DNA from: Synechococcales cyanobacterium VAR_4_metabat_354
GTDB lineage: Bacteria; Cyanobacteriota; Cyanobacteriia; Cyanobacteriales; Chamaesiphonaceae
Assembly (NCBI GenBank): GCA_031414775.1
Contig: JANOQI010000036.1
Span: forward strand, 64,001 to 128,000
Reading direction: 5' to 3'
Length of the DNA: 64,000 bases
The position numbers and the translations under genes are program-made. Below are positions 1 to 64,000 of this stretch, in pieces (position 1 is the first letter of the stretch; each line of letters opens with the position of its first letter). The notes beneath the pieces are model-generated. The model saw nothing but the letters and a program-made list of their open reading frames with translations, ran no database searches and was not told the DNA's origin.

Positions 1-983
1 CCAGTAGCAGGATTAGCCGATGTCGTCCCAGGAACGGCATAACCGATCGAACCAGTGATTTTATCACTAAGTTTATATTCTGCTGTAACTGCCGCCCCAT
101 CACCACTTTGTCGATAGATCGGGTTGAAACGCCCAAAGCGCGAAATAGAACCACCACCACCAGATGACAGAAGCGGATTGAAGGTATACATGTTTTCATT
201 GAACTCACTACCAACCGATTCTAAAATGACAGTGGCTTTGTCACCGAGCGGTAGTTTGTACTGGAGCAAGGAAATAAAGGAAGCATTTTCTTCACTACCA
301 TCAAATCCTAGGCGGGTCGTATTGGTGCCGGTTGTCGCTGCGCCACTAAAGGGGGTAGTGTTTCTAGCTTGAATCCGAGCACGCAGGCGATCTTTGCCAG
401 TAAAGCTAGTGTCAAAGTTTAAACGCACTCGATCGGAGAAGATGGTGCCGTTGGGGTTGACACCAGGAGAGCCACCATAACCACTTAAGGCAAAGATGAT
501 TTCTCCAACTAACTTGGTGTTGGGCGAAAAGGTATTGGTTTCTTTGTTTTGAGCTAGTTTAGTTTCCACCTTTTCCACTCGATCGTTCAGAGCAGTAATT
601 TCTTGGCGGTAAGTGGTAGCAAGTTCGTTTAATTGCTGTAAGTCTTCTTTAGAGGCCGCTCCAGGTGACTGCGCTAGCTTGGCTTCTAAAGAGTTTAAAC
701 AAATTTCCACATTTTTCGAGAAAGCTGAACGAGAAACCGGCTCTTGACTGGTGCTAACCCCGCATTGGTAGCGGTTGTTAAGACGTTGCAATGTTTGAAA
801 ATTGCGATCGGACGGATTGACCATTTCGCCTGCTGGCTGAGCTTCACTGCTAGCAATGTTGGGTGCTGGCAACTCGGGAGCGGGGGCTTCCTTGGCCATG
901 ACTGGATTGCTAGCTGCCATTACAACTAGACCCAAGATCAGGCCGGAAATTTTAATATTTTTATGTGTCATTAGGGAAAACAT
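1..983 (-). CDS. Cyanobacterial outer-membrane porin (SLH/OprB 'iron uptake porin' family), 3' end outside window
   Basis: Not in ORF track. Manual translation from ATG 983: signal peptide, then FSPNTKLVGEIIFA, RVRLNFDTSFTGKDRLRARIQA, SISRFGRFNPIYR, typical of cyanobacterial porins. Confidence 0.9.
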   Translation of the reverse strand, partial: MFSLMTHKNIKISGLILGLVVMAASNPVMAKEAPAPELPAPNIASSEAQPAGEMVNPSDRNFQTLQRLNNRYQCGVSTSQEPVSRSAFSKNVEICLNSLEAKLAQSPGAASKEDLQQLNELATTYRQEITALNDRVEKVETKLAQNKETNTFSPNTKLVGEIIFALSGYGGSPGVNPNGTIFSDRVRLNFDTSFTGKDRLRARIQARNTTPFSGAATTGTNTTRLGFDGSEENASFISLLQYKLPLGDKATVILESVGSEFNENMYTFNPLLSSGGGGSISRFGRFNPIYRQSGDGAAVTAEYKLSDKITGSIGYAVPGTTSANPAT

Positions 984-1045
984 GCTTCTCACACCCGTGT
1001 ACTTTGCTACAGTTTAAAGAATACTATGGAAAATAACATGATCAA

Positions 1046-1061
1046 TGTATCTGGGCATACA
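1046..1061. promoter_or_regulatory. NtcA binding site upstream of porin
   Basis: TGTAtctgggcaTACA = TGTA-N8-TACA. Minus-strand TAN3T boxes TATTCT (1023-1018, 23-nt spacing) and TAGTAT (1026-1021). Confidence 0.65.
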
Positions 1062-1133
1062 TAATGTTTAGTATTTATACTTATAAGATTTTACATTACA
1101 ACGCTGCCACTATTCAAAATAAAATTAAGGTAA

Positions 1134-2420
1134 TTAGCTAGTTGGTAACTGAATTTGGAGCCAGCCGCCACCAGTTTTCGGATGATTGTGAGCCGTGATG
1201 TTGCCGCCATGAGCCAGGATAATTTGTTTAACGATCGATAGTCCCAATCCGCTACCAGTGGTGATGGTGGTAGCCGAGCTTTGCTGGTGACGAGCAGGAT
1301 CGCCGCGAAACAGTCGATCAAATACCTGATCCAAATCCGGCGGATTAAAACCATGACCAGCATCGATAATATCGATTGTAACCAGCTGCTCTTGGCTATG
1401 GGTAATTACCTGAATCTGGCTGTGATCTGGACTATATCTGATCGCGTTATCAAAAAGATTAATTAAAACCTGGGCGAGACTGACTGGATCGGCGCATAGT
1501 TTGAAGCTGGTGTCACCTGTTTGCTGGCAAGAAATACTTTTCTGATTTGCTAACGGTTCTAAAATATACCAGGCATCTGTAATCAATTGATCAAGCTGAA
1601 TCGGCTGTTTTTTGATGTGTTGGGGAGCATTTTCTTGAAGCTGATTTAACTCTAAAAAACCTTGTACTAGTTTGGTTAGTCGATCGATCTCCGGGATCAT
1701 CCGGTCAGTCCACTGTTGGAGTGATGGTTCCACCTTACTTTGAATGGTTTCGGTCATCAAACGCAGCGCGGTCAGGGGCGTGCGTAACTCATGAGCCAAG
1801 TCAGTAGTCCAGCGATCGCGGGCTTTATTGATGGCCACCAAGGGTTGGCGATTTTCTAAGAAAATTCCCACAGCTTTTCGGGGTAGAGACACCGTCACAG
1901 CTTTGATCGTGGTTGCTAAACTATCAGCGGGCTGGTCACTATAGTTAGGATATAACTGCCACTCTAACTCTTTACCTACCTGAGTCTTCCTGGTTTGACT
2001 AATCAGCTGATCCAACTCAAAAGAACGCACTATTGCGAGTAATACTGGTGGCTTGTTTGGTTGCCAGTCGGTGAGGTGCAGTAGTTGTTGGGCTTGGGCA
2101 TTACACCACAAAATTTGATTGTCGGCATTGAGCTGAATATAGCCGATCGGTGCGGCTCGCCACAGAGCTTGCCAGCTGGTTAACTCCTCTTCTCGTTCTT
2201 GGAGCTGGTTATTAATGCTTACAGCACTCCGTCTGAGCTTGGACAGGACTGACCGGGAACTAACTAACCGAGAACTAACCAATTGAGAATTATAGTCTGT
2301 CCGTTGATTGATCAAATTTAAGATAGCTTGTAATTGGGCGGTGTTTTTGGTCTGAAACCAAGTGAAGCTAGCTAATCCACCAATAATTACCCCCGCTAGT
2401 GTACAGAGCAGATAAATCAT
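1134..2420 (-). CDS. sphS: Phosphate-sensing histidine kinase SphS/PhoR
   Basis: LAHELRTPLT H-box, NLFDNAIRYS N-box, GSGLGLSI G2-box, PAS-like region; adjacent to phoU. Confidence 0.85.
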   Translation of the reverse strand: MIYLLCTLAGVIIGGLASFTWFQTKNTAQLQAILNLINQRTDYNSQLVSSRLVSSRSVLSKLRRSAVSINNQLQEREEELTSWQALWRAAPIGYIQLNADNQILWCNAQAQQLLHLTDWQPNKPPVLLAIVRSFELDQLISQTRKTQVGKELEWQLYPNYSDQPADSLATTIKAVTVSLPRKAVGIFLENRQPLVAINKARDRWTTDLAHELRTPLTALRLMTETIQSKVEPSLQQWTDRMIPEIDRLTKLVQGFLELNQLQENAPQHIKKQPIQLDQLITDAWYILEPLANQKSISCQQTGDTSFKLCADPVSLAQVLINLFDNAIRYSPDHSQIQVITHSQEQLVTIDIIDAGHGFNPPDLDQVFDRLFRGDPARHQQSSATTITTGSGLGLSIVKQIILAHGGNITAHNHPKTGGGWLQIQLPTS

Positions 2421-2468
2421 TGGCCTTGTTCCTCAAAATTCATAAATTGTCTAGCCTGGTTTTCGGCT

Positions 2469-3161
2469 TTAATTCCTGTCGCCGGTGACAACATAGCGAA
2501 TGCGCCGGGACACATTATTGGCATGGTCAGCCATTCGTTCTAGATGGCGACTGCTCAGGATCAGCAGTATAACTGGTTCCAATGACCCTTTAAAATCTTG
2601 CTGTGAAGATAGAGTTTGATAGATCTGAGTATAGACTTGATCTACTTGGTCATCGAGCCGATCGATCTCCTGATAGGCTTGCCCATCTAAGTTAGTGATG
2701 GCTGTTAAGCTTTTTTCTAGCATCAACCGAGTTTTATTGGACATTTGTTCAATCTGGGGCATACATTTATGAGCTGGATAGCGGAATAGTTGACCAGCTA
2801 TTTTGCCTAAATCTTCAGCATAATCACCGATTCTCTCTAAGTCTCGGACAATTTGAATAAATGCACTCAGCAACCGTAAATCTTGGGCAACAGGGGAAGC
2901 AATCGACATCAGTTGCACACTTTGCCCGTCGATTTGGCGATAAAACTGATCGATATCTTCGTCCAGTTTAATGATTTGATCGATCGCCGCAAGATTGCGA
3001 TCAAATAATGCTTCATGAGAGAGCCGACAAGAGTTTCCCACTAAGATCCCCATTCGCAAAACGTCCTGTTCTAACTCCCGGATTTTGCGCTGGAACTGTG
3101 AAGATGCAAAAGCAGAATTATAATGAACTGACAAGATGGTGCCCCGATTAACCTTGAACAA
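2469..3161 (-). CDS. phoU: Phosphate signalling protein PhoU
   Basis: DLERIGDYA and HLERMADHA repeats; start uncertain. Confidence 0.93.
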   Translation of the reverse strand: MFKVNRGTILSVHYNSAFASSQFQRKIRELEQDVLRMGILVGNSCRLSHEALFDRNLAAIDQIIKLDEDIDQFYRQIDGQSVQLMSIASPVAQDLRLLSAFIQIVRDLERIGDYAEDLGKIAGQLFRYPAHKCMPQIEQMSNKTRLMLEKSLTAITNLDGQAYQEIDRLDDQVDQVYTQIYQTLSSQQDFKGSLEPVILLILSSRHLERMADHANNVSRRIRYVVTGDRN

Positions 3162-3281
3162 AAAATCGATGGTTCGATCGAAATTATTGAATTTGAGAAA
3201 CCATTATAGTCCCAAAGATTTTGTCTATTCGGTTATCAAAATCACCAGATCGCGCATAATTAGTGACTGCACCTCGCTGCT

Positions 3282-4427
3282 TTGTTTTTACCTGTGGATA
3301 TTTACCAACTGGCTCTCCGTCCGCTGCTTTTTCAACTTCTCCAATCCGATCCAGAGGCTGTCCATCAGCAATCACTAGCTTTACTGAGTTCGATCGATCT
3401 AAATACTTTTCCTGGCTCTCACATTCTCAAAGCCAGTTGGCAACAATTGTTTTGCCAAGCAGATACCCGCTTGCAGCAAACGCTGTGGGGGCACAATTTC
3501 CCCAACCCCGTGGGACTAGCAGCTGGTTTTGATAAGGATGGCATCGCCGCCGGAATTTGGCCATATTTAGGGTTTGGCTTTGCGGAATTGGGTACCGTTA
3601 CTTACCATGCCCAACCCGGTAATCCTCAGCCCCGTCTTTTTCGGCTCCCAGCAGACAGAGCAGCTCTGAATCGGATGGGCTTTAATAATCAAGGTAGTGC
3701 CGTGCTAGCGGAGCGGTTAGCGGCTCGCCAGGGGCAGTTACCTAGTAATCCCATCGGCATCAACCTGGGCAAGTCTAAAATCACTGAAGAGCAGGATGCG
3801 GCTGCCGATTATGTCGGCAGTTTCCAACGGCTGCAAGCCTATGGTGATTATTTTGTGATTAATGTTAGTTCCCCCAACACGCCCGGTTTAAGGAATCTCC
3901 AAAATGTCGAACTTTTAAATCCAATTTTGGCGCAGATTCAGCAAGTTAATCAGGGTCAGAAGCCTTTGCTAGTCAAAATTGCACCCGATCTGGCTTGGGA
4001 AGACATTGAGTTGATTGTACAAGTTGCTCAACAAAACCAACTGGCGGGCATTATTGCGACCAATACCACCATTAGTCGAGCTGGCCTAAATACCAAAACC
4101 CTCGCTGCTACGGGTCGGTTATTAGCTGATGAAGCTGGAGGGATAAGTGGTGCGCCAGTGAGAGATCGATCGACTGCCATAATTCGGTTTATTTACCAAG
4201 TTAGTCAGGGGCAGCTACCAATTATGGGAGTAGGCGGTATTTTCTCGGCCGCCGATGCCTGGGACAAAATCACCGCTGGCGCTAGCTTGGTGCAAATTTA
4301 CACCGGTTGGACATACCAGGGACCCTGGTTGGTGAGTCGGATTTTAGCTGGTTTACTGACTGAGTTAGAACGGGCTGGCCTGGATCAGATCAGTCAGGCG
4401 GTGGGGATTAATGCCGATGCTACTTAA
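3282..4427 (+). CDS. pyrD: Quinone-dependent dihydroorotate dehydrogenase
   Basis: [39 protein letters not shown]. Confidence 0.97.
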
Positions 4428-5103
4428 GAATAGCCAACCCGGCTAGGCCATGGAAATCTTTTTGCACCCGCTGAGTCAGTCGCTTAGAAACCTGACGGAC
4501 AATTTGCTTGAGCAAGTTATCACCAGTTTTTTGAATTACCGCCCGGGGCAACTTGTGGATAAATTTGGGAAACTGAATGGCCACTTCTAAATTGAGGTTC
4601 CATTCTATTTGGGTCATCAGCTGATCGGCTTTGACAACTTCTACTAAGCGCATCTCCGCATCAAAATCCACTTCGTAGCCCGGTGCTTGATAATCGGGGA
4701 TGTTAATAGTTTTAATAGGATAAATATCTTGGCTTTGCGGCAGCAACTCCAAGCCCACCTTCGGTTCGACCACATAGCCAAAAGAATTAAACCTGCCGAT
4801 TGTGATGGCATAACCATTGGCACTTAAAGATTCCACCTGCATAGGTTGGGCGCATCTGGTAAACCAATCGGGGTGTTGATCCAAATACTGAGCCACAGTT
4901 TTGATATCAGCATTCATCAGCATTTTGTCGGCGAACCGATTGGCAAATATAGTTTTGTCTACTTTTTTATCTACTGCCGCTAGCGACTCGTGCTGATCAG
5001 CTGTAACTGTCTGTGCTGATCGCCATGGTTGCTTCTGATTGACCACCGCTGGCTGCTCCATTAATGTTGTGCGCATTAACCTCACTATTCCCCTATGTAC
5101 CAT
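4420..5103 (-). CDS. DUF1997 domain protein
   Basis: [31 protein letters not shown] resemble cyanobacterial DUF1997. Confidence 0.75.
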
Positions 5104-5290
5104 TCAATTTACTACTACAGGCCGAAAAACCTGTTCACCAGATATTGTCTCTGATTTATAGATGACCCGATGGTGATCTATGTTGCCGAAACTTTGTGAT
5201 AAATTTGCTTTCTCCGCAAAATATTTTTTCTTCTAATATTAGAGAGGTAGATTCTTACTCACTTCGCCCACCTGACCTTAACATATTGTA

Positions 5291-5947
5291 ATGAAAGTAT
5301 TTGTAGCTGGTGCCACAGGCGCGACAGGCCAACGGGTCGTCCAAATCTTATGCGATCGACAGATTGCTGTCCGAGCGCTGGTGCGCGACCTAGAAAAAGC
5401 TAGATCGCTCCTACCGGCAGCTGTTGAGTTGGTGCAAGGGGATGTGGGTGCTAAGGAGACCCTAGCCACAGCGATGGCCGATTGCGATGCCATTATTTGT
5501 GCTACTGGTGCCAAACCGAGCTTTGATCCGACTGGTCCCTATCAAGTGGACTATATAGGCACCAAGAATTTAGTCAATGCGGCCAAAAGCCAGCACATTC
5601 AAAAATTTGTAATTGTTTCGTCTTTATGTGTTTCCAAGTTATTTCATCCTCTCAATCTGTTTTGGCTAATCTTGTATTGGAAGCAACAGGGCGAAGATTA
5701 CTTAAAAAATAGTGGTCTCACCTATACGATCGTCCGACCGGGCGGCTTGAAAAACGATCAGACAGCCGGGCCATTAGTAATGTCGAAAGCCGATACCTTA
5801 TTTGATGGTAGTATTCCCCGCCAAAAAGTGGCTGAGGTTTGTGTAGAAGCGCTGTTTCAACCGGCGGCAGAGAACAAAGTAGTAGAAATTATTTGTCAGT
5901 CTACGGCTACTAGTAAAAACTGGGAAGAGCTATTTGCGAGTGTTTAG
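5291..5947 (+). CDS. NAD(P)-binding atypical SDR oxidoreductase (TIC62/Ycf39-like)
   Basis: VAGATGATG Rossmann motif, YTIVRPGGL. Confidence 0.88.
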   Translation: MKVFVAGATGATGQRVVQILCDRQIAVRALVRDLEKARSLLPAAVELVQGDVGAKETLATAMADCDAIICATGAKPSFDPTGPYQVDYIGTKNLVNAAKSQHIQKFVIVSSLCVSKLFHPLNLFWLILYWKQQGEDYLKNSGLTYTIVRPGGLKNDQTAGPLVMSKADTLFDGSIPRQKVAEVCVEALFQPAAENKVVEIICQSTATSKNWEELFASV

Positions 5948-6614
5948 AGTAAAGTTTCTCGAACAGCCTCAAAATGTGGCTGGTCTATTAGTGGCGGTGA
6001 GCTTGTTGGGAATGAGCCTGCTGTTCTTGAGTAATCTGCTGACATCTGATGATGATAGCTCGGTAAAAGACCCGTTGTTTAGATATGCCAATGCCTCATT
6101 GGTGATGCAAGATGGCGACCCTTATATTCGGACTTTAATGCGGATGATTTCGGCTAGTGAGTCTAACGATCGACAGCCCTATTCGCTAATTTATGGCGGT
6201 GGCAGAGCCAAAGATTTAAACAAACATCCCAACACCTGTGCGGCTATTAAGGCTGGCCCTAATAAAGGTAATTGCAGTACAGCTGCTGGCCGCTATCAGA
6301 TGCTGAATACGACTTGGGCCGAAAAAGCCCGTCGTTATCACGCCGAAGAGAAAGGCTGGCCATGGGATCGCTACTATAGCTTTGCCCCTTTGCAACAAGA
6401 TCGAGTGGTGTACAACTGGCTAAATGACCAGAAAGCTTGGAATATGGATCTAGCTGGAGAACTACGCCAGGGTCATGTGGAGGTAGTGCGTAAGCGTTTA
6501 TCTCGGACTTGGACAAGCCTGGGCTACGGCATTGAAAATAACGCCGTGACACCGCAGCTAGCTAGTATCTATGACAAGATATTGAAGGAAGAGTTGGCTA
6601 AGAATTCCAAATAG
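5934..6614 (+). CDS. Membrane-anchored lambda-type lysozyme/muramidase (GH104/GH24-like)
   Basis: ISASES, STAAGRYQML..TW, N-terminal TM helix. Confidence 0.8.
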   Translation: MRVFRVKFLEQPQNVAGLLVAVSLLGMSLLFLSNLLTSDDDSSVKDPLFRYANASLVMQDGDPYIRTLMRMISASESNDRQPYSLIYGGGRAKDLNKHPNTCAAIKAGPNKGNCSTAAGRYQMLNTTWAEKARRYHAEEKGWPWDRYYSFAPLQQDRVVYNWLNDQKAWNMDLAGELRQGHVEVVRKRLSRTWTSLGYGIENNAVTPQLASIYDKILKEELAKNSK

Positions 6615-7722
6615 TGGTAGCTAATGGGGCTGTAGTGGTGGAAACCATCGCGGCCACTAGTTGCTCTGGTACCACGACAAAAGGTAAGCGGTGAATATCC
6701 GATTGGGGTTGACAGGCGATCGCAGCGGCTTGTTGCAGGTCGGCTAAGGTTACTTGAGCCAGTCCCAAATCGGCGAGGGTACTGGGTAAACCAACTTGCT
6801 GATAAAAATCTAAGAGTTGATGGCGGGTGGTGGCGGCAAGTTGGTTGCCGCCGACCACTTCTTCGAGACGCAGTTGGACGAGAATGCCAAAAGCTACTTT
6901 TTCGCCATGTAGCGCATGGTGACAAGCCGGTAGGTGGGTGAGACCGTTGTGTACGGCGTGAGCAGCGACGGTGCGACACTGGGCACCACCAAGGCCGCCA
7001 ATCACTCCGGCTAGTAAGACGGTGGCATCAACTACGTCTTGCCATTCGGCACCGCCAATATCGGCAATAGCCGCGACAGATTTTTGGAAAAGGAGGTCGC
7101 GCAGGACTCGGGCTTGTTGAACAGCAGCAATTAAGAGGGTTCGATCGGAGTCGCCGCTACTAACACTGGCTTCGTACCACTTGGCGATCGCATCCCCAAT
7201 ACCAGCAATCAGAGTGCGGGGCGGGGCGGTGGCAATGATATCGTAGTCGAGGATTAAAAGATCGGGGCAGTGAGGTAAGCTCACATCGGATAAGAAGGCT
7301 CCGGCTTCGGTGTAAATGTTGGAGAGGGCAGTCCAGGCGGCACAGGTGGCGGCAGTGGTAGGGATGGTAACGACGGCGAGGTGAGCGTTATGAGCAATTA
7401 GTTTGGCCATGTCTAGGCATTTGCCGCCCCCGATGCCAATAATTAGGTCGGCTTGGTGGAGTTCGATCAATCTCTCTAATCTTTGGCGGGTGGTTTCGCA
7501 GCAGTCGGGGGCATAGTGCTCTTTTTTAATGTCTAAACTAGGCGTTTGCCACAGGGGTGTTAATTGTTTTAAGGCTAGACTTTGCTGGCCACCAATGACT
7601 AATGGTCGCTGACCTAGTTGGGTGATGTGGGGGATGGCGGAAACTAGGGCTTGTTGGCCTCGACAGACTTGTCGGGGGGCAACCATCAAATTTATAATCT
7701 GGTCAGTCATGATTTTTGACAA
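6598..7722 (-). CDS. gldA: Glycerol dehydrogenase-like iron-containing alcohol dehydrogenase
   Basis: GIGGGKCLD, AGIGDAIAKWYE, AHAVHNGL, LHGEKVAFG. Confidence 0.8.
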   Translation of the reverse strand: MSKIMTDQIINLMVAPRQVCRGQQALVSAIPHITQLGQRPLVIGGQQSLALKQLTPLWQTPSLDIKKEHYAPDCCETTRQRLERLIELHQADLIIGIGGGKCLDMAKLIAHNAHLAVVTIPTTAATCAAWTALSNIYTEAGAFLSDVSLPHCPDLLILDYDIIATAPPRTLIAGIGDAIAKWYEASVSSGDSDRTLLIAAVQQARVLRDLLFQKSVAAIADIGGAEWQDVVDATVLLAGVIGGLGGAQCRTVAAHAVHNGLTHLPACHHALHGEKVAFGILVQLRLEEVVGGNQLAATTRHQLLDFYQQVGLPSTLADLGLAQVTLADLQQAAAIACQPQSDIHRLPFVVVPEQLVAAMVSTTTAPLATTIWNS

Positions 7723-7820
7723 CTGGGATCTATACCTAGACTATATTATAGGGCTGATGATAGTGTTTAGATCAAGGATTGCCGGTACACGAAGCAAATC
7801 AATCAAAATTAGTACCGAAG

Positions 7821-8408
7821 TTACTGCATACTATTTTCGAGAGCGAACACTATATCATCGTAGATCTGCTCGATGGGCACAGTTAAATTCACGCTTGAAA
7901 ATTCGACTAAATCTCCGGATCGATAGTTGATGATATCCCATTTTCCATCTTCGTCTTTTTGATATATCTCGATGTCGATCGAATTCGCATCGATCAACAC
8001 ATAATCTCTCAAAGTAGGATTTCGTCGATACATTCTAAATTTATTACCTCGGTCATAAGCTTCCGTGCCAGGGGATAGTATCTCAACAATTAGACAAGGG
8101 TAAGTAATATATTGGGAGGTGGTTTTATCTCTGTCATCACAGGTCACACTAAGATCAGGATAAACATAATCAGTTGATTCCACGATGTTCACTCGCGCAT
8201 CGGAAGTCAAAACTTGACAGCTTCCGTCGCGCAAGTGGCCCTTGAGTAAAAAGTTGACGTTACTAGCAATCTTGCTATGATTTATCGTTCCACCAGTCAT
8301 TGCATAGACTTCACCATCGATATATTCGTGGCGACAGTTTTGTTGCTCTTCCCAAGCAAAGTATTCTTCAGGCGTAAATCTCGGAAATCGTTCATGTGCA
8401 ACAATCAT
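7821..8408 (-). CDS. Uma2 family (DUF820) PD-(D/E)XK endonuclease-like protein
   Basis: RHEYIDGEVYAMTGG, YVYPDLSVTC, LIVEILSPGTEAYDRG; start inferred from paralog at 9501. Confidence 0.9.
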   Translation of the reverse strand: MIVAHERFPRFTPEEYFAWEEQQNCRHEYIDGEVYAMTGGTINHSKIASNVNFLLKGHLRDGSCQVLTSDARVNIVESTDYVYPDLSVTCDDRDKTTSQYITYPCLIVEILSPGTEAYDRGNKFRMYRRNPTLRDYVLIDANSIDIEIYQKDEDGKWDIINYRSGDLVEFSSVNLTVPIEQIYDDIVFALENSMQ

Positions 8409-8691
8409 TATTGATGACCCAAGATAGCGATAGAACAATTTTACCATACGCAAAACTCTTTAAGTATTTATACGCCGATTTGGGTCTTGTTTGGCAGGTG
8501 AAGTGCTTTAGAATGCGACATTCACTTAGGTAGTAGTTCAAAGCATTACGATCGAAATAAGTGTTTACGCTGTGGATTTAGTTGGTATCTGGTGGCAATA
8601 TAGAGATATGCAGAAAGCGTTGATGTCTGCGATTAAAACACTATAAAAAAATAAATTTCTTGATTTGATATTTGGCGCTCCATCCTTAGGG

Positions 8692-8812
8692 AACTATCTG
8701 TTGCGACAAAAGACTACACTTACATAAATAATGTAGTTGTGACAAATTGAACCCTACCAATGTGAAAGCCATTGATAATAAAACACTCACTTGACTCTAG
8801 TGGGTGTTTTTG
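8692..8812 (+). ncRNA. Putative structured RNA / leader ending in intrinsic terminator (copy 1)
   Basis: Stem ACTACA-N13-TGTAGT inside an outer stem, hairpin CAATG-tgaaagc-CATTG, terminator AAAACACTCAC...GTGGGTGTTTTT; covariation with copy 2. Confidence 0.45.
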
Positions 8813-8893
8813 TTTTGGGGTGTGTTGTAGAGCCTTGAATAGGCTGACGATCAATTACACTGAAAAATGGGAACTAGTAATTAACCAACAATT

Positions 8894-9481
8894 ATGCAAT
8901 CTCTAGAAACCAGACCGCTGTTAGTTGATATCAGTCACATCACTCTTCGCCTTACTCACCAAGAGTTTGAGCAACTATGTCAAGACAATCCAGAAATGAG
9001 GCTTGAGTTAACAGCCAGCGGAGAATTAATAGTAATGGTACCAGCAGGATGGGAAAGCTCAGAGCGGAATGGAGACTTAATTATTCAAATTGGTAACTGG
9101 AATCGGCAAGCTAAACTAGGGAAGGTTTTTGATTCTTCTGGTGGCTTTACTCTGCCCTCTGGAGCTGTTTTGTCGCCGGATGTGACTTGGATCGAAAAGT
9201 CTAAATTTGCCAATATCTCTGCCAAAATTGCCTTTCCCTCGATCGTCCCCGATTTTGTGATTGAGCTGAGATCTATGACCGATAGCCTCAAAACTCTTCA
9301 GGCTAAAATGTTGGAGTATCAAGCCAACGGTGTTCGTTTGGGGTGGTTAATTAATCCACAACAGCAGCAAGTAGAAGTTTATCGGCTGGGGCAGGTGGTG
9401 GAAGTCTTACAATCCCCCCATAGTCTTGATGGAGAAGATGTTCTGCCTGGGTTTACACTTGATCTAAGTTCAATTTTTTAG
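8894..9481 (+). CDS. Uma2 family endonuclease-like protein
   Basis: FDSSGGFTLP, SPDVTW, PDFVIELRS, GVRLGWLINP. Confidence 0.92.
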   Translation: MQSLETRPLLVDISHITLRLTHQEFEQLCQDNPEMRLELTASGELIVMVPAGWESSERNGDLIIQIGNWNRQAKLGKVFDSSGGFTLPSGAVLSPDVTWIEKSKFANISAKIAFPSIVPDFVIELRSMTDSLKTLQAKMLEYQANGVRLGWLINPQQQQVEVYRLGQVVEVLQSPHSLDGEDVLPGFTLDLSSIF

Positions 9482-9500
9482 CAAACTAATAGAGGCTACT

Positions 9501-10091
9501 ATGATTGCAGTCTACAATAACTTGCCACGATTTACCCCCGAAGAATATTTTGCTTGGGAAGAGCGACAACCAGAACGCCATGAATATATTGATGGTGAAG
9601 TATACGCAATGACCGGTGGTAGCATCAATCATAGTGAGGTCGCCGGAAAATTTCTAACCATACTGAGTAATCATTTAAAAGGACGTGGTTGTAAAATACT
9701 ACCTTCTGATGCAAGAGTAAATATTGTTGGATCAACTGACTATATATATCCCGATATTAGTGTGACCTGCGATAACAGAGATAAAACCACCTCCCAATAT
9801 ATTACTTACCCTTGCTTAATTGTCGAAGTACTATCGCCCAGTACCGCCGCTTATGACCGAGGAGATAAATTTACGATGTATCGACGCAACCCTATCTTGC
9901 AAGATTATGTTTTGGCCAGTGCTGATAAAATGTCGATCGATCTTTTTCACAAAGACGAACAAGGCAAGTGGGATATCCTAAATTATCGGGCTGGAGATGC
10001 TGTTGAATTGCGATCGATCGATCTTAGTTTCCCGATCGAGGATGTTTATCAAGAAATTGTTTTTGAATCAGCTGAGAAAAATATCCAGTAG
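9501..10091 (+). CDS. Uma2 family endonuclease-like protein (paralog of 7821-8408)
   Basis: RHEYIDGEVYAMTGG, YPDISVTC, LIVEVLSPST. Confidence 0.92.
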   Translation: MIAVYNNLPRFTPEEYFAWEERQPERHEYIDGEVYAMTGGSINHSEVAGKFLTILSNHLKGRGCKILPSDARVNIVGSTDYIYPDISVTCDNRDKTTSQYITYPCLIVEVLSPSTAAYDRGDKFTMYRRNPILQDYVLASADKMSIDLFHKDEQGKWDILNYRAGDAVELRSIDLSFPIEDVYQEIVFESAEKNIQ

Positions 10092-10470
10092 CCCAATCCT
10101 ACCAAATGACTCATTGAGTCGATTCTGCCATTGTTTGTAAACGGCGCAAGAACCTATCTTGCACTACATCATCATCGATAAACCTTGTCTTTTCCAAATT
10201 CATAGGGACTTTGCCTCAAAGCTGTCTGGTGCGTAGGCAGTAAGTATTTATACGCCGATTTGGGTCTTGTTTGGTGGGTGAAGTGCTTCAGAATGCGACA
10301 TTCACTTAGGTAGTAGTTCAAAGCATTACGATCGAGATAAGTGTTTACACAGTGGATTTAGTTGGTATCTAATGGCAATATAGGGATATGCAGAAAGCGT
10401 TGATGTCTGCGATTAAAACACTATAAAAAATAAATTCTTTGATTTAATATTTGGCGCTCCATCCTTAGTG

Positions 10471-10592
10471 AACTATCTATCGCAATATAAAGACTACACA
10501 CAATTAAAAGCTGTAGTAGCTATAGATTGAACACTACCAATGTGAAAGCCATTGATAATAAAACACTCACTTGCTCTAGGTGGGTGTTTTTG
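10471..10592 (+). ncRNA. Putative structured RNA / leader (copy 2)
   Basis: Same stems as copy 1 with a different loop; terminator AAAACACTCAC...GTGGGTGTTTTT. Confidence 0.45.
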
Positions 10593-10672
10593 TTTTGGGG
10601 TGTGTTGTAGAGCCTTGAATAGGCTGGCGATCGATTACACTGAAAATGGGAACTAGTAATTAACCAAGAATT

Positions 10673-11260
10673 ATGCAATCTCTAGAAACCAGACCACTGT
10701 TAGTAGATATCAGTCATATTACTCTGCGGCTCACACCCCAAGAGTTTGAGCAACTATGCCAAGATAACCCAGACCTACGACTAGAGCTAACAGCCAACGG
10801 AGAATTGATCACGATGGTACCTGTGGCGCTGGCAAGTTCAGAGATAAATGGAGATTTATTTGGGGCGGTTTGGGCATGGAATCGTCAAACCAAATCGGGA
10901 AGAGTTTTTGACTCGTCTGGCGGTTTTACCCTGCCAAATGGAGCAGTTAGATCACCAGATGTCACCTGGGTTGGGAAACCAAGAGCCGATGAGATTCCAT
11001 CTGGTATTACCTTTCCAGAGCTAGTCCCAGATTTTGTTATCGAACTACGATCTAAAAGCGATAGTCTGACAGCTCTACAAAAAAAAATGTTGGAGTATCA
11101 AGCTAATGGGGTGCGTTTGGGCTGGTTGATTAATCCTCAACAGCAGCAAGTAGAAGTTTATAGACTAGGGCAGCCAGTAGAAGTCTTGCAATCTCCTCAT
11201 AGTCTTGATGGAGAAGATGTTTTACCTGAATTCACGCTTGATCTCAGCTCGATTTTTTAG
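10673..11260 (+). CDS. Uma2 family endonuclease-like protein (paralog of 8894-9481)
   Basis: Same motifs; near-identical termini, diverged middle. Confidence 0.92.
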   Translation: MQSLETRPLLVDISHITLRLTPQEFEQLCQDNPDLRLELTANGELITMVPVALASSEINGDLFGAVWAWNRQTKSGRVFDSSGGFTLPNGAVRSPDVTWVGKPRADEIPSGITFPELVPDFVIELRSKSDSLTALQKKMLEYQANGVRLGWLINPQQQQVEVYRLGQPVEVLQSPHSLDGEDVLPEFTLDLSSIF

Positions 11261-11316
11261 CCAAGTATTTCAAACAAGTTGAGTTGGCCTTGATCGCCAA
11301 AGGCGCAAGCAAAGCT

Positions 11317-11366
11317 ATCGATCTTAGTTTCCCGATCGAGGATGTCTATCAATAAATTGTTTTCGA
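11317..11366 (+). pseudogene. 3' fragment of Uma2 gene
   Basis: 47/50 identical to 10017-10066; GAA->TAA stop. Confidence 0.85.
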
Positions 11367-11383
11367 GAATCAAACAAATCATT

Positions 11384-11992
11384 ATGCCATACAGTAGTTT
11401 TACGATTGCTCAAGTTAAGAGGCAATTCCAAATTGAAGTTATTACTGAGCCATTTTTTAGTGATGTACCGACACTTGCTCCTGGTGAATGGTTGGCTACT
11501 TTGCTATCAAAGTCAGCACCACTGGCGGTTACGTTAGGAACAGAGAAGGTACGATCGGAACTTATTATTGCTCCGCTGCTGTTTGAATTTCGAGAATTAC
11601 TCGATCGGCAGGTCAGTTTTTTTTCGGGCACAGATTTTAGCCTTGATGTGGAGTCAGGGCTGAATGGAGTTTGTGATTTTCTCTTGACTCGATCGACATC
11701 AGAAGTAAGTATTGAGGCTCCAGCAATTATTATTATTGAGGCTAAAAAGGGTGAGCTTAATGTGGGTTGGGGACAGTGTGCCGCCGAAATGATTGCTGCA
11801 CAAAGGTTTAACTTAGCGGCAGGAGAGGAAGTACCGAATATTTACGGTTGTGTCACGACCGGAACCATGTGGCAGTTTTTGAAACTTACTGGAACAGTTT
11901 TGACGATCGATGTTACTGAATATCCCCTTAACCCGATCGATCGTATTTTAGGTATTTTGAAGTGGATGGTGGATATGAATGAAGGATATTAA
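11384..11992 (+). CDS. Conserved cyanobacterial hypothetical protein, PD-(D/E)XK-like fold
   Basis: EKVRSELIIAPLL, GVCDFLL, IIEAKK, GQCAAEMIAAQ, YGCVTTG..WQFL. Confidence 0.8.
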   Translation: MPYSSFTIAQVKRQFQIEVITEPFFSDVPTLAPGEWLATLLSKSAPLAVTLGTEKVRSELIIAPLLFEFRELLDRQVSFFSGTDFSLDVESGLNGVCDFLLTRSTSEVSIEAPAIIIIEAKKGELNVGWGQCAAEMIAAQRFNLAAGEEVPNIYGCVTTGTMWQFLKLTGTVLTIDVTEYPLNPIDRILGILKWMVDMNEGY

Positions 11993-12038
11993 TTTTTGTT
12001 GAGAAATTAAACGCAAAATTTACAGAATATTGTGAGTT

Positions 12039-12064
12039 AAGCCCACTTTTATGGTGGGCTTTTT
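12039..12064 (+). terminator. Intrinsic terminator
   Basis: AAGCCCAC-ttttatg-GTGGGCTT followed by T tract. Confidence 0.75.
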
Positions 12065-12218
12065 GGTGAGCGCTGTTATTTGAATCTTGTTGGACAAAGA
12101 ATGGTTAAAGTGCCTAAGTCAATAAGTATCTAGGTATTTTTATCATGCGATATTTCAGTAATTCCACTATGAATTTACCTGATGTATTGGGCACTATGGT
12201 AGTAACCAGTATTTAGAA

Positions 12219-12254
12219 CTGTGCTTTTATTTCTATGAAGGTAGAGCTTTAAAT
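12219..12254 (+). promoter_or_regulatory. Conserved upstream element shared with 17306-17341
   Basis: 31/36 identity, ungapped; both precede large surface-protein genes. Confidence 0.6.
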
Positions 12255-12386
12255 AACTGTTGATAAAAACTCAACGTGATTTGCAAACTAGGTGAGATCG
12301 GGCTTTGGCCAGAGTACATCCAGGATCACTTTGGCCGTTCTGCGGTGCTAATAGTTAATCGTTCTAATGTATCATTCCCGATCGCC

Positions 12387-15300
12387 ATGAAATCCTTTCT
12401 GTCATCTTTACGCAAACTCGATTTTCCTGTGGAGATGCTCCGCGATCGAATAACTGCTACTAAGCAGTTTCAATTATTTACAACTTTATTATTAAGTGGT
12501 GCTATTATTGGCAGCTCGATCGGTCTAATAGCTGCTCCAGCCACTGCCGCCCCTGCCAGGAAAGATTGGTGCAGCACAATTTGGAGTGTAGATAATGCAG
12601 GCACTACCAGCAACGGAACCACTCGAATCGATCCGATTACTGGTGCAACCACCACAACCAGCCCAGCAACTGGCATCACCATGCCGCCATTTTTCCCTGG
12701 TACTGGTAGTGTCGCTGGGCTTGGTATCCATGCCGAATCTGGTACCTTATATGCCTTCGATCGCACCGGAACTACTGGCACACTCTATAAATATAAGCTT
12801 GGCACCGATACCACCTGGCAACCAGTCGCTGTTTCAGGATTGGCAGGGTTGAGCGCGATTCCATCCAAGAACCTTAACAAAGTAACAGTAGATGGTAATA
12901 CGCTCTATATTGCCGAATCGGCAGGGTTGGATGTTTACTCGATCCCATTAAATTCGAGTGGTGTTGTGATTGGAAACGCTACACTAACAGCATATACTTT
13001 CAGTGGCGATCCAATCGGCACACCGCCTCATACAACCGCTTCATTTCTTCACAACCTTGGCGGTACTGACACCACACCCACCGATCCCATCGGCTCAGCA
13101 ATCATGAACGGCGGTGATATCGCCATTGATGAGTACGGCGATGTTTACAACGTCACCTACAACGTGGTTTTGACTGCCTGGAATCTAATCGGTATTACCT
13201 GGACACCAACTACAGTTACCAACAAAGCTTACTTTTACAAGCAGAGTGGTACAACCTGGGTATATCAGGGAGAAACACCTGCAACATCGGCATTCGCTGG
13301 AGCCGCATTTTATAAAGGCGAACTATACGTCAAATCTACCACTCAGCTCAGAAAAGTTCCTTTGGTACGGTCTGGCAGCGGATATACAGGCTGGAATAGT
13401 ACATTAAGTAATGTTGGTGCAGCTTCAACAGGCTACTCCAGCGCAGATTTAGCTGCTTGCGGCACTCCCAATATCACAATGGCCAAGACTCAGCAGATTT
13501 ATGCTGATGCCGCGCTGACGACATTGGTAGCAGACCAAACCAAAGTCAAAACCGGGCAGTATATTAAATATACGATTACTGCTCAAAACACAGGTACTTC
13601 TTGGGCGAGGAGTACTACTGTCACAGATAGTTTACCAACTGGAACTACTTACGTGGCTAACTCTGCCAGTTTAAATGGCACAAGTTTAGGCTTCACAACA
13701 TATCCTACCAGTGGTTTTGTCATCAATGCCCCAGGAAGTGTTGCGGGTACTGTTCCCTACTCAACCGGAGTAGCCGGATCGGACACAGCCACCATGAGCT
13801 TCGCGGTGCAAGTAACAGCTACCAATGGGGCTGTCCAAAACCAAGCAACGGTTGCTTATGTCGATAACTCTGGTCTACCATCTGAACCGAGCGTTTGCAC
13901 GTCACCATTCCTAAACTGTTCTGTTACACCATCGGTAACAGCGACAGCGGTAGATTTTGGAGATGCCCCAGATGGGAGCGCAGGAACAGCAACTGGTAAC
14001 TACCGAACCACCGAATCTGACAATGGCGCAAGTCATGTGATTACCGCTGGCATAAAACTAGGTACCACTGCTCCAGATGCCGATAATGGTTTACAGCAAA
14101 ATGCGGCTGCTAATACTGATGGAGCTGATGAAGATGCTTTTACCAGCCTACCGAACGTGCCGACTACGGGTACTTACAGCTTGACCAATGTACCCGTCAC
14201 CAACACTACTGGTAGTGCTGCGACTCTTCATGCCTGGGTAGATTTCAATAATAATGGTAGTTTTGAAGCAGGTGAGTATGCTAGTGCTACTGTTGCCAAT
14301 AATGCTACAACTGCAAATCTGAGCTGGACAGTACCAGCCGGAACAGTAGCAGGTTCGACCTATGCCCGTTTCCGATTAACGACCCAAGCCTTAACAGACA
14401 ACAGCACGACAACGACAGCAGATGAGCGATCTTTTGGGGCTGCTAGTAATGGAGAAGTGGAAGATTATCAGGTATCGATCGTTGCCCCACTCATTACTCC
14501 TTTCAAAGATCGAATCAATAGCTGTGGCCTGATCACTTTTGATAGTAATAGCGAAGGCTTCAGGGCTGCAACCATTACTTTTAGTGGTACTAACTACAAT
14601 GCGTTCACTATCCCACCCCAATCCGCTCCATATCCCACTTCATTACCACGATTTAACTGGCAGTCTAGCGGAAATCCTGGGGGTAGCATCTTCACTAACG
14701 ATCTGGATGGTCAATGGACTATCTTTACTACTCCCGATCTTGGTACTGATACCAACTTCTCCTTTCTCAACAGCAAATCTTTGACGTTTGACTACAAAAA
14801 TGATACTGGTATTGGTGGTGCCTACGACTTCTGGGTGGCATTAGTTGGCAAGAACGGTAACAAAGTTTTCTACTCCTTCAAAACTCAACTCACTGGTGCT
14901 TCCACCACAGCATTCAGTAAGGTTGTTGTCCCGATGGATGCCAACAAATGGTTTACTACATTCCAAACGCCCACTTCGGCGGCTCCCACTTCGACTGTTT
15001 TTGCTGGCATTCTCAGCAATCTCGATCGGATTGATATCGGTGCAGAAGGGAGGGATGGGCCTGACTTAACTGAAATAGATAACATGGGGATGGCTTGCGA
15101 TCGTGGTGATGCTCCCAATACCTATAGTACGCTCGCTGCTGCAAATGGTCCATCCCATCAAATTATCTCAGCACTCAAGCTAGGAGCTAAAATCGATGCC
15201 GAAAATGATGGTCAACCCAATGCAACTGCAACTGGTGATAACCAAGACTTATCTGCAAGTAACCAGATTGGAGTTGTCAATGATGAAGATGGTATTACCG

Positions 15301-16229
15301 CCTTTCCAGCACTGACAGTAGGTGGGACTAGTTATTCTATTCCTGCTGCGAATATTACGGCTGTCAATACAACTGGTGGTGCGGCAACACTTCATGCCTG
15401 GATTGACTTTAATAAAAATGGTACCTTTGAGGCTACTGAGTATACCTCTACCACAATTAATACTAGTGGTGCTGCTACAGGGCCTTTAAGTTGGACTACG
15501 GGGTTCACCGTTGGCAGTTCTGGCTCAACATTTGCTCGCTTCCGTTTGACCACGGATACTAGCATCACCGCCAGCACTCCAGGGAGTTCAGCTACTAATG
15601 GTGAAGTGGAAGATTATCGGGTGTCGATCCTGAGCAAGGCCAATGTCCTTCTGGTAAAACGGATTACGGCTATTAATGGTATCAGGACTGGCTTAACTAG
15701 CTTTGTAGATGATGTGACGGCGACTCCTCAGGCTAGTAATGATAATAATTGTAATTGGCTAGGAGCTACTGGTAGTGCTGGCGCTTGTACAAATACTTAT
15801 ACGGTAGGAGCGACTAGTGCACCGAAAGTTAAACCTGATGATGAAATCGAGTACACAATTTATTATCTCAATGCTGGCGGCAACAAAGCTAAACAGGCAC
15901 GAGTTTGTGACCAGTTAGATGCAAACCTGACCTTCCAAGATGACACCCCAACAACAGCACCATTAGATATTCAACTTGTTCCAGGTAGTGGTTCGATTCA
16001 ATCTCTCACTAATGCCCCTAGTGATGATAAGGGAGAATTAACTACTGCTGCTCTCGCTGGAGCTAGTTGCAATTTAGCCGCTAATACTGGCACTAACTTA
16101 TCTAATAATGTTGTGGTAGTTGATGTTGCTTCCCCCACCGATCCAGCTAATCCACTAATGGGTTCTACAGGAGCCGGCACACCCACAACTTCCTACGGCT
16201 ACGTTCGCTTTAAAGCCACAGTAAAATAA
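12387..16229 (+). CDS. Large secreted surface protein 1: propeller-like N-domain, DUF11, two GEVED domains, laminin-B-like domain, shared C-terminal DUF11-like domain
   Basis: Signal peptide; DFGDAP...GEVEDY twice; KYTITAQNTG..VTDSLP..VQNQATV; C-terminal LLVKRITAING...YGYVRFKATVK; ATG 12387 preferred over GTG 12276. Confidence 0.85.
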   Translation: MKSFLSSLRKLDFPVEMLRDRITATKQFQLFTTLLLSGAIIGSSIGLIAAPATAAPARKDWCSTIWSVDNAGTTSNGTTRIDPITGATTTTSPATGITMPPFFPGTGSVAGLGIHAESGTLYAFDRTGTTGTLYKYKLGTDTTWQPVAVSGLAGLSAIPSKNLNKVTVDGNTLYIAESAGLDVYSIPLNSSGVVIGNATLTAYTFSGDPIGTPPHTTASFLHNLGGTDTTPTDPIGSAIMNGGDIAIDEYGDVYNVTYNVVLTAWNLIGITWTPTTVTNKAYFYKQSGTTWVYQGETPATSAFAGAAFYKGELYVKSTTQLRKVPLVRSGSGYTGWNSTLSNVGAASTGYSSADLAACGTPNITMAKTQQIYADAALTTLVADQTKVKTGQYIKYTITAQNTGTSWARSTTVTDSLPTGTTYVANSASLNGTSLGFTTYPTSGFVINAPGSVAGTVPYSTGVAGSDTATMSFAVQVTATNGAVQNQATVAYVDNSGLPSEPSVCTSPFLNCSVTPSVTATAVDFGDAPDGSAGTATGNYRTTESDNGASHVITAGIKLGTTAPDADNGLQQNAAANTDGADEDAFTSLPNVPTTGTYSLTNVPVTNTTGSAATLHAWVDFNNNGSFEAGEYASATVANNATTANLSWTVPAGTVAGSTYARFRLTTQALTDNSTTTTADERSFGAASNGEVEDYQVSIVAPLITPFKDRINSCGLITFDSNSEGFRAATITFSGTNYNAFTIPPQSAPYPTSLPRFNWQSSGNPGGSIFTNDLDGQWTIFTTPDLGTDTNFSFLNSKSLTFDYKNDTGIGGAYDFWVALVGKNGNKVFYSFKTQLTGASTTAFSKVVVPMDANKWFTTFQTPTSAAPTSTVFAGILSNLDRIDIGAEGRDGPDLTEIDNMGMACDRGDAPNTYSTLAAANGPSHQIISALKLGAKIDAENDGQPNATATGDNQDLSASNQIGVVNDEDGITAFPALTVGGTSYSIPAANITAVNTTGGAATLHAWIDFNKNGTFEATEYTSTTINTSGAATGPLSWTTGFTVGSSGSTFARFRLTTDTSITASTPGSSATNGEVEDYRVSILSKANVLLVKRITAINGIRTGLTSFVDDVTATPQASNDNNCNWLGATGSAGACTNTYTVGATSAPKVKPDDEIEYTIYYLNAGGNKAKQARVCDQLDANLTFQDDTPTTAPLDIQLVPGSGSIQSLTNAPSDDKGELTTAALAGASCNLAANTGTNLSNNVVVVDVASPTDPANPLMGSTGAGTPTTSYGYVRFKATVK

Positions 16230-16357
16230 TCGGTTTTGACTTAAAATATAAATACGACTCCAAATTAAAACTAGAGCCGTATTTTAAAACCAAATTATTA
16301 ACAATAGTCGTAACACATGTCATTCGCGCCACATTTACAGCACGCCAAAACTTTTGA

Positions 16358-16453
16358 GACGATCTAAACTTCGACCTATCAATTAACGAGCGCAAAACCC
16401 GCCGATTGAATCGTCGAGTTACTCGACTGGAACGTCAAGATTTCGATGATTAA
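16358..16453 (+). pseudogene. 3' remnant of a paralog of the 16477-16782 coiled-coil gene
   Basis: Translates DDLNFDLSINERKTRRLNRRVTRLERQDFDD* versus DDLNYELSDTARQTRLLKRRVVRLERKDKED*; in-frame TGA immediately upstream. Confidence 0.75.
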
Positions 16454-16476
16454 TCGAAATAGAATGCGGCAGATAT

Positions 16477-16782
16477 TCAATCTTCTTTGTCTTTGCGCTC
16501 TAGCCGAACAACTCGTCGTTTTAACAGCCGAGTCTGCCGTGCAGTATCGGACAGCTCATAATTGAGATCATCATTGTACGATATTAGAGATTGAAATCCT
16601 TCGCGAATAATAAGCTGCTGACTACCTTCAACACTGTCGATTCGGTGACGGAGAGCAATTACATCTTCTCTCAGCGCATCGATGTTTTGACTCATGGCGC
16701 CCATGTTTTGCTGCATGGTGCCAACAGCTTGAATAAGTTGAGCAAGCTGACCTTCAAGGCGATCGAAACGTTCTTCTGACAT
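16477..16782 (-). CDS. Small coiled-coil hypothetical protein
   Basis: 101-aa ORF, ERFDRLE and heptad pattern. Confidence 0.75.
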   Translation of the reverse strand: MSEERFDRLEGQLAQLIQAVGTMQQNMGAMSQNIDALREDVIALRHRIDSVEGSQQLIIREGFQSLISYNDDLNYELSDTARQTRLLKRRVVRLERKDKED

Positions 16783-16970
16783 AATAAGTAGGTGAATAGA
16801 TTATTTTACTTTGACAGATAACCTGCTAGCTCCAACTAGTGGGCTATCTCTATTTTATCTCGAAGTTAACACTTTTGATGTCATACGAGATCGTCAGCTT
16901 TTAGCTAAAATAGTACCAACCCATCACCTTAAGCGGCCATGGTTCAAACACCGATTAAGTCGATCGTGCC

Positions 16971-17077
16971 TATCCTGAATTATCGGGCTGGAGATACCGT
17001 TGAGTTGCTATCGATCAATCTTAGTTTCTCGATCGAAGATGTTTACCAAGAAATTATTTTTGAATCAACTAAGAAAA
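16971..17077 (+). pseudogene. 3' fragment of Uma2 gene
   Basis: About 12 mismatches in 107 bp versus 9974-10080 (ILNYRAGDTVELLSINLSFSIEDVYQEIIFES). Confidence 0.85.
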
Positions 17078-17137
17078 TGGATGTGTCCGATTTCAGGCCA
17101 AAGTGAAATAAAACTTGCTTTTTATACTCAGAACAAC

Positions 17138-17166
17138 AAGCTCCCCTTTACGCGGGAGCTTTTTTA
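17138..17166 (+). terminator. Intrinsic terminator
   Basis: AAGCTCCC...GGGAGCTT plus T tract. Confidence 0.75.
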
Positions 17167-17305
17167 TGATCGGGACAGCTTGGATGTTCAGTACATTTCG
17201 CTGCTTTGGTAATTCTCTAAGTACTTGTACCATCTACAAGTTCGGTAATTTTACGATAAATCTCTGGTGAGAAATGGGAAACATAAGAGGGTCTAGCATT
17301 TGGAT

Positions 17306-17341
17306 CTGTGCTTTTATTGCCATGGAAGTAGAGCCTTAAAT
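17306..17341 (+). promoter_or_regulatory. Conserved upstream element (second copy)
   Basis: 31/36 identity to 12219-12254. Confidence 0.6.
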
Positions 17342-17452
17342 TAGCTAGCAATAGAAGAATGATGTCTTCCAATACTTTGGGTGAAAAAACCTAATGCTGA
17401 AAAGAGTAACTCATTGGATTGCCTGTAAACACCCATAATATTCGTTCTAGTT

Positions 17453-20400
17453 ATGTCTAACATTCCTTCTTTAGCTTCCAGAAAAAAAACTCACTCCCCC
17501 AAAAGGAGCAAGCAACATTTTAATTCTTTAACTAGATCGATCGCTATTTTGGGTTTAATTGCAGTTAGCAATTCTCTGGGATTATCTCCAGTACTCGCAG
17601 CTCCCACGGCTCCTAATGTTTCGATTAATAACCAAGCTACAGGTACTTTTACCGATGGTGACGAGCCTGGTGCACCTCAAGAATCAGTTGTCTCAAACGT
17701 TGTTACTGTTACTGTTGCCGAGGTTGCCGGGATTACCATTACCGCTGACAATACCCCCGAGCCTTATCCCAATGCACTGATTAACTTTGACTTTGAGATT
17801 AAAAACATTGGTAACGATCCGACCAAGTTCTTTTTACCAACTGCTCCTTCTAGTGTGGCGGGTGGTACCGCAGGTACTTTACAGATTGTTGCTTATGTAG
17901 ATGCTAATAGTACTAAAACGCCTTTAACCACTCCGATTAATATCACGACCGCTAATGATACTGGAGCGATCGGCGATGGCACTTTAGGTGGTAATACTAT
18001 TGCTGGATCGATTCCAGCTGGTGCAGCGATTATTGTCCGGGTGCCAGTAACTGTCACAGCGGCGGTTAATGCTAATGTTAGCGTGACTCTCGGTAATACT
18101 ACTGGTTCACCGAATGCCAGTAATACGCCTTATATTGCTAACACCAATGATATTTATACAGTGGATAATGCTGATGCCGTTGCTGGAGAAGCAGCTGGTG
18201 TGCCAATTAATGGTGATGGTACAACAGGTGATGGTGATGTTACTAAACATCGTCAAGAAGCCAGTGCGATTAGTACTGTTCTGGTTCAAAATCCACCTCT
18301 TAAAATTTCTGGGACTGTTTTTGAAGATGTTAACTATGGGGGTGGTGCCGGGCGAGATTTGGTCAGTTCAGCTGGTGTTGCGAGACCGAATGTTCAAGTA
18401 GAAATTTATAACGCAAGTGGTGTTCTTAAGGGGCAAATGCTGACGGATACGAATGGTCAGTATGTATTTGATGCATCAAATGTTACAGGTGGATTAACAC
18501 AAGGCAATACCTATCAAATCCGAGTGGTTAATAGTTTTGTGACTTCTAGTAGACCTGGTGGTTGTGCTCAGGCAGCTGCCATTAATCTACCGCCAGATAC
18601 TTGTTTTCAGGTTCCTGTCCAAACTTTCCGCACGAGTGGAGATACGGATAGCAATAATATTGCGGATGCTGACCAAAATCGAGTGGGTGGTGAGGTACCA
18701 GCGAGAAAAGATGCTCCAGCAAATAGTGGTACTCAAAATTTAAGTGCTCTAAATAGTGCTGCGGGACAAGCCGTAGAGTCACTAACAACAGTAGCTCTAG
18801 GGTCTTTACCATTTACTGGGGTGGATTTTGGGTTTAACTTTGATACGATCGTCAATACTAACAATATTGGTCAAGGTTCATTGCGTCAATTCATCACCAA
18901 TAGTAACGCCCTGACAAATAGTGGATTAGATCAAGTTGTCAACCCTAACCCCGCAACAGGTACAACCGCTATCGATTCCGCACCAGGGATCGAAACATCA
19001 ATTTTTATGATTCCTAGCACCGCACTGACAGCCGGATCTGCAAATATCTCCCTGAGTAGCAAACTGACTGTCACTGACGATGATACTGCCATTGATGGAC
19101 GCACCCAAACCGCTAATATTGGTGATACAAACACAGGTACCGTCGGCGGTTCAGGTCAAGCAGTCGGGATTTCCGCCCAAGTACTGCCCAACTATCCCAA
19201 ACCAGAAGTCTCCCTCTCGATGACCAGTTCTGTGCTGGATGCGATCGAGATTCAGGGCAATGGTGACTCTGTTAGAGGCTTGAACTTCAGTACCAACATT
19301 CACAGTGGAATTATCGTGAGCGGGGGGTCAGCAGCCAAACCAACCCTGATTCAGAACAATATCATAGGGTTGAAGCCCGACGGGACAGCGGGTAGCGTCT
19401 GGCAAGGTATTACCGCAAATAATGGGATCGCTCCGACTAAATACCTGAATACACTGGATAATCTGATCTCTAATAACAGCTTTGCTGGTGCCAGTATTAG
19501 CTCTCCAGGACTGATTCAGGGCAATCACTTTTTCCGTAATGGCACGGGATCTTGTGATGATAATTTAAGCGTCGAACAGTCGAACCTCAACACCATTACG
19601 ATTAATAAAAACCTATTTGAAGAATCCGCCGCCAATGGCATTGAGGGCTATGGTATCCCTGGTGGGGTGACAATTACCGAAAATACCGTGCGTACTGCTG
19701 GACGGAATGGCACACTTTGTGATGGATCGATCGAAAATGATGGCATTCGCTTATTTGGTTCATCAAGCAAGATTACCAAGAATATTATCAACAGCAATGG
19801 TGGAGCTGGTGTTGTCATCACTGGATCTGGCGGGACAAAAAATCTCATTTCCCAAAATAGTTTCTACTTAAACGGGGGTCTGGGCATTGATATCGATGCC
19901 AAAAATCTCCCCGCCAGTCTCAATCCCACTGGTGATGGCGTAAGTCCAAACGATGGAACTAAGAATACTACGCCGAATAATGATATGGATTACCCGATTA
20001 TCACCTCTTCGGCTCTAAGTAGTGGCATACTAACTATCAAAGGATATGTCGGCAACGTAGCTACAGGCAGTCCGACCTTTGCCGGTGCCACGATCGAGTT
20101 CTTTGTGGGTGCCGCTGATACCAATGACAAAGGTAAAGTCTTTAGTACCGATCCAGTTACTGTTTCTAAACTCCATGCCGAAGGCCAAACGTATATTGGC
20201 GGTAGTACCCCTGGCAATTTGTGCATAACTGATGCTAATGGCTTATTTAACTGTTCTTTCCCCAATGCAAGTGCCATTGATGCTAAAAACATTACCGCCA
20301 CTGCTACCGATACAGCGGGCAACACCTCTGAATTTAGTGTTTCCAACATTGATCCGCGCGTTCTTTTAGTTAAACGAATTACGGCCATTAATGGCAGTAC

Positions 20401-20992
20401 TAACACTCTTAATGGAGACAATCTTGCTAACTATCTGCAAGATGATACTAACCCCTATGATGACAACACCATCGAAACTTCCTTAGCACCTTCCACGAAT
20501 TTTCCAGCTGCCGACACCACGTTTTGGCCAGAAACTACTGGCAAAACTAGTAGCGATTTCTTACTGGGTGGTATGAATGGCGGCAACATCAAACCCAAAG
20601 ATGTCATCGAGTACACCATCTACTTCCTCTCTAATGGTGATTCTACCGCCACTAATGTGCTGTTCTGCGATCGGGTACCTGCTAACGTTACCTTTATGCC
20701 TACCGCCTTTGATTCTTCTACGACTAAAGCCCCTGGTGGGGTGACCGAAAGTAGGGGTATCCTCACCCAACTCAATGGCATCACCGCATCTTATACTAAC
20801 GTAGCCGATGGCGATGCGGCTCGCTACTTCCCAGCTGGCAACGATCCTAAACTGGTTTACCCGAAAGTGAACTGCGGTGGCACCAACGACAATGGGGCGG
20901 TCGTTGTCGATTTAGGTAGCTTACCCAATGCGACAGCTGTCGGCACTCCTGGCTCCTATGGATTTGTTCGTTTCCAAGGGCGAGTAAAGTAA
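17453..20992 (+). CDS. Large secreted surface protein 2: N-terminal NQAT strand + Ig domain, SdrD-B-like domain, right-handed beta-helix, shared C-terminal DUF11-like domain
   Basis: Signal peptide; INNQATGTF; ISGTVFEDVNYGGG; GQGSLRQFITNSN; GNTSEFS; LLVKRIT...YGFVRFQGRVK. Confidence 0.85.
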   Translation: MSNIPSLASRKKTHSPKRSKQHFNSLTRSIAILGLIAVSNSLGLSPVLAAPTAPNVSINNQATGTFTDGDEPGAPQESVVSNVVTVTVAEVAGITITADNTPEPYPNALINFDFEIKNIGNDPTKFFLPTAPSSVAGGTAGTLQIVAYVDANSTKTPLTTPINITTANDTGAIGDGTLGGNTIAGSIPAGAAIIVRVPVTVTAAVNANVSVTLGNTTGSPNASNTPYIANTNDIYTVDNADAVAGEAAGVPINGDGTTGDGDVTKHRQEASAISTVLVQNPPLKISGTVFEDVNYGGGAGRDLVSSAGVARPNVQVEIYNASGVLKGQMLTDTNGQYVFDASNVTGGLTQGNTYQIRVVNSFVTSSRPGGCAQAAAINLPPDTCFQVPVQTFRTSGDTDSNNIADADQNRVGGEVPARKDAPANSGTQNLSALNSAAGQAVESLTTVALGSLPFTGVDFGFNFDTIVNTNNIGQGSLRQFITNSNALTNSGLDQVVNPNPATGTTAIDSAPGIETSIFMIPSTALTAGSANISLSSKLTVTDDDTAIDGRTQTANIGDTNTGTVGGSGQAVGISAQVLPNYPKPEVSLSMTSSVLDAIEIQGNGDSVRGLNFSTNIHSGIIVSGGSAAKPTLIQNNIIGLKPDGTAGSVWQGITANNGIAPTKYLNTLDNLISNNSFAGASISSPGLIQGNHFFRNGTGSCDDNLSVEQSNLNTITINKNLFEESAANGIEGYGIPGGVTITENTVRTAGRNGTLCDGSIENDGIRLFGSSSKITKNIINSNGGAGVVITGSGGTKNLISQNSFYLNGGLGIDIDAKNLPASLNPTGDGVSPNDGTKNTTPNNDMDYPIITSSALSSGILTIKGYVGNVATGSPTFAGATIEFFVGAADTNDKGKVFSTDPVTVSKLHAEGQTYIGGSTPGNLCITDANGLFNCSFPNASAIDAKNITATATDTAGNTSEFSVSNIDPRVLLVKRITAINGSTNTLNGDNLANYLQDDTNPYDDNTIETSLAPSTNFPAADTTFWPETTGKTSSDFLLGGMNGGNIKPKDVIEYTIYFLSNGDSTATNVLFCDRVPANVTFMPTAFDSSTTKAPGGVTESRGILTQLNGITASYTNVADGDAARYFPAGNDPKLVYPKVNCGGTNDNGAVVVDLGSLPNATAVGTPGSYGFVRFQGRVK

Positions 20993-21013
20993 CTTCTAAT
21001 TATTTTTTTATTC

Positions 21014-21047
21014 AAGGTATTAACTAGCTATAGTTAATACCTTTTTT
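21014..21047 (+). terminator. Intrinsic terminator
   Basis: 13-bp stem AAGGTATTAACTA/TAGTTAATACCTT plus T tract. Confidence 0.8.
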
Positions 21048-21164
21048 ACTTTTAGCGTAGTAAGAAATTTATGAAAAATGGGCAAAATAAAGATACTTAT
21101 ACCAAAAAAATATTAAGAAGTCTTGCGAATTAATACTTGATTTTTTGGGAATCGCTGCCAACCG

Positions 21165-23765
21165 ATGAACATCCAGACCGTTAGCCAAAAAATATGCATA
21201 TTACTTAGTATCACTATGGCCACTTGCTGCTTATGGAGTAGCCAACCGGCACAGGCGGAAGGAAGTAAAGAACTAACCAGCAGCGGTGGTAGACGAGCGT
21301 ATCTGAGCTATCTGACAGCAGGAACCTATGGGGGTGTATTAGAGCGGACAACAATTTATGTCTATGCCGACACTGGAGAAACAATTAATTTAGGTTCTAG
21401 TGCCCATGGCGTGAATAATGGAAGAATTCAATATACCAAACCAAGTGGATCGATCGGAACTTGTGATACTAGTACAAACAGTGGTCAGATAGTCGATCGT
21501 ACCCAAGAGCTAAACGGTCCATTTCCTCTAGCTGGTGGCTATACACCCTGTACGGTAAATGTTGGGGTCGGCGAAGCTGGTATCTGGACAATCGATTTTG
21601 TTAGTCCTTACCCTGATGATGTTTATGTTAACCCAGTTGCAATTAGTGCTGCCGGAAACTGGCCGCCCCAAGATTTCTATGACTGGTTTGTAACGGCTTG
21701 GGATGTTACTGTTACCCAAGGTGCTGGAAAACTGGTGCAGCCCGGACGGGCTTATACCAATTACTTGGCGGGAAATATTGGAGCCTATCTGGCTGATTCT
21801 TTGAGTAGTGTTTTTTATGTAGTGACTCGCGATGGTTATCACTACCGGGTAGATGCCAATGGTCTTGACCCGTTTCGATTTATCTTCTTTTCTGACAATC
21901 GAGGTGTTTATAACACCACGACAGGCAAACCTACGTATCGATCTTTCGATCTTAATGCTCTATCTAGTGATACTTTTCGCGATCCCAATGCAGCAGAAAC
22001 TCCTACTTCATATACGAACAAACTATTTTTTAATCCGATCGATCCTGCCCTGCCCAGTTTGGCGGCTTCGGCAGCGGGGGGCACTTGGCTAAATCCTTCT
22101 TTAGCACCGCCCCCGCCCCCAACTACGCTAAGTATCAATGGGGTGGAGGGTACACCCAATCAAATTGGCCAAGGTTTAGGGGGTTCTTTTAATTTTACCA
22201 ACCCAGATAGTATTAACAGACCATATCAAATTACTTTAGACTTGAATGCTAATAATATTTTTGGAGATGGTAATGATCGCGTGCTACAAGGCACAGCTAA
22301 TCCAGGCACTAATTCTATTTTTTGGGATGGAAAAGATGGAAGCAACATAGTCATAAAGTCCCAAACGATTACCTTTAAAGCAGTGATTGCGACGTTGGGT
22401 GGTGAAGTGCATTTTCCGCTCATTGATGCCGAAGGAAATTCTAATGGTTTGATTTTTAAACGTTTGAATGGCCCCACCAATGGATCTTTTGCGACCCCTT
22501 CTTTCAATGCCGATCGAATTTATTATAATGATTTTCAAATGAAAGGAAACGGCGGGGTGGGCGGTTCGACAGCTATTCCCCCAGTGCCTACTAATGCCAG
22601 CGCGGGTGTGAATAGTGTCGCTGGTGCCCACCGCTGGGGTGCCGATGATGCTTATGGGTTTGGGAATGCTGCCATCATTGATACCTGGGCTTATGCGCCT
22701 GAATTCTCCACCACTGTGCTCAATATTGTAGTTAAAGGTGCAGATTTACAAATTACTAAAAATTTAACTGGATCACTGCGGAAAGGACAGACTACTACTT
22801 ACACTCTTGATGTGACTAATGCCAAAAATCCGGAGGTCGGTAGTACCAATGATGTAGTAGGGGCAAAAGTTCAAGATATCTTGTTACCGATTTTCACTAA
22901 TCCTCAAGTTGTTTCCTGCCAAATAATTAGCGGTGCAGGTAATTGTGGCATCTATGGCTTCACTGGCAATACTTTCAATGCTAAGGCGGATCTGAATAGT
23001 GGTGCTAAACTACGCTTTGAAATTCAAGCTACTTTGTCTACTGCTGCCGCTGGTACGATTACCAACAGTGCTACTGTGAATAGACCCAAAGATATTGGTG
23101 ACCCTGTTGATCAAGATGGTCTGGGTGGCACTACGAATTTGAGTGAAACTGCCACGGTCAGTAATAGTATTGCTGCTACCTCTGGTAATGCTCAAGTTCT
23201 TTTGGTGAAACGCATCACAGCTATAAATGGTAATCGCACCGAAAATTCTAATGATAGTACCAAGTTAGATAGTGTTGTTCATGATTTGACTAATGCTAAT
23301 GATATTCATCCCCATTGGCCAAGTAGCAATTACCTGCTGGGGGCGATTAATGGTGGCAAAGTGAAATCTGGTGATACGATCGAATACACCATTTATTTCT
23401 TAAATAGCGGCAAGCTCGATGCTCGCGGCGTACGAATTTGCGATCTAATTACGGCTCACCAATCATTCCAAACCGCCGCCTACGGCACGAACAAAGATTT
23501 ACAAGCACAGATTGGATTAGCTCCAGTTGTAGATTTGACTGCAAACAATGATTCGATCGATCGAACTCAAGTTTATGGAGCAAATACTGCTGTCCCCGCC
23601 GCTTGTAAGCTCAAAGCCGCCAATACCAATGGTACTGTCGATATTCCGATTACTGGTCTGGCTGGTAGTGGTTTACCCAATTTAGCTGTGGTACCGGGAT
23701 CGATCGCGGCCGGCTCTCCGAGTAATTCTTACGGTTTGGTGAGGTTTACTAACCGTGTTCCCTAA
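21165..23765 (+). CDS. Large secreted surface protein 3: unique N-domain, FlgD-like Ig, DUF11, shared C-terminal domain
   Basis: AQA-EGSKEL signal; IFWDGKDG; ADLQITK..TITNSATV; LLVKRIT...YGLVRFTNRVP. Confidence 0.85.
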   Translation: MNIQTVSQKICILLSITMATCCLWSSQPAQAEGSKELTSSGGRRAYLSYLTAGTYGGVLERTTIYVYADTGETINLGSSAHGVNNGRIQYTKPSGSIGTCDTSTNSGQIVDRTQELNGPFPLAGGYTPCTVNVGVGEAGIWTIDFVSPYPDDVYVNPVAISAAGNWPPQDFYDWFVTAWDVTVTQGAGKLVQPGRAYTNYLAGNIGAYLADSLSSVFYVVTRDGYHYRVDANGLDPFRFIFFSDNRGVYNTTTGKPTYRSFDLNALSSDTFRDPNAAETPTSYTNKLFFNPIDPALPSLAASAAGGTWLNPSLAPPPPPTTLSINGVEGTPNQIGQGLGGSFNFTNPDSINRPYQITLDLNANNIFGDGNDRVLQGTANPGTNSIFWDGKDGSNIVIKSQTITFKAVIATLGGEVHFPLIDAEGNSNGLIFKRLNGPTNGSFATPSFNADRIYYNDFQMKGNGGVGGSTAIPPVPTNASAGVNSVAGAHRWGADDAYGFGNAAIIDTWAYAPEFSTTVLNIVVKGADLQITKNLTGSLRKGQTTTYTLDVTNAKNPEVGSTNDVVGAKVQDILLPIFTNPQVVSCQIISGAGNCGIYGFTGNTFNAKADLNSGAKLRFEIQATLSTAAAGTITNSATVNRPKDIGDPVDQDGLGGTTNLSETATVSNSIAATSGNAQVLLVKRITAINGNRTENSNDSTKLDSVVHDLTNANDIHPHWPSSNYLLGAINGGKVKSGDTIEYTIYFLNSGKLDARGVRICDLITAHQSFQTAAYGTNKDLQAQIGLAPVVDLTANNDSIDRTQVYGANTAVPAACKLKAANTNGTVDIPITGLAGSGLPNLAVVPGSIAAGSPSNSYGLVRFTNRVP

Positions 23766-25800
23766 TAGTCTTAAGCACACCAAGATAACTATCCACCGTT
23801 ACTGCTGCGCAGTTGCCCTAGGAATTATTGGCCATCATTTATTCCGGTTACCTCCAGTGTCAGCACAAGTAGTTCCTCCTGGTACGGCTATTACCAACCA
23901 AGCTACTGGCAGTTTTATAGATTCCGCCGATGATAGGCTCAGAGATTTGGAATCGAATGTTGTGAGTGTAACGATGGCGGAAGTCGCTGGCATTACGATC
24001 AGTGATCCGACTATTTCTGAACCTCTAGCCAGCTTAATTGGTATTAGTGCTACTCCTTTACAGGGAATTAGTGGTGTTAATCAAAATGATATTCTCTATT
24101 TCGATTTTATCATCACCAATACTGGCAATGATCCAACTCAGTTTTTTATTCCTGGTCAACCTTTTCGGGTGACCAATGGTGTATTCGATCGTACTCAATA
24201 TGACGTAGTCCAAATTATTGAAGTCAAAGATGGTATTGGGGCGATTGTGCCTTTACCAAACAGCGTGAGTAAGATTGAAATTCCAGCTACTGGTGCCAAT
24301 ACTGGTGATCTTGGTATTTTAAACATTCTTGGTGGCGCAATTCCAGCTAATGGTAGTGTAAAAGTGCGTGTTCCGATCAAGGTGACTGGGAATAGTGGTG
24401 ACCAGATCAGAGTTGCACTTGGTGATACGGGGCTTAATGATAATAGTGTAAATACAGTCAGCCAAACCTATACTGCCTCTGATACTCTTGGTGTTGATGT
24501 TCATACTAAAGATAATATGAACAATAGTGTTCCCCTCAATAGCGTGGTAGCTGGTGAAGTCGATGGTTCACCGGCTGGTGGCGAGAAAGAAGCTTCTCGT
24601 TATGGTGAAATCTTGATTGTTGCTCCGCCCCAAATTCGAGGGTTTAAGTCAGCTAAACTAGTGATCGATCGGAATAATGATACTAAGATTAATCCAGGCG
24701 AGACAGTAGTTTGGACGATCGATTATGCGAACACTGGTAATGTCGATATTCCTGGTTTTCAAATCACTGATACTTTGCCCATCGGGGTGAACAAGCCTGA
24801 TGTTGTTACAATATTAATCGCTGGCAATCAAACAATTACTCCACTAGTCAACAGTGATTATGTTGGTAATACCACAAATACTGGTACCACCGACAATTTA
24901 TTGAAAGATCCAATTATACTTAAAGCGGGTGGGTTTATCAGAATTACAATTCCCGTGATTGTTAATAATGGTGTGGTCGGCAAGCTATTCAATCAGGCGA
25001 TAGCTAAGGCTGATAATTTGGCTGACAGTGGTATTCCTACTGATAATGTTAGTCGAACTAGCGATTTGCCAGCAGACTTGCAAACAAATATAGCAATTCC
25101 AAATAGTAGTGTGGAGCAGACAATTACAGGATCGATCGATCCCACTAGTATTATAGTAATTAGCAATCCACAGGTCTTGCTGGTGAAGAGAATTACTGCT
25201 ATTAACGGCTCTGCCATTACCCGCGATGGCATCAATATAGCTAACTATGAAGATGATCCAGCTAATCCTTACGATGACAATGATCAGACTTCACTGACTA
25301 CCACTTATCCACAATTAGCCACCGATAAATGGCCACTAACCATCAGTCATACCAGCAGCGAGTTTTTGATCGGGACAATTAATGGTGGCACAATCAAACC
25401 GAATGATTCGATCGAATATACCATTTATTTCTTATCTACTGGTGATAGTCCAGCTAATAATGTATTATTGTGCGATCGAGTTCCTAGTAATGTCGCCTTT
25501 ATTCCTACCACTTTTAATAGCTATGTAGCTCAATCTACTAATAGTGTGAACGATAGCCGAGGTGTCCTCGCTCTCATTAACGGCACAACGGCATCTTATA
25601 CCAATGTTGCTGATGGTGATGCTGTGCGTTATTTCCCACCAGGAGACGATCCAACTAAAGTTTATCCCAAGATTAGCTGTGGCGGGATAAATGATAATGG
25701 GGCAGTTGTCGTTAATTTGGGTAGTGTGCCCAATGCAACGGCTCCAGCTACCCCAGTGGGTTCTTATGGATTTGTACGCTTCCAGGGTCTGGTTAAATAA
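23755..25800 (+). CDS. Secreted surface protein 4: N-terminal NQAT strand + Ig domain, DUF11, shared C-terminal domain
   Basis: PGTAITNQATGSF; N-domain paralogous to protein 2; GFKSAK..ITDTLP..LFNQA; LLVKRIT...YGFVRFQGLVK; overlaps previous gene. Confidence 0.85.
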   Translation: MFPNSLKHTKITIHRYCCAVALGIIGHHLFRLPPVSAQVVPPGTAITNQATGSFIDSADDRLRDLESNVVSVTMAEVAGITISDPTISEPLASLIGISATPLQGISGVNQNDILYFDFIITNTGNDPTQFFIPGQPFRVTNGVFDRTQYDVVQIIEVKDGIGAIVPLPNSVSKIEIPATGANTGDLGILNILGGAIPANGSVKVRVPIKVTGNSGDQIRVALGDTGLNDNSVNTVSQTYTASDTLGVDVHTKDNMNNSVPLNSVVAGEVDGSPAGGEKEASRYGEILIVAPPQIRGFKSAKLVIDRNNDTKINPGETVVWTIDYANTGNVDIPGFQITDTLPIGVNKPDVVTILIAGNQTITPLVNSDYVGNTTNTGTTDNLLKDPIILKAGGFIRITIPVIVNNGVVGKLFNQAIAKADNLADSGIPTDNVSRTSDLPADLQTNIAIPNSSVEQTITGSIDPTSIIVISNPQVLLVKRITAINGSAITRDGINIANYEDDPANPYDDNDQTSLTTTYPQLATDKWPLTISHTSSEFLIGTINGGTIKPNDSIEYTIYFLSTGDSPANNVLLCDRVPSNVAFIPTTFNSYVAQSTNSVNDSRGVLALINGTTASYTNVADGDAVRYFPPGDDPTKVYPKISCGGINDNGAVVVNLGSVPNATAPATPVGSYGFVRFQGLVK

Positions 25801-25856
25801 CCCTAGTTAGTTCCCAATGTCAATTATCTGGTGGTCAATGGGCAACATAAGGAAAA

Positions 25857-28800
25857 ATGAAGTCTATGCCTCCGGTACCTCGATATCAACAAGATCAGTC
25901 CCACCCAGTTTCTGATAATTATCAGGCGAAAGAATGGCAAATAGCTAGCCAGATCACTAAATTAGCGATCGGACTCAGTGTGTTGGGCTATTCATTACCT
26001 GCGGTTGCAGGTAATTGTACTACTGGTGGCGGCACTGCCGACCTATCGACCATACCGTATATTAGTGCCGAAGTATCTAACAGCAGTACAGTCTCTCAAA
26101 ATATTACAAACGCTCAAAACAACGCTGATATATTAGATGACAAGTGGCGTACAGCCATATTACCGCAAACTTCTACATCCTGGGCTAGCACTAACACTGG
26201 CTCAATTTCAAACAACGTACTCAATCTATTTACCATCAATGGGATCAGTGTTGACGTTGCACTAGTGAATGTGGACTCTAGCGGTAATTGTGCGGGTGCC
26301 GTAAATAGTGGTACTTCTTCTCCAGAACTCAATAATGCACTCACATTGCAGGGCGGCGCTCCCCGTCCAAGTAGCTTGCCTAGTACTTTAGCTAGTTATT
26401 GGAATGAAAATACAGGCAGCACGAGTAATCGCAATGGTGTTCTTTTCACATTCTCTCAACCCGTTTCGGCTTTTGGTGCTTGGTTTGGCGACCTAGAAAC
26501 CCGGTCTGGTGCTAACGGCACTCCAGCTATTTTGAGACTTCTCGATGCAACAGGAAATCGGATTGGTAGCGATATTTTGATCACACCAAGTGACATAAGT
26601 AACAATGGTGGCAGCTTTGTCGCTCTCGATCAAAGTACTTGTAGCAACATAGCAAACGGTTGTGGTAATAACTCTACTCGTTGGGTCGGGTTTGTTGATA
26701 GTACCGCCAGGGTCAAACAAGCATTGGTAATTGTTGGCGATCAAACCACCTCTGCATCTACTGGTGGTAATGGAGAACACCTCAGCTTTATTGGGGCCAA
26801 TCTTGTATCGGCAAACATTGCTGGCACAGTGTTTGAAGATGTAAACTACGGTGGTGGTGCCGGTCGGCCTTTAAATACTACCGCAACTGCTCGTCGCCCA
26901 GGTGCCAGAGTAGAACTTTATGATGGATCTGGGGTATTTAAAGCATTTACAACTACAGACAGTAATGGTATTTACAAATTTGGCTACACTAATGTCACAG
27001 GTGGAATAGTTCCAGGCAACTATACAGTCCGTGTTGTTAACAACACCGTTACTTCTTCCCGTACCGGTTCAGCAAGCACCCTTCTCCCCGTACAGACTTT
27101 CCGCACTAACGGATTGACAACCGACAACATTGGTACAGCAGACCCCAATCGGGTGGGCGGCGAAACGCCAAAACTTGTCGATGCTGGTAATGGCTCGGCA
27201 ACAGTATCTTCTTTAACAACAACGACAACAACAGCCCAGAGTATTACACCAATAACAGTTGGAACAGCTGGCGCGGCTGGCATTGATTTTGGGTTCAACT
27301 TTGATACGATCGTTAATACTAATGATGCTGGCCAAGGTTCTTTGCGCCAGTTTATTACTAATAGCAATGCTCTCAAAGGGGAAGGGAGTCTTATCCAGGT
27401 TGGCCAACCGGCGGGTTATGAAACTAGCATTTTTATGATTCCTAATAGTGTTTCCAACCCCGGTCAAAACACCGGCTACACTAATCAACTAACTGGTGGT
27501 ATCGCAGTCATCAATCTGTCATCAGGTCTGTCCATTACTGATCCTAAAACTAGACTCGATGGATCAACTCAAACCACTAATATCAAAGCTACTCCTGGCG
27601 GTGCAGAAACTAACCCTGGCCAAATTGGAACCGGTGGGACAGTAGGAACAAGCACCAGCCTAGCAAATTCTCTGGCCAAATTCGACCGTCCTGAGATCGA
27701 AATCAAGGGTAAATATACTTTGACAGCTACAGGTAGTTATAACGAAATCAAAAACATCGCGTTTAATGCTAGCAACATTTCGGTTTCTGGTTCTAATTCG
27801 TTAGTGCAAGACAACTTGGTAGGTATGAGCGCTAATGGCAGTGTCGATGCTATTACGGCGGGAGTTCCTAGCTATGGAATAACCGCAGGAGCCGCTAGTA
27901 ATATTAATATCAAGCACAACTATGTGCGGGTCAATAATTCTGGCATTCGACGTGATAACAATGGCTCCAACCTGATCGTTGAGTACAACGAAGTGGATGT
28001 ACCCAGTAGTGGACATGCGGCACCATATGACGGCATCTTGCTGATAAACACTGGATCTAACGACACTATTCGTTATAATTTGGTCAAAAATATGGGAGGT
28101 GCTGGCGCCGAAATAGGTTTTGGTAGTGGAACGTTTACGAATACCCTAATTGATAATAATACTTTTAAGCATAATGGCTACATTGGCACAAATCCTTCTC
28201 GGGAAACAATGGGAGTTGTTGTTTATTCAGCTTTCAATTCTCAAATCTCCTTGAGCAACAATGTGATTACTGAAAGTAGTGGTTCTGGTGTTGTCGTATT
28301 AGGATCTACCGGTTTGAGTTTGACCAAGAATAGCATTTTTCAGAATGGTGCTATTGGTAATGGAGCTGGATTGTCGATCGATCTCGACCCCATTAATCGT
28401 GGTCCTAATACCTATGATACTGCTAATGGTGTTACACCCAATACTGGCACAGTATCTGCTAGCTTACCCAATGGCGGCATGAACTACCCCATTTTCACCA
28501 AGGTACAACGAGTTGGCAATACCCTAAAATTAGAAGGGTATATCGGTAACACCCCAGCTGGGAACTCGGCTTTTACTGGTGCCACGATCGAGATTTATAA
28601 AGCAGACAATGATAGCAACCAAAACGGCCAAGTAATTGCCGGAGACAATTTAAACAAACCCCATGGTGAAGGTCGTTACTGGATTGGCAACCTAACAGCG
28701 GGGACTAATGGCTTATTTAACTTCAGCCTGCCCATTCCGGCTAGTTTGACAGATGGTCTAACTACCACCACCTTAGGTGCTACTGATGAAATTACAGCGA

Positions 28801-29525
28801 TCGCAACTAGTAGCGCCACTGCTTCGATCGCGCCCCGCAGTACTTCGGAGTTTAGTGCTAATACACCAATTACATTAGGTAATCCCAACTTATTATTAGT
28901 TAAACGGATTACCAAAATCAATAATTCTCAGTTGATTGGTAGCCAGTATGACTTATCTAAATATATTAATGACCCAAATGATTTCTATGATGACAATGTT
29001 TTAACATCACCAATGCCAGTGCAGGTTCCCACCCTCCGACCGGACACGAATAAATGGCCAAATACACCCAATTCCACTAGTAGCACATTCTTGATTGGCG
29101 GTATTAATGGGGGCAGCGTTAAGCCCCAGGATGAGATTGAATATACCATCTACTTTCTCTCCACTGGCGATAGCACAGCCACTAACGTCTTATTCTGCGA
29201 TCGCGTTCCCAGTAATGTCACTTTTGTGCCGACAGCTTTTAATACTTATACCCTTAAAGCCACAGGCGGCATCAACGACAGTCGTGGTATTGTCGCTCTC
29301 CTGAATGGCAATACCGAATCTTACACGAATGTTGCTGATGGAGATGCTGCTCGCTACTTTCCAGCAGGTAGCAATCCCCAAGACGTTTACCCTAAAGTGA
29401 ATTGTAATGGAACCAATGACAATGGTGCCGTTGTAGTTAATTTAGGCAGTTTACCCCCGGCTACGACTCCCGGCAATCCCATTGATTCTTACGGATTTGT
29501 GCGTTTCCGGGGTCAGGTTAAGTAA
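25857..29525 (+). CDS. Large secreted surface protein 5: unique N-domain, SdrD-B-like, beta-helix, shared C-terminal domain
   Basis: IAGTVFEDVNYGGG, GQGSLRQFITNSN, TSEFS, LLVKRIT...YGFVRFRGQVK. Confidence 0.85.
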   Translation: MKSMPPVPRYQQDQSHPVSDNYQAKEWQIASQITKLAIGLSVLGYSLPAVAGNCTTGGGTADLSTIPYISAEVSNSSTVSQNITNAQNNADILDDKWRTAILPQTSTSWASTNTGSISNNVLNLFTINGISVDVALVNVDSSGNCAGAVNSGTSSPELNNALTLQGGAPRPSSLPSTLASYWNENTGSTSNRNGVLFTFSQPVSAFGAWFGDLETRSGANGTPAILRLLDATGNRIGSDILITPSDISNNGGSFVALDQSTCSNIANGCGNNSTRWVGFVDSTARVKQALVIVGDQTTSASTGGNGEHLSFIGANLVSANIAGTVFEDVNYGGGAGRPLNTTATARRPGARVELYDGSGVFKAFTTTDSNGIYKFGYTNVTGGIVPGNYTVRVVNNTVTSSRTGSASTLLPVQTFRTNGLTTDNIGTADPNRVGGETPKLVDAGNGSATVSSLTTTTTTAQSITPITVGTAGAAGIDFGFNFDTIVNTNDAGQGSLRQFITNSNALKGEGSLIQVGQPAGYETSIFMIPNSVSNPGQNTGYTNQLTGGIAVINLSSGLSITDPKTRLDGSTQTTNIKATPGGAETNPGQIGTGGTVGTSTSLANSLAKFDRPEIEIKGKYTLTATGSYNEIKNIAFNASNISVSGSNSLVQDNLVGMSANGSVDAITAGVPSYGITAGAASNINIKHNYVRVNNSGIRRDNNGSNLIVEYNEVDVPSSGHAAPYDGILLINTGSNDTIRYNLVKNMGGAGAEIGFGSGTFTNTLIDNNTFKHNGYIGTNPSRETMGVVVYSAFNSQISLSNNVITESSGSGVVVLGSTGLSLTKNSIFQNGAIGNGAGLSIDLDPINRGPNTYDTANGVTPNTGTVSASLPNGGMNYPIFTKVQRVGNTLKLEGYIGNTPAGNSAFTGATIEIYKADNDSNQNGQVIAGDNLNKPHGEGRYWIGNLTAGTNGLFNFSLPIPASLTDGLTTTTLGATDEITAIATSSATASIAPRSTSEFSANTPITLGNPNLLLVKRITKINNSQLIGSQYDLSKYINDPNDFYDDNVLTSPMPVQVPTLRPDTNKWPNTPNSTSSTFLIGGINGGSVKPQDEIEYTIYFLSTGDSTATNVLFCDRVPSNVTFVPTAFNTYTLKATGGINDSRGIVALLNGNTESYTNVADGDAARYFPAGSNPQDVYPKVNCNGTNDNGAVVVNLGSLPPATTPGNPIDSYGFVRFRGQVK

Positions 29526-29528
29526 GTT

Positions 29529-30035
29529 TTACAGTTTGGCTAAGTTCTGTCGATCGATCACAATATCCAACTCAGCATGATCACGACTAGTCAGATCGCG
29601 AGTTACCTCGCCTAAATACAACGGTTCCGATACACCTGGCTGAGGATGAGCAATCGTCCGCAATCTCACATGCATTTTGCCATCAGCAGCTCCACCCCGC
29701 CCATAAGAATAGAGATCATTAGCAGCTTGGCGCAGTGTAGCCTCAGTTTGCTCGTAAGTCAGATGGGCATCAGCCACGGCAATTACCACCTGACTATTGC
29801 CGTTGTCATAAATAAGAGAGTATCGACTTGCTCCCGGCAAAGCCGATCGAGGGGCAAGACCTAGTCCCAGTCCAAATAGTCCTACGGTCAGCACTATCAT
29901 AAAACCAGTGACTCCCACCAACCGAAAGCGAAACCCCCATTTAGCAACTAGGCCAATAATCATAAGCAGAGCAATCGCGATCGTCGCAATAGCGCTGTAC
30001 TTGCCATATTCTAGGATAGATTCAGGGGTAAACAT
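29529..30035 (-). CDS. ycf51: Ycf51 family protein (DUF2518)
   Basis: KWGFRFRLVGVTGF, ATLRQAANDLYSYGR, HPQPGVSEPLYLG. Confidence 0.88.
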   Translation of the reverse strand: MFTPESILEYGKYSAIATIAIALLMIIGLVAKWGFRFRLVGVTGFMIVLTVGLFGLGLGLAPRSALPGASRYSLIYDNGNSQVVIAVADAHLTYEQTEATLRQAANDLYSYGRGGAADGKMHVRLRTIAHPQPGVSEPLYLGEVTRDLTSRDHAELDIVIDRQNLAKL

Positions 30036-30511
30036 TAGCCTTCAGCCTCATTACTGACAAAATCTGCGGTTGCTTCCTTGTTTGCGGACTGCAACGCCGC
30101 CCGTAAGGTATGCCAGCTCAGGTTAGCACACTTAATTCGCACTGGAAACTGCGCCACGCCTTTCAGAACATTCAGCTTGCGCAGGTCATGGGGAAATTCT
30201 ACTTCACCGCGCATCATCCCTTGGAAATTTTTTACCATGCTTAATGCCTCGGCTACAGTTTTGCCGCGCAGTGCTCCGGCCATCAAATCCGCCGAGGAAA
30301 TCGCGATCGCACAACCTTCACCCGTAAATTTGACATCAACAATGTTGTCACCATCCAGTTGCAGCGTCAGTTCGATCATGTCCCCGCAGGAAGGATTATG
30401 ACCTTTTTGATATCGATCGATCGGATTAGTAGTGCCTTTGTGCTTAGGCTTTTTATAATGCTCCAGAATTACTTGCTGGTAAAGATCGCGGACGTTACCT
30501 AGATTAGTCAT
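30035..30511 (-). CDS. sufU: SUF-system NifU/SufU-type Fe-S scaffold protein
   Basis: DLYQQVILEH, HNPSCGD, GCAIAISSA, RIKCANLSW; ATG 30511 preferred. Confidence 0.88.
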   Translation of the reverse strand: MTNLGNVRDLYQQVILEHYKKPKHKGTTNPIDRYQKGHNPSCGDMIELTLQLDGDNIVDVKFTGEGCAIAISSADLMAGALRGKTVAEALSMVKNFQGMMRGEVEFPHDLRKLNVLKGVAQFPVRIKCANLSWHTLRAALQSANKEATADFVSNEAEG

Positions 30512-30715
30512 GGTGCCAAGGATAGAGCTTTGCTTTAATTTAGCATTGATGGGGAAAGGGGGTTTTCCGCACTGGCCGCAAAACTTTAATTCCGTGGATT
30601 TACTGAGTAATAAAGTTGGTGGTTTTGGGAAGATCCGTAGATCAACCCTGTTGCTGCTGGGGCTATTTGGCGAAGATGTAAATGTTCGATAAACATCGCA
30701 TCCGCTTCCCACCCA

Positions 30716-31516
30716 ATGGCCACCCCCAACACTGCTGCTAATCCTTCGGAAAATCGTACTACTGCATCAATGTCTTTGTTGACGGCCTATCACGCCAAAC
30801 CGAGCGTTGCCGTTCGCAACAAATTAGTCTTACTCAATGCTGGTTTGGTGAGACAAGTGGCCCATCGTTTGAGCCGCCAGTGTGTGGAAACTTATCAAGA
30901 TTTAGAACAAATTGGCTATCTTGGTCTAATCCGGGCGATCGAACGCTTCAATCCTTATCAAGGCTGTGCCTTTAGCTCTTTTGCCGTCCCCTACATTCGC
31001 GGCGAAATTCTCCATTTTCTGCGCGATCGAAGCAGTGTGGTGAAGATTCCTCGCCGTTGGCAAGAACTAAAAAGAGAAGGCGAAAAGATGCGGCAGCATC
31101 TCACCTTAATTCTCGATCGGAAGCCCACCGATGCCGAAATTGCGGATGCGCTGCAAATTACCATTCAAGAATGGGGCGAAACCCAATCAGCTGATCACAA
31201 TCGCCAAACTTTAAGCCTTGATGCTACCGTCAGTCACCTAATGGATTGCCCAGTGACTTTAGGTGATAGTCTGCCTGACACCCGTGAACAACAGCGTCAA
31301 TACGTAGACGAGGAGTGTCAGCAGCTAGCAGGTATGATTAATCAATTAGAGATCAAAACGCAACAAGCGATCGAATACGTCTATATCAAGGGAATGCCTC
31401 GCAAAGAAGCTGCTAAAAAGATTGGGGTCAGCCCCATGACAGTGACTCGTCATCTGCAAAGAGGAGTAAAGCAGCTATCTTCAATGATGCATGTAGAAGA
31501 TAGTTTGGCTATGTAG
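30716..31516 (+). CDS. sigF: Group 3 RNA polymerase sigma factor SigF
   Basis: DLEQIGYLGLIRAIERF, FSSFAVPYIRGEILHFLRD, GVSPMTVTR. Confidence 0.9.
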   Translation: MATPNTAANPSENRTTASMSLLTAYHAKPSVAVRNKLVLLNAGLVRQVAHRLSRQCVETYQDLEQIGYLGLIRAIERFNPYQGCAFSSFAVPYIRGEILHFLRDRSSVVKIPRRWQELKREGEKMRQHLTLILDRKPTDAEIADALQITIQEWGETQSADHNRQTLSLDATVSHLMDCPVTLGDSLPDTREQQRQYVDEECQQLAGMINQLEIKTQQAIEYVYIKGMPRKEAAKKIGVSPMTVTRHLQRGVKQLSSMMHVEDSLAM

Positions 31517-32072
31517 TGAATTTGTCGTTACCACTGCCCAATAGTTCGGAGACAAATTGGTGAAAAAGGGGCGTATAAAAATACAAAAAAACAGTAAAAA
31601 CTATTTTTACTTCCAAGCAACATGAGCCGATAAAGCCTCCATCAATACGGTTTTCATAAAAGTGAGACTTCCACAAGAATACAGCTGTACAACCGGCTAA
31701 AATTATAATATTCAACAAGACTACAATAATTCAATTTAGACTAAGTTTCAGCCAATTCACGCATCACGCTATCTGTTAGATAAGAAAAATTGATCGAGTC
31801 CAATATATTCTATAAAAATAATTTTACTCTACGGACTCATTTAGTACACGTTTAAACTCCGATAAATCGGCGATTGCTTGTGAACTTCAGTATTTAAGGA
31901 CACAGAAAATGAAATTCAGATTGTCCATCATTCATACGAATTAAGTAGAGATCTCGATCATCCATGATCTCAAAACTGCATGATTCACTTCAGAAAAAAC
32001 CACAAACTATCATCTAAGCTGGGTTGCATCTAAATGTTAATGTCCACAAGTTCACCAGCAATGTAAAGATGA

Positions 32073-34412
<2,340 letters not shown>

Positions 34413-34632
34413 CGGAGTTGGTTACTTCGACACTACGGCAGCACAGCTAATAAAAAGAGGAAGCCAGGATTGATCGATCAAATCTGGCAACGCTGTGGTG
34501 TAATTGGCTTGGGTATAGTATCGCCTTTACTAACTGAATCCCAATTGGTGCAGCATTAAGACTAATGCTAGGTGTCCCAGCTGGTCATCTATAGAAGAGG
34601 TGAGCACCAACAAAACCAATACTCCCAAATAT

Positions 34633-36549
34633 CTATGGATTTAATTTAGGTGGGGTAAAAGACTCACCAAAGCGCAAAAACACCCCAAACACATTTTCGC
34701 GAGCAGTTTGAGCACCAACGCTATTTTCCACCCGCTTCCAGTCCAGAATTAGACTGGGACTATTAGGGTCAGAACCAACTTTAAATGAAGCATTGGCTCC
34801 ATAAGGAGATCTTGATTGATTATCATTCACAGGAGTGTAGTAGGCCGAGACAGCTAAATTGTTCTGAATACGCCAAGCAAAACTAGTCGAAAGCAGACTC
34901 TGAATCGAGTCTGGAAAACTATTTGGAACATAATAAGTCGTGTTGAACGAAACATCACCTAAATTCAAGGTTCCACCAGTATTGATATAGCTTGCTCCAG
35001 GTTTAAAAACCTGGTTATCAACGATACTACTACCATCGAAAGCATAGTTAGCACCAGCCGACAAGGTGAAATTATAAGCTGGATTACTGTTCATATTAAT
35101 TCTTTGGCTAACATTGGCTGAAGCCCGACTATAGGTATCAGGATCGGAGTTAGTATAGCCAATCAGACTGGCATTATAGCTTAGCCCACTACTGCTAGCA
35201 GTACTAAAGTCGATACCACCATAAGCTTTAGATTGCAGAGCATTGTTCGTACCACCCAGCGGGGTGAGACCGGTATTAAACATCGCGCCAGTATAGTATC
35301 TAAAGATGGAATCTGCTGTAGTGGTATTCCCCGTAAAACTGATATGAGGGTAATAATCAGTTCTCTCCCGTAACCGAAGGACGGACGGATCTGGATCAGT
35401 ACCATTAGTTGCAGTAGCACTCCGTTCAGTCATGGGGGAAAGACCAACCCAGAAAGCATTGTAGTTAGCTGGGGGAGAGATAGATTTGGTATCGCTGGGA
35501 TTGAGAGCATATCCCCAGCCGGCACTATAGGCCGTAAAACTATTCTCTGGCACCCGCAAATTGTTAGCAGCTTGGATTAAATTACCATTGGTAATAAATG
35601 GCTTATCGGGCTTACCAGGACTGAGGGACGGCTCAGCATTGGGCAAAATCTCTGTTAACACCTGAAAACCGCTATTCACCAGCGCATTTCGATCACTGAA
35701 AGCATAACTTAAGCCTCGCACTGTGCGACCAATCCCAGATTGATCAACATTGCTCACTAGAACTTGACGCACACGACCAAGACTGAGAGAAGGAGAAAAT
35801 ACTTGATCTTCACGCACACTCGCTTGGGTCGCACCCAAAGTGTAAGTACTGTTTCGATCTTGACGCACCGTCTTGGCTTGCACATAAGTATTGTTGTACT
35901 CAGTGCGATAGACCCGATCCTTAGAAATACTTTCTTCGATATAAGGAGAAAAAAGCTTGGTGGCATTCAGACCAATCGTAGTATCCCGACTATCCCCAAA
36001 TCTTACGCCGGTAGTTAGATCGTAGTTGAATAAATGGTTGGTGATTATTTCATTAATCGGAATCTGAGTATTGAAAGTGCCAACTTGATTGGGTTGCAGA
36101 GCACGTGGCGCTGTCAAATAGCGAGGATCCGTTGAAACAGTAGGAGCCTGAACGGGGTTGTTCAAGGGTGGAGCAGCAGGAGCAAATTTGGAGTCTTGAT
36201 CTACTGCTGACGGTGGAGGAAGTATAGAAGGCTGAGGCTCAATTGGTTCATTCTGAACCCCTGGTGGAGTGTCAGGAAGAGGGGCAGGCTCAACTTCTTT
36301 ATCACTCTGAGCCAGAGCCGTTTCCCCAGTCAAATCTTTTTGATCTCCTTGGATCAGAGCTTCGTCCAAACTTAATTCTGGAGCAGGTAGCTTGCTAGGC
36401 AAGACACTTACCTGAGTAGAAATTTGAGCTTCTTCGTAATCAATGCTCGTGTTTTGGAAAGATGAGCCATTGAATGCGTCACGCGCTGTGGCACAGCCAG
36501 CAGAAAGAAGAAGACTGCTCGGCACCAGTAGGTAAAAAAAATTCTTCAT
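34633..36549 (-). CDS. Secreted hypothetical protein, Pro-rich linker, probable outer-membrane beta-strand C-domain
   Basis: Signal peptide (LLLSAGC, possible lipobox); amphipathic aromatic-rich strands. Confidence 0.6.
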   Translation of the reverse strand: MKNFFYLLVPSSLLLSAGCATARDAFNGSSFQNTSIDYEEAQISTQVSVLPSKLPAPELSLDEALIQGDQKDLTGETALAQSDKEVEPAPLPDTPPGVQNEPIEPQPSILPPPSAVDQDSKFAPAAPPLNNPVQAPTVSTDPRYLTAPRALQPNQVGTFNTQIPINEIITNHLFNYDLTTGVRFGDSRDTTIGLNATKLFSPYIEESISKDRVYRTEYNNTYVQAKTVRQDRNSTYTLGATQASVREDQVFSPSLSLGRVRQVLVSNVDQSGIGRTVRGLSYAFSDRNALVNSGFQVLTEILPNAEPSLSPGKPDKPFITNGNLIQAANNLRVPENSFTAYSAGWGYALNPSDTKSISPPANYNAFWVGLSPMTERSATATNGTDPDPSVLRLRERTDYYPHISFTGNTTTADSIFRYYTGAMFNTGLTPLGGTNNALQSKAYGGIDFSTASSSGLSYNASLIGYTNSDPDTYSRASANVSQRINMNSNPAYNFTLSAGANYAFDGSSIVDNQVFKPGASYINTGGTLNLGDVSFNTTYYVPNSFPDSIQSLLSTSFAWRIQNNLAVSAYYTPVNDNQSRSPYGANASFKVGSDPNSPSLILDWKRVENSVGAQTARENVFGVFLRFGESFTPPKLNP

Positions 36550-36871
36550 GTGTAAAAAATAATCTTAAATAAAGTTAGATTAATTTATTCTTCGTCAATA
36601 CTACCAGTGTAATTCAAGCGCAGTAGCAGTAAGCAAGTCAAATATCTCTTGCAAAACTTATCCCGAGCAAAAACTATTAGTGAGAGCTGAAAAGAAAGGT
36701 CTAGTATTAATACAATACCGATGGGCAGAATACCGAAACCTTAGTTATATTCACAATTTCCTACATGGTAGTATAAAGTTGTCTCTCCAGCAAAATCATT
36801 GATCACTCTCAAGTATGATGGCTTAGTCATGCTCCCCCAAAAAGCGCAACAGGACAAAAACATGATTGAAA

Positions 36872-37561
36872 CTACCAATCGGCAGCTTCCGTTTGCGTAA
36901 TCTCCGCCCCTAGTTCGTCCCAATTCACAGCAGATTGATCCCAAATTAGTTGACCAGCAGATAGATACAACACCCGACCAGTAAAAATTTCAACTCGTTT
37001 ACTGGTGGTTATCACCGCCAAACCTTGCTCCAGAGCGATCGATCGAACTCGCTCCACCCACATCTCATCCAAATATTTGGTTGGTTCGTCCCACAATAAT
37101 ACTTGCGGCTGAAGGATTAAACTCCGCGCCAAAGACACCAGCTGACACTGATCGATCGATAGCTGCGACTCTCGCCAGGGCAACCAACTCTCCGGAATCT
37201 GGATCTGCTCCAATACTTTCGCAAGTCGTTGTTTCACTTCCGGTGCTGACACATTTTGGAGCTGTAATGGATACAGTAAAGCAGCTTCCACCGTCATCCC
37301 GAACAAATGCGGTACGGCACCCACTAAGGCAACTTGCCGTCGCAGCTGCGGCAGCGGCACCAGCCGATAATCTCGATCTGCCACATAAACATTGCCGCCA
37401 CTGGGTTCAGTCAATCGGTTGAGGAGCCGCAACAACAGCGTCTTCCCAACGCCACTAGCACCTGTCACAATGACCATCTCTCCTGCCGCCACCTCAAAAG
37501 TCAGGGGTTGCAAAATCGACTGGTAAGGCAAGACATAAGATAAATTTTTGACGCGCAGCAA
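36872..37561 (-). CDS. ABC transporter ATP-binding protein
   Basis: GASGVGKT Walker A, LLWDEPT Walker B, degenerate signature; start inferred. Confidence 0.8.
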   Translation of the reverse strand: MLRVKNLSYVLPYQSILQPLTFEVAAGEMVIVTGASGVGKTLLLRLLNRLTEPSGGNVYVADRDYRLVPLPQLRRQVALVGAVPHLFGMTVEAALLYPLQLQNVSAPEVKQRLAKVLEQIQIPESWLPWRESQLSIDQCQLVSLARSLILQPQVLLWDEPTKYLDEMWVERVRSIALEQGLAVITTSKRVEIFTGRVLYLSAGQLIWDQSAVNWDELGAEITQTEAADW

Positions 37562-37562
37562 A

Positions 37563-38411
37563 CTAGCCAATGCTGATTTTACCTTGGAAAACAACTGTCG
37601 CTGGCCCAGTCATGTAAACATGATTATTGGCAGCTGACCATTCAATTTGCAAACAGCCCCCTGGCAGCTCCACCGTACAAACTCGATCATTTTGGCCAGT
37701 CAAAACACCAGCGACCACCGTCGAACAAGCCCCAGTACCACAAGCCAAAGTAATACCAGCACCTCTTTCCCAGACCCGCATCTTCACATAGTCCGAACGC
37801 ACTATCTCGACAAACTCAGTATTGGTGCGCTGGGGAAAAGCGAGATGGTGCTCAAACTGCGGTCCAATGTCAGACAAAGGCACAGCGGCCACATTATCTA
37901 CATAGGTCATGCAGTGAGGATTGCCCATACTCACACAGGTCACTAGATAATCTTGACCAGCCACCGCCAAAGTCTGGTTGACCACCTGTCCGTCTTTCTC
38001 ACCCAAGGTGGTCGGAATTTCCGCCGCCCGCAAACGTGGCTTGCCCATATCCACCCGCACCTGACCATCAGCCAGAACTTCAGGAACAATCACACCCGCT
38101 AAGGTATGAATCTTGTAAGTCACACCCTGATGGTCTTTACCTTCTAGATCAGCAATAAATCTACCCAAGCAGCGAATACCATTGCCGCACATCTCCGGCT
38201 CCGAACCATCAGAATTAAAAATTCGCATGGTGTAATCATTGCCCTCCTGGCCGGGCAAAGTAAAGATCACCCCATCAGCACCAATCCCAAAATGTCGATC
38301 GCACAACTTCACGGCTTGATCAGGAGTCAGGCAAGGGGTGGCCTGATGCCGATTGTCCACTAGAATGAAGTCATTACCCAAACCTTGATACTTGGTAAAT
38401 TCGATCGGCAT
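37563..38411 (-). CDS. dapF: Diaminopimelate epimerase
   Basis: [29 protein letters not shown]. Confidence 0.97.
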
Positions 38412-38452
38412 AAGTAATTAATCCGTAATTCAACTCGTTCTAAATTTTAACC

Positions 38453-38662
38453 ATGCCCGAACTCGATATCAACCAACCCAGCACCCGCCAAATCCAGCAA
38501 CTAATTAAAGAAAAATCTAAATTAGAACTAAAGCTAGTAACCGGCGACATCCTCAGTGGAGAACTATTTTGGCAAGATGCCGATTACTTCTGTTTAACGG
38601 ATAACGACAGCAACAAAGTGATCATTAGCAAGCTAGCAGTAGCTTATCTCAAGCCTCTTTAA
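38453..38662 (+). CDS. hfq: Cyanobacterial Hfq-like Sm protein
   Basis: PSTRQIQ..IK, ELKLVTGD..SG.LFWQD, KLAVAYLKP; divergent from dapF. Confidence 0.88.
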   Translation: MPELDINQPSTRQIQQLIKEKSKLELKLVTGDILSGELFWQDADYFCLTDNDSNKVIISKLAVAYLKPL

Positions 38663-38684
38663 AGCTTAAATAAGCTTAACAAAG

Positions 38685-39416
38685 TCAAGCTTTGACGTAA
38701 TTAACAATTCGCGCAAACCCAGCAGCATCAAGACTAGCTCCCCCGACTAGCGCACCATCAATCTCTGGCTGCGCCATAATTCCATCAATATTATCCGGCT
38801 TCACGGATCCCCCATACTGAATGGTGACATTAGGATTGCTGAGTTGAGAACGAATCACACCAATCACCCGATTGGCTTCGATCGCCGCACAGGTATCACC
38901 AGTACCAATCGCCCAAATTGGCTCGTAGGCAATTACCAAATTTTGCTGATCTACACCGACCAAACCAGCTCTAAGCTGCTGACTAATCACTTGCTCAGTG
39001 GTACCAGCATCACGCTGTTCCTTGGTTTCACCTACACACAAGATGGGAATCAAGCCACTTTCTTGAGATTTTTTTAGACGCTTATTAACAGTTTCATCAG
39101 TTTCACCAAAATACTGTCGTCGCTCACTGTGACCAACCACCACGTAGCGCACACCAATCTCCATGAGCATGGCTGCCGAAATTTCACCGGTATAAGCACC
39201 ATTATCTTCCCAATGAACATTTTGGGCACCTAAGCGCACCAAGTTACCATGGAGAGTCTTGCTAACAACAGTCAAGTCAGTAAAAGGTACACACAGCACG
39301 ACCTCCCGTTCAGTAGGAGTTTCTTCAGTCAGTGGCAAAAATTTCATCAAGAACTCAGTGGCCTCAGCCTGAGTCTTAAACATTTTCCAGTTGCCAGCAA
39401 TGATAACTTTACGCAC
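38685..39416 (-). CDS. tpiA: Triosephosphate isomerase
   Basis: [31 protein letters not shown]. Confidence 0.98.
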
Positions 39417-39462
39417 GTTCAATCCCTATAGGTTCGCACTACATTTTACTGCGAATGCGTCC

Positions 39463-40557
39463 TTATACCTTAGGTTGATTGGCAACGGTTTCCACATCGG
39501 TAACCTGCATGATGGTCTCCACCACCCAGCGCGGACATCCCCGATTAGTTGTAATAGTTTTCTCACTAATTCTATTGCCACCATCGTCATTGATAATTTC
39601 TGTTTTAGTGATCGTCTCGCCGTGCTCTAGATAATTTTCGAGGATGCCCATCACCGAAACTTGCAGATCCAAAATTTGCTGATGCAGCTCTTCAGAAAGC
39701 TGAGGAACAAACTGCCCACTAAACACTTGCTCAAATAGAGCCAGTGCTTCAACATCCATCTTCAGGTCGCCAACCATCCCTGATTTCTTGTTGCCATCTG
39801 GCTCTACACCAAGTTTAGAAATCAACTTATCAATCAAATCATTTTCACCGAATTTAGCAACTGGCGGCTGAGTATTAGAATCATGGCGATCTCTATCTCT
39901 AGTCCCATCCTCGGTAGGTTCTATCAACCGATAAATCCAAGCTACTTGCAAGCCAATCGGCAATTTCACTGTTCCCGCTACTGCTCGAAAAGAAACGTAT
40001 TCGTTCTGAGTAGTAATTTCTTGTACCCGATACCACTTAGATTTATGGAGAAATAATAAATCCAACTTTAGATCTTGTTCATAGTGGATAAAATTATCTT
40101 GCCAAAAGGAATGTATTTCTTGACTGTCCGTATACCTTAGCTGGTAACCAGAGGGGATTTGATATTTTTGGTAGCGGAAGAAACCACGATGACTAGGATT
40201 ATTATCGATCGGAACAAAGTTATAGGGAAGAACAATATTGTGAATAAAGTCCCAATAAGCAGAATCTTGCTTAATCAAGATATAGTGCAGCTTATCGGAA
40301 ATTTTATTAATGGCAACCAGCTCACCTTCTGGAGTAGAAAGTTGCAAAGAGTTATGAGCATAAGTAATGATCAAATTATGGTTACGGATTTGGCGTTTTT
40401 TGCCCCGAGCAAATCGGCTAACCATAGTGGCATCATCAACAGTCGAAAAAAGGCTCTCCGCATAGTTGGGAGGACTATCAGAATTATTAATATTTCCCAG
40501 ACCCAATTCATCAATTGTGTCCAAACTGTAATCCGGTTGGTAATTAGATTCAGTCAT
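39463..40557 (-). CDS. Hypothetical protein (paralog of 43211-44092)
   Basis: 364-aa ORF sharing Y..Y..P.GY...YT and KWY.VQ.I. Confidence 0.75.
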   Translation of the reverse strand: MTESNYQPDYSLDTIDELGLGNINNSDSPPNYAESLFSTVDDATMVSRFARGKKRQIRNHNLIITYAHNSLQLSTPEGELVAINKISDKLHYILIKQDSAYWDFIHNIVLPYNFVPIDNNPSHRGFFRYQKYQIPSGYQLRYTDSQEIHSFWQDNFIHYEQDLKLDLLFLHKSKWYRVQEITTQNEYVSFRAVAGTVKLPIGLQVAWIYRLIEPTEDGTRDRDRHDSNTQPPVAKFGENDLIDKLISKLGVEPDGNKKSGMVGDLKMDVEALALFEQVFSGQFVPQLSEELHQQILDLQVSVMGILENYLEHGETITKTEIINDDGGNRISEKTITTNRGCPRWVVETIMQVTDVETVANQPKV

Positions 40558-40892
40558 TATGAATAAAACTAGCTATATCTTAAAGGACCAATATATAAAA
40601 CAGTAGAAACCAACTAGATGTTTTAATCAACTAGTTTTTTGTAAATCTTCCAGAAGAAGTTGCACCATTTATTATGACATATCTGCTCAAGTATCATCTT
40701 GAGCGATCTCTTTTAGAGAATGTCTGACAAATGTGACTAACTACTGGTGAACAAGGATTTCAGAGCTTATCTTGCGAAAGAAGAACGAGCCTTTCAGCCG
40801 TTTGGCTTGAGTTTTTGGACATTCTCATCAAGGAATGCTCTCCACCTAAATAAAGATTACCCAACATAATTGGAAGAATTGCTAGTTGTAAT

Positions 40893-40921
40893 AAAAAAGG
40901 TGTATGTGAAGACATACACCT
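40893..40921 (-). terminator. pnp terminator
   Basis: AGGTGTATGT/ACATACACCT stem with A6 (T tract on minus). Confidence 0.8.
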
Positions 40922-40948
40922 ACTATTTTTTATCAGTGCAGCTACGGT

Positions 40949-43099
40949 CTAATCATTACGACCTTCACGGGCAGCAGCGGCTTCATCAGGATGAATTCCC
41001 AAACGAGTTAAATTTACCCGGCCTTTATTGTCTAATTCTCGAATTTTGACAACGACTTCATCGCCAACGCCCACTTCATCCTCGACTTTGCCGACGCGAT
41101 AGTCAGCCAATTGCGAAATATGGATCATGCCTTCTTTACCAGGCAGAATCTCGACGAAGGCTCCGATCGGAATAATCCGAGTGACCCGACCCACATAAAC
41201 ATCACCCTCATGCAGACGGCGAGTGAGAGCTTTCACCATGAGGATTGCCCGTTTCGCTTTTTCTTGATCGATCGCCGAGACGGTTACAGTGCCATCATCT
41301 TCAATATCAACTTTAGCACCGGTTTCCTCGGTAATGCCTTTGATCGTTTTACCACCAGGTCCAATCACCAAGCCAATAAATTCTGGCTCGATTTTGATCG
41401 TGAGCAGACGCGGCGCATAGGGAGACATCTCCGTGCGCGGCTCAGCAATAGCCTCCATCATTTTTTCAAGGATGTGCAATCTAGCGGGTCTGGCTTGTTG
41501 AATGGCATCAGCAATGGTCTCTAAAGGTAAACCAGTGATTTTCATGTCCATTTGCAGAGCAGTAATACCAGCATCAGTACCAGCTACTTTAAAGTCCATG
41601 TCACCCAAGAAATCTTCAATTCCCTGAATATCAGTCAGAATACGGACTTGATCACCTTCTTTAATTAGTCCCATCGCCGCTCCACTGACCGGTTTCTTGA
41701 TAGGTACACCCGCATCCATTAGCGACAAAGTGGAACCACAAACCGAACCCATCGAAGTGGAGCCATTGGAAGACAATACTTCAGAGACAATCCGCAAAAC
41801 GTAGGGAAATTCTTCTTTAGAAGGCAGCACTGGTAACAAAGAACGCTCAGCCAAGGCGCCATGTCCAATCTCCCGCCGTCCGGGCGATCTCATTGGCTTA
41901 GTTTCACCAACTGAGTAAGGAGGCATGTTGTAATGATGGATATAGCGCTTGCTACCTTCGGGATGCAGATCATCCGCTAAGTCTTGAGCATCACCGGGTG
42001 TACCCAGGGTACAAATCGACAACACCTGAGTCAAACCGCGATTGAATAAACCACAACCATGCACCCGCCGAGGTAATAGTCCTACTTGGCAAGATATTGG
42101 TCGAATTTGATCGAGCTTTCGACCATCAACCCGCAAACCTTGCTCGATGATTTGCTGACGCATCAGCTTTTTAGTTACAGACTTGAAAAGGCTATCGACG
42201 ACGCGGCTATTAGCGGCGGCGGCCAAGACAACCTGGTCGTTTTCTGGCAAAGCGGCAATCGAACTAACCAATTCAGCTTTCACTTCATCTAAAGCTTTAT
42301 CCCGTAATTTTTTGTCGGGTTCGCATTTAGCCAAGATTAGTTGGACAGGCTGAGTCGCTTGCTTGGCAATAAAGTTCTCTAAAGTAGAATCGACAACTGG
42401 TTGTTCCGCAGTCACAATCTCAATACCCAGTTCAGCAATCAACTCGCGTTGCGCTTGAATCAAATCCCGGACGGCTTCATAACCGAAGTCGATCGCTTCA
42501 ATGATGTCTTGTTCTGGCAGTTGATTAGCTCCAGCTTCCACCATGATCACCCCGTCCGGTGAGCCAGCTACAACCAAGTCCAAATCACCTACTTCGACTT
42601 CACGATAGGTAGGATTAATAATAAAGTCGTCGCCCACCAAACCAACTCGCACGGCAGCCATCGGACCCATGAAAGGAATTTGGGCGATCAAAGTTGCGAT
42701 CGAAGCCCCAGTCACTGCCAACACATCGGGAGGCACCAACTCATCCAAAGACAACGTAGTGGCCACAATTTGGATATCATCACGCAACCAATGAGGGAAA
42801 AGTGGTCGCATTGGTCTGTCGATCAGCCGACAAGTGAGCGTCACTTTTTCGGGGGGTTTACCTTCCCGCCGCCAGAAACCACCAGGAATGCGTCCAGCCG
42901 CATAAAGTCTTTCTTCGTAGTCCACCAACAAAGGGAGAAAGTCAATCCCATCTCGGCCTTTAGAACGGGTAGCGGTTACTAGTACACTAGTCTCGCCAGA
43001 TTCAATTAGTACACTGCCGCCAGCCTGAGGAGCCAATAAGCCGACCTTAAGTCTGATATCCCGACCATCAAAGGATATTGACTTATTAATTTCTGCCAT
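40949..43099 (-). CDS. pnp: Polyribonucleotide nucleotidyltransferase
   Basis: [26 protein letters not shown] and S1 domains. Confidence 0.98.
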
Positions 43100-43210
43100 T
43101 TATATTTATTTCCTTCGCACTTTTCTCTTTATTCTCAAGTCATCCTAGCACTTATAGAGAAAAGTTTCCGCAGCGGCTCACAGCCGAGGTTTTACCCTGA
43201 TCTCTAGTAT

Positions 43211-44092
43211 CTAATGTTGTGGCCAATTGACTTCCAATTCCTTTTTGCGTAGCTGCTTTTGGAGAATTGCCAGCTGTTGTTCAGCATTCACCGCTCTTTG
43301 CTCAGCAAGAATAGTAGCTTTTTGTTGTTTGTAAAGTTTTCGCTCTAGTTCTTTTAATTGAGCATGAGCAGCTGGCGGTGCGGGGACGGTGATAGAATTG
43401 CCAGCAGTTGGCATGACTGGCATTTTCGGCAGCTCTTGTTTGCTCAATTCTTTCTGAACTTCGGGTGATTGACTCCAAGCATCATTATCGGCAACAACTA
43501 CCACAGCATCTTCCACCGGAATCTGAGAGAGCCACAATAATTGCTCGTTGCTGTTAATCCGAATCTGACCCACGAGGGTTTTGATCACAAAAGTACCAGC
43601 ATCAACCACAATATTTTGAACTGGGTACCATTTATCTTTGATCTGCACCAACATATTCATATTGAAACGTCGTTTGCTGTGAAATCTTTCGGTTGGCCAC
43701 CATTTTTTCCATAACGAAGCAGGCTCTGTATACCAAGCTTTATATCCTTCTGGAGTAGCATATTGATGATATTCGACGTAGCCATCTCTTTTAGATTTCC
43801 CCATCAACACAAAGTTGAGCGCAGTTAAATGGTTTTCTAGTTGTTTAGTATAAATAGAACCAGCTCTGACCACAGCAGTGCGCGGCTTGCCTTGCAGATA
43901 CATAATGGCCGCAACCTCACCAGATTTGGTGATAATTTGCGAAATAATGCCAGTAGTTTCCATCCGTGCTCGATCGCTCGTCAAAAGTTGATTACTACCT
44001 TGCACAAATTCGGCAATTAGCTTGATATCATCACAGTCGAAGGTACTAGACATCATATGTGTTAGGGAAAGAAAACAACTTGCCTCAAACAT
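43211..44092 (-). CDS. Hypothetical protein with C-terminal coiled coil (paralog of 39463-40557)
   Basis: 293-aa ORF; shared N-terminal domain. Confidence 0.75.
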   Translation of the reverse strand: MFEASCFLSLTHMMSSTFDCDDIKLIAEFVQGSNQLLTSDRARMETTGIISQIITKSGEVAAIMYLQGKPRTAVVRAGSIYTKQLENHLTALNFVLMGKSKRDGYVEYHQYATPEGYKAWYTEPASLWKKWWPTERFHSKRRFNMNMLVQIKDKWYPVQNIVVDAGTFVIKTLVGQIRINSNEQLLWLSQIPVEDAVVVVADNDAWSQSPEVQKELSKQELPKMPVMPTAGNSITVPAPPAAHAQLKELERKLYKQQKATILAEQRAVNAEQQLAILQKQLRKKELEVNWPQH

Positions 44093-44214
44093 AATCGGAG
44101 CCAGTCCAATTCCCCATTAGACAAATGTCTCAATCATGATCGAAAGATTTATAATCTAATATTCCCTTCTTCATCGCCCAGATTCTTACAGATTATTTAT
44201 TCTGGCCAAAATCA

Positions 44215-44847
44215 ATGCTAAAAGTTGCAGTTGTAGACTACGACATGGGTAACTTACACTCTGTGTGTAAAGGTTTACAGCAGGTTGGTGCCGAGCCACA
44301 TATTACCGACTCGATCATCGAATTACAGGCGGCAGATGCCGTGGTATTGCCAGGCGTAGGTTCTTTTGACCCCGCCATGCAACACTTACAGGCTCGACAG
44401 TTGGTAGAGCCGCTAAGAAAAATCGCGGTAAGTGGCCAACCTTTTTTAGGAGTATGCCTGGGATTACAACTCTTATTTGAGGGCAGTGCTGAAGGCCAAG
44501 AAGCTGGATTGGGCATTGTGCCTGGCCAAGTCAAAAGGTTTAAATCCGAACCAGAACTAACCATTCCCCACATGGGCTGGAACCAACTGGAACTTACCCA
44601 ACCAGATTGCCCTCTCTGGCGAAACCTCGCTCCGCAAGATTGGGTGTATTTTGTCCATTCTTTTTATGTCCAGCCGGACAATCCCCAAGTCACCGCCGCC
44701 ACAGTAACCCACGGTCAACAGCAAGTCACTGCTGCGATCGCCTTTGATCAGCTCATGGCCGTGCAGTTTCATCCCGAAAAATCTTCGACAGTGGGCCTAG
44801 CTATTTTGGCTAATTTCTTAACCACGGTGGCAGTGAGTGCCGCGTGA
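44215..44847 (+). CDS. hisH: Imidazole glycerol phosphate synthase subunit HisH
   Basis: DYDMGNL, LPGVGSF, GVCLGLQ, QFHPEKS. Confidence 0.97.
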   Translation: MLKVAVVDYDMGNLHSVCKGLQQVGAEPHITDSIIELQAADAVVLPGVGSFDPAMQHLQARQLVEPLRKIAVSGQPFLGVCLGLQLLFEGSAEGQEAGLGIVPGQVKRFKSEPELTIPHMGWNQLELTQPDCPLWRNLAPQDWVYFVHSFYVQPDNPQVTAATVTHGQQQVTAAIAFDQLMAVQFHPEKSSTVGLAILANFLTTVAVSAA

Positions 44848-45446
44848 GTATCAGAATCTATGGAAACAGAGAAATCAAAACCCAGCCCGGACTAGATTGC
44901 CGACCAACATCGGCACGAGTGCGGCAAGCGCTTTTTAATGTTTGGCAAGGGCAAATTCAGGGTTGTCGGTGGCTGGATCTGTGTACCGGTAGCGGAGCGA
45001 TGGCCGCCGAAGCTCTCTGCCGAGGCGCAGCAGTTGTCCTGGGAATCGAAGAATCGCCGCTGGCTAGCAAAATAATTAGAAATAATTGCCAGAGACTAGT
45101 GACTGGAGATGGTCATTTCCGGCTGATTAATGGTCGGGTGCAAAAATTCTTACCAACTTTGGCTGGTCAACAGTTCGATCGGATCTATTGTGATCCGCCC
45201 TATAAAAGCAATCTGTATCAAAGAATATTGAGTGCGATCGAAGAGCATCAACTATTAGCACCAGGTGGCGAAATCGCTTTAGAACACGGTAGCGATCGAG
45301 ATTTGAGCCAAGAATTAACAACCCTATCATTAGAGGTCTGTCGGCATAAAGTTTATGGCAGTACTGCACTGACATTTTATACTCACCAACAACAACCCCC
45401 ATCGACAATCGACAGGGATAGCAGGACAGATCAGAATCTCGGTTGA
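44844..45446 (+). CDS. rsmD: 16S rRNA m2G966 methyltransferase
   Basis: RPTSARVRQALFN, LDLCTGSG, DPPY. Confidence 0.93.
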   Translation: MSIRIYGNREIKTQPGLDCRPTSARVRQALFNVWQGQIQGCRWLDLCTGSGAMAAEALCRGAAVVLGIEESPLASKIIRNNCQRLVTGDGHFRLINGRVQKFLPTLAGQQFDRIYCDPPYKSNLYQRILSAIEEHQLLAPGGEIALEHGSDRDLSQELTTLSLEVCRHKVYGSTALTFYTHQQQPPSTIDRDSRTDQNLG

Positions 45447-45460
45447 AAAATCAGATAAAT

Positions 45461-45574
45461 TTAACCACCAAGTTGGTCGCCACGCTTGTACTGCAAGTAA
45501 GCAGCCACAAATAGCCCAAAGAGAGTAATCAAAACAAGACCTAGCACAATACCAGATAAAAGAGGTTCTACCAC
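45461..45574 (-). CDS. petG: Cytochrome b6-f complex subunit V
   Basis: Below ORF-track cutoff; manual translation [37 protein letters not shown] (GTG start). Confidence 0.96.
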
Positions 45575-45806
45575 TTTAAAAATCTCCGCCAATAAAAATT
45601 TATAGATATTTGTCTACAGCCTATCGCCTTCAGGGAGTAGGGGCAAGAGCAAAAAAAGAAGATATTGTAAAGAAGTGTATAGAACAGAGGTATTTTTGTA
45701 TACACTCAAACTTATATATTGCAGGCCACACAACAAAAACAACAGTAGTGTGTAAAGTTTTTATTCAACAGAAGTATAATTTAGTAAAGATTTAAAAAGG
45801 CACCCA

Positions 45807-46184
45807 TTGGAAAATCGACTCACTAACTCTAAGCAATCACAACTCCGCTGGATCGGAACAAAGATCGTAGCGGTCTTGTTGCTTGTGTGTGTGGGGATGG
45901 TATCTTGGAATATATTTGGTGGTAGTACTCCTTACATCAAAAATGTTCTAGAACTAAAGGGTGATCAAGTTTTAGGTCATGCCATTTTTCAAATGAATTG
46001 TAGTGGCTGCCATGGGCTAACCGGACAAGGAAGAGTAGGCCCGAACCTGCACGAAGTGTCTAAAAGAAAGTCGTCTAAGGGTTTAATTGAGCAAGTCATT
46101 AGTGGCCAGACACCCCCCATGCCGCAATTTCAGCCAAATCCTCAAGAAATGGCCGATTTACTGAGTTATCTCCAAACGCTCTAA
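45807..46184 (+). CDS. cytM: Cytochrome cM
   Basis: CSGCH haem motif, QVISGQTPPMPQF; divergent from petG. Confidence 0.9.
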   Translation: MENRLTNSKQSQLRWIGTKIVAVLLLVCVGMVSWNIFGGSTPYIKNVLELKGDQVLGHAIFQMNCSGCHGLTGQGRVGPNLHEVSKRKSSKGLIEQVISGQTPPMPQFQPNPQEMADLLSYLQTL

Positions 46185-46248
46185 CAAAGCCAAATCTTCA
46201 TAAATATTCTAAAACTATAGAAACTCATTTCAGCAAAGGCCAAAAATC

Positions 46249-47436
46249 ATGACATCTATATGTATTCTGGGCGGCGGCTTTGCTGGTCTTTACACAGCCT
46301 TGCGTCTTCAGCAAATGTCTTGGGACAATCATGAGCATGAAATTGTTTTGGTTGATAAATCTGACCGATTTGTTTTCACACCATTGCTGTATGAACTTTT
46401 AACCCAAGAAATGGCTACTTGGGAAGTAGCACCAACTTTTCAAGATTTATTCAAAGGTACCAACATCAAGTTTCGTCAGGCAGTAGTGCAATCGATCAAT
46501 CTAGATCAACAAGAAGTGCATTTTTCTAACGATCAGACATTGGCGTACGATCACATAGTGCTGGCACTGGGTGGCGAAACGCCCCTCACCGGCGTAACCG
46601 GAGTCGAGCAGTACGGCATTCCTTTTCGGAATCTTACTGATGTATCGCGGTTAGAAAATCGCCTGCGAGCATTAGAAGATAGCCAGCAAGACAAAATTCG
46701 AGTAGCGATCGTGGGAGCTGGCTACAGTGGTGTAGAGTTGGCTTGCAAGTTAGCCGATAGATTGGGTGAGCGTGGTCGTCTGCGGATCATCGAAAGAGGA
46801 GAGAAAATCCTCCAGGCAGCACCAGAGTTCAATCGAGAAGCGGCCCAGAAAGCGTTGAGTAAGCGAGAAATCTGGATAGATTTAGAAACCAGCATCACAG
46901 AAGTGACAGCCAGTACCATCTCGATCGAATTTCGGGAGCAGGTAGATCAAATTCCCGTAGATATCGTGCTCTGGACAGTAGGAAACAAGGTCAGTCCGGC
47001 AGTGGCAGAATTAGATTTACGACGCAATCTGCAGGGGCAGATCAAGACCTTACCCACATTGCAGACAGTCGATCGATCAACAGTTTATGCCCTCGGAGAC
47101 TTAGCCGAGATATTTGACCAAGATGGTAAAACTGTGACAGCAACAGCGCAGTCGGCGATGCAACAAGCCGATTTTGCCGCTTGGAATATTTGGGCAACCA
47201 GCACTGGCCGATCTTTATTACCATTCCGGTATACAAATTTGGGAGAAATGATGGCATTGGGCAAAGACAATGCCACACTGACAGGTTTAGGATTAAAGTT
47301 AGACGGAACAGCAGCCTATTTAGCGCGTAGGTTAGTATATTTATATCGGCTTCCAACTATAGAACATCAGATCCAAGTTGGATTGAACTGGATTAATCGG
47401 CCAGTTGCCGAATTCTTAAAGTCAATTGCCAATTAA
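46249..47436 (+). CDS. ndbB: Type II NAD(P)H dehydrogenase (NdbB-like)
   Basis: GGGFAGL, FTPLLYEL, GAGYSGVELA..LADRL. Confidence 0.8.
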   Translation: MTSICILGGGFAGLYTALRLQQMSWDNHEHEIVLVDKSDRFVFTPLLYELLTQEMATWEVAPTFQDLFKGTNIKFRQAVVQSINLDQQEVHFSNDQTLAYDHIVLALGGETPLTGVTGVEQYGIPFRNLTDVSRLENRLRALEDSQQDKIRVAIVGAGYSGVELACKLADRLGERGRLRIIERGEKILQAAPEFNREAAQKALSKREIWIDLETSITEVTASTISIEFREQVDQIPVDIVLWTVGNKVSPAVAELDLRRNLQGQIKTLPTLQTVDRSTVYALGDLAEIFDQDGKTVTATAQSAMQQADFAAWNIWATSTGRSLLPFRYTNLGEMMALGKDNATLTGLGLKLDGTAAYLARRLVYLYRLPTIEHQIQVGLNWINRPVAEFLKSIAN

Positions 47437-47444
47437 TTAGTTAA

Positions 47445-48164
47445 CTAATTAATTGGTTTTATAAAAAACATTAGATGTTGCTGCGGCAAAATAGTCAAAG
47501 TTTTGTCCCATTGCAGACCAACAGCAGCCATTTCTTTTTTGATTTGCTTTTCGGTAGTCTTATGATGGGGCTTAATAAAAACAAACGGGTCTTCACCCCG
47601 ATATTCAGCTAAAACAATACGACCATTAGGCTGCAAGGCCGTGACCAAATCCTCCATCATTTCCCGAGGATGATTAAATTCGTGGTATACATCAACCATT
47701 ACAGCCAAATTAATACTGGCAGCAGTTAACCCGGATTTTTGCTCTTCACCCAATACCGCTTTGATGTTAGTAGTTTTGCTGAACCTTTTGTTCAGAATAG
47801 TAATCATTTCCGGTTGAATATCTACCGCTATTACTTTTCCCAGAGGAACCTGGACAGAGAGTAATTTGGAAATATAACCAGTGCCAGCGCCAATATCACC
47901 CACAATATCGTTAGGCTGAAGATTCAGTGCATCAACTAATTTCTGGGGCTGTTCTTCAGTTTGACGATCAGATCGATCGAGCCAGTCAGCACCTTGATGT
48001 CCCATTACCTGGGAAATTTCTCGTCCCATATAAACTTTGCCAATGCCATCAAAACTAGGTGGTCGGTAGCTATAGAACTTAGAATCAATGAGCGCTGAGC
48101 TGGGAGCAAGAAATAGCAACCAGAGACAAGATAAGGCCATCAACAATTTTGAGAATAATTGCAT
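47445..48164 (-). CDS. Class I SAM-dependent methyltransferase, N-terminal signal peptide
   Basis: DIGAGTGY, MVDVYHEF. Confidence 0.85.
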   Translation of the reverse strand: MQLFSKLLMALSCLWLLFLAPSSALIDSKFYSYRPPSFDGIGKVYMGREISQVMGHQGADWLDRSDRQTEEQPQKLVDALNLQPNDIVGDIGAGTGYISKLLSVQVPLGKVIAVDIQPEMITILNKRFSKTTNIKAVLGEEQKSGLTAASINLAVMVDVYHEFNHPREMMEDLVTALQPNGRIVLAEYRGEDPFVFIKPHHKTTEKQIKKEMAAVGLQWDKTLTILPQQHLMFFIKPIN

Positions 48165-48204
48165 TATTTATTTCAGATAAAAGATTCAGAGAGCATACAA
48201 ACAT

Positions 48205-48236
48205 AAAAAAGGAGAACCAATTGGTTCTCCTTTTTT
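48205..48236. terminator. Perfect 32-bp palindrome, bidirectional terminator-like
   Basis: AAAAAAGGAGAACCAATTGGTTCTCCTTTTTT. Confidence 0.75.
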
Positions 48237-48255
48237 CATAATCATAAACCCAAAA

Positions 48256-48888
48256 TTATTGCTTCGTCGCCATCACTGCATAGAAAGGGTCGGTAAGACT
48301 CAGCCAAGGCAATACCCCACCACCACGATGGGCAACAGGTTGAGGCTCACTAAAACCCGCCACACTCTGAAAATAACGGCATACCAGTTCAAGATGCTGC
48401 TCATCACTACCATCTCGCCAAGCATTGATGGCTTTATTGGGAAACATCCGATTGGAGAAGCTGATAATAGCTATGCCACCAGGCTGAAGAATGCGGAAAA
48501 TTTCGGCAAAAATGGCCTCTGGGTACTGAAGATACTGCACGGATACCGTATTTAACACCGCCGCAAACTCCGCGTCAGCACAGGGCAACTGAAGATCTTT
48601 ATTTAGGTTTTGAACAAAGTATCGATCGAGCCTAGCGTTACGACTCAATTCCGCTTCGTTTAAACCATGACCACAGATTTCTGCAAACTCCATTTCGGAT
48701 GGTAAATGGGAAACCCAGCTACTCATTAAGTCCAAAATTTTAGTTTGGGGCTGGAGCTGTTGGCGATAGAGATTAGTGAGACGCTGAATAAAGGCCGCAT
48801 CTACATGGGTAACAAATCGCGGATCGCTATAAAAATCAGCATCATCGGTTCGATCGATCTTTTCGCGTTGGTCAGAAGTTAGGAGCAT
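48256..48888 (-). CDS. Class I SAM-dependent methyltransferase (type 11)
   Basis: PRFVTHVD, LDLMSSWVSHLP, SFSNRMFP.KA. Confidence 0.87.
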   Translation of the reverse strand: MLLTSDQREKIDRTDDADFYSDPRFVTHVDAAFIQRLTNLYRQQLQPQTKILDLMSSWVSHLPSEMEFAEICGHGLNEAELSRNARLDRYFVQNLNKDLQLPCADAEFAAVLNTVSVQYLQYPEAIFAEIFRILQPGGIAIISFSNRMFPNKAINAWRDGSDEQHLELVCRYFQSVAGFSEPQPVAHRGGGVLPWLSLTDPFYAVMATKQ

Positions 48889-48908
48889 GTTGAAATATCA
48901 AATATTTT

Positions 48909-49295
48909 TTAGAACTTCACACCGATCTGGCCATTAAGACCCCGAATGGAGTGATAACCAACACCATAGAAAATATTGCCAGGCGGAGCAACCTGAACAC
49001 CACCAGAATAAGCAATAGTATCTTTGCCCGAATACCAGCCCAAACCAACATAGGGAGAAACTACTGGTAGGCTGATGAATTTAAGAATATCAACACCGGT
49101 TGCACCTTGTGGACCGGTACCAAATTCGGCACCTAAATCGAAAAGACGAATCCCTGCGCTATATGTAATCGTGGAATCTTTACTACCAAGGGTTCCCCAG
49201 GCTTGAGGAACTAACTGTGCTTTAGCTGGGTTAGCCCAAGATAGCCCTAAAACAGATATGGAGAGTACAGCAATTAACCGAGAACACCATTTCAT
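48909..49295 (-). CDS. Small secreted/outer-membrane beta-barrel-like hypothetical protein
   Basis: AKA signal site, SPYVGLG, C-terminal GVKF. Confidence 0.7.
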   Translation of the reverse strand: MKWCSRLIAVLSISVLGLSWANPAKAQLVPQAWGTLGSKDSTITYSAGIRLFDLGAEFGTGPQGATGVDILKFISLPVVSPYVGLGWYSGKDTIAYSGGVQVAPPGNIFYGVGYHSIRGLNGQIGVKF

Positions 49296-50352
49296 AACAA
49301 ATACTCCTGAATGACTAGATCTAAATTCTTATGAATAGACGTTGGAAAACATCAGCTTGAGCCTGAAGAGTGGAAATTAAAGAGCTGGAAAAAAATAACC
49401 TTCTCTAAAAGTGTTGTTGATATTTTAGAGAAATTTGGAGAATGTTACAGCTGTTCTTAATTTTGATCAATTGATTAATTCAGAAAATGGAAAAAAATGA
49501 TGCCTGGCTTAGATTGACAGGTAATGGAAAATAGCATCGATTTAAACATTGGCGAAAAATCAAATAATATTTTATGGGCTTTTGATTTTTCAACTTTGAC
49601 TAAAGCATGTTTTCTTTTTTTTTGATTTTTACAAATATGAAAAAATTGATATATATCAAAAAAACAATAAATAGAAAATTTCTACTTTAAGTTTTGCTCT
49701 AGATCTATAAATATTTGAATCTAAGCTTTTGATTAAATTGATAGATAATCCATATTTCTCCATTTTCTCAAAATAATTTATTCAATTGATCGTAAAAAGC
49801 GACTAGGTGTATAGATACAGTGAGATATTCTCCAACTTTTCCCTAGCTTTATTTTTCTCCAAGATTCTGAAGAAGTATGATTTCTATTTTTCCCTGATCT
49901 GAATACTCTCTAAATTAACAACCAGTAAATTCTTTTTCCAAATATCTCAAATAAAATTCGTAAGATTTTTATAAATATTGTTAAAGAATGTTTCTCCAAT
50001 AGTATTTTTGTATTTTGATTATTCGATCTTATCCAAACACTCCAAAAGACAATATTGTATTTAATGCTGATCGATAACTGAAGTTTTATTCATCTTGAAC
50101 TTTCTCCAAATTTCTATTGACTTAATAAATTTAGCTGGTAGTTAAGGCCATAATCCATAAGTATTTTTAAATTTCCTGTAAAAGCTTCTGCCGACATAAA
50201 ACAGCTGAAAGTATTTCCCGAGAATCAGTTTGATCGATAACCACTAGGACTTAAATTTAGAGAATTTTTTCACCAAACTGATTTTTTAAATTTGGAAGAC
50301 GGATTAAGCCGCCGTCTGAAATTACTCGGTTTCTAAAGATTGCAATTTAGTA

Positions 50353-50787
50353 GTGAGTTACCCCAACCCGCTGCGCTGAGGTTGGAGCTTCCAACACAGC
50401 TAACAGTGATGGTTTTATTCGTCTTGGCTTGTGCCACGCTTACGCGAACAAAATTTGCCACTTCATCCGCCACTGCTACCAAATGAGCAAGCTCACTTAT
50501 TGGTCTTTCATAACGTCCATAGCCAGGAGTCCGCCTTCCGCAAACCCAAATATATTCAGTCGGAAATCCACATGGCTTTTGATTAGTCTAGCGGCAGATT
50601 TCATTTAGTGGATAGTGCGCTAGTACTTACGCTTGCTCAATGCAACAGCCTTTCAGACGCTCCACAAGGTCATCAGCCTCCGAAATAATTATACCAATTG
50701 CAAGCATGACTGTATTGAGCCAAATCCATGATTGTTCATCTCGTCACCCGCTTCGCTGAGAGTAGGGACTTCCACTGATTCCGTTAA
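50353..50787 (-). mobile_element. Non-autonomous IS200/IS605-derived element (PATE-like) with omega/reRNA-like scaffold
   Basis: Minus strand: left end TTAACGGAATCAGTGGAAGTCCC-hairpin-GATGAA, right end GGAAGCTCCAACC-hairpin-GGTTGGGGTAACTCAC; related subterminal hairpins; GC-richer than flanks; no ORF of 60 aa or more. Confidence 0.75.
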
Positions 50788-51027
50788 ATATTACTGGCTA
50801 TTTCCGAATAAAGAAATATCTGGCGCTTTAGTCTCTCTTCGATCAATAAGCTAACTAAGTAGGTAATAATTTTATTTTTAGTTATGAAGCCATTAAATAA
50901 ATATACTAAAACCCTATGTAGCATTAGCTTTCAAGTCTTTTATAAGATCAAAAATCTCTAAACATGTATTGTTGAAATATGTCTAAAGTGCTAAATACTA
51001 AAAAAATATTACTTTTATTTCTTTTGC

Positions 51028-51130
51028 TACAGTTAGGCACTTTTACAATTTTGTCTCCGATCATTTCCTAAATGCTGAATAGTTGATTACTTATTACAGT
51101 TATAATATCTAGTTACAGTTAGGCACTTTT
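51028..51130 (+). promoter_or_regulatory. 17-bp direct repeats flanking a TATAAT box upstream of HTH gene
   Basis: TACAGTTAGGCACTTTT at 51028-51044 and 51114-51130; partial TACAGTTA overlapping TATAAT at 51101-51106. Confidence 0.65.
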
Positions 51131-51145
51131 GAAAACTTTATTTAT

Positions 51146-51598
51146 ATGAAGCAGTTACAAACATCATCAACGCCAGTGTTTTTATCAGATATCAATATTC
51201 AATCGCTAAATGCCTTAAAGTCTCTACTATCGAATAACCCTTTACGTTTAGTCGATCGAGACAGTAATGCTGTAGATGTATCTCCGGTAATGGTCAATGC
51301 TTTACAGCAATTGGTGGGAATAATGCTCTCCGGTAGAGCGGCGGCTATTCTGCCCGAAAAGCAATACTTGAGTTGTCAGGCAGCAGCTGAACTACTTGGA
51401 ATCTCTCGTCCCTACCTTTATCGACTGTTAGATGAGGGAGTTATTTCTTTTTTCAAGGTGGGGAGCCATCGTCGTCTGAAATTTGAAGATGTGATTGATT
51501 ACAAAATTAATAGAAGCAATGATCGACATCAGGCATTATTAGAACTGGCTGAACTAAGTAAAAAAATAGGTCTCCTGTCGCTGGATAATTCCAAGTAG
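51146..51598 (+). CDS. Excisionase-like HTH_17 DNA-binding protein
   Basis: LSCQAAAELLGISRPYLYRLLDEG.I.F.KVGSHRR. Confidence 0.88.
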   Translation: MKQLQTSSTPVFLSDINIQSLNALKSLLSNNPLRLVDRDSNAVDVSPVMVNALQQLVGIMLSGRAAAILPEKQYLSCQAAAELLGISRPYLYRLLDEGVISFFKVGSHRRLKFEDVIDYKINRSNDRHQALLELAELSKKIGLLSLDNSK

Positions 51599-51599
51599 A

Positions 51600-53942
51600 T
51601 TATCGGACAGCTTGCAGAAATTTTTCGAGAACGGGTATGGCTGGACATGGATCTTTGGGTTGCAACTTGTACTGAGTTGCTCCCTCTGTCGCTATATTTG
51701 GATCTGGCCAGTCAAAGCGATTCCAGGTAAAAGGTGCTTCTCGTTCAGCGGCCATCCAGAGCAACCTTTTAGCCCTGGTCATTGCTACATATAGTAAGCG
51801 CAGGGATTCAGCCTGTTTGAGGAAATTGGCTTGCTGCCAAGCAACTGCGGCACTGGGTGGAGTTTGCTGATGGGCAAAGGCTCGGATTTGAGCACGAGCA
51901 ACTTCTCCAATATTAAAATCCCCTAAAAATTTAGATCCGGTAGTTACCCAGGGACTACCCGGAATACTATCTTTGTGGAGAAATGGTAAAAAGACCACGT
52001 CCCAATCTAAACCTTTAGCTTTGTGCATTGTCATAATTGTGACCTGACCGGCGGCGGTGAATCGATCGTCTGCTTCTTCGTCTACGTTGGCAAAATTCTC
52101 GGCTTGAGCGATTTCTTGCAATACCTGAATACTGTGGGCGAGAGAACTATTCCCAAAGGTTTGTTGAGCAACTCGCTCTGCTAGTTTATCGGCGGTAGCT
52201 AATTCCAGAGCTTGATATTCTAACCTATCTGCTAAATAACTAATTAGTTGGTAATATGGTAAACTAAATCTGGCTCTGATGAATTCAGTGCAGTAGGTTT
52301 GGGCTTTGATGGCTGTTGCCGATAACTGCGGATCAGTGATTGTCGGGTAGAGAAAGCGTTCTGGAAAGATCGCGAGGGCATTAGTATCTTGAGCCTCAAT
52401 TAGTTGCCGTTCTAGTAGAACATTCAGAGCATCTTTCAACCGATCGGGTGAATGAGGGCGTACCACGAATTGCAGGAGCCGCAACATTTCGCTGGGAATT
52501 TGAGAGCTACGGTCGCTAATCCCGGCGGCGTAAATTTTGATCTCAGGACGGGTTTTAAATTGGGCTGTTAATTGATCATTGATGAACCTGGCCTGGCGAT
52601 TCTCGCGTACTAAGATGGCGATATTGAGGGGCGATTCATGTTGAAATAGCTGGATGATGCGATCGCCGATTTGTTCGATCGATTGAAAAATATCTCGTGG
52701 CCGATGCACTTCTATGCCAGCTGCAATCGGACTAGGGTTGGGTTGCGGGTCGTCTAAACCCACTGACTGAATATCTTGGGGCCAGAATACAGTCTCGGAA
52801 GTAGCTATGTTGTCGGTGTCGGCAGCGGGTAAATTGGGGCGCAAGTAATTGTTACCCCAGTGCAATATAAAGTTGGCGCTGTTAATAATAGCTTTGGTAC
52901 TGCGTCCGGCTTGGTTCATTTCAGCTAAGTTGCCGCTGGGGGCGCAGGCGCTGCAAAAATCTCGGAAGTAAGTAGGATCCGCGGGAGTATAGCTGGAGTT
53001 GATCGATTGGTTGGGGTCGCCCACCCGAATTAAATTAGAGATCGATCGATCATCTTGCTGGTTGTTGCCAGTGGCCAATAATCCCAAGAGTTTTTCTTGC
53101 AAGGGGCTAGAATCCTGGGCTTCGTCTTCAAAAACGGCATGGACTTGCTGCTGCCAAAATTTCAGAGCCACTGGATCTTGTAAAACTCTTAAAGCCCCAA
53201 CGATCATTTCATCATGGTCTAAATAATTCATGGCTTGTAGCTGATCTTGGTACTCTTGGTATAGTCCGGCGCAAATGCCCAAGATATCGTAGTGATCGGG
53301 GTGTTGCTGCGCTAATTCCGCTAAATCAGTGGGCGATAACCCTGAACTTTTAGCTTCGCGGACAGCAGTGAGGGTCAGATTGGGCAGGATGTCGTTGCGG
53401 ATGACTGATTGGCGGCGTAATCTTTCGGTTTCTTCCCCATCAAAACTTGCTCCGGCAAGGAGTTGGTGATATCGATCGACATTCTGGGGCAGCCACCTGT
53501 CAACACAAGTCCGGACTAATTTATGACTACTATTCGGCATAATGACCGTGCAGTCGGTAGTGTTCAGCTTCGATAGTTCGGGATGGCGGGTGGCAATACT
53601 CCAAGCTAGGCTATGAATAGTACTAACGCTATAACCTACAGGTGGTAGTGATAATTCTTGCAGGCAGCGATCGATCTTGATTTTGATATTAGCCGCTGCC
53701 GATCGAGTGAGGGTAACTATGATTAATTGTTTGCGTCCGTGCAGTTGCTCGCGAGCGATGGTCAGGGCTGCTGTGACGGCCATACTATGAGACTTGCCTG
53801 CTCCTGGCACTGCGGACACGGCTAGTGCACCTGCTCTCCAATTAGCCAAAGGTCTTTGACCAGCGCGCAGGCTATTTTGGAACCTGTCCATGATGGCGGC
53901 ACGCAATTCCAATTGATGATCGGTGGAAAGGGGAAGCGGCAT
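51600..53942 (-). CDS. UvrD/Rep-family ATP-dependent helicase
   Basis: AVPGAGKS, FEDEAQD, VGDPNQSI, TMHKAKGLDWD, YVAMTRAK; start may be 53969. Confidence 0.92.
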   Translation of the reverse strand: MPLPLSTDHQLELRAAIMDRFQNSLRAGQRPLANWRAGALAVSAVPGAGKSHSMAVTAALTIAREQLHGRKQLIIVTLTRSAAANIKIKIDRCLQELSLPPVGYSVSTIHSLAWSIATRHPELSKLNTTDCTVIMPNSSHKLVRTCVDRWLPQNVDRYHQLLAGASFDGEETERLRRQSVIRNDILPNLTLTAVREAKSSGLSPTDLAELAQQHPDHYDILGICAGLYQEYQDQLQAMNYLDHDEMIVGALRVLQDPVALKFWQQQVHAVFEDEAQDSSPLQEKLLGLLATGNNQQDDRSISNLIRVGDPNQSINSSYTPADPTYFRDFCSACAPSGNLAEMNQAGRSTKAIINSANFILHWGNNYLRPNLPAADTDNIATSETVFWPQDIQSVGLDDPQPNPSPIAAGIEVHRPRDIFQSIEQIGDRIIQLFQHESPLNIAILVRENRQARFINDQLTAQFKTRPEIKIYAAGISDRSSQIPSEMLRLLQFVVRPHSPDRLKDALNVLLERQLIEAQDTNALAIFPERFLYPTITDPQLSATAIKAQTYCTEFIRARFSLPYYQLISYLADRLEYQALELATADKLAERVAQQTFGNSSLAHSIQVLQEIAQAENFANVDEEADDRFTAAGQVTIMTMHKAKGLDWDVVFLPFLHKDSIPGSPWVTTGSKFLGDFNIGEVARAQIRAFAHQQTPPSAAVAWQQANFLKQAESLRLLYVAMTRAKRLLWMAAEREAPFTWNRFDWPDPNIATEGATQYKLQPKDPCPAIPVLEKFLQAVR

Positions 53943-54044
53943 GAAGTAAGGGCAACCGAGGTACCCCATTGTATACTGAAATCATGGGGCTGGGGCAACT
54001 CTGCGATATCTTAAAAATTTAAATTTATATAGATTGGCTAAAGC

Positions 54045-55418
54045 ATGGAGCTGTACTGCACCCGTCCGGGTTGTTACAAACCGCAAAATACCTTCGTAGA
54101 TTTAGACGATGCGGCGGTATTGAAAGTAGTTAAGCAAAAATATTGCATGACCTGTGGGATGCCGCTGTTGCTGGAAGGTCGTTATTTGACTGTGAATTTA
54201 CTGGGGGAAGGTGGTTTTGGAGCCGCTTTTGGAGCGCGCGATCGATTGACTCCCAAGATGCGTCCCTGTGTGGTTAAACAGTTTAAACCAGCCATGTCAT
54301 TGAATCCGGTGCAGTTGCGTACCGCTCAGGAATTGTTCGATCGAGAAGCCGAGGTGCTAGAGCAGTTGGGCACCGATCATCCCCAAATTCCTAACTTATT
54401 TGCCTTTTTTGAATTAGCCGTCCCGAACCAGGCAACTGGTGGCGATGACCAATTTTTTTATTTAGTACAAGAGTTTATCGATGGTGAAAATTTAGAACAA
54501 GAGTTAGCCCAGCGCGGTCAATACAGCGAAGCAGACATGTTAGAAGTTCTGACCGAAATGTTGAAAATATTAGACTTTATTCATACCCATGGAGTGATCC
54601 ATCGTGATATTAAGCCTTCTAACATCATGCGGCATCGGAATGGCAAGCTGTATTTGTTAGATTTTGGTGCCATTAAAAATGTGGCTCAGCCTGGTTCCAC
54701 TGTTATTTTCTCCCAAGGCTTTGCGCCCCCCGAGCAAATGCGCGGCCAGCAAATCTTTTTCTCTTCGGATTTATATGCTTTGGCAGCTACCTGCGTTTCG
54801 CTGGTGACTGGTCGCAAGTCAGATGAGTTATTTGATAGTGCCCGAAATGTGTGGTACTGGCAGCAGTATGCCCAAGTTAGTGATCGAACGGCCTTTGTTT
54901 TAAACAAAATGCTCTGTCTTGCCCCGATCGATCGGTTTCAGTCCGCACCAGAAACTTTGATTGCTTTAGAAACGGAGTCGCCGTTAGTTAGTCAGAGTTC
55001 AGTTGGCAACAATAATGTTAGGCAACCCGCTCTACCGGTTGCTCCTCCTTCTCAATTATCGACTAAAACACCTCTGCATCGGCTACCGCTATTGGAGTAT
55101 ATTAGTAATGCTGCTTTCTTAGGGTGTGAGAGTGGTTTACTAATGATCGCTGTCGGCAAACTGGGTCTAGCTAGCCCTCTGGCTGCTGGAATTTGGTTAT
55201 TGAGTGCCGGAATTTTGGCATATTTGCAGTGGCTGCATATTATTGAAAAGTTAGACCTATTAGTAATTGTTGGAATTACGGGTGGATTAGTTTTTTTTCT
55301 ATGGAATCCAGGTTTACACCTGTTCTTAGCTGTGCCTGGTGGTGGTGCCTTCGTGCTGATTAACATTGCTTTGATTTTTCGATTGGTTTATCGATTGCTA
55401 TCGCGTTTTGGTTCATAA
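54045..55418 (+). CDS. Ser/Thr protein kinase with 4-Cys prefix and C-terminal TM helices
   Basis: YCTRPGC..CMTCG, LGEGGFG, HRDIKPSN, DFG. Confidence 0.93.
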   Translation: MELYCTRPGCYKPQNTFVDLDDAAVLKVVKQKYCMTCGMPLLLEGRYLTVNLLGEGGFGAAFGARDRLTPKMRPCVVKQFKPAMSLNPVQLRTAQELFDREAEVLEQLGTDHPQIPNLFAFFELAVPNQATGGDDQFFYLVQEFIDGENLEQELAQRGQYSEADMLEVLTEMLKILDFIHTHGVIHRDIKPSNIMRHRNGKLYLLDFGAIKNVAQPGSTVIFSQGFAPPEQMRGQQIFFSSDLYALAATCVSLVTGRKSDELFDSARNVWYWQQYAQVSDRTAFVLNKMLCLAPIDRFQSAPETLIALETESPLVSQSSVGNNNVRQPALPVAPPSQLSTKTPLHRLPLLEYISNAAFLGCESGLLMIAVGKLGLASPLAAGIWLLSAGILAYLQWLHIIEKLDLLVIVGITGGLVFFLWNPGLHLFLAVPGGGAFVLINIALIFRLVYRLLSRFGS

Positions 55419-55420
55419 CT

Positions 55421-56803
55421 ATGAATTCTCCGAAAAATGAAATCCCGTTGTTGCTTGGTTCTTTGCTGATTACTGGTGGCATCCTGGCTGCTGGCTATTG
55501 GTGGTTTATGGGTGGTCGTAGTGGCAGCAATGTTTCTGGTCAATCAACCGAACTCAGTGAGGGGAGTAAAAATTTAGTAGCTAGTGAAGCTGGTGGCAAA
55601 GCTAATTTTATCCAGGCTAAAAATGCTGGAGTGGCGGCAGTGAGTCGTAAGCAAAATGTCGAAGCCGTCACGCAATTTTCTAAAGCTCTCCAAATTTCAT
55701 CCAATGCTCCCGAAACTAAAATTTATTTTAACAACGCTAAAATTGGCAACAGTACTGCTTTTAAGATTGCGGTGGCGGTGCCGATTCAGTCCGATCTTAA
55801 CGGGTCCTTAGAAATTTTACGGGGCGTGGCTCAGGCTCAAGAAGAAGTTAATAAAGTAGGCGGTATTAATGGGGTACCGCTCAAGGTGGTGATTGCTGAT
55901 GATGCTGGTAAAACCGAGAATGCCGTCCAAGTTGCTCAAGATTTGAGCAAAGATGAGCAGGTGTTGGGTGTGGTTGGCCACTACGCTAGTGACGCTTCGA
56001 TCGCAGCCGCTAAAGTATATGATGCCGCTAAATTGGTGAGTATTTCCCCGGTCAGTACTTCGACGAAATTGACTAAATTGAGTCCTTATTTTTTTCGGAC
56101 GGTGCCTAGTGACTACGTTTCGGCTAGGGCTTTAGCTGATTATGCGCTGCAAAAACTCCAGCGTAAACAGGCCGTGGTTTTTTTTAATTCGCAAAGTGGT
56201 TATAGTCAATCTCTAAAAGATGAGTTTGCCACGGCGATGTCTTTAGGTGGCGGTTCTGTTGTTCAAGAAGTAGATTTGTCGGCTGCCGACTTTAGTGCGG
56301 CCAAAGCCCTGGATCAATCTGCTGGTGCTGACTTGATTATGTTGGCTGCTAATACTGGCACTCTCGATCGAGCTTTACAGGTGGTACAGTCCAATCCAAA
56401 AAAACTACCGATTTTGGGTGGCGATGATGTTTATGCCCCTAAAACTTTAGAGGTCGGGAGGCAGCAGGCTCTGGGTATGGTGGTAGCAGTACCTTGGCAC
56501 ATTGATGCCAACCCGCAGGCTAAATTTGCTCAGACTTCCCGGCGGATGTGGGGGGCGGCGGTGAATTGGCGCACTGCTTTGGCTTATGATGCAGCTCAGT
56601 CCTTGATTACAGCCTTGAAGACCGGCTCGAACCGGATTGGAGTGCGAGATGCTTTGGTGGCTAATGGTTTTCAGGCCGTCGGTGGGTCTGGTGCTGTGCG
56701 TTTTTTGCCCTCTGGCGATCGGAATGCCGGGATTCAGTTAGTGCAGGTGGTCGCTGGTAAAAAATCTGGTTTTGGCTTTGATTTTACACCAGTGAAAAAA
56801 TGA
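55421..56803 (+). CDS. LivJ/K-type ABC substrate-binding protein, membrane-anchored
   Basis: ILRGVAQAQ..N..GGING, YFFRTVPSD, WRTALAYDA. Confidence 0.87.
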   Translation: MNSPKNEIPLLLGSLLITGGILAAGYWWFMGGRSGSNVSGQSTELSEGSKNLVASEAGGKANFIQAKNAGVAAVSRKQNVEAVTQFSKALQISSNAPETKIYFNNAKIGNSTAFKIAVAVPIQSDLNGSLEILRGVAQAQEEVNKVGGINGVPLKVVIADDAGKTENAVQVAQDLSKDEQVLGVVGHYASDASIAAAKVYDAAKLVSISPVSTSTKLTKLSPYFFRTVPSDYVSARALADYALQKLQRKQAVVFFNSQSGYSQSLKDEFATAMSLGGGSVVQEVDLSAADFSAAKALDQSAGADLIMLAANTGTLDRALQVVQSNPKKLPILGGDDVYAPKTLEVGRQQALGMVVAVPWHIDANPQAKFAQTSRRMWGAAVNWRTALAYDAAQSLITALKTGSNRIGVRDALVANGFQAVGGSGAVRFLPSGDRNAGIQLVQVVAGKKSGFGFDFTPVKK

Positions 56804-56839
56804 GAAGATGTTTGATAATTGTTTTGTGTTGACCAAGCT

Positions 56840-57256
56840 ATGACCCATCATCAACAACTGCTCTCCATTCGCACGGTGGGTAAATCTCTGCAAAAAGTGA
56901 CCACCCAAGTACAGTCTGTGGTGGCTACTTCTGGGGTGAATATTGGTCTTTGCCACTTATTTTTACGCCACACTTCGGCTAGTCTGATCATTCAAGAAAA
57001 TGCTGACCCAGATGTTTTAGAGGATTTAGCCAATTTCTTTGCCAAGTTGGTGCCCGAAGACGATCATTATATTCATAGTAACGAGGGCGATGATGACATG
57101 CCTGCCCATATTCGGACAGTTTTGACTAAAACTTCGGAACAGATTCCGATCTCTAATGGCCGTTTGGTTCTAGGAACTTGGCAAGGGATTTATCTGTGGG
57201 AACATCGGCGGCTGGCTCATGTACGGGAGCTAGTGGTGCATGTGATGGGTGATTAG
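56840..57256 (+). CDS. yjbQ: YjbQ/UPF0047 family protein
   Basis: HTSASLIIQENADPDV, DDMPAHIR, LGTWQGIYLWEHR. Confidence 0.92.
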   Translation: MTHHQQLLSIRTVGKSLQKVTTQVQSVVATSGVNIGLCHLFLRHTSASLIIQENADPDVLEDLANFFAKLVPEDDHYIHSNEGDDDMPAHIRTVLTKTSEQIPISNGRLVLGTWQGIYLWEHRRLAHVRELVVHVMGD

Positions 57257-57397
57257 AGAAATATCCTGATTACTCTATCGGCACGGTCGATTAAGCTTTC
57301 ATCAAGATTTCATGAAGAATAGTTGAATTTACCGTTGTCCGATGTCCCCTGGGGATCTACACTAATGTCATAAATAAACATTTTTGAGAAACAACCT

Positions 57398-57682
57398 ATG
57401 TCTGGAATTAGAGATGTGGAAATAGCCGTTGTGGAAAGATTCAGACCCCTCGATGGAATGTTGCAGACTCTAGCCTACACTGAGACTCTGAGCCAAGAAT
57501 TTAATGTGCAAACAGCCGATCGCACCTCGACCCTGCGCCAGATTTTAGCTTTATCCATGTCCGAGCGTCACGAGTTTTTGACTCGCTGCATTCCAGGAAT
57601 CGTTACTGATTTTGACGAATATCCAGAATTACGAGAATTCTCGATGCTAGATGGCTTGGATTGGGAGCCAGGGGATGACTAG
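57398..57682 (+). CDS. Putative antitoxin
   Basis: Small acidic ORF overlapping start of MazF-like gene. Confidence 0.6.
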   Translation: MSGIRDVEIAVVERFRPLDGMLQTLAYTETLSQEFNVQTADRTSTLRQILALSMSERHEFLTRCIPGIVTDFDEYPELREFSMLDGLDWEPGDD

Positions 57683-58064
57683 CCCCAGGCAAGGGGAAAT
57701 CTGGTACGTCAATCTCGAACCAACAGTAGGAGTAGAAATCAAGAAAGCTCGACCGGTAATCGTGATCAGTTCTGATGCTATTAATTCACCGAAGTGGAAA
57801 ATGCGGATTGTCATTCCTTGTTCGGCTTGGCAAGACCGATTTCTAGATAAATTATTTAAGGTGCGGATTCCAGCCAGTGATGAGACCGGCCTGAAAAAAG
57901 ACTCCGTGGCAATTATTCTACAAGTGCGCTCTATTTCTGTTGATCGGTTTCAAGATCGTTTAGGGCAGGTTTCGGCGGATACTTTGCAAGAACTGCTGGC
58001 TGGTTTGGCACTGGGTGTAGATTATCAAGATTACCAACAGGATTACAAAAAAATTAGTAGTTGA
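57675..58064 (+). CDS. mazF: PemK/MazF family toxin
   Basis: GEIWYVNLEPTVGVEIKKARPVIVIS, GLKKDS, QVRSIS..R. Confidence 0.9.
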   Translation: MTSPRQGEIWYVNLEPTVGVEIKKARPVIVISSDAINSPKWKMRIVIPCSAWQDRFLDKLFKVRIPASDETGLKKDSVAIILQVRSISVDRFQDRLGQVSADTLQELLAGLALGVDYQDYQQDYKKISS

Positions 58065-58149
58065 TTTTTCGCTACTGATTTTCGTTGGATTATTTTGTTC
58101 AAAGGCCACCATCGTTTCAACTTATCTGATGGTGTTGTTCTCTAAAAAC

Positions 58150-58180
58150 TATCCACAACGGCTAATGCTAGTTGTGGATA
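58150..58180. terminator. Inverted repeat between convergent genes
   Basis: TATCCACAAC-N11-GTTGTGGATA. Confidence 0.5.
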
Positions 58181-58212
58181 ATACTGTTTCTCTAGACAAA
58201 TCATTTGTCTAT

Positions 58213-59859
58213 TTAGGCTACGGATTGAGTTGCTTCTTCCTTCACGGGTTCAGCGGGGGTATCGATCGCTTCGTCTTCACTGACCAGCTGTAACTTAGCT
58301 TCTGCTTCTAGTGCCAAGAAGTCAGCCAACTGGGCTTCAATCTCTCTCCGCACAATAATCCGATAATCGACAAAATGCTCCGCCAAAGCGCAAGTCGAAA
58401 GATAGCTACTTAAGCCACCTGGATTCTTGAGCGCCATATTGAAAAGATTTTTCCAGAACTTCCAGCGCGTATTTCGAACCAAGCCTTGCCGCCAACAGAT
58501 GGTAAAGAGAGCACGAATCGTCACCCATTCAATTTTTTTCTTAGTGGAGTTCTCTTTCTTTGGATAGTTCGCTTCACTCAACATTAAAAAGTGGCGATAA
58601 GTTCTGTCTAAAAACTTAGAAGGCTCATATAAGTCCCAGAAAGCCTGAATATATTCGGTGGCAATGTCTTCCAGTGGTCGAGTCGGAATATAGTTCATCA
58701 ACGAAGTCTGAGAACCAGCTGTTTCTACTGACTGACTACGTAAACGGTTCTCCTTAGCTAGCCGGTGCCATAGAGCAGTGTCGGGTAGCGCTTGCAACAT
58801 ACTGAACAAAGCTGTCGGAATTGCTGTCTTTTCGACGAAATTTACAATTCTTTGGCCCGCTCCAGCTTTTTCGCCATCGAAGCCGATGATGAAACCAGCC
58901 ATTACCCGAATCCCAGATCTAGCGATTATTTCTACCGAATCGCTGAGGGAATCGCGGGTGTTTTGGAATTTCTGAGTCATGGCCAAGCTTTCTTCATCAG
59001 GAGTTTCGATTCCCAAGAATACTGAGCCGAAGTTACAGGCCACCATCATATCCAGCAGTTCTTGGTCGTTGGCCAAGTCTACAGAAGCCTCCGTGGCAAA
59101 GGAGAAGGGAAAGCCGTGTTTTACCATCCAAGGCTGAAGCTGTTTTAAGAACAGTTTAACGTTGCGCTTGTTGCCAATGAAGTTGTCATCCACCATGAAA
59201 ATACTGCGTCGCCAGCCCAAATCGTAGAGGCACTGAAGCTCTGCCAACAGCTGCTCCGGATTCTTGGTGCGGGGTTTGCGACCATAAAGCACAATGATGT
59301 CGCAGAATTCGCATTGGAAGGGGCAGCCGCGTGAAAACTGTACCGACATTTCGGCGTAAGCCTCTAGCTGCAGTAGATCAAAGCGGGGCACTGGAGTGGT
59401 TGTAACATCCGGTTTCTCACCATTTTTGGCGCGGAAAACACCGGACTTCTCACCGTTTTTGACGGCTTCTACAAACATTGGGATAGTGATTTCGCCTTCA
59501 TCTAAAATTAGATAATCGGCACCCACATTGGCTACTTCATGGGAAAGAGCCGTGGGGTAAGGGCCACCTACTGCGGAGAGCTTGCCCCGTCGCTTGCATT
59601 CTTTGATCATGTCCAGCATGTCTTGCTTCTGGACAATCATGGCGGACATAATAACTACTTCTGCCCATTCCCACTCGGCTTCAGTCACATCGCGCACGTT
59701 GCGATCGACCAATTTGAAGTTCCATTCCTGAGGCAAGATCGCCGCTACTGTCACTAGTCCTAATGGTGGCAGCATTACCTTGCGATCGATCAAGTCCAGT
59801 AGTTTCTCAAAAGACCAAAAGCTTTTCGGAAAGAGGGGGTAGAGCAGTAATACGTTCAT
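58213..59859 (-). CDS. B12-binding radical SAM protein (DUF4070)
   Basis: PPLGLVTVAA, RGCPFQCEFC, VDDNFIGN. Confidence 0.92.
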   Translation of the reverse strand: MNVLLLYPLFPKSFWSFEKLLDLIDRKVMLPPLGLVTVAAILPQEWNFKLVDRNVRDVTEAEWEWAEVVIMSAMIVQKQDMLDMIKECKRRGKLSAVGGPYPTALSHEVANVGADYLILDEGEITIPMFVEAVKNGEKSGVFRAKNGEKPDVTTTPVPRFDLLQLEAYAEMSVQFSRGCPFQCEFCDIIVLYGRKPRTKNPEQLLAELQCLYDLGWRRSIFMVDDNFIGNKRNVKLFLKQLQPWMVKHGFPFSFATEASVDLANDQELLDMMVACNFGSVFLGIETPDEESLAMTQKFQNTRDSLSDSVEIIARSGIRVMAGFIIGFDGEKAGAGQRIVNFVEKTAIPTALFSMLQALPDTALWHRLAKENRLRSQSVETAGSQTSLMNYIPTRPLEDIATEYIQAFWDLYEPSKFLDRTYRHFLMLSEANYPKKENSTKKKIEWVTIRALFTICWRQGLVRNTRWKFWKNLFNMALKNPGGLSSYLSTCALAEHFVDYRIIVRREIEAQLADFLALEAEAKLQLVSEDEAIDTPAEPVKEEATQSVA

Positions 59860-59990
59860 CCAGGATATCTTGCCTATGAAGGGACTTTAAATCTGACACC
59901 AATCTTAACACAGTGCGATTTACCGCTTGTGCATATCTCTGCTATGGATGCCATTTTTCCCCAGACTACCGAATCCTGATCGGAGTTCCT

Positions 59991-60581
59991 TTAAGTATCA
60001 ATGCTTTGTGCGGGGAGAAGAGACCCGACTAAGTGTTCCACCATCCATTCAAAACTATCAGCAGTAGATTCTGTCTCGGTGAAAACACCTAAGAGTTCAT
60101 TACCTAAAAAACCATGAATAGCCGCATGTAATAGGCGGATGGCATGTCTGATTCGATCTTTTCCGATACCGAAGGGAATCAACATGGTGAGATAAATATC
60201 GAGAGTCTTTTGAATCAAAATATTAAACTCGTAGTCACTGCTTGGGAAAGAATGTTGAGTGGTGAATAGATAGAGTTCTGGATTGCCGATCGCGAATTCT
60301 CTGTATTTATAAGCTGTGCGTTTAATTAGTTCTACTGGATGATCATTGCTTTGAATATCTGGGAGACAATATTCAGTCATCTTTTGCCAGCCGCTTAATC
60401 GGATTGATCGACGTAAATCTAAATCGCCATCGAAGTGATTATAAAGCGACGGCGGTTTGATTGCTAAGGCTTTTGCTAGCTGATTAATACTGAATCTTTC
60501 TACTCCTTGTGCTTCTAATAAAATAATTGCAACATCTAGAATATCTTGAGGTGTTAGTGTTTGTCCTTTTGGTCTAGGCAT
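59991..60581 (-). CDS. TetR/AcrR family regulator
   Basis: FSINQLAKALAIKPPSLYNHF HTH; AAIHGF. Confidence 0.9.
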   Translation of the reverse strand: MPRPKGQTLTPQDILDVAIILLEAQGVERFSINQLAKALAIKPPSLYNHFDGDLDLRRSIRLSGWQKMTEYCLPDIQSNDHPVELIKRTAYKYREFAIGNPELYLFTTQHSFPSSDYEFNILIQKTLDIYLTMLIPFGIGKDRIRHAIRLLHAAIHGFLGNELLGVFTETESTADSFEWMVEHLVGSLLPAQSIDT

Positions 60582-60617
60582 AGCTAAAAGTTTCTAAAGT
60601 ATGGCTTTTGCGAAAAT

Positions 60618-60636
60618 AAACTAACTTAATTAGTTT
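60618..60636. promoter_or_regulatory. Candidate TetR operator
   Basis: AAACTAA-N5-TTAGTTT, about 37 bp upstream of TetR start. Confidence 0.5.
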
Positions 60637-60821
60637 TTATTATTGTAACATTTACCTGCTCTTGAAGGCAATGCTTTGAGCCGTTTTTTGACAATTTGTT
60701 TGATGAAAAAATTATATTTATTTTGCTTTTGAAGAAAGTAAGATAAATGTGGCTTGGATTGATAAAATAATGATGAAATTCTGATTAAATATTGATGAAA
60801 TAAATTATTTTTCTTAAGAGA

Positions 60822-61240
60822 TTAAATATGAAATGATGGGCGATGAGTTGTCAGAATGTCATGGGCTAATTTGATAATTAAACCAGTGACAACTGAGAGG
60901 AATAACTTTCGGATAAAGCTGTTTCCTTGCAAGATCGCTAGCTTTGTCCCCCATACAGCTCCGGCAATGTTGAAAATAGCCATGGGTATTGCTAGGGAAT
61001 AATTGACATGATTGGTCAGGGCTAAATAGAGAAAGGCTGAAAGGTTGGTTGCTAAATTAATTACTTTAGCGGAGGCCGAAGCTGTCAGAAAACCAAATCC
61101 CATGATGCCAATCATCACAAATATCAAAAAACTACCCGTACCGGGTCCAAAAAATCCGTCATAAAAGCCTAGAATCGCTCCCATCAAAATGCTGACGGCA
61201 ATTTGCTGGGGAAATAAACACCGCTAAAACGACGATCAAG
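60822..61240 (-). pseudogene. 5'-truncated sulfite exporter TauE/SafE (YfcA-like)
   Basis: Only C-terminal half (GFYDGFFGPGTGSF, AKVINLATN); in-frame stop upstream and a hydrophobic remnant in another frame. Confidence 0.75.
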
Positions 61241-61312
61241 GAGTGACATTACAGCGCACTGGAGCGAACGTTAGAAAGTCTTCGCACTTCGTTCTAATTT
61301 TCTCCACTTATT

Positions 61313-61960
61313 TTAGCCGCGTGCAACCGCCACTTTAGGCGAAATCAAATAACCACAGAGATGTTCACCATCCACGATCGAATGCGTCCTTTCCACCTGA
61401 CAATCGCCTAACGCCGTCGCAAACATCTCCAGTTCATGCCCGCAGACCGTCGGAAAAGAATTCGCCACCTGGGCTATCGCACAATTGTGTTCCGTCAAAA
61501 TAAAGCTTTGGGAGGGATAGTCGATAGACTGAAACTCGGCCATGTAACCTTCCTGCCGCCGTAATTCCACCAACTTGGCCACCCGTTCTGGTAAAGACCC
61601 ATCACCCAGCTGCTCTCGATAGGTCAAAGATTTACGCTGCCAATGCTTCTGCAAAATGCTGCTGGCTTGGTCGTAGCCCAAATTATTCACCAGCGTATCC
61701 AAGAACGAAATCACAAACTCATCGTACTGGTTAGGAAACTGCTCCCGCCCCTTCGGACTTAGTTGATAAACATGCTGAGGTCGTCCCATGCCACTAGCGA
61801 TCGAATGGAAAACAATCAATCCGTCAGCCTGGAGATCCTTTAGATGTCGGCGAGTCGCCTGGGGACTAATTTTCAGAACCTCCGCCAAATCCTGCGCCTT
61901 GCCCTGACCCTGACGCAATAGAAATGAAAGAATATCTTGCTTGGTAGAATGCTCAATCAT
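61313..61960 (-). CDS. sufR: Fe-S cluster biosynthesis regulator SufR
   Basis: ISPQATRRHLKDL, GMGRPQHVY, EHNCAI, VCGHELEMF, CGY; divergent from sufB. Confidence 0.96.
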   Translation of the reverse strand: MIEHSTKQDILSFLLRQGQGKAQDLAEVLKISPQATRRHLKDLQADGLIVFHSIASGMGRPQHVYQLSPKGREQFPNQYDEFVISFLDTLVNNLGYDQASSILQKHWQRKSLTYREQLGDGSLPERVAKLVELRRQEGYMAEFQSIDYPSQSFILTEHNCAIAQVANSFPTVCGHELEMFATALGDCQVERTHSIVDGEHLCGYLISPKVAVARG

Positions 61961-61989
61961 GGAGAATTTTACTCAGTTGGCGACTTAAA

Positions 61990-62043
61990 CAACACATTGA
62001 TTGTTAAAGTGATCTATGATTTAATTTAACAACACCCCAGTTG
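61990..62043. promoter_or_regulatory. SufR operator pair
   Basis: CAAC-N6-ATTG (61990-62003) and CAAC-N6-GTTG (62030-62043), 26 bp apart. Confidence 0.85.
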
Positions 62044-62126
62044 TTTTAACTACTATAGCGCGAACCTCGGCCAGCGCCTAGTTAAGTTATACTAAAAACC
62101 TTTAGAGAGTAGAAGATAGGCGACCA

Positions 62127-63569
62127 ATGAGTTCTAGTAGCGTCACTAACCTCGTCAACCAGCCCTACAAATACGGCTTTGTCACCGATATTGAATCCGA
62201 CAAAATCCCTCGGGGTTTAACGGAAGATACAGTTCGGCTAATTTCTGCCAAGAAAGAAGAGCCAGAATTCATGCTGAATTTCCGGCTGCGGGCTTTTCGC
62301 AAGTGGTTGACCATGACCGAACCAACTTGGCCGCATGTGGAATATCCGCCCATCAACTACCAAGATATTATTTATTATTCGGCTCCTAAGCAAGCCAAAA
62401 AGAAGCTAGACAGCTTGGATGAAGTCGATCCAATCTTGCTAGAAACCTTTGAAAAACTGGGCATTTCCCTCAACGAACAAAAACGCCTAGCCAATGTGGC
62501 CGTCGATGCGGTGTTTGATAGCGTATCGATCGCTACCACCTTCAAAGACAAACTGGCCAAGGTCGGCGTGGTGTTCTGCTCTATCTCTGAAGCCCTGCAC
62601 GACCATGCCGACATCATTGAAAAATATTTAGGCTCAGTGGTGCCGATCGGGGATAACTTCTTCGCCGCTCTCAACTCCGCCGTGTTTAGCGATGGCTCCT
62701 TCGTCTACATCCCAGAAGGCGTGAAATGCCCGATGGATCTTTCAACTTATTTTCGGATTAATAGTGGTGACAGTGGTCAGTTTGAAAGAACGCTAATTAT
62801 CGCTGAAAAAGGTGCCAGTGTCACCTATCTAGAAGGTTGTACTGCCCCAGCTTTTGATACTAATCAGCTTCATGCCGCCGTCGTGGAACTGGTCGTGCTC
62901 GACGATGCTGAAATCAAATATTCTACCGTTCAGAACTGGTTTGCCGGGGACGAAAACGGTAAGGGCGGAATTTACAACTTTGTGACCAAACGCGGTCTAT
63001 GCAAAGGAGTGAACTCCAAAATTTCCTGGACACAGGTGGAAACTGGCTCGGCGATTACCTGGAAATATCCTAGCTGTGTGCTGATTGGGGATAATTCGAT
63101 CGGCGAATTCTACTCCGTAGCGCTCACCAACAACTTGCAACAAGCCGATACCGGCACCAAGATGATCCATATTGGTAAAAATACCAAGAGCACGATTATC
63201 TCGAAAGGGATTTCGGCGGGTAGATCTAAAAATAGTTATCGCGGTTTAGTGAAGATGAATCCCACGGCCAATGGGGCGCGGAACTATTCGCAGTGTGACT
63301 CAATGCTGATTGGCGATCGAGCGCAGGCTAATACTTTCCCTTATATTCAAGTCCAAAACCAGAGCGCCAAGGTGGAACACGAAGCCTCTACTTCCAAAAT
63401 CGGTGAAGACCAACTGTTTTTCTTTGCCCAGCGCGGCATTTCCCAAGAAGACGCGATCTCGATGATGATCAGCGGTTTTTGTAAGGATGTGTTTAACCAA
63501 CTGCCGATGGAATTTGCAGTGGAAGCCGATCGACTGCTCAGCCTGAAACTAGAAGGCTCTGTGGGGTAA
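62127..63569 (+). CDS. sufB: Fe-S cluster assembly protein SufB
   Basis: [40 protein letters not shown]. Confidence 0.98.
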
Positions 63570-63595
63570 TATTTATAAAATATTAGGGTTATGTT

Positions 63596-64000
63596 ATGAG
63601 TATGATTTCAGAAGAAATGCTGGTATCTAAAGACCCGTTCTCTACAGACGCTGAATTGCTAGAGGAGCAATTTGAGCCTGAAGATGATACGGAGGAAGAA
63701 CTTCCCCAGCTAGATACTGATGTAAAAGATCGTAGATTAGTAACTCACCCATATGATTTCATTATCAGATCTTTGAAAGATCAAGTTAATGATGGCACAT
63801 TAATCCTCGCGGATAAATTCCAGCGCCGTAGAGTTTGGGATGATGCTCGATCTAGTAGATTAATTGAGTCACTATTGATAAATGTACCAATTCCAGTATG
63901 CTATTTTGCTGAGGTTGATGATGCCTACAGTGTAATTGATGGTCAGCAACGGCTTACTGCTATTTATCGTTATATTAATAATGAGTTCAGCTTAAGTTCA
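63596..64000 (+). CDS. DUF262 (GmrSD/ParB-like) domain protein, runs off window
   Basis: Not in ORF track; manual translation FQRRRVWD..SSRLIESLLINVPIP..YF..VIDGQQRLTA. Confidence 0.88.
   Translation, partial: MSMISEEMLVSKDPFSTDAELLEEQFEPEDDTEEELPQLDTDVKDRRLVTHPYDFIIRSLKDQVNDGTLILADKFQRRRVWDDARSSRLIESLLINVPIPVCYFAEVDDAYSVIDGQQRLTAIYRYINNEFSLSS

Follow-up and report, generated by a model that had tools for sequence, protein, structure and literature searches.

Five adjacent genes in a cyanobacterial genome, identified by open reading frame calls and encoding predicted secreted adhesin-like proteins (p1 to p5), appear on balance to supply the subunits of a surface fiber or adhesin array made from a split CnaA-type DUF11/CLIPPER domain, in which a donor hairpin of one subunit would complement the acceptor domain of another and probably be locked there by an isopeptide bond. 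The genes lie in the 64,000-nucleotide stretch of DNA analyzed here (the window). A sequence-only reading of the window had proposed a self-crosslinking filament in which the N-terminal strand of one subunit completes the C-terminal domain of the next. The gap in the C-terminal domain, the homology of the N-terminal tag, its predicted docking, and the invariance of Lys, Asp, and Asn all favor that interpretation, which was nevertheless incomplete: the donor is better described as a hairpin, and a second operon on another contig, with its predicted outer membrane protein, had been missed.

All five genes read on the + strand. p1 (12387-16229, with an alternative start at 12276) is secreted, carries an acceptor only, and has no N-terminal tag; the start at 12387 is backed by homologues beginning MKFFLSSLRKL. 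Behind its extended leader (MKSFLSSLRKL...) come an N-terminal passenger, a single complete DUF11 domain, a pair of GEVED domains, and, at 15636-16226, the C-terminal domain (CTD). p2 (17453-20992) carries both donor and acceptor and consists of a signal peptide, a tag hairpin at 17600-17758, a shared N-domain, a passenger with SdrD_B-like and beta-helix-like regions, and a CTD at 20351-20989. p3 (21165-23765), which is acceptor-only, opens with a signal peptide and an N-terminal region, continues with a single complete DUF11 domain, and closes with a CTD at 23187-23762; its last 11 nt are shared with the start of p4. In p4 (23755-25800), again a donor and acceptor, a signal peptide, a tag hairpin at 23866-24018, and an N-domain precede one complete CLIPPER-like domain at about 24646-25164 and a CTD at 25165-25797. 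In the acceptor-only p5 (25857-29525), the signal peptide and N-terminal region lead into SdrD_B-like and right-handed beta-helix regions and then a CTD at 28881-29522; its passenger is paralogous to that of p2. An Rfam search of the window gave no match; the sequencing runs listed as containing this DNA are four DNA runs from a single study, with none of RNA among them.

The internal domains of p1, p3, and p4 are complete DUF11/CLIPPER domains, each uniting Lys, Asp, and Asn in a single chain. The motifs previously assigned to them (MAKT, TDSLP, and VQNQATV; ITKN, QDIL, and ITNSATV; GFKS, TDTLP, and LFNQAIA, respectively) were all found in the translations, and Pfam DUF11 (PF01345) scored above its cut-off in p1 (E = 1.4e-12) and p3 (E = 6.9e-10). 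All 123 residues of the p4 domain could be superposed on 9IFR, the CLIPPER structure (Z = 10.2, rmsd 2.5).

The CTD, about 200 residues long, is common to all five proteins and contains an invariant Lys and Asp. Aligned from end to end, the five copies share 37 invariant columns, among them the Lys, a Cys-Asp pair, and a terminal YG.VRF...V, and the Lys codons of the LLVKRIT motif fall exactly where they had been placed, at 15657 (p1), 20372 (p2), 23208 (p3), 25186 (p4), and 28902 (p5). TIGR01451, the model for the DUF11-type repeat (cut-off, 24 bits), was the only NCBIfam model to match the CTDs at E ≤ 0.01, with 35.5 bits in p2, 27.1 in p3, 36.9 in p4, and 32.4 in p5; p1 scored 67.3 bits over two stretches. 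The pattern goes well beyond chance: among the CTDs of relatives, the Lys is kept in 240/240 and the Asp in 239/240. The domain ends at most 5 residues from the protein C terminus in 240 of 247 full-length hits, and in all 73 genomic relatives the stop is at most a few residues away from the ..RF...V strand. The passengers attached to the domain are highly varied (GEVED, LTD, SdrD_B, beta-helix, and VWA). Relative to CLIPPER, the CTD has an insertion of about 55 residues and an invariant Cys beside the Asp.

The extent of the CTD was compared with an intact-DUF11 profile of 125 positions, made from 180 intact repeats by a motif-anchored cut; this set replaced a seed HMM from the three internal domains, which was dropped as too poor (2 near-full matches of 124). 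All 78 CTDs compared start at positions 0-19 of the profile, and 73 of them end before position 80. On 9IFR, the CTD model covers chain residues 20..109 only (88 residues, a middling Z of 5.9, rmsd 1.9), whereas the p4 internal domain covers residues 18..140; likewise, RrgB (2x9z) is matched over 187..307 by the CTD and over 188..446 by the p4 domain, and BcpA (3kpt) over 266..372 and 266..463, respectively. According to the available part of PMC12617251, the isopeptide Asn is residue 318 in 2X9Z and Asn806 of 708-828 in 9IFR; both positions are beyond the part matched by the CTD, in the case of 9IFR by way of an inferred numbering offset. Profile coverage and structural superposition thus agree with the earlier statement that the CTD stops after the preceding strand and has no Asn strand, and sequence comparison indicates that it is a DUF11 domain missing its final two strands. 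In other searches, hhalign aligned the CTD with the three internal domains of the window in the core strand region only (E = 5.4e-5, 41 columns), Foldseek matches to the CTD model were weak (best E = 4.7e-4, TM of about 0.3), and the CTD profile, run against PDB sequences, gave 0 matches at E ≤ 1. A structure search with the full-length p4 model was dominated by its internal domain.

In p2 and p4, an NQATG...SNxVxV hairpin directly follows the signal peptide, and its NQAT Asn is encoded exactly where the sequence-only reading had placed it (codon 17630 in p2 and 23896 in p4). Such a tag is present in 129 of 240 CTD proteins sampled and absent from the other 111, and its Asn is invariant (129/129 tags). 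Against the intact-DUF11 profile, 33 of 33 tags align at positions 88-123, with the tag Asn on Asn97; the median score is 8.3 bits, which 3 of 990 shuffled tags reach, and 114 of the 990 reach the lowest real score. When the tag alignment was compared by hhalign with the three internal domains of the window, the register was right but the match weak (E = 0.049, 10 columns), and a Pfam scan of the 33 tags alone found no DUF11, returning one unrelated family in 1/33 (E = 0.041). Judging by these alignments, the tag is homologous to the missing DUF11 strands. An N-terminal segment complementary to the CTD had been anticipated, and this stands; what had been taken for a single strand, however, is a two-strand hairpin corresponding to the penultimate and last strands. 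Tag-only open reading frames in related loci were considered as a separate protein class and rejected, as they proved to be frameshift pieces (L059 and L078) or short degenerate frames (L042, L044, L050, and L072).

Complex prediction, which was fed with alignments made in this analysis, docked the tag confidently on the CTD, as the sequence-only reading had foreseen (ipSAE of 0.84, versus 0.01 for the best of three controls). Among solved complexes, 116 of 157 attain the ipSAE mark, against 2 of 215 mismatched pairs, but a pass denotes likeness and not binding, and a split domain may pass by resembling an intact solved domain. Across docking runs, at least 91% of contacts were in agreement and partner pLDDT was at least 72. 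In the predicted complex, tag residues 13-17 lie opposite CTD residues 104-100, the strand with Cys103-Asp104, and tag residues 30-35 pair with CTD residues 6-10 (including Lys8) and 71-75. The nearest listed tag contacts of Lys8 are Ser30, Asn31, and Val33, with Asn11 absent; in the modeled strand register, Asn11 is offset by two residues from the position that faces Asp104, and it is from this register that proximity of Asn11 to Lys8 would follow. In CnaA-like domains, the isopeptide bond joins the first and penultimate strands, in opposing sheets (PMC12617251, available part), and the predicted docking reproduces this arrangement. The CTD modeled alone also gave a pLDDT of 86.4 and a pTM of 0.86; given so confident a model, the predictions fail to show that the domain needs a partner, a predictor being no test of stability.

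Another contig of the same genome, C57, carries a second operon, encoding q822, q185, q552, and OM1206. q822 and q552 are tag-bearing, in addition to p2 and p4, and the NQA(T)Y tag is kept in 12/12 homologues of q552; q185 is a small acceptor-only protein without the Asp, and OM1206 is a predicted outer membrane protein of 1206 residues, with no usher match in Pfam. The C-terminal domain of q822 resembles the CTD weakly (hhalign E = 3.4e-4 over 21 columns; profile match E = 0.0027). Homologues of q822 have a conserved Lys and an IEY strand and then a CTD-like last strand, ..F.F.R.V.N, at which 6 of 7 end. In many other cyanobacteria, this operon adjoins CTD genes: the gene order q822-q185-q552-OM1206-acceptor-only-(donor+acceptor), with the operon directly upstream of the CTD genes, was found in 32 of 74 loci, a count biased by the choice of these loci for likeness to the p1 CTD, and the first CTD gene after the outer membrane gene is tagless in 32/32 of them. 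Homology searches in a phylum sample of 201 genomes point to co-occurrence as well: an OM1206 homologue was found in 25 of 25 CTD-positive genomes, and the expected pairing of tag and CTD was seen in 19 of the 25, 6 being without a tag at the threshold of E ≤ 1e-5. Most sampled genomes have one tag-bearing q822-like gene, one outer membrane gene, and one tagless CTD gene.

The absence of an evident sortase or usher, previously noted for the window, extends to Pfam searches of the whole genome, which is 99.96% complete: there was no match to sortase (PF04203), nor to usher (PF00577) or PapD-like chaperone (PF00345), for both of which control genomes were matched. That observation needs to be supplemented in one respect, as a dedicated outer membrane component very probably exists in this genome. 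The C termini of p1 to p5, which end in ..VRF...V(K/P), have no LPXTG, hydrophobic tail, or membrane anchor, and NCBIfam matches at E ≤ 0.01 included no sorting-domain model (T9SS CTD, PEP-CTERM, and the like), a result that leaves room for a new signal.

In the assembly that we favor, the acceptor would be the terminal domain, with its first-strand Lys and catalytic Asp but minus the last two strands, and the donor would be those two strands, borne as an N-terminal hairpin by p2, p4, q822, and q552, with the invariant Asn on its first strand. After Sec export, the donor hairpin would enter an acceptor on a different subunit, with the second strand of the hairpin running parallel to the Lys strand and the first antiparallel to the Asp strand, and this insertion would complete the beta-sandwich. 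Lys, Asn, and Asp would then most likely react spontaneously to an isopeptide bond like that of intact CLIPPER domains, but between chains. In the putative fiber, p2, p4, and probably q822, as a conserved shaft, would be chain extenders; the acceptor-only p1, p3, and p5 would stand at the distal end as alternative adhesins, and OM1206 would export or root the structure. The sequences show the split, the kinship of the tag with the missing strands, the invariant triad, the synteny, and the co-occurrence, and the docking is a result of modeling; we infer the length and polarity of such a polymer, its covalent joints, and what q185, q552, and the outer membrane protein would do.

The same parts could be used for one-to-one anchoring, with the donors of a cell-bound root (q822/q552 tied to the outer membrane protein), or p2 and p4, capturing single adhesins as a covalent "coat-hook" that forms very short chains at most. 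The gene content of most sampled genomes fits this idea, as do the tagless CTD gene found beside the outer membrane gene in all 32 loci that have the latter and the weakness of the hhalign and profile evidence for q822 as an acceptor. We nonetheless regard anchoring as unlikely, since p2, p4, and 129 of the 240 sampled CTD proteins carry donor and acceptor together, the architecture of a chain extender, and q822 homologues do end in a CTD-like last strand after the conserved Lys and IEY strand. Very improbable, in our judgment, is complementation in cis, by which the hairpin of p2 or p4 would fold into its own CTD to give a covalently clasped ring, leaving tagless proteins open or served by other donors. 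In the full-length p4 monomer model, the tag is confidently structured (pLDDT of 78-89), the long CTD insertion, which is in contact with the tag in the modeled complex, has a pLDDT of 85-95 as against 55-77 for the CTD alone, and a low-confidence linker precedes the CTD, all of which would suit a ring. Predictors, however, commonly self-complement donor-strand subunits when offered no partner; the N-domain directly follows the tag, so that a ring would need three domains folding back on themselves; and the 111 tagless proteins would have to receive a donor, if any is needed, in trans.

A further reading makes the CTD chiefly an export or sorting signal read by OM1206, in the manner of C-terminal beta-sandwich signals known from other secretion systems, gives the N-terminal motif some other role, and dispenses with strand exchange between subunits. 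Although the strictly C-terminal position of the CTD on very varied passengers, its co-occurrence with the outer membrane gene in 25/25 genomes, and the confident model of the CTD alone would suit a signal of this kind, we consider it distinctly improbable, because it leaves unexplained a DUF11 domain cut exactly before the Asn strand, the invariant Lys and Asp of the catalytic triad, the homology of the tag, with its invariant Asn, to the missing strands, and the predicted docking of tag on CTD with an ipSAE far above that of the controls. A sorting role and strand exchange are in any case mutually compatible.

Chaperone-usher pili (type 1 Fim and P pili) combine an incomplete Ig-like acceptor and an N-terminal donor extension with a large outer membrane protein, much as proposed here, and their tip adhesins have a passenger domain and an acceptor but no donor. 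The gene order found here resembles their succession of major subunit, small periplasmic protein, outer membrane protein, minor subunits, and adhesins. The likeness stops at the putative donor, which is a two-strand hairpin here and a single strand there, at the CnaA-type acceptor with its isopeptide triad, at the large, multidomain subunits, and at the Pfam usher and PapD families, neither of which was found in this genome. Sortase-assembled Gram-positive pili have CnaA/CnaB isopeptide domains in their shafts, the intermolecular bonds being made by sortase at LPXTG, whereas no sortase was found in this genome and no LPXTG in p1 to p5; the best structural neighbors of the CTD and of the p4 internal domain are proteins of such pili (RrgB, BcpA, SpaA, and SpaD). 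In SpyTag/SpyCatcher, SnoopTag, isopeptag, and DogTag, intact adhesin domains were split in the laboratory, and a strand with one reactive residue reacts in trans with the rest of the isopeptide domain; here the cut is apparently natural, conserved, and used as an assembly principle.

By sequence and fold, the domain belongs to the CLIPPER/DUF11 family (PF01345; 9IFR) and follows the same logic of a first-strand Lys, an Asp, and a penultimate-strand Asn, but in CLIPPER, as described in the available part of PMC12617251, the three residues are in one chain and the bond is intramolecular, whereas here the last two strands, Asn included, are at the N terminus of another or the same protein. The BsaA fibers of Clostridium perfringens (TasA family) form by donor-strand exchange and then a proposed spontaneous intermolecular isopeptide bond; as in our proposal, an N-terminal segment enters the sheet of the next subunit and would be locked there (PMC11580942, available part). 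BsaA, however, is Gram-positive and needs the SipW signal peptidase and type IV pilus genes, according to the same part of that source, whereas the present system is diderm, with its own outer membrane protein. Pfam matches of p1 to p5 at E ≤ 0.01 included no TasA/peptidase M73, and the structural neighbors are CnaA-type pilins. The thread filament of Sulfolobus acidocaldarius likewise combines donor-strand complementation with a proposed intermolecular isopeptide bond, without sortase, but it is archaeal, its subunit has no Pfam domain, and the partners in its bond are an Asn side chain and the N-terminal amine of subunit n+2 (PMC9715654, available part); the bond proposed here would join Lys and Asn side chains within the restored DUF11 domain.

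Literature searches turned up nothing that describes a system of this kind. As far as the available parts of these sources go, the CT pilus of cyanobacteria (PMC12397347) is built from small pilins and is a different system, and DUF11 is mentioned in PMC13297417 and bioRxiv 10.1101/2025.08.19.671072 in connection with a signal peptide and with a giant hook protein of tandem DUF11 domains, respectively. We tentatively suggest that these proteins may represent an undescribed pilus class of double-membraned bacteria, which would need no sortase, usher, or PapD-type chaperone because subunits exchange the last hairpin of a CnaA-type isopeptide domain, with self-catalyzed Lys-Asn joints as a natural Tag/Catcher, a giant outer membrane protein of its own, q185 holding donor hairpins in the periplasm, and a swappable cassette of tip adhesins. 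To our knowledge, covalent pili have so far been a Gram-positive, sortase-dependent speciality. If our proposal is correct, it would provide protein engineering with natural, evolution-tested Tag/Catcher pairs that have hairpin tags and many orthogonal paralogues; it would also reveal a new way to build covalent surface fibers in bacteria with an outer membrane and would give cyanobacteria, those that form mats and biofilms among them, a modular set of adhesins with swappable tips.

The five large ORFs p1 (12276/12387-16229), p2 (17453-20992), p3 (21165-23765), p4 (23755-25800) and p5 (25857-29525) are arranged head to tail on the plus strand, each starting with a hydrophobic leader that, by reading the sequence, ends in an Ala-x-Ala-like site. 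The sequence-only reading held that all five proteins share a C-terminal domain (CTD), and this proved correct: their last 188-210 residues align throughout, with 37 invariant columns that include LLVKRIT at the start, IEYTIY, Cys-Asp and YG.VRF...V, after which the proteins stop. The Lys and Asn codons it had singled out were likewise confirmed at their exact positions. The contig carrying the window belongs to a 3.56-Mb genome that is 99.96% complete, in which there are exactly five CTD copies, all of them in the window. Thirty neighbours of the array were scanned; the flanking genes are ordinary cyanobacterial housekeeping genes and Uma2-nuclease genes, and no secretion or assembly gene was found among the 30. 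Directly upstream of the array (7821-11260) lie four Uma2-family (putative restriction endonuclease-like) genes that form two paralogous pairs, 8894-9481 with 10673-11260 and 7821-8453 (minus strand) with 9501-10091, suggesting local duplication. Between p1 and p2 is a 1.2-kb gap (16230-17452) of lowered G+C content (0.413 in the 16-18 kb bin), holding a single unsupported 101-aa minus-strand ORF; no Pfam match was found for this ORF and no Rfam match in the gap, which may be a promoter or regulatory region dividing the array into two transcription units.

When 1.84 billion cluster representatives were searched with a profile built from the five CTD sequences, 4822 proteins matched at E<=0.001, 741 of them at E<=1e-30. 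The CTD is a conserved, strictly terminal module: among full-length domain matches in downloadable proteins, 240/247 have their C-terminus at most 5 residues from the end of the CTD, and the remaining 7 lie within giant tandem-DUF11 proteins. CTD relatives are encoded by 352 stretches in species-representative genomes. The best 73 of these 352 loci come from Chamaesiphon, Nostoc, Rivularia, Calothrix, Acaryochloris, Pleurocapsa, Leptolyngbya, Pseudanabaena and other cyanobacterial lineages, with two labeled "uncultured bacterium," and every one of the 73 frames terminates no more than a few residues from the ..RF...V strand. The passengers preceding the CTD are diverse (GEVED, LTD, SdrD_B, beta-helix, VWA), and the Lys and Asp are present in 240/240 and 239/240 of the relatives' CTDs, respectively.

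The CTDs exceed the TIGR01451 cut-off, and several comparisons show that the CTD is a DUF11 domain ending ahead of its Asn strand. We assembled a profile of intact DUF11 from 180 repeats excised from 20 giant DUF11 proteins (125 positions; consensus Lys7, Asp41, and Asn97); all 78 CTDs in our alignment match it from positions 0-19, and the match is over before position 80 in 73 of them. As had been claimed, p1, p3 and p4 each contain a complete internal DUF11 domain, judging from PF01345 (p1 and p3), their motifs, and the p4 domain, which aligns at 123/123 residues (18..140; Z 10.2, rmsd 2.5) with 9IFR, the crystal structure of the intact DUF11 isopeptide domain CLIPPER. The AlphaFold model of the p4 CTD (residues 471-681; pLDDT 86.4, pTM 0.86) superposes on chain residues 20..109 only of that structure (88 residues, Z 5.9, rmsd 1.9). 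The same holds for two CnaA-type pilins, where the p4 CTD and the p4 internal domain match 187..307 versus 188..446 of RrgB (2x9z) and 266..372 versus 266..463 of BcpA (3kpt). The sections of the CLIPPER survey concerned with these structures place the isopeptide Asn at residue 318 in 2X9Z and at Asn806 of the 708-828 domain in 9IFR (PMC12617251); the latter is at about chain residue 118, if chain residue 20 is residue 708, an offset that we infer. By these positions, and for 9IFR by way of that offset, the isopeptide Asn is outside the CTD-covered part in both structures; the CTD, though confidently modeled, is therefore not a complete domain. The claim that the CTD ends without an Asn strand thus stands on both the early stop of the profile match and the partial superposition. 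A CTD complete on its own would undercut the proposal; the confident solo model does not show a need for a partner, but the match to 9IFR stops before the Asn.

Directly after the leader, p2 and p4 have a common segment, I-x-N-Q-A-T-G-[ST]-F ... S-N-V-V-x-V-T-x-A-E-V-A-G-I-T-I, whose first part we call the tag. A tag HMM finds it in 129/240 CTD proteins, always inside the first 150 residues and with its Asn at a median precursor position of 50; the NQATG Asn is conserved in 129/129, whereas at the second Asn (ESN) 101 sequences have N, 24 have D, 3 have E and 1 has G. When 33 aligned tags were compared with the intact-DUF11 profile, all 33 fell on positions 88-123, with the tag Asn on Asn97; the median score of 8.3 bits was reached by 3/990 shuffles and the lowest real tag score by 114/990. 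In CnaA-like domains, as the CLIPPER survey describes them, the bond links the first and the penultimate strand across both sheets (PMC12617251), so a tag lying on Asn97 comprises two strands, the penultimate one with the Asn and the last, which together form a hairpin. The tag is the missing piece of the CTD; p2 and p4 do begin with the absent Asn strand, as had been proposed, but as a hairpin of two strands rather than a single one. The tag is also modular. In 5/49 tag-bearing ORFs of related loci, the usual AEVAGITI domain after it is replaced by an SdrD_B-like start (L018, L059, and L078) or another sequence (L035 and L042), which argues against the alternative that the tag is an integral strand of the adjacent N-domain.

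Several further observations concern tag-bearing and tagless genes. "Tag-only" ORFs in L059 (10696-12466) and L078 (9580-11437 and 11698-13795) are front halves of frameshifted tag+CTD genes; both loci are on long-read MAG chromosomes, and the frameshifts are either sequencing indels or true pseudogenes. Short ORFs immediately upstream of CTD genes in L042 (10768-11097) and L050 (10736-11143) have a degenerate tag, IESQAVGSF, with the invariant Asn changed to Ser, and may be decayed donors. In the window, the GTG start of p4 and the end of p3 share 11 nt (23755-23765), suggesting translational coupling of an acceptor-only gene and a donor+acceptor gene. p2 (17453-20992), with a tag, and p5 (25857-29525), without one, have the same passenger, in which a right-handed beta-helix region comes after an SdrD_B-like domain, so this passenger exists in an "extender" and a "tip" version. 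Frequent in tagless CTD proteins, including the p1 leader (12387-12530), and missing from tag-bearing ones, is a conserved extension (MKS[LF][FL]K.L.AI...) that precedes the hydrophobic signal-peptide core by some 30-60 residues and recalls the extended signal peptides of autotransporters.

A complex prediction, the check that the sequence-only reading had proposed, was run on the p4 CTD (78-row alignment) with the p4 tag (33-row alignment) and came out in its favor: ipSAE was 0.84, 0.85 and 0.84 in three runs versus 0.00-0.01 in three controls, with contact agreement of at least 91% and partner pLDDT of at least 72. The ipSAE mark used is reached by 116/157 solved complexes and 2/215 mismatched pairs; a split domain may pass by its likeness to intact solved domains, so that a pass shows one domain and not binding in the cell. 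In the predicted complex, tag residues 13-17 run antiparallel with CTD 104-100 (the Cys103-Asp104 strand), and tag 30-35 sits between the Lys8 strand (CTD 6-10) and CTD 71-75. By register, Asn11 would share a face with Asp104 at an offset of two residues, and the last strand of the tag would lie beside the Lys strand; the predicted register is that of the CnaA arrangement.

A whole-genome tag search found a third copy (E 3.1e-11) on a second contig, in a four-gene operon outside the window (L083: 1877-10363, minus strand). Its first product, q822 (822 residues), has the tag at its start, an N-domain resembling those of p2 and p4, and then DUF7925, a Pfam family listed in a table of predicted intramolecular isopeptide-bond domains in the CLIPPER survey (PMC12617251); its C-terminal region, with a conserved Lys, an IEY strand, ITE replacing CD, and ..F.F.R.V.N before the stop, weakly resembles the CTD. 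Downstream on the same strand, q185 is a small secreted protein made of one DUF11-like domain; it ends on a Y.V.VR strand in 9/9 homologues and has Asn/Thr-Gln at the expected Asp position. Next comes q552, with a mature N-terminal x-N-Q-A-T-Y-T-Y tag in 12/12 homologues and further DUF11 and SdrD_B-like regions. The last gene encodes OM1206, a protein of 1206 residues that combines invasin-like Ig domains with a long beta-rich stretch for which Pfam has no match; the clusters closest to it in ESM-Atlas have automatically assigned names, TonB-dependent receptor and outer membrane protein among them, a lead from which we predict an outer-membrane protein. The claimed absence of a sortase or usher extends to the whole genome (99.96% complete), where searches for a sortase, an usher and a PapD chaperone gave no match, but must be qualified by this predicted outer-membrane protein.

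The operon is apart from the CTD genes in this genome and contiguous with them in 32 of 74 loci (73 relatives and the window), where the OM1206 homologue immediately precedes the CTD genes in the same orientation. Culturable carriers of the contiguous operon include Chlorogloeopsis fritschii PCC 6912 (L041), Calothrix sp. NIES-2100 (L039) and Acaryochloris marina MBIC11017 (L054). The genes recur in the order q822, q185, q552, OM1206, a tagless CTD gene and then tag+CTD genes; the first CTD gene after OM1206 is tagless in 32/32 loci, a count biased by the choice of loci for likeness to the p1 CTD. In an even phylum sample of 201 genomes, the CTD occurs in 25, an OM1206 homologue in 31 and the tag in 20 at E<=1e-5, figures that are counts and not statistics, as the genomes are related and not independent. 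All 25 CTD genomes have an OM1206 gene, usually a few kilobases away on the same contig; 19/25 have the tag, and 19/20 tag genomes have the CTD. The 73 sampled genomes of one large family yielded none of the three. In most of the tag genomes, the single tag match falls within an ORF of q822 size that lies some 5 kb upstream of the OM1206 gene, so a minimal system would seem to comprise q822, q185, q552, OM1206 and a single tagless adhesin. The five-gene array of the window is an expansion split from its core. Weak OM1206 homologues (27-31% identity) occur in f28 (G016, G052, G076, G094, and G130), a family of distant phylum members, and G130 has a tag match (E 7.3e-9) and no CTD at the threshold used; these hint at a diverged version of the system beyond photosynthetic lineages.

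Chaperone-usher pili rely on donor-strand assembly, tip adhesins and an outer-membrane protein, and sortase pili have isopeptide CnaA domains as their building blocks. Engineered Tag/Catcher pairs are built on split isopeptide domains. Donor-strand exchange with an isopeptide lock has been proposed for BsaA of Clostridium perfringens (PMC11580942) and reported for archaeal threads (PMC9715654); where the CLIPPER survey discusses DUF11, it regards the domain as intramolecular only (PMC12617251). Our full-text literature search found no description of diderm assembly by means of a naturally split CLIPPER/CnaA domain, nor any of this cyanobacterial gene set with CTD, tag and OM1206.

There are rival readings. 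Adhesins might be covalently hooked one to one to a root, with no filament, or the CTD might be an export signal for OM1206, which is compatible with our best reading. In p2 and p4, the tag could instead close the CTD in cis: the tag is confidently positioned in the full-length p4 model (pLDDT 78-89), where the CTD insertion also gains order relative to the model of the CTD alone (pLDDT 85-95 versus 55-77); this would fit cis docking, but predictors routinely self-dock where no partner is offered.

The interpretation put forward in the sequence-only reading, assembly between subunits, is supported by all computational tests available. After Sec export, donor hairpins would enter the acceptor CTDs of other subunits, and the reconstituted domain would form a Lys-Asn bond, aided by the Asp. 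Tagless p1, p3 and p5 could serve as chain ends only, bearing adhesin-like passengers as counterparts of FimH in type 1 pili, and p2, p4 and probably q822, with donor and acceptor, would be able to lengthen chains. As a donor in which a C-terminal acceptor is not evident, q552 could end or root a chain; q185, an Asp-less acceptor, could keep donor hairpins non-covalently in the periplasm, and OM1206 would export or root the fiber. The system is probably a variant of donor-strand pili with a natural Tag/Catcher joint.
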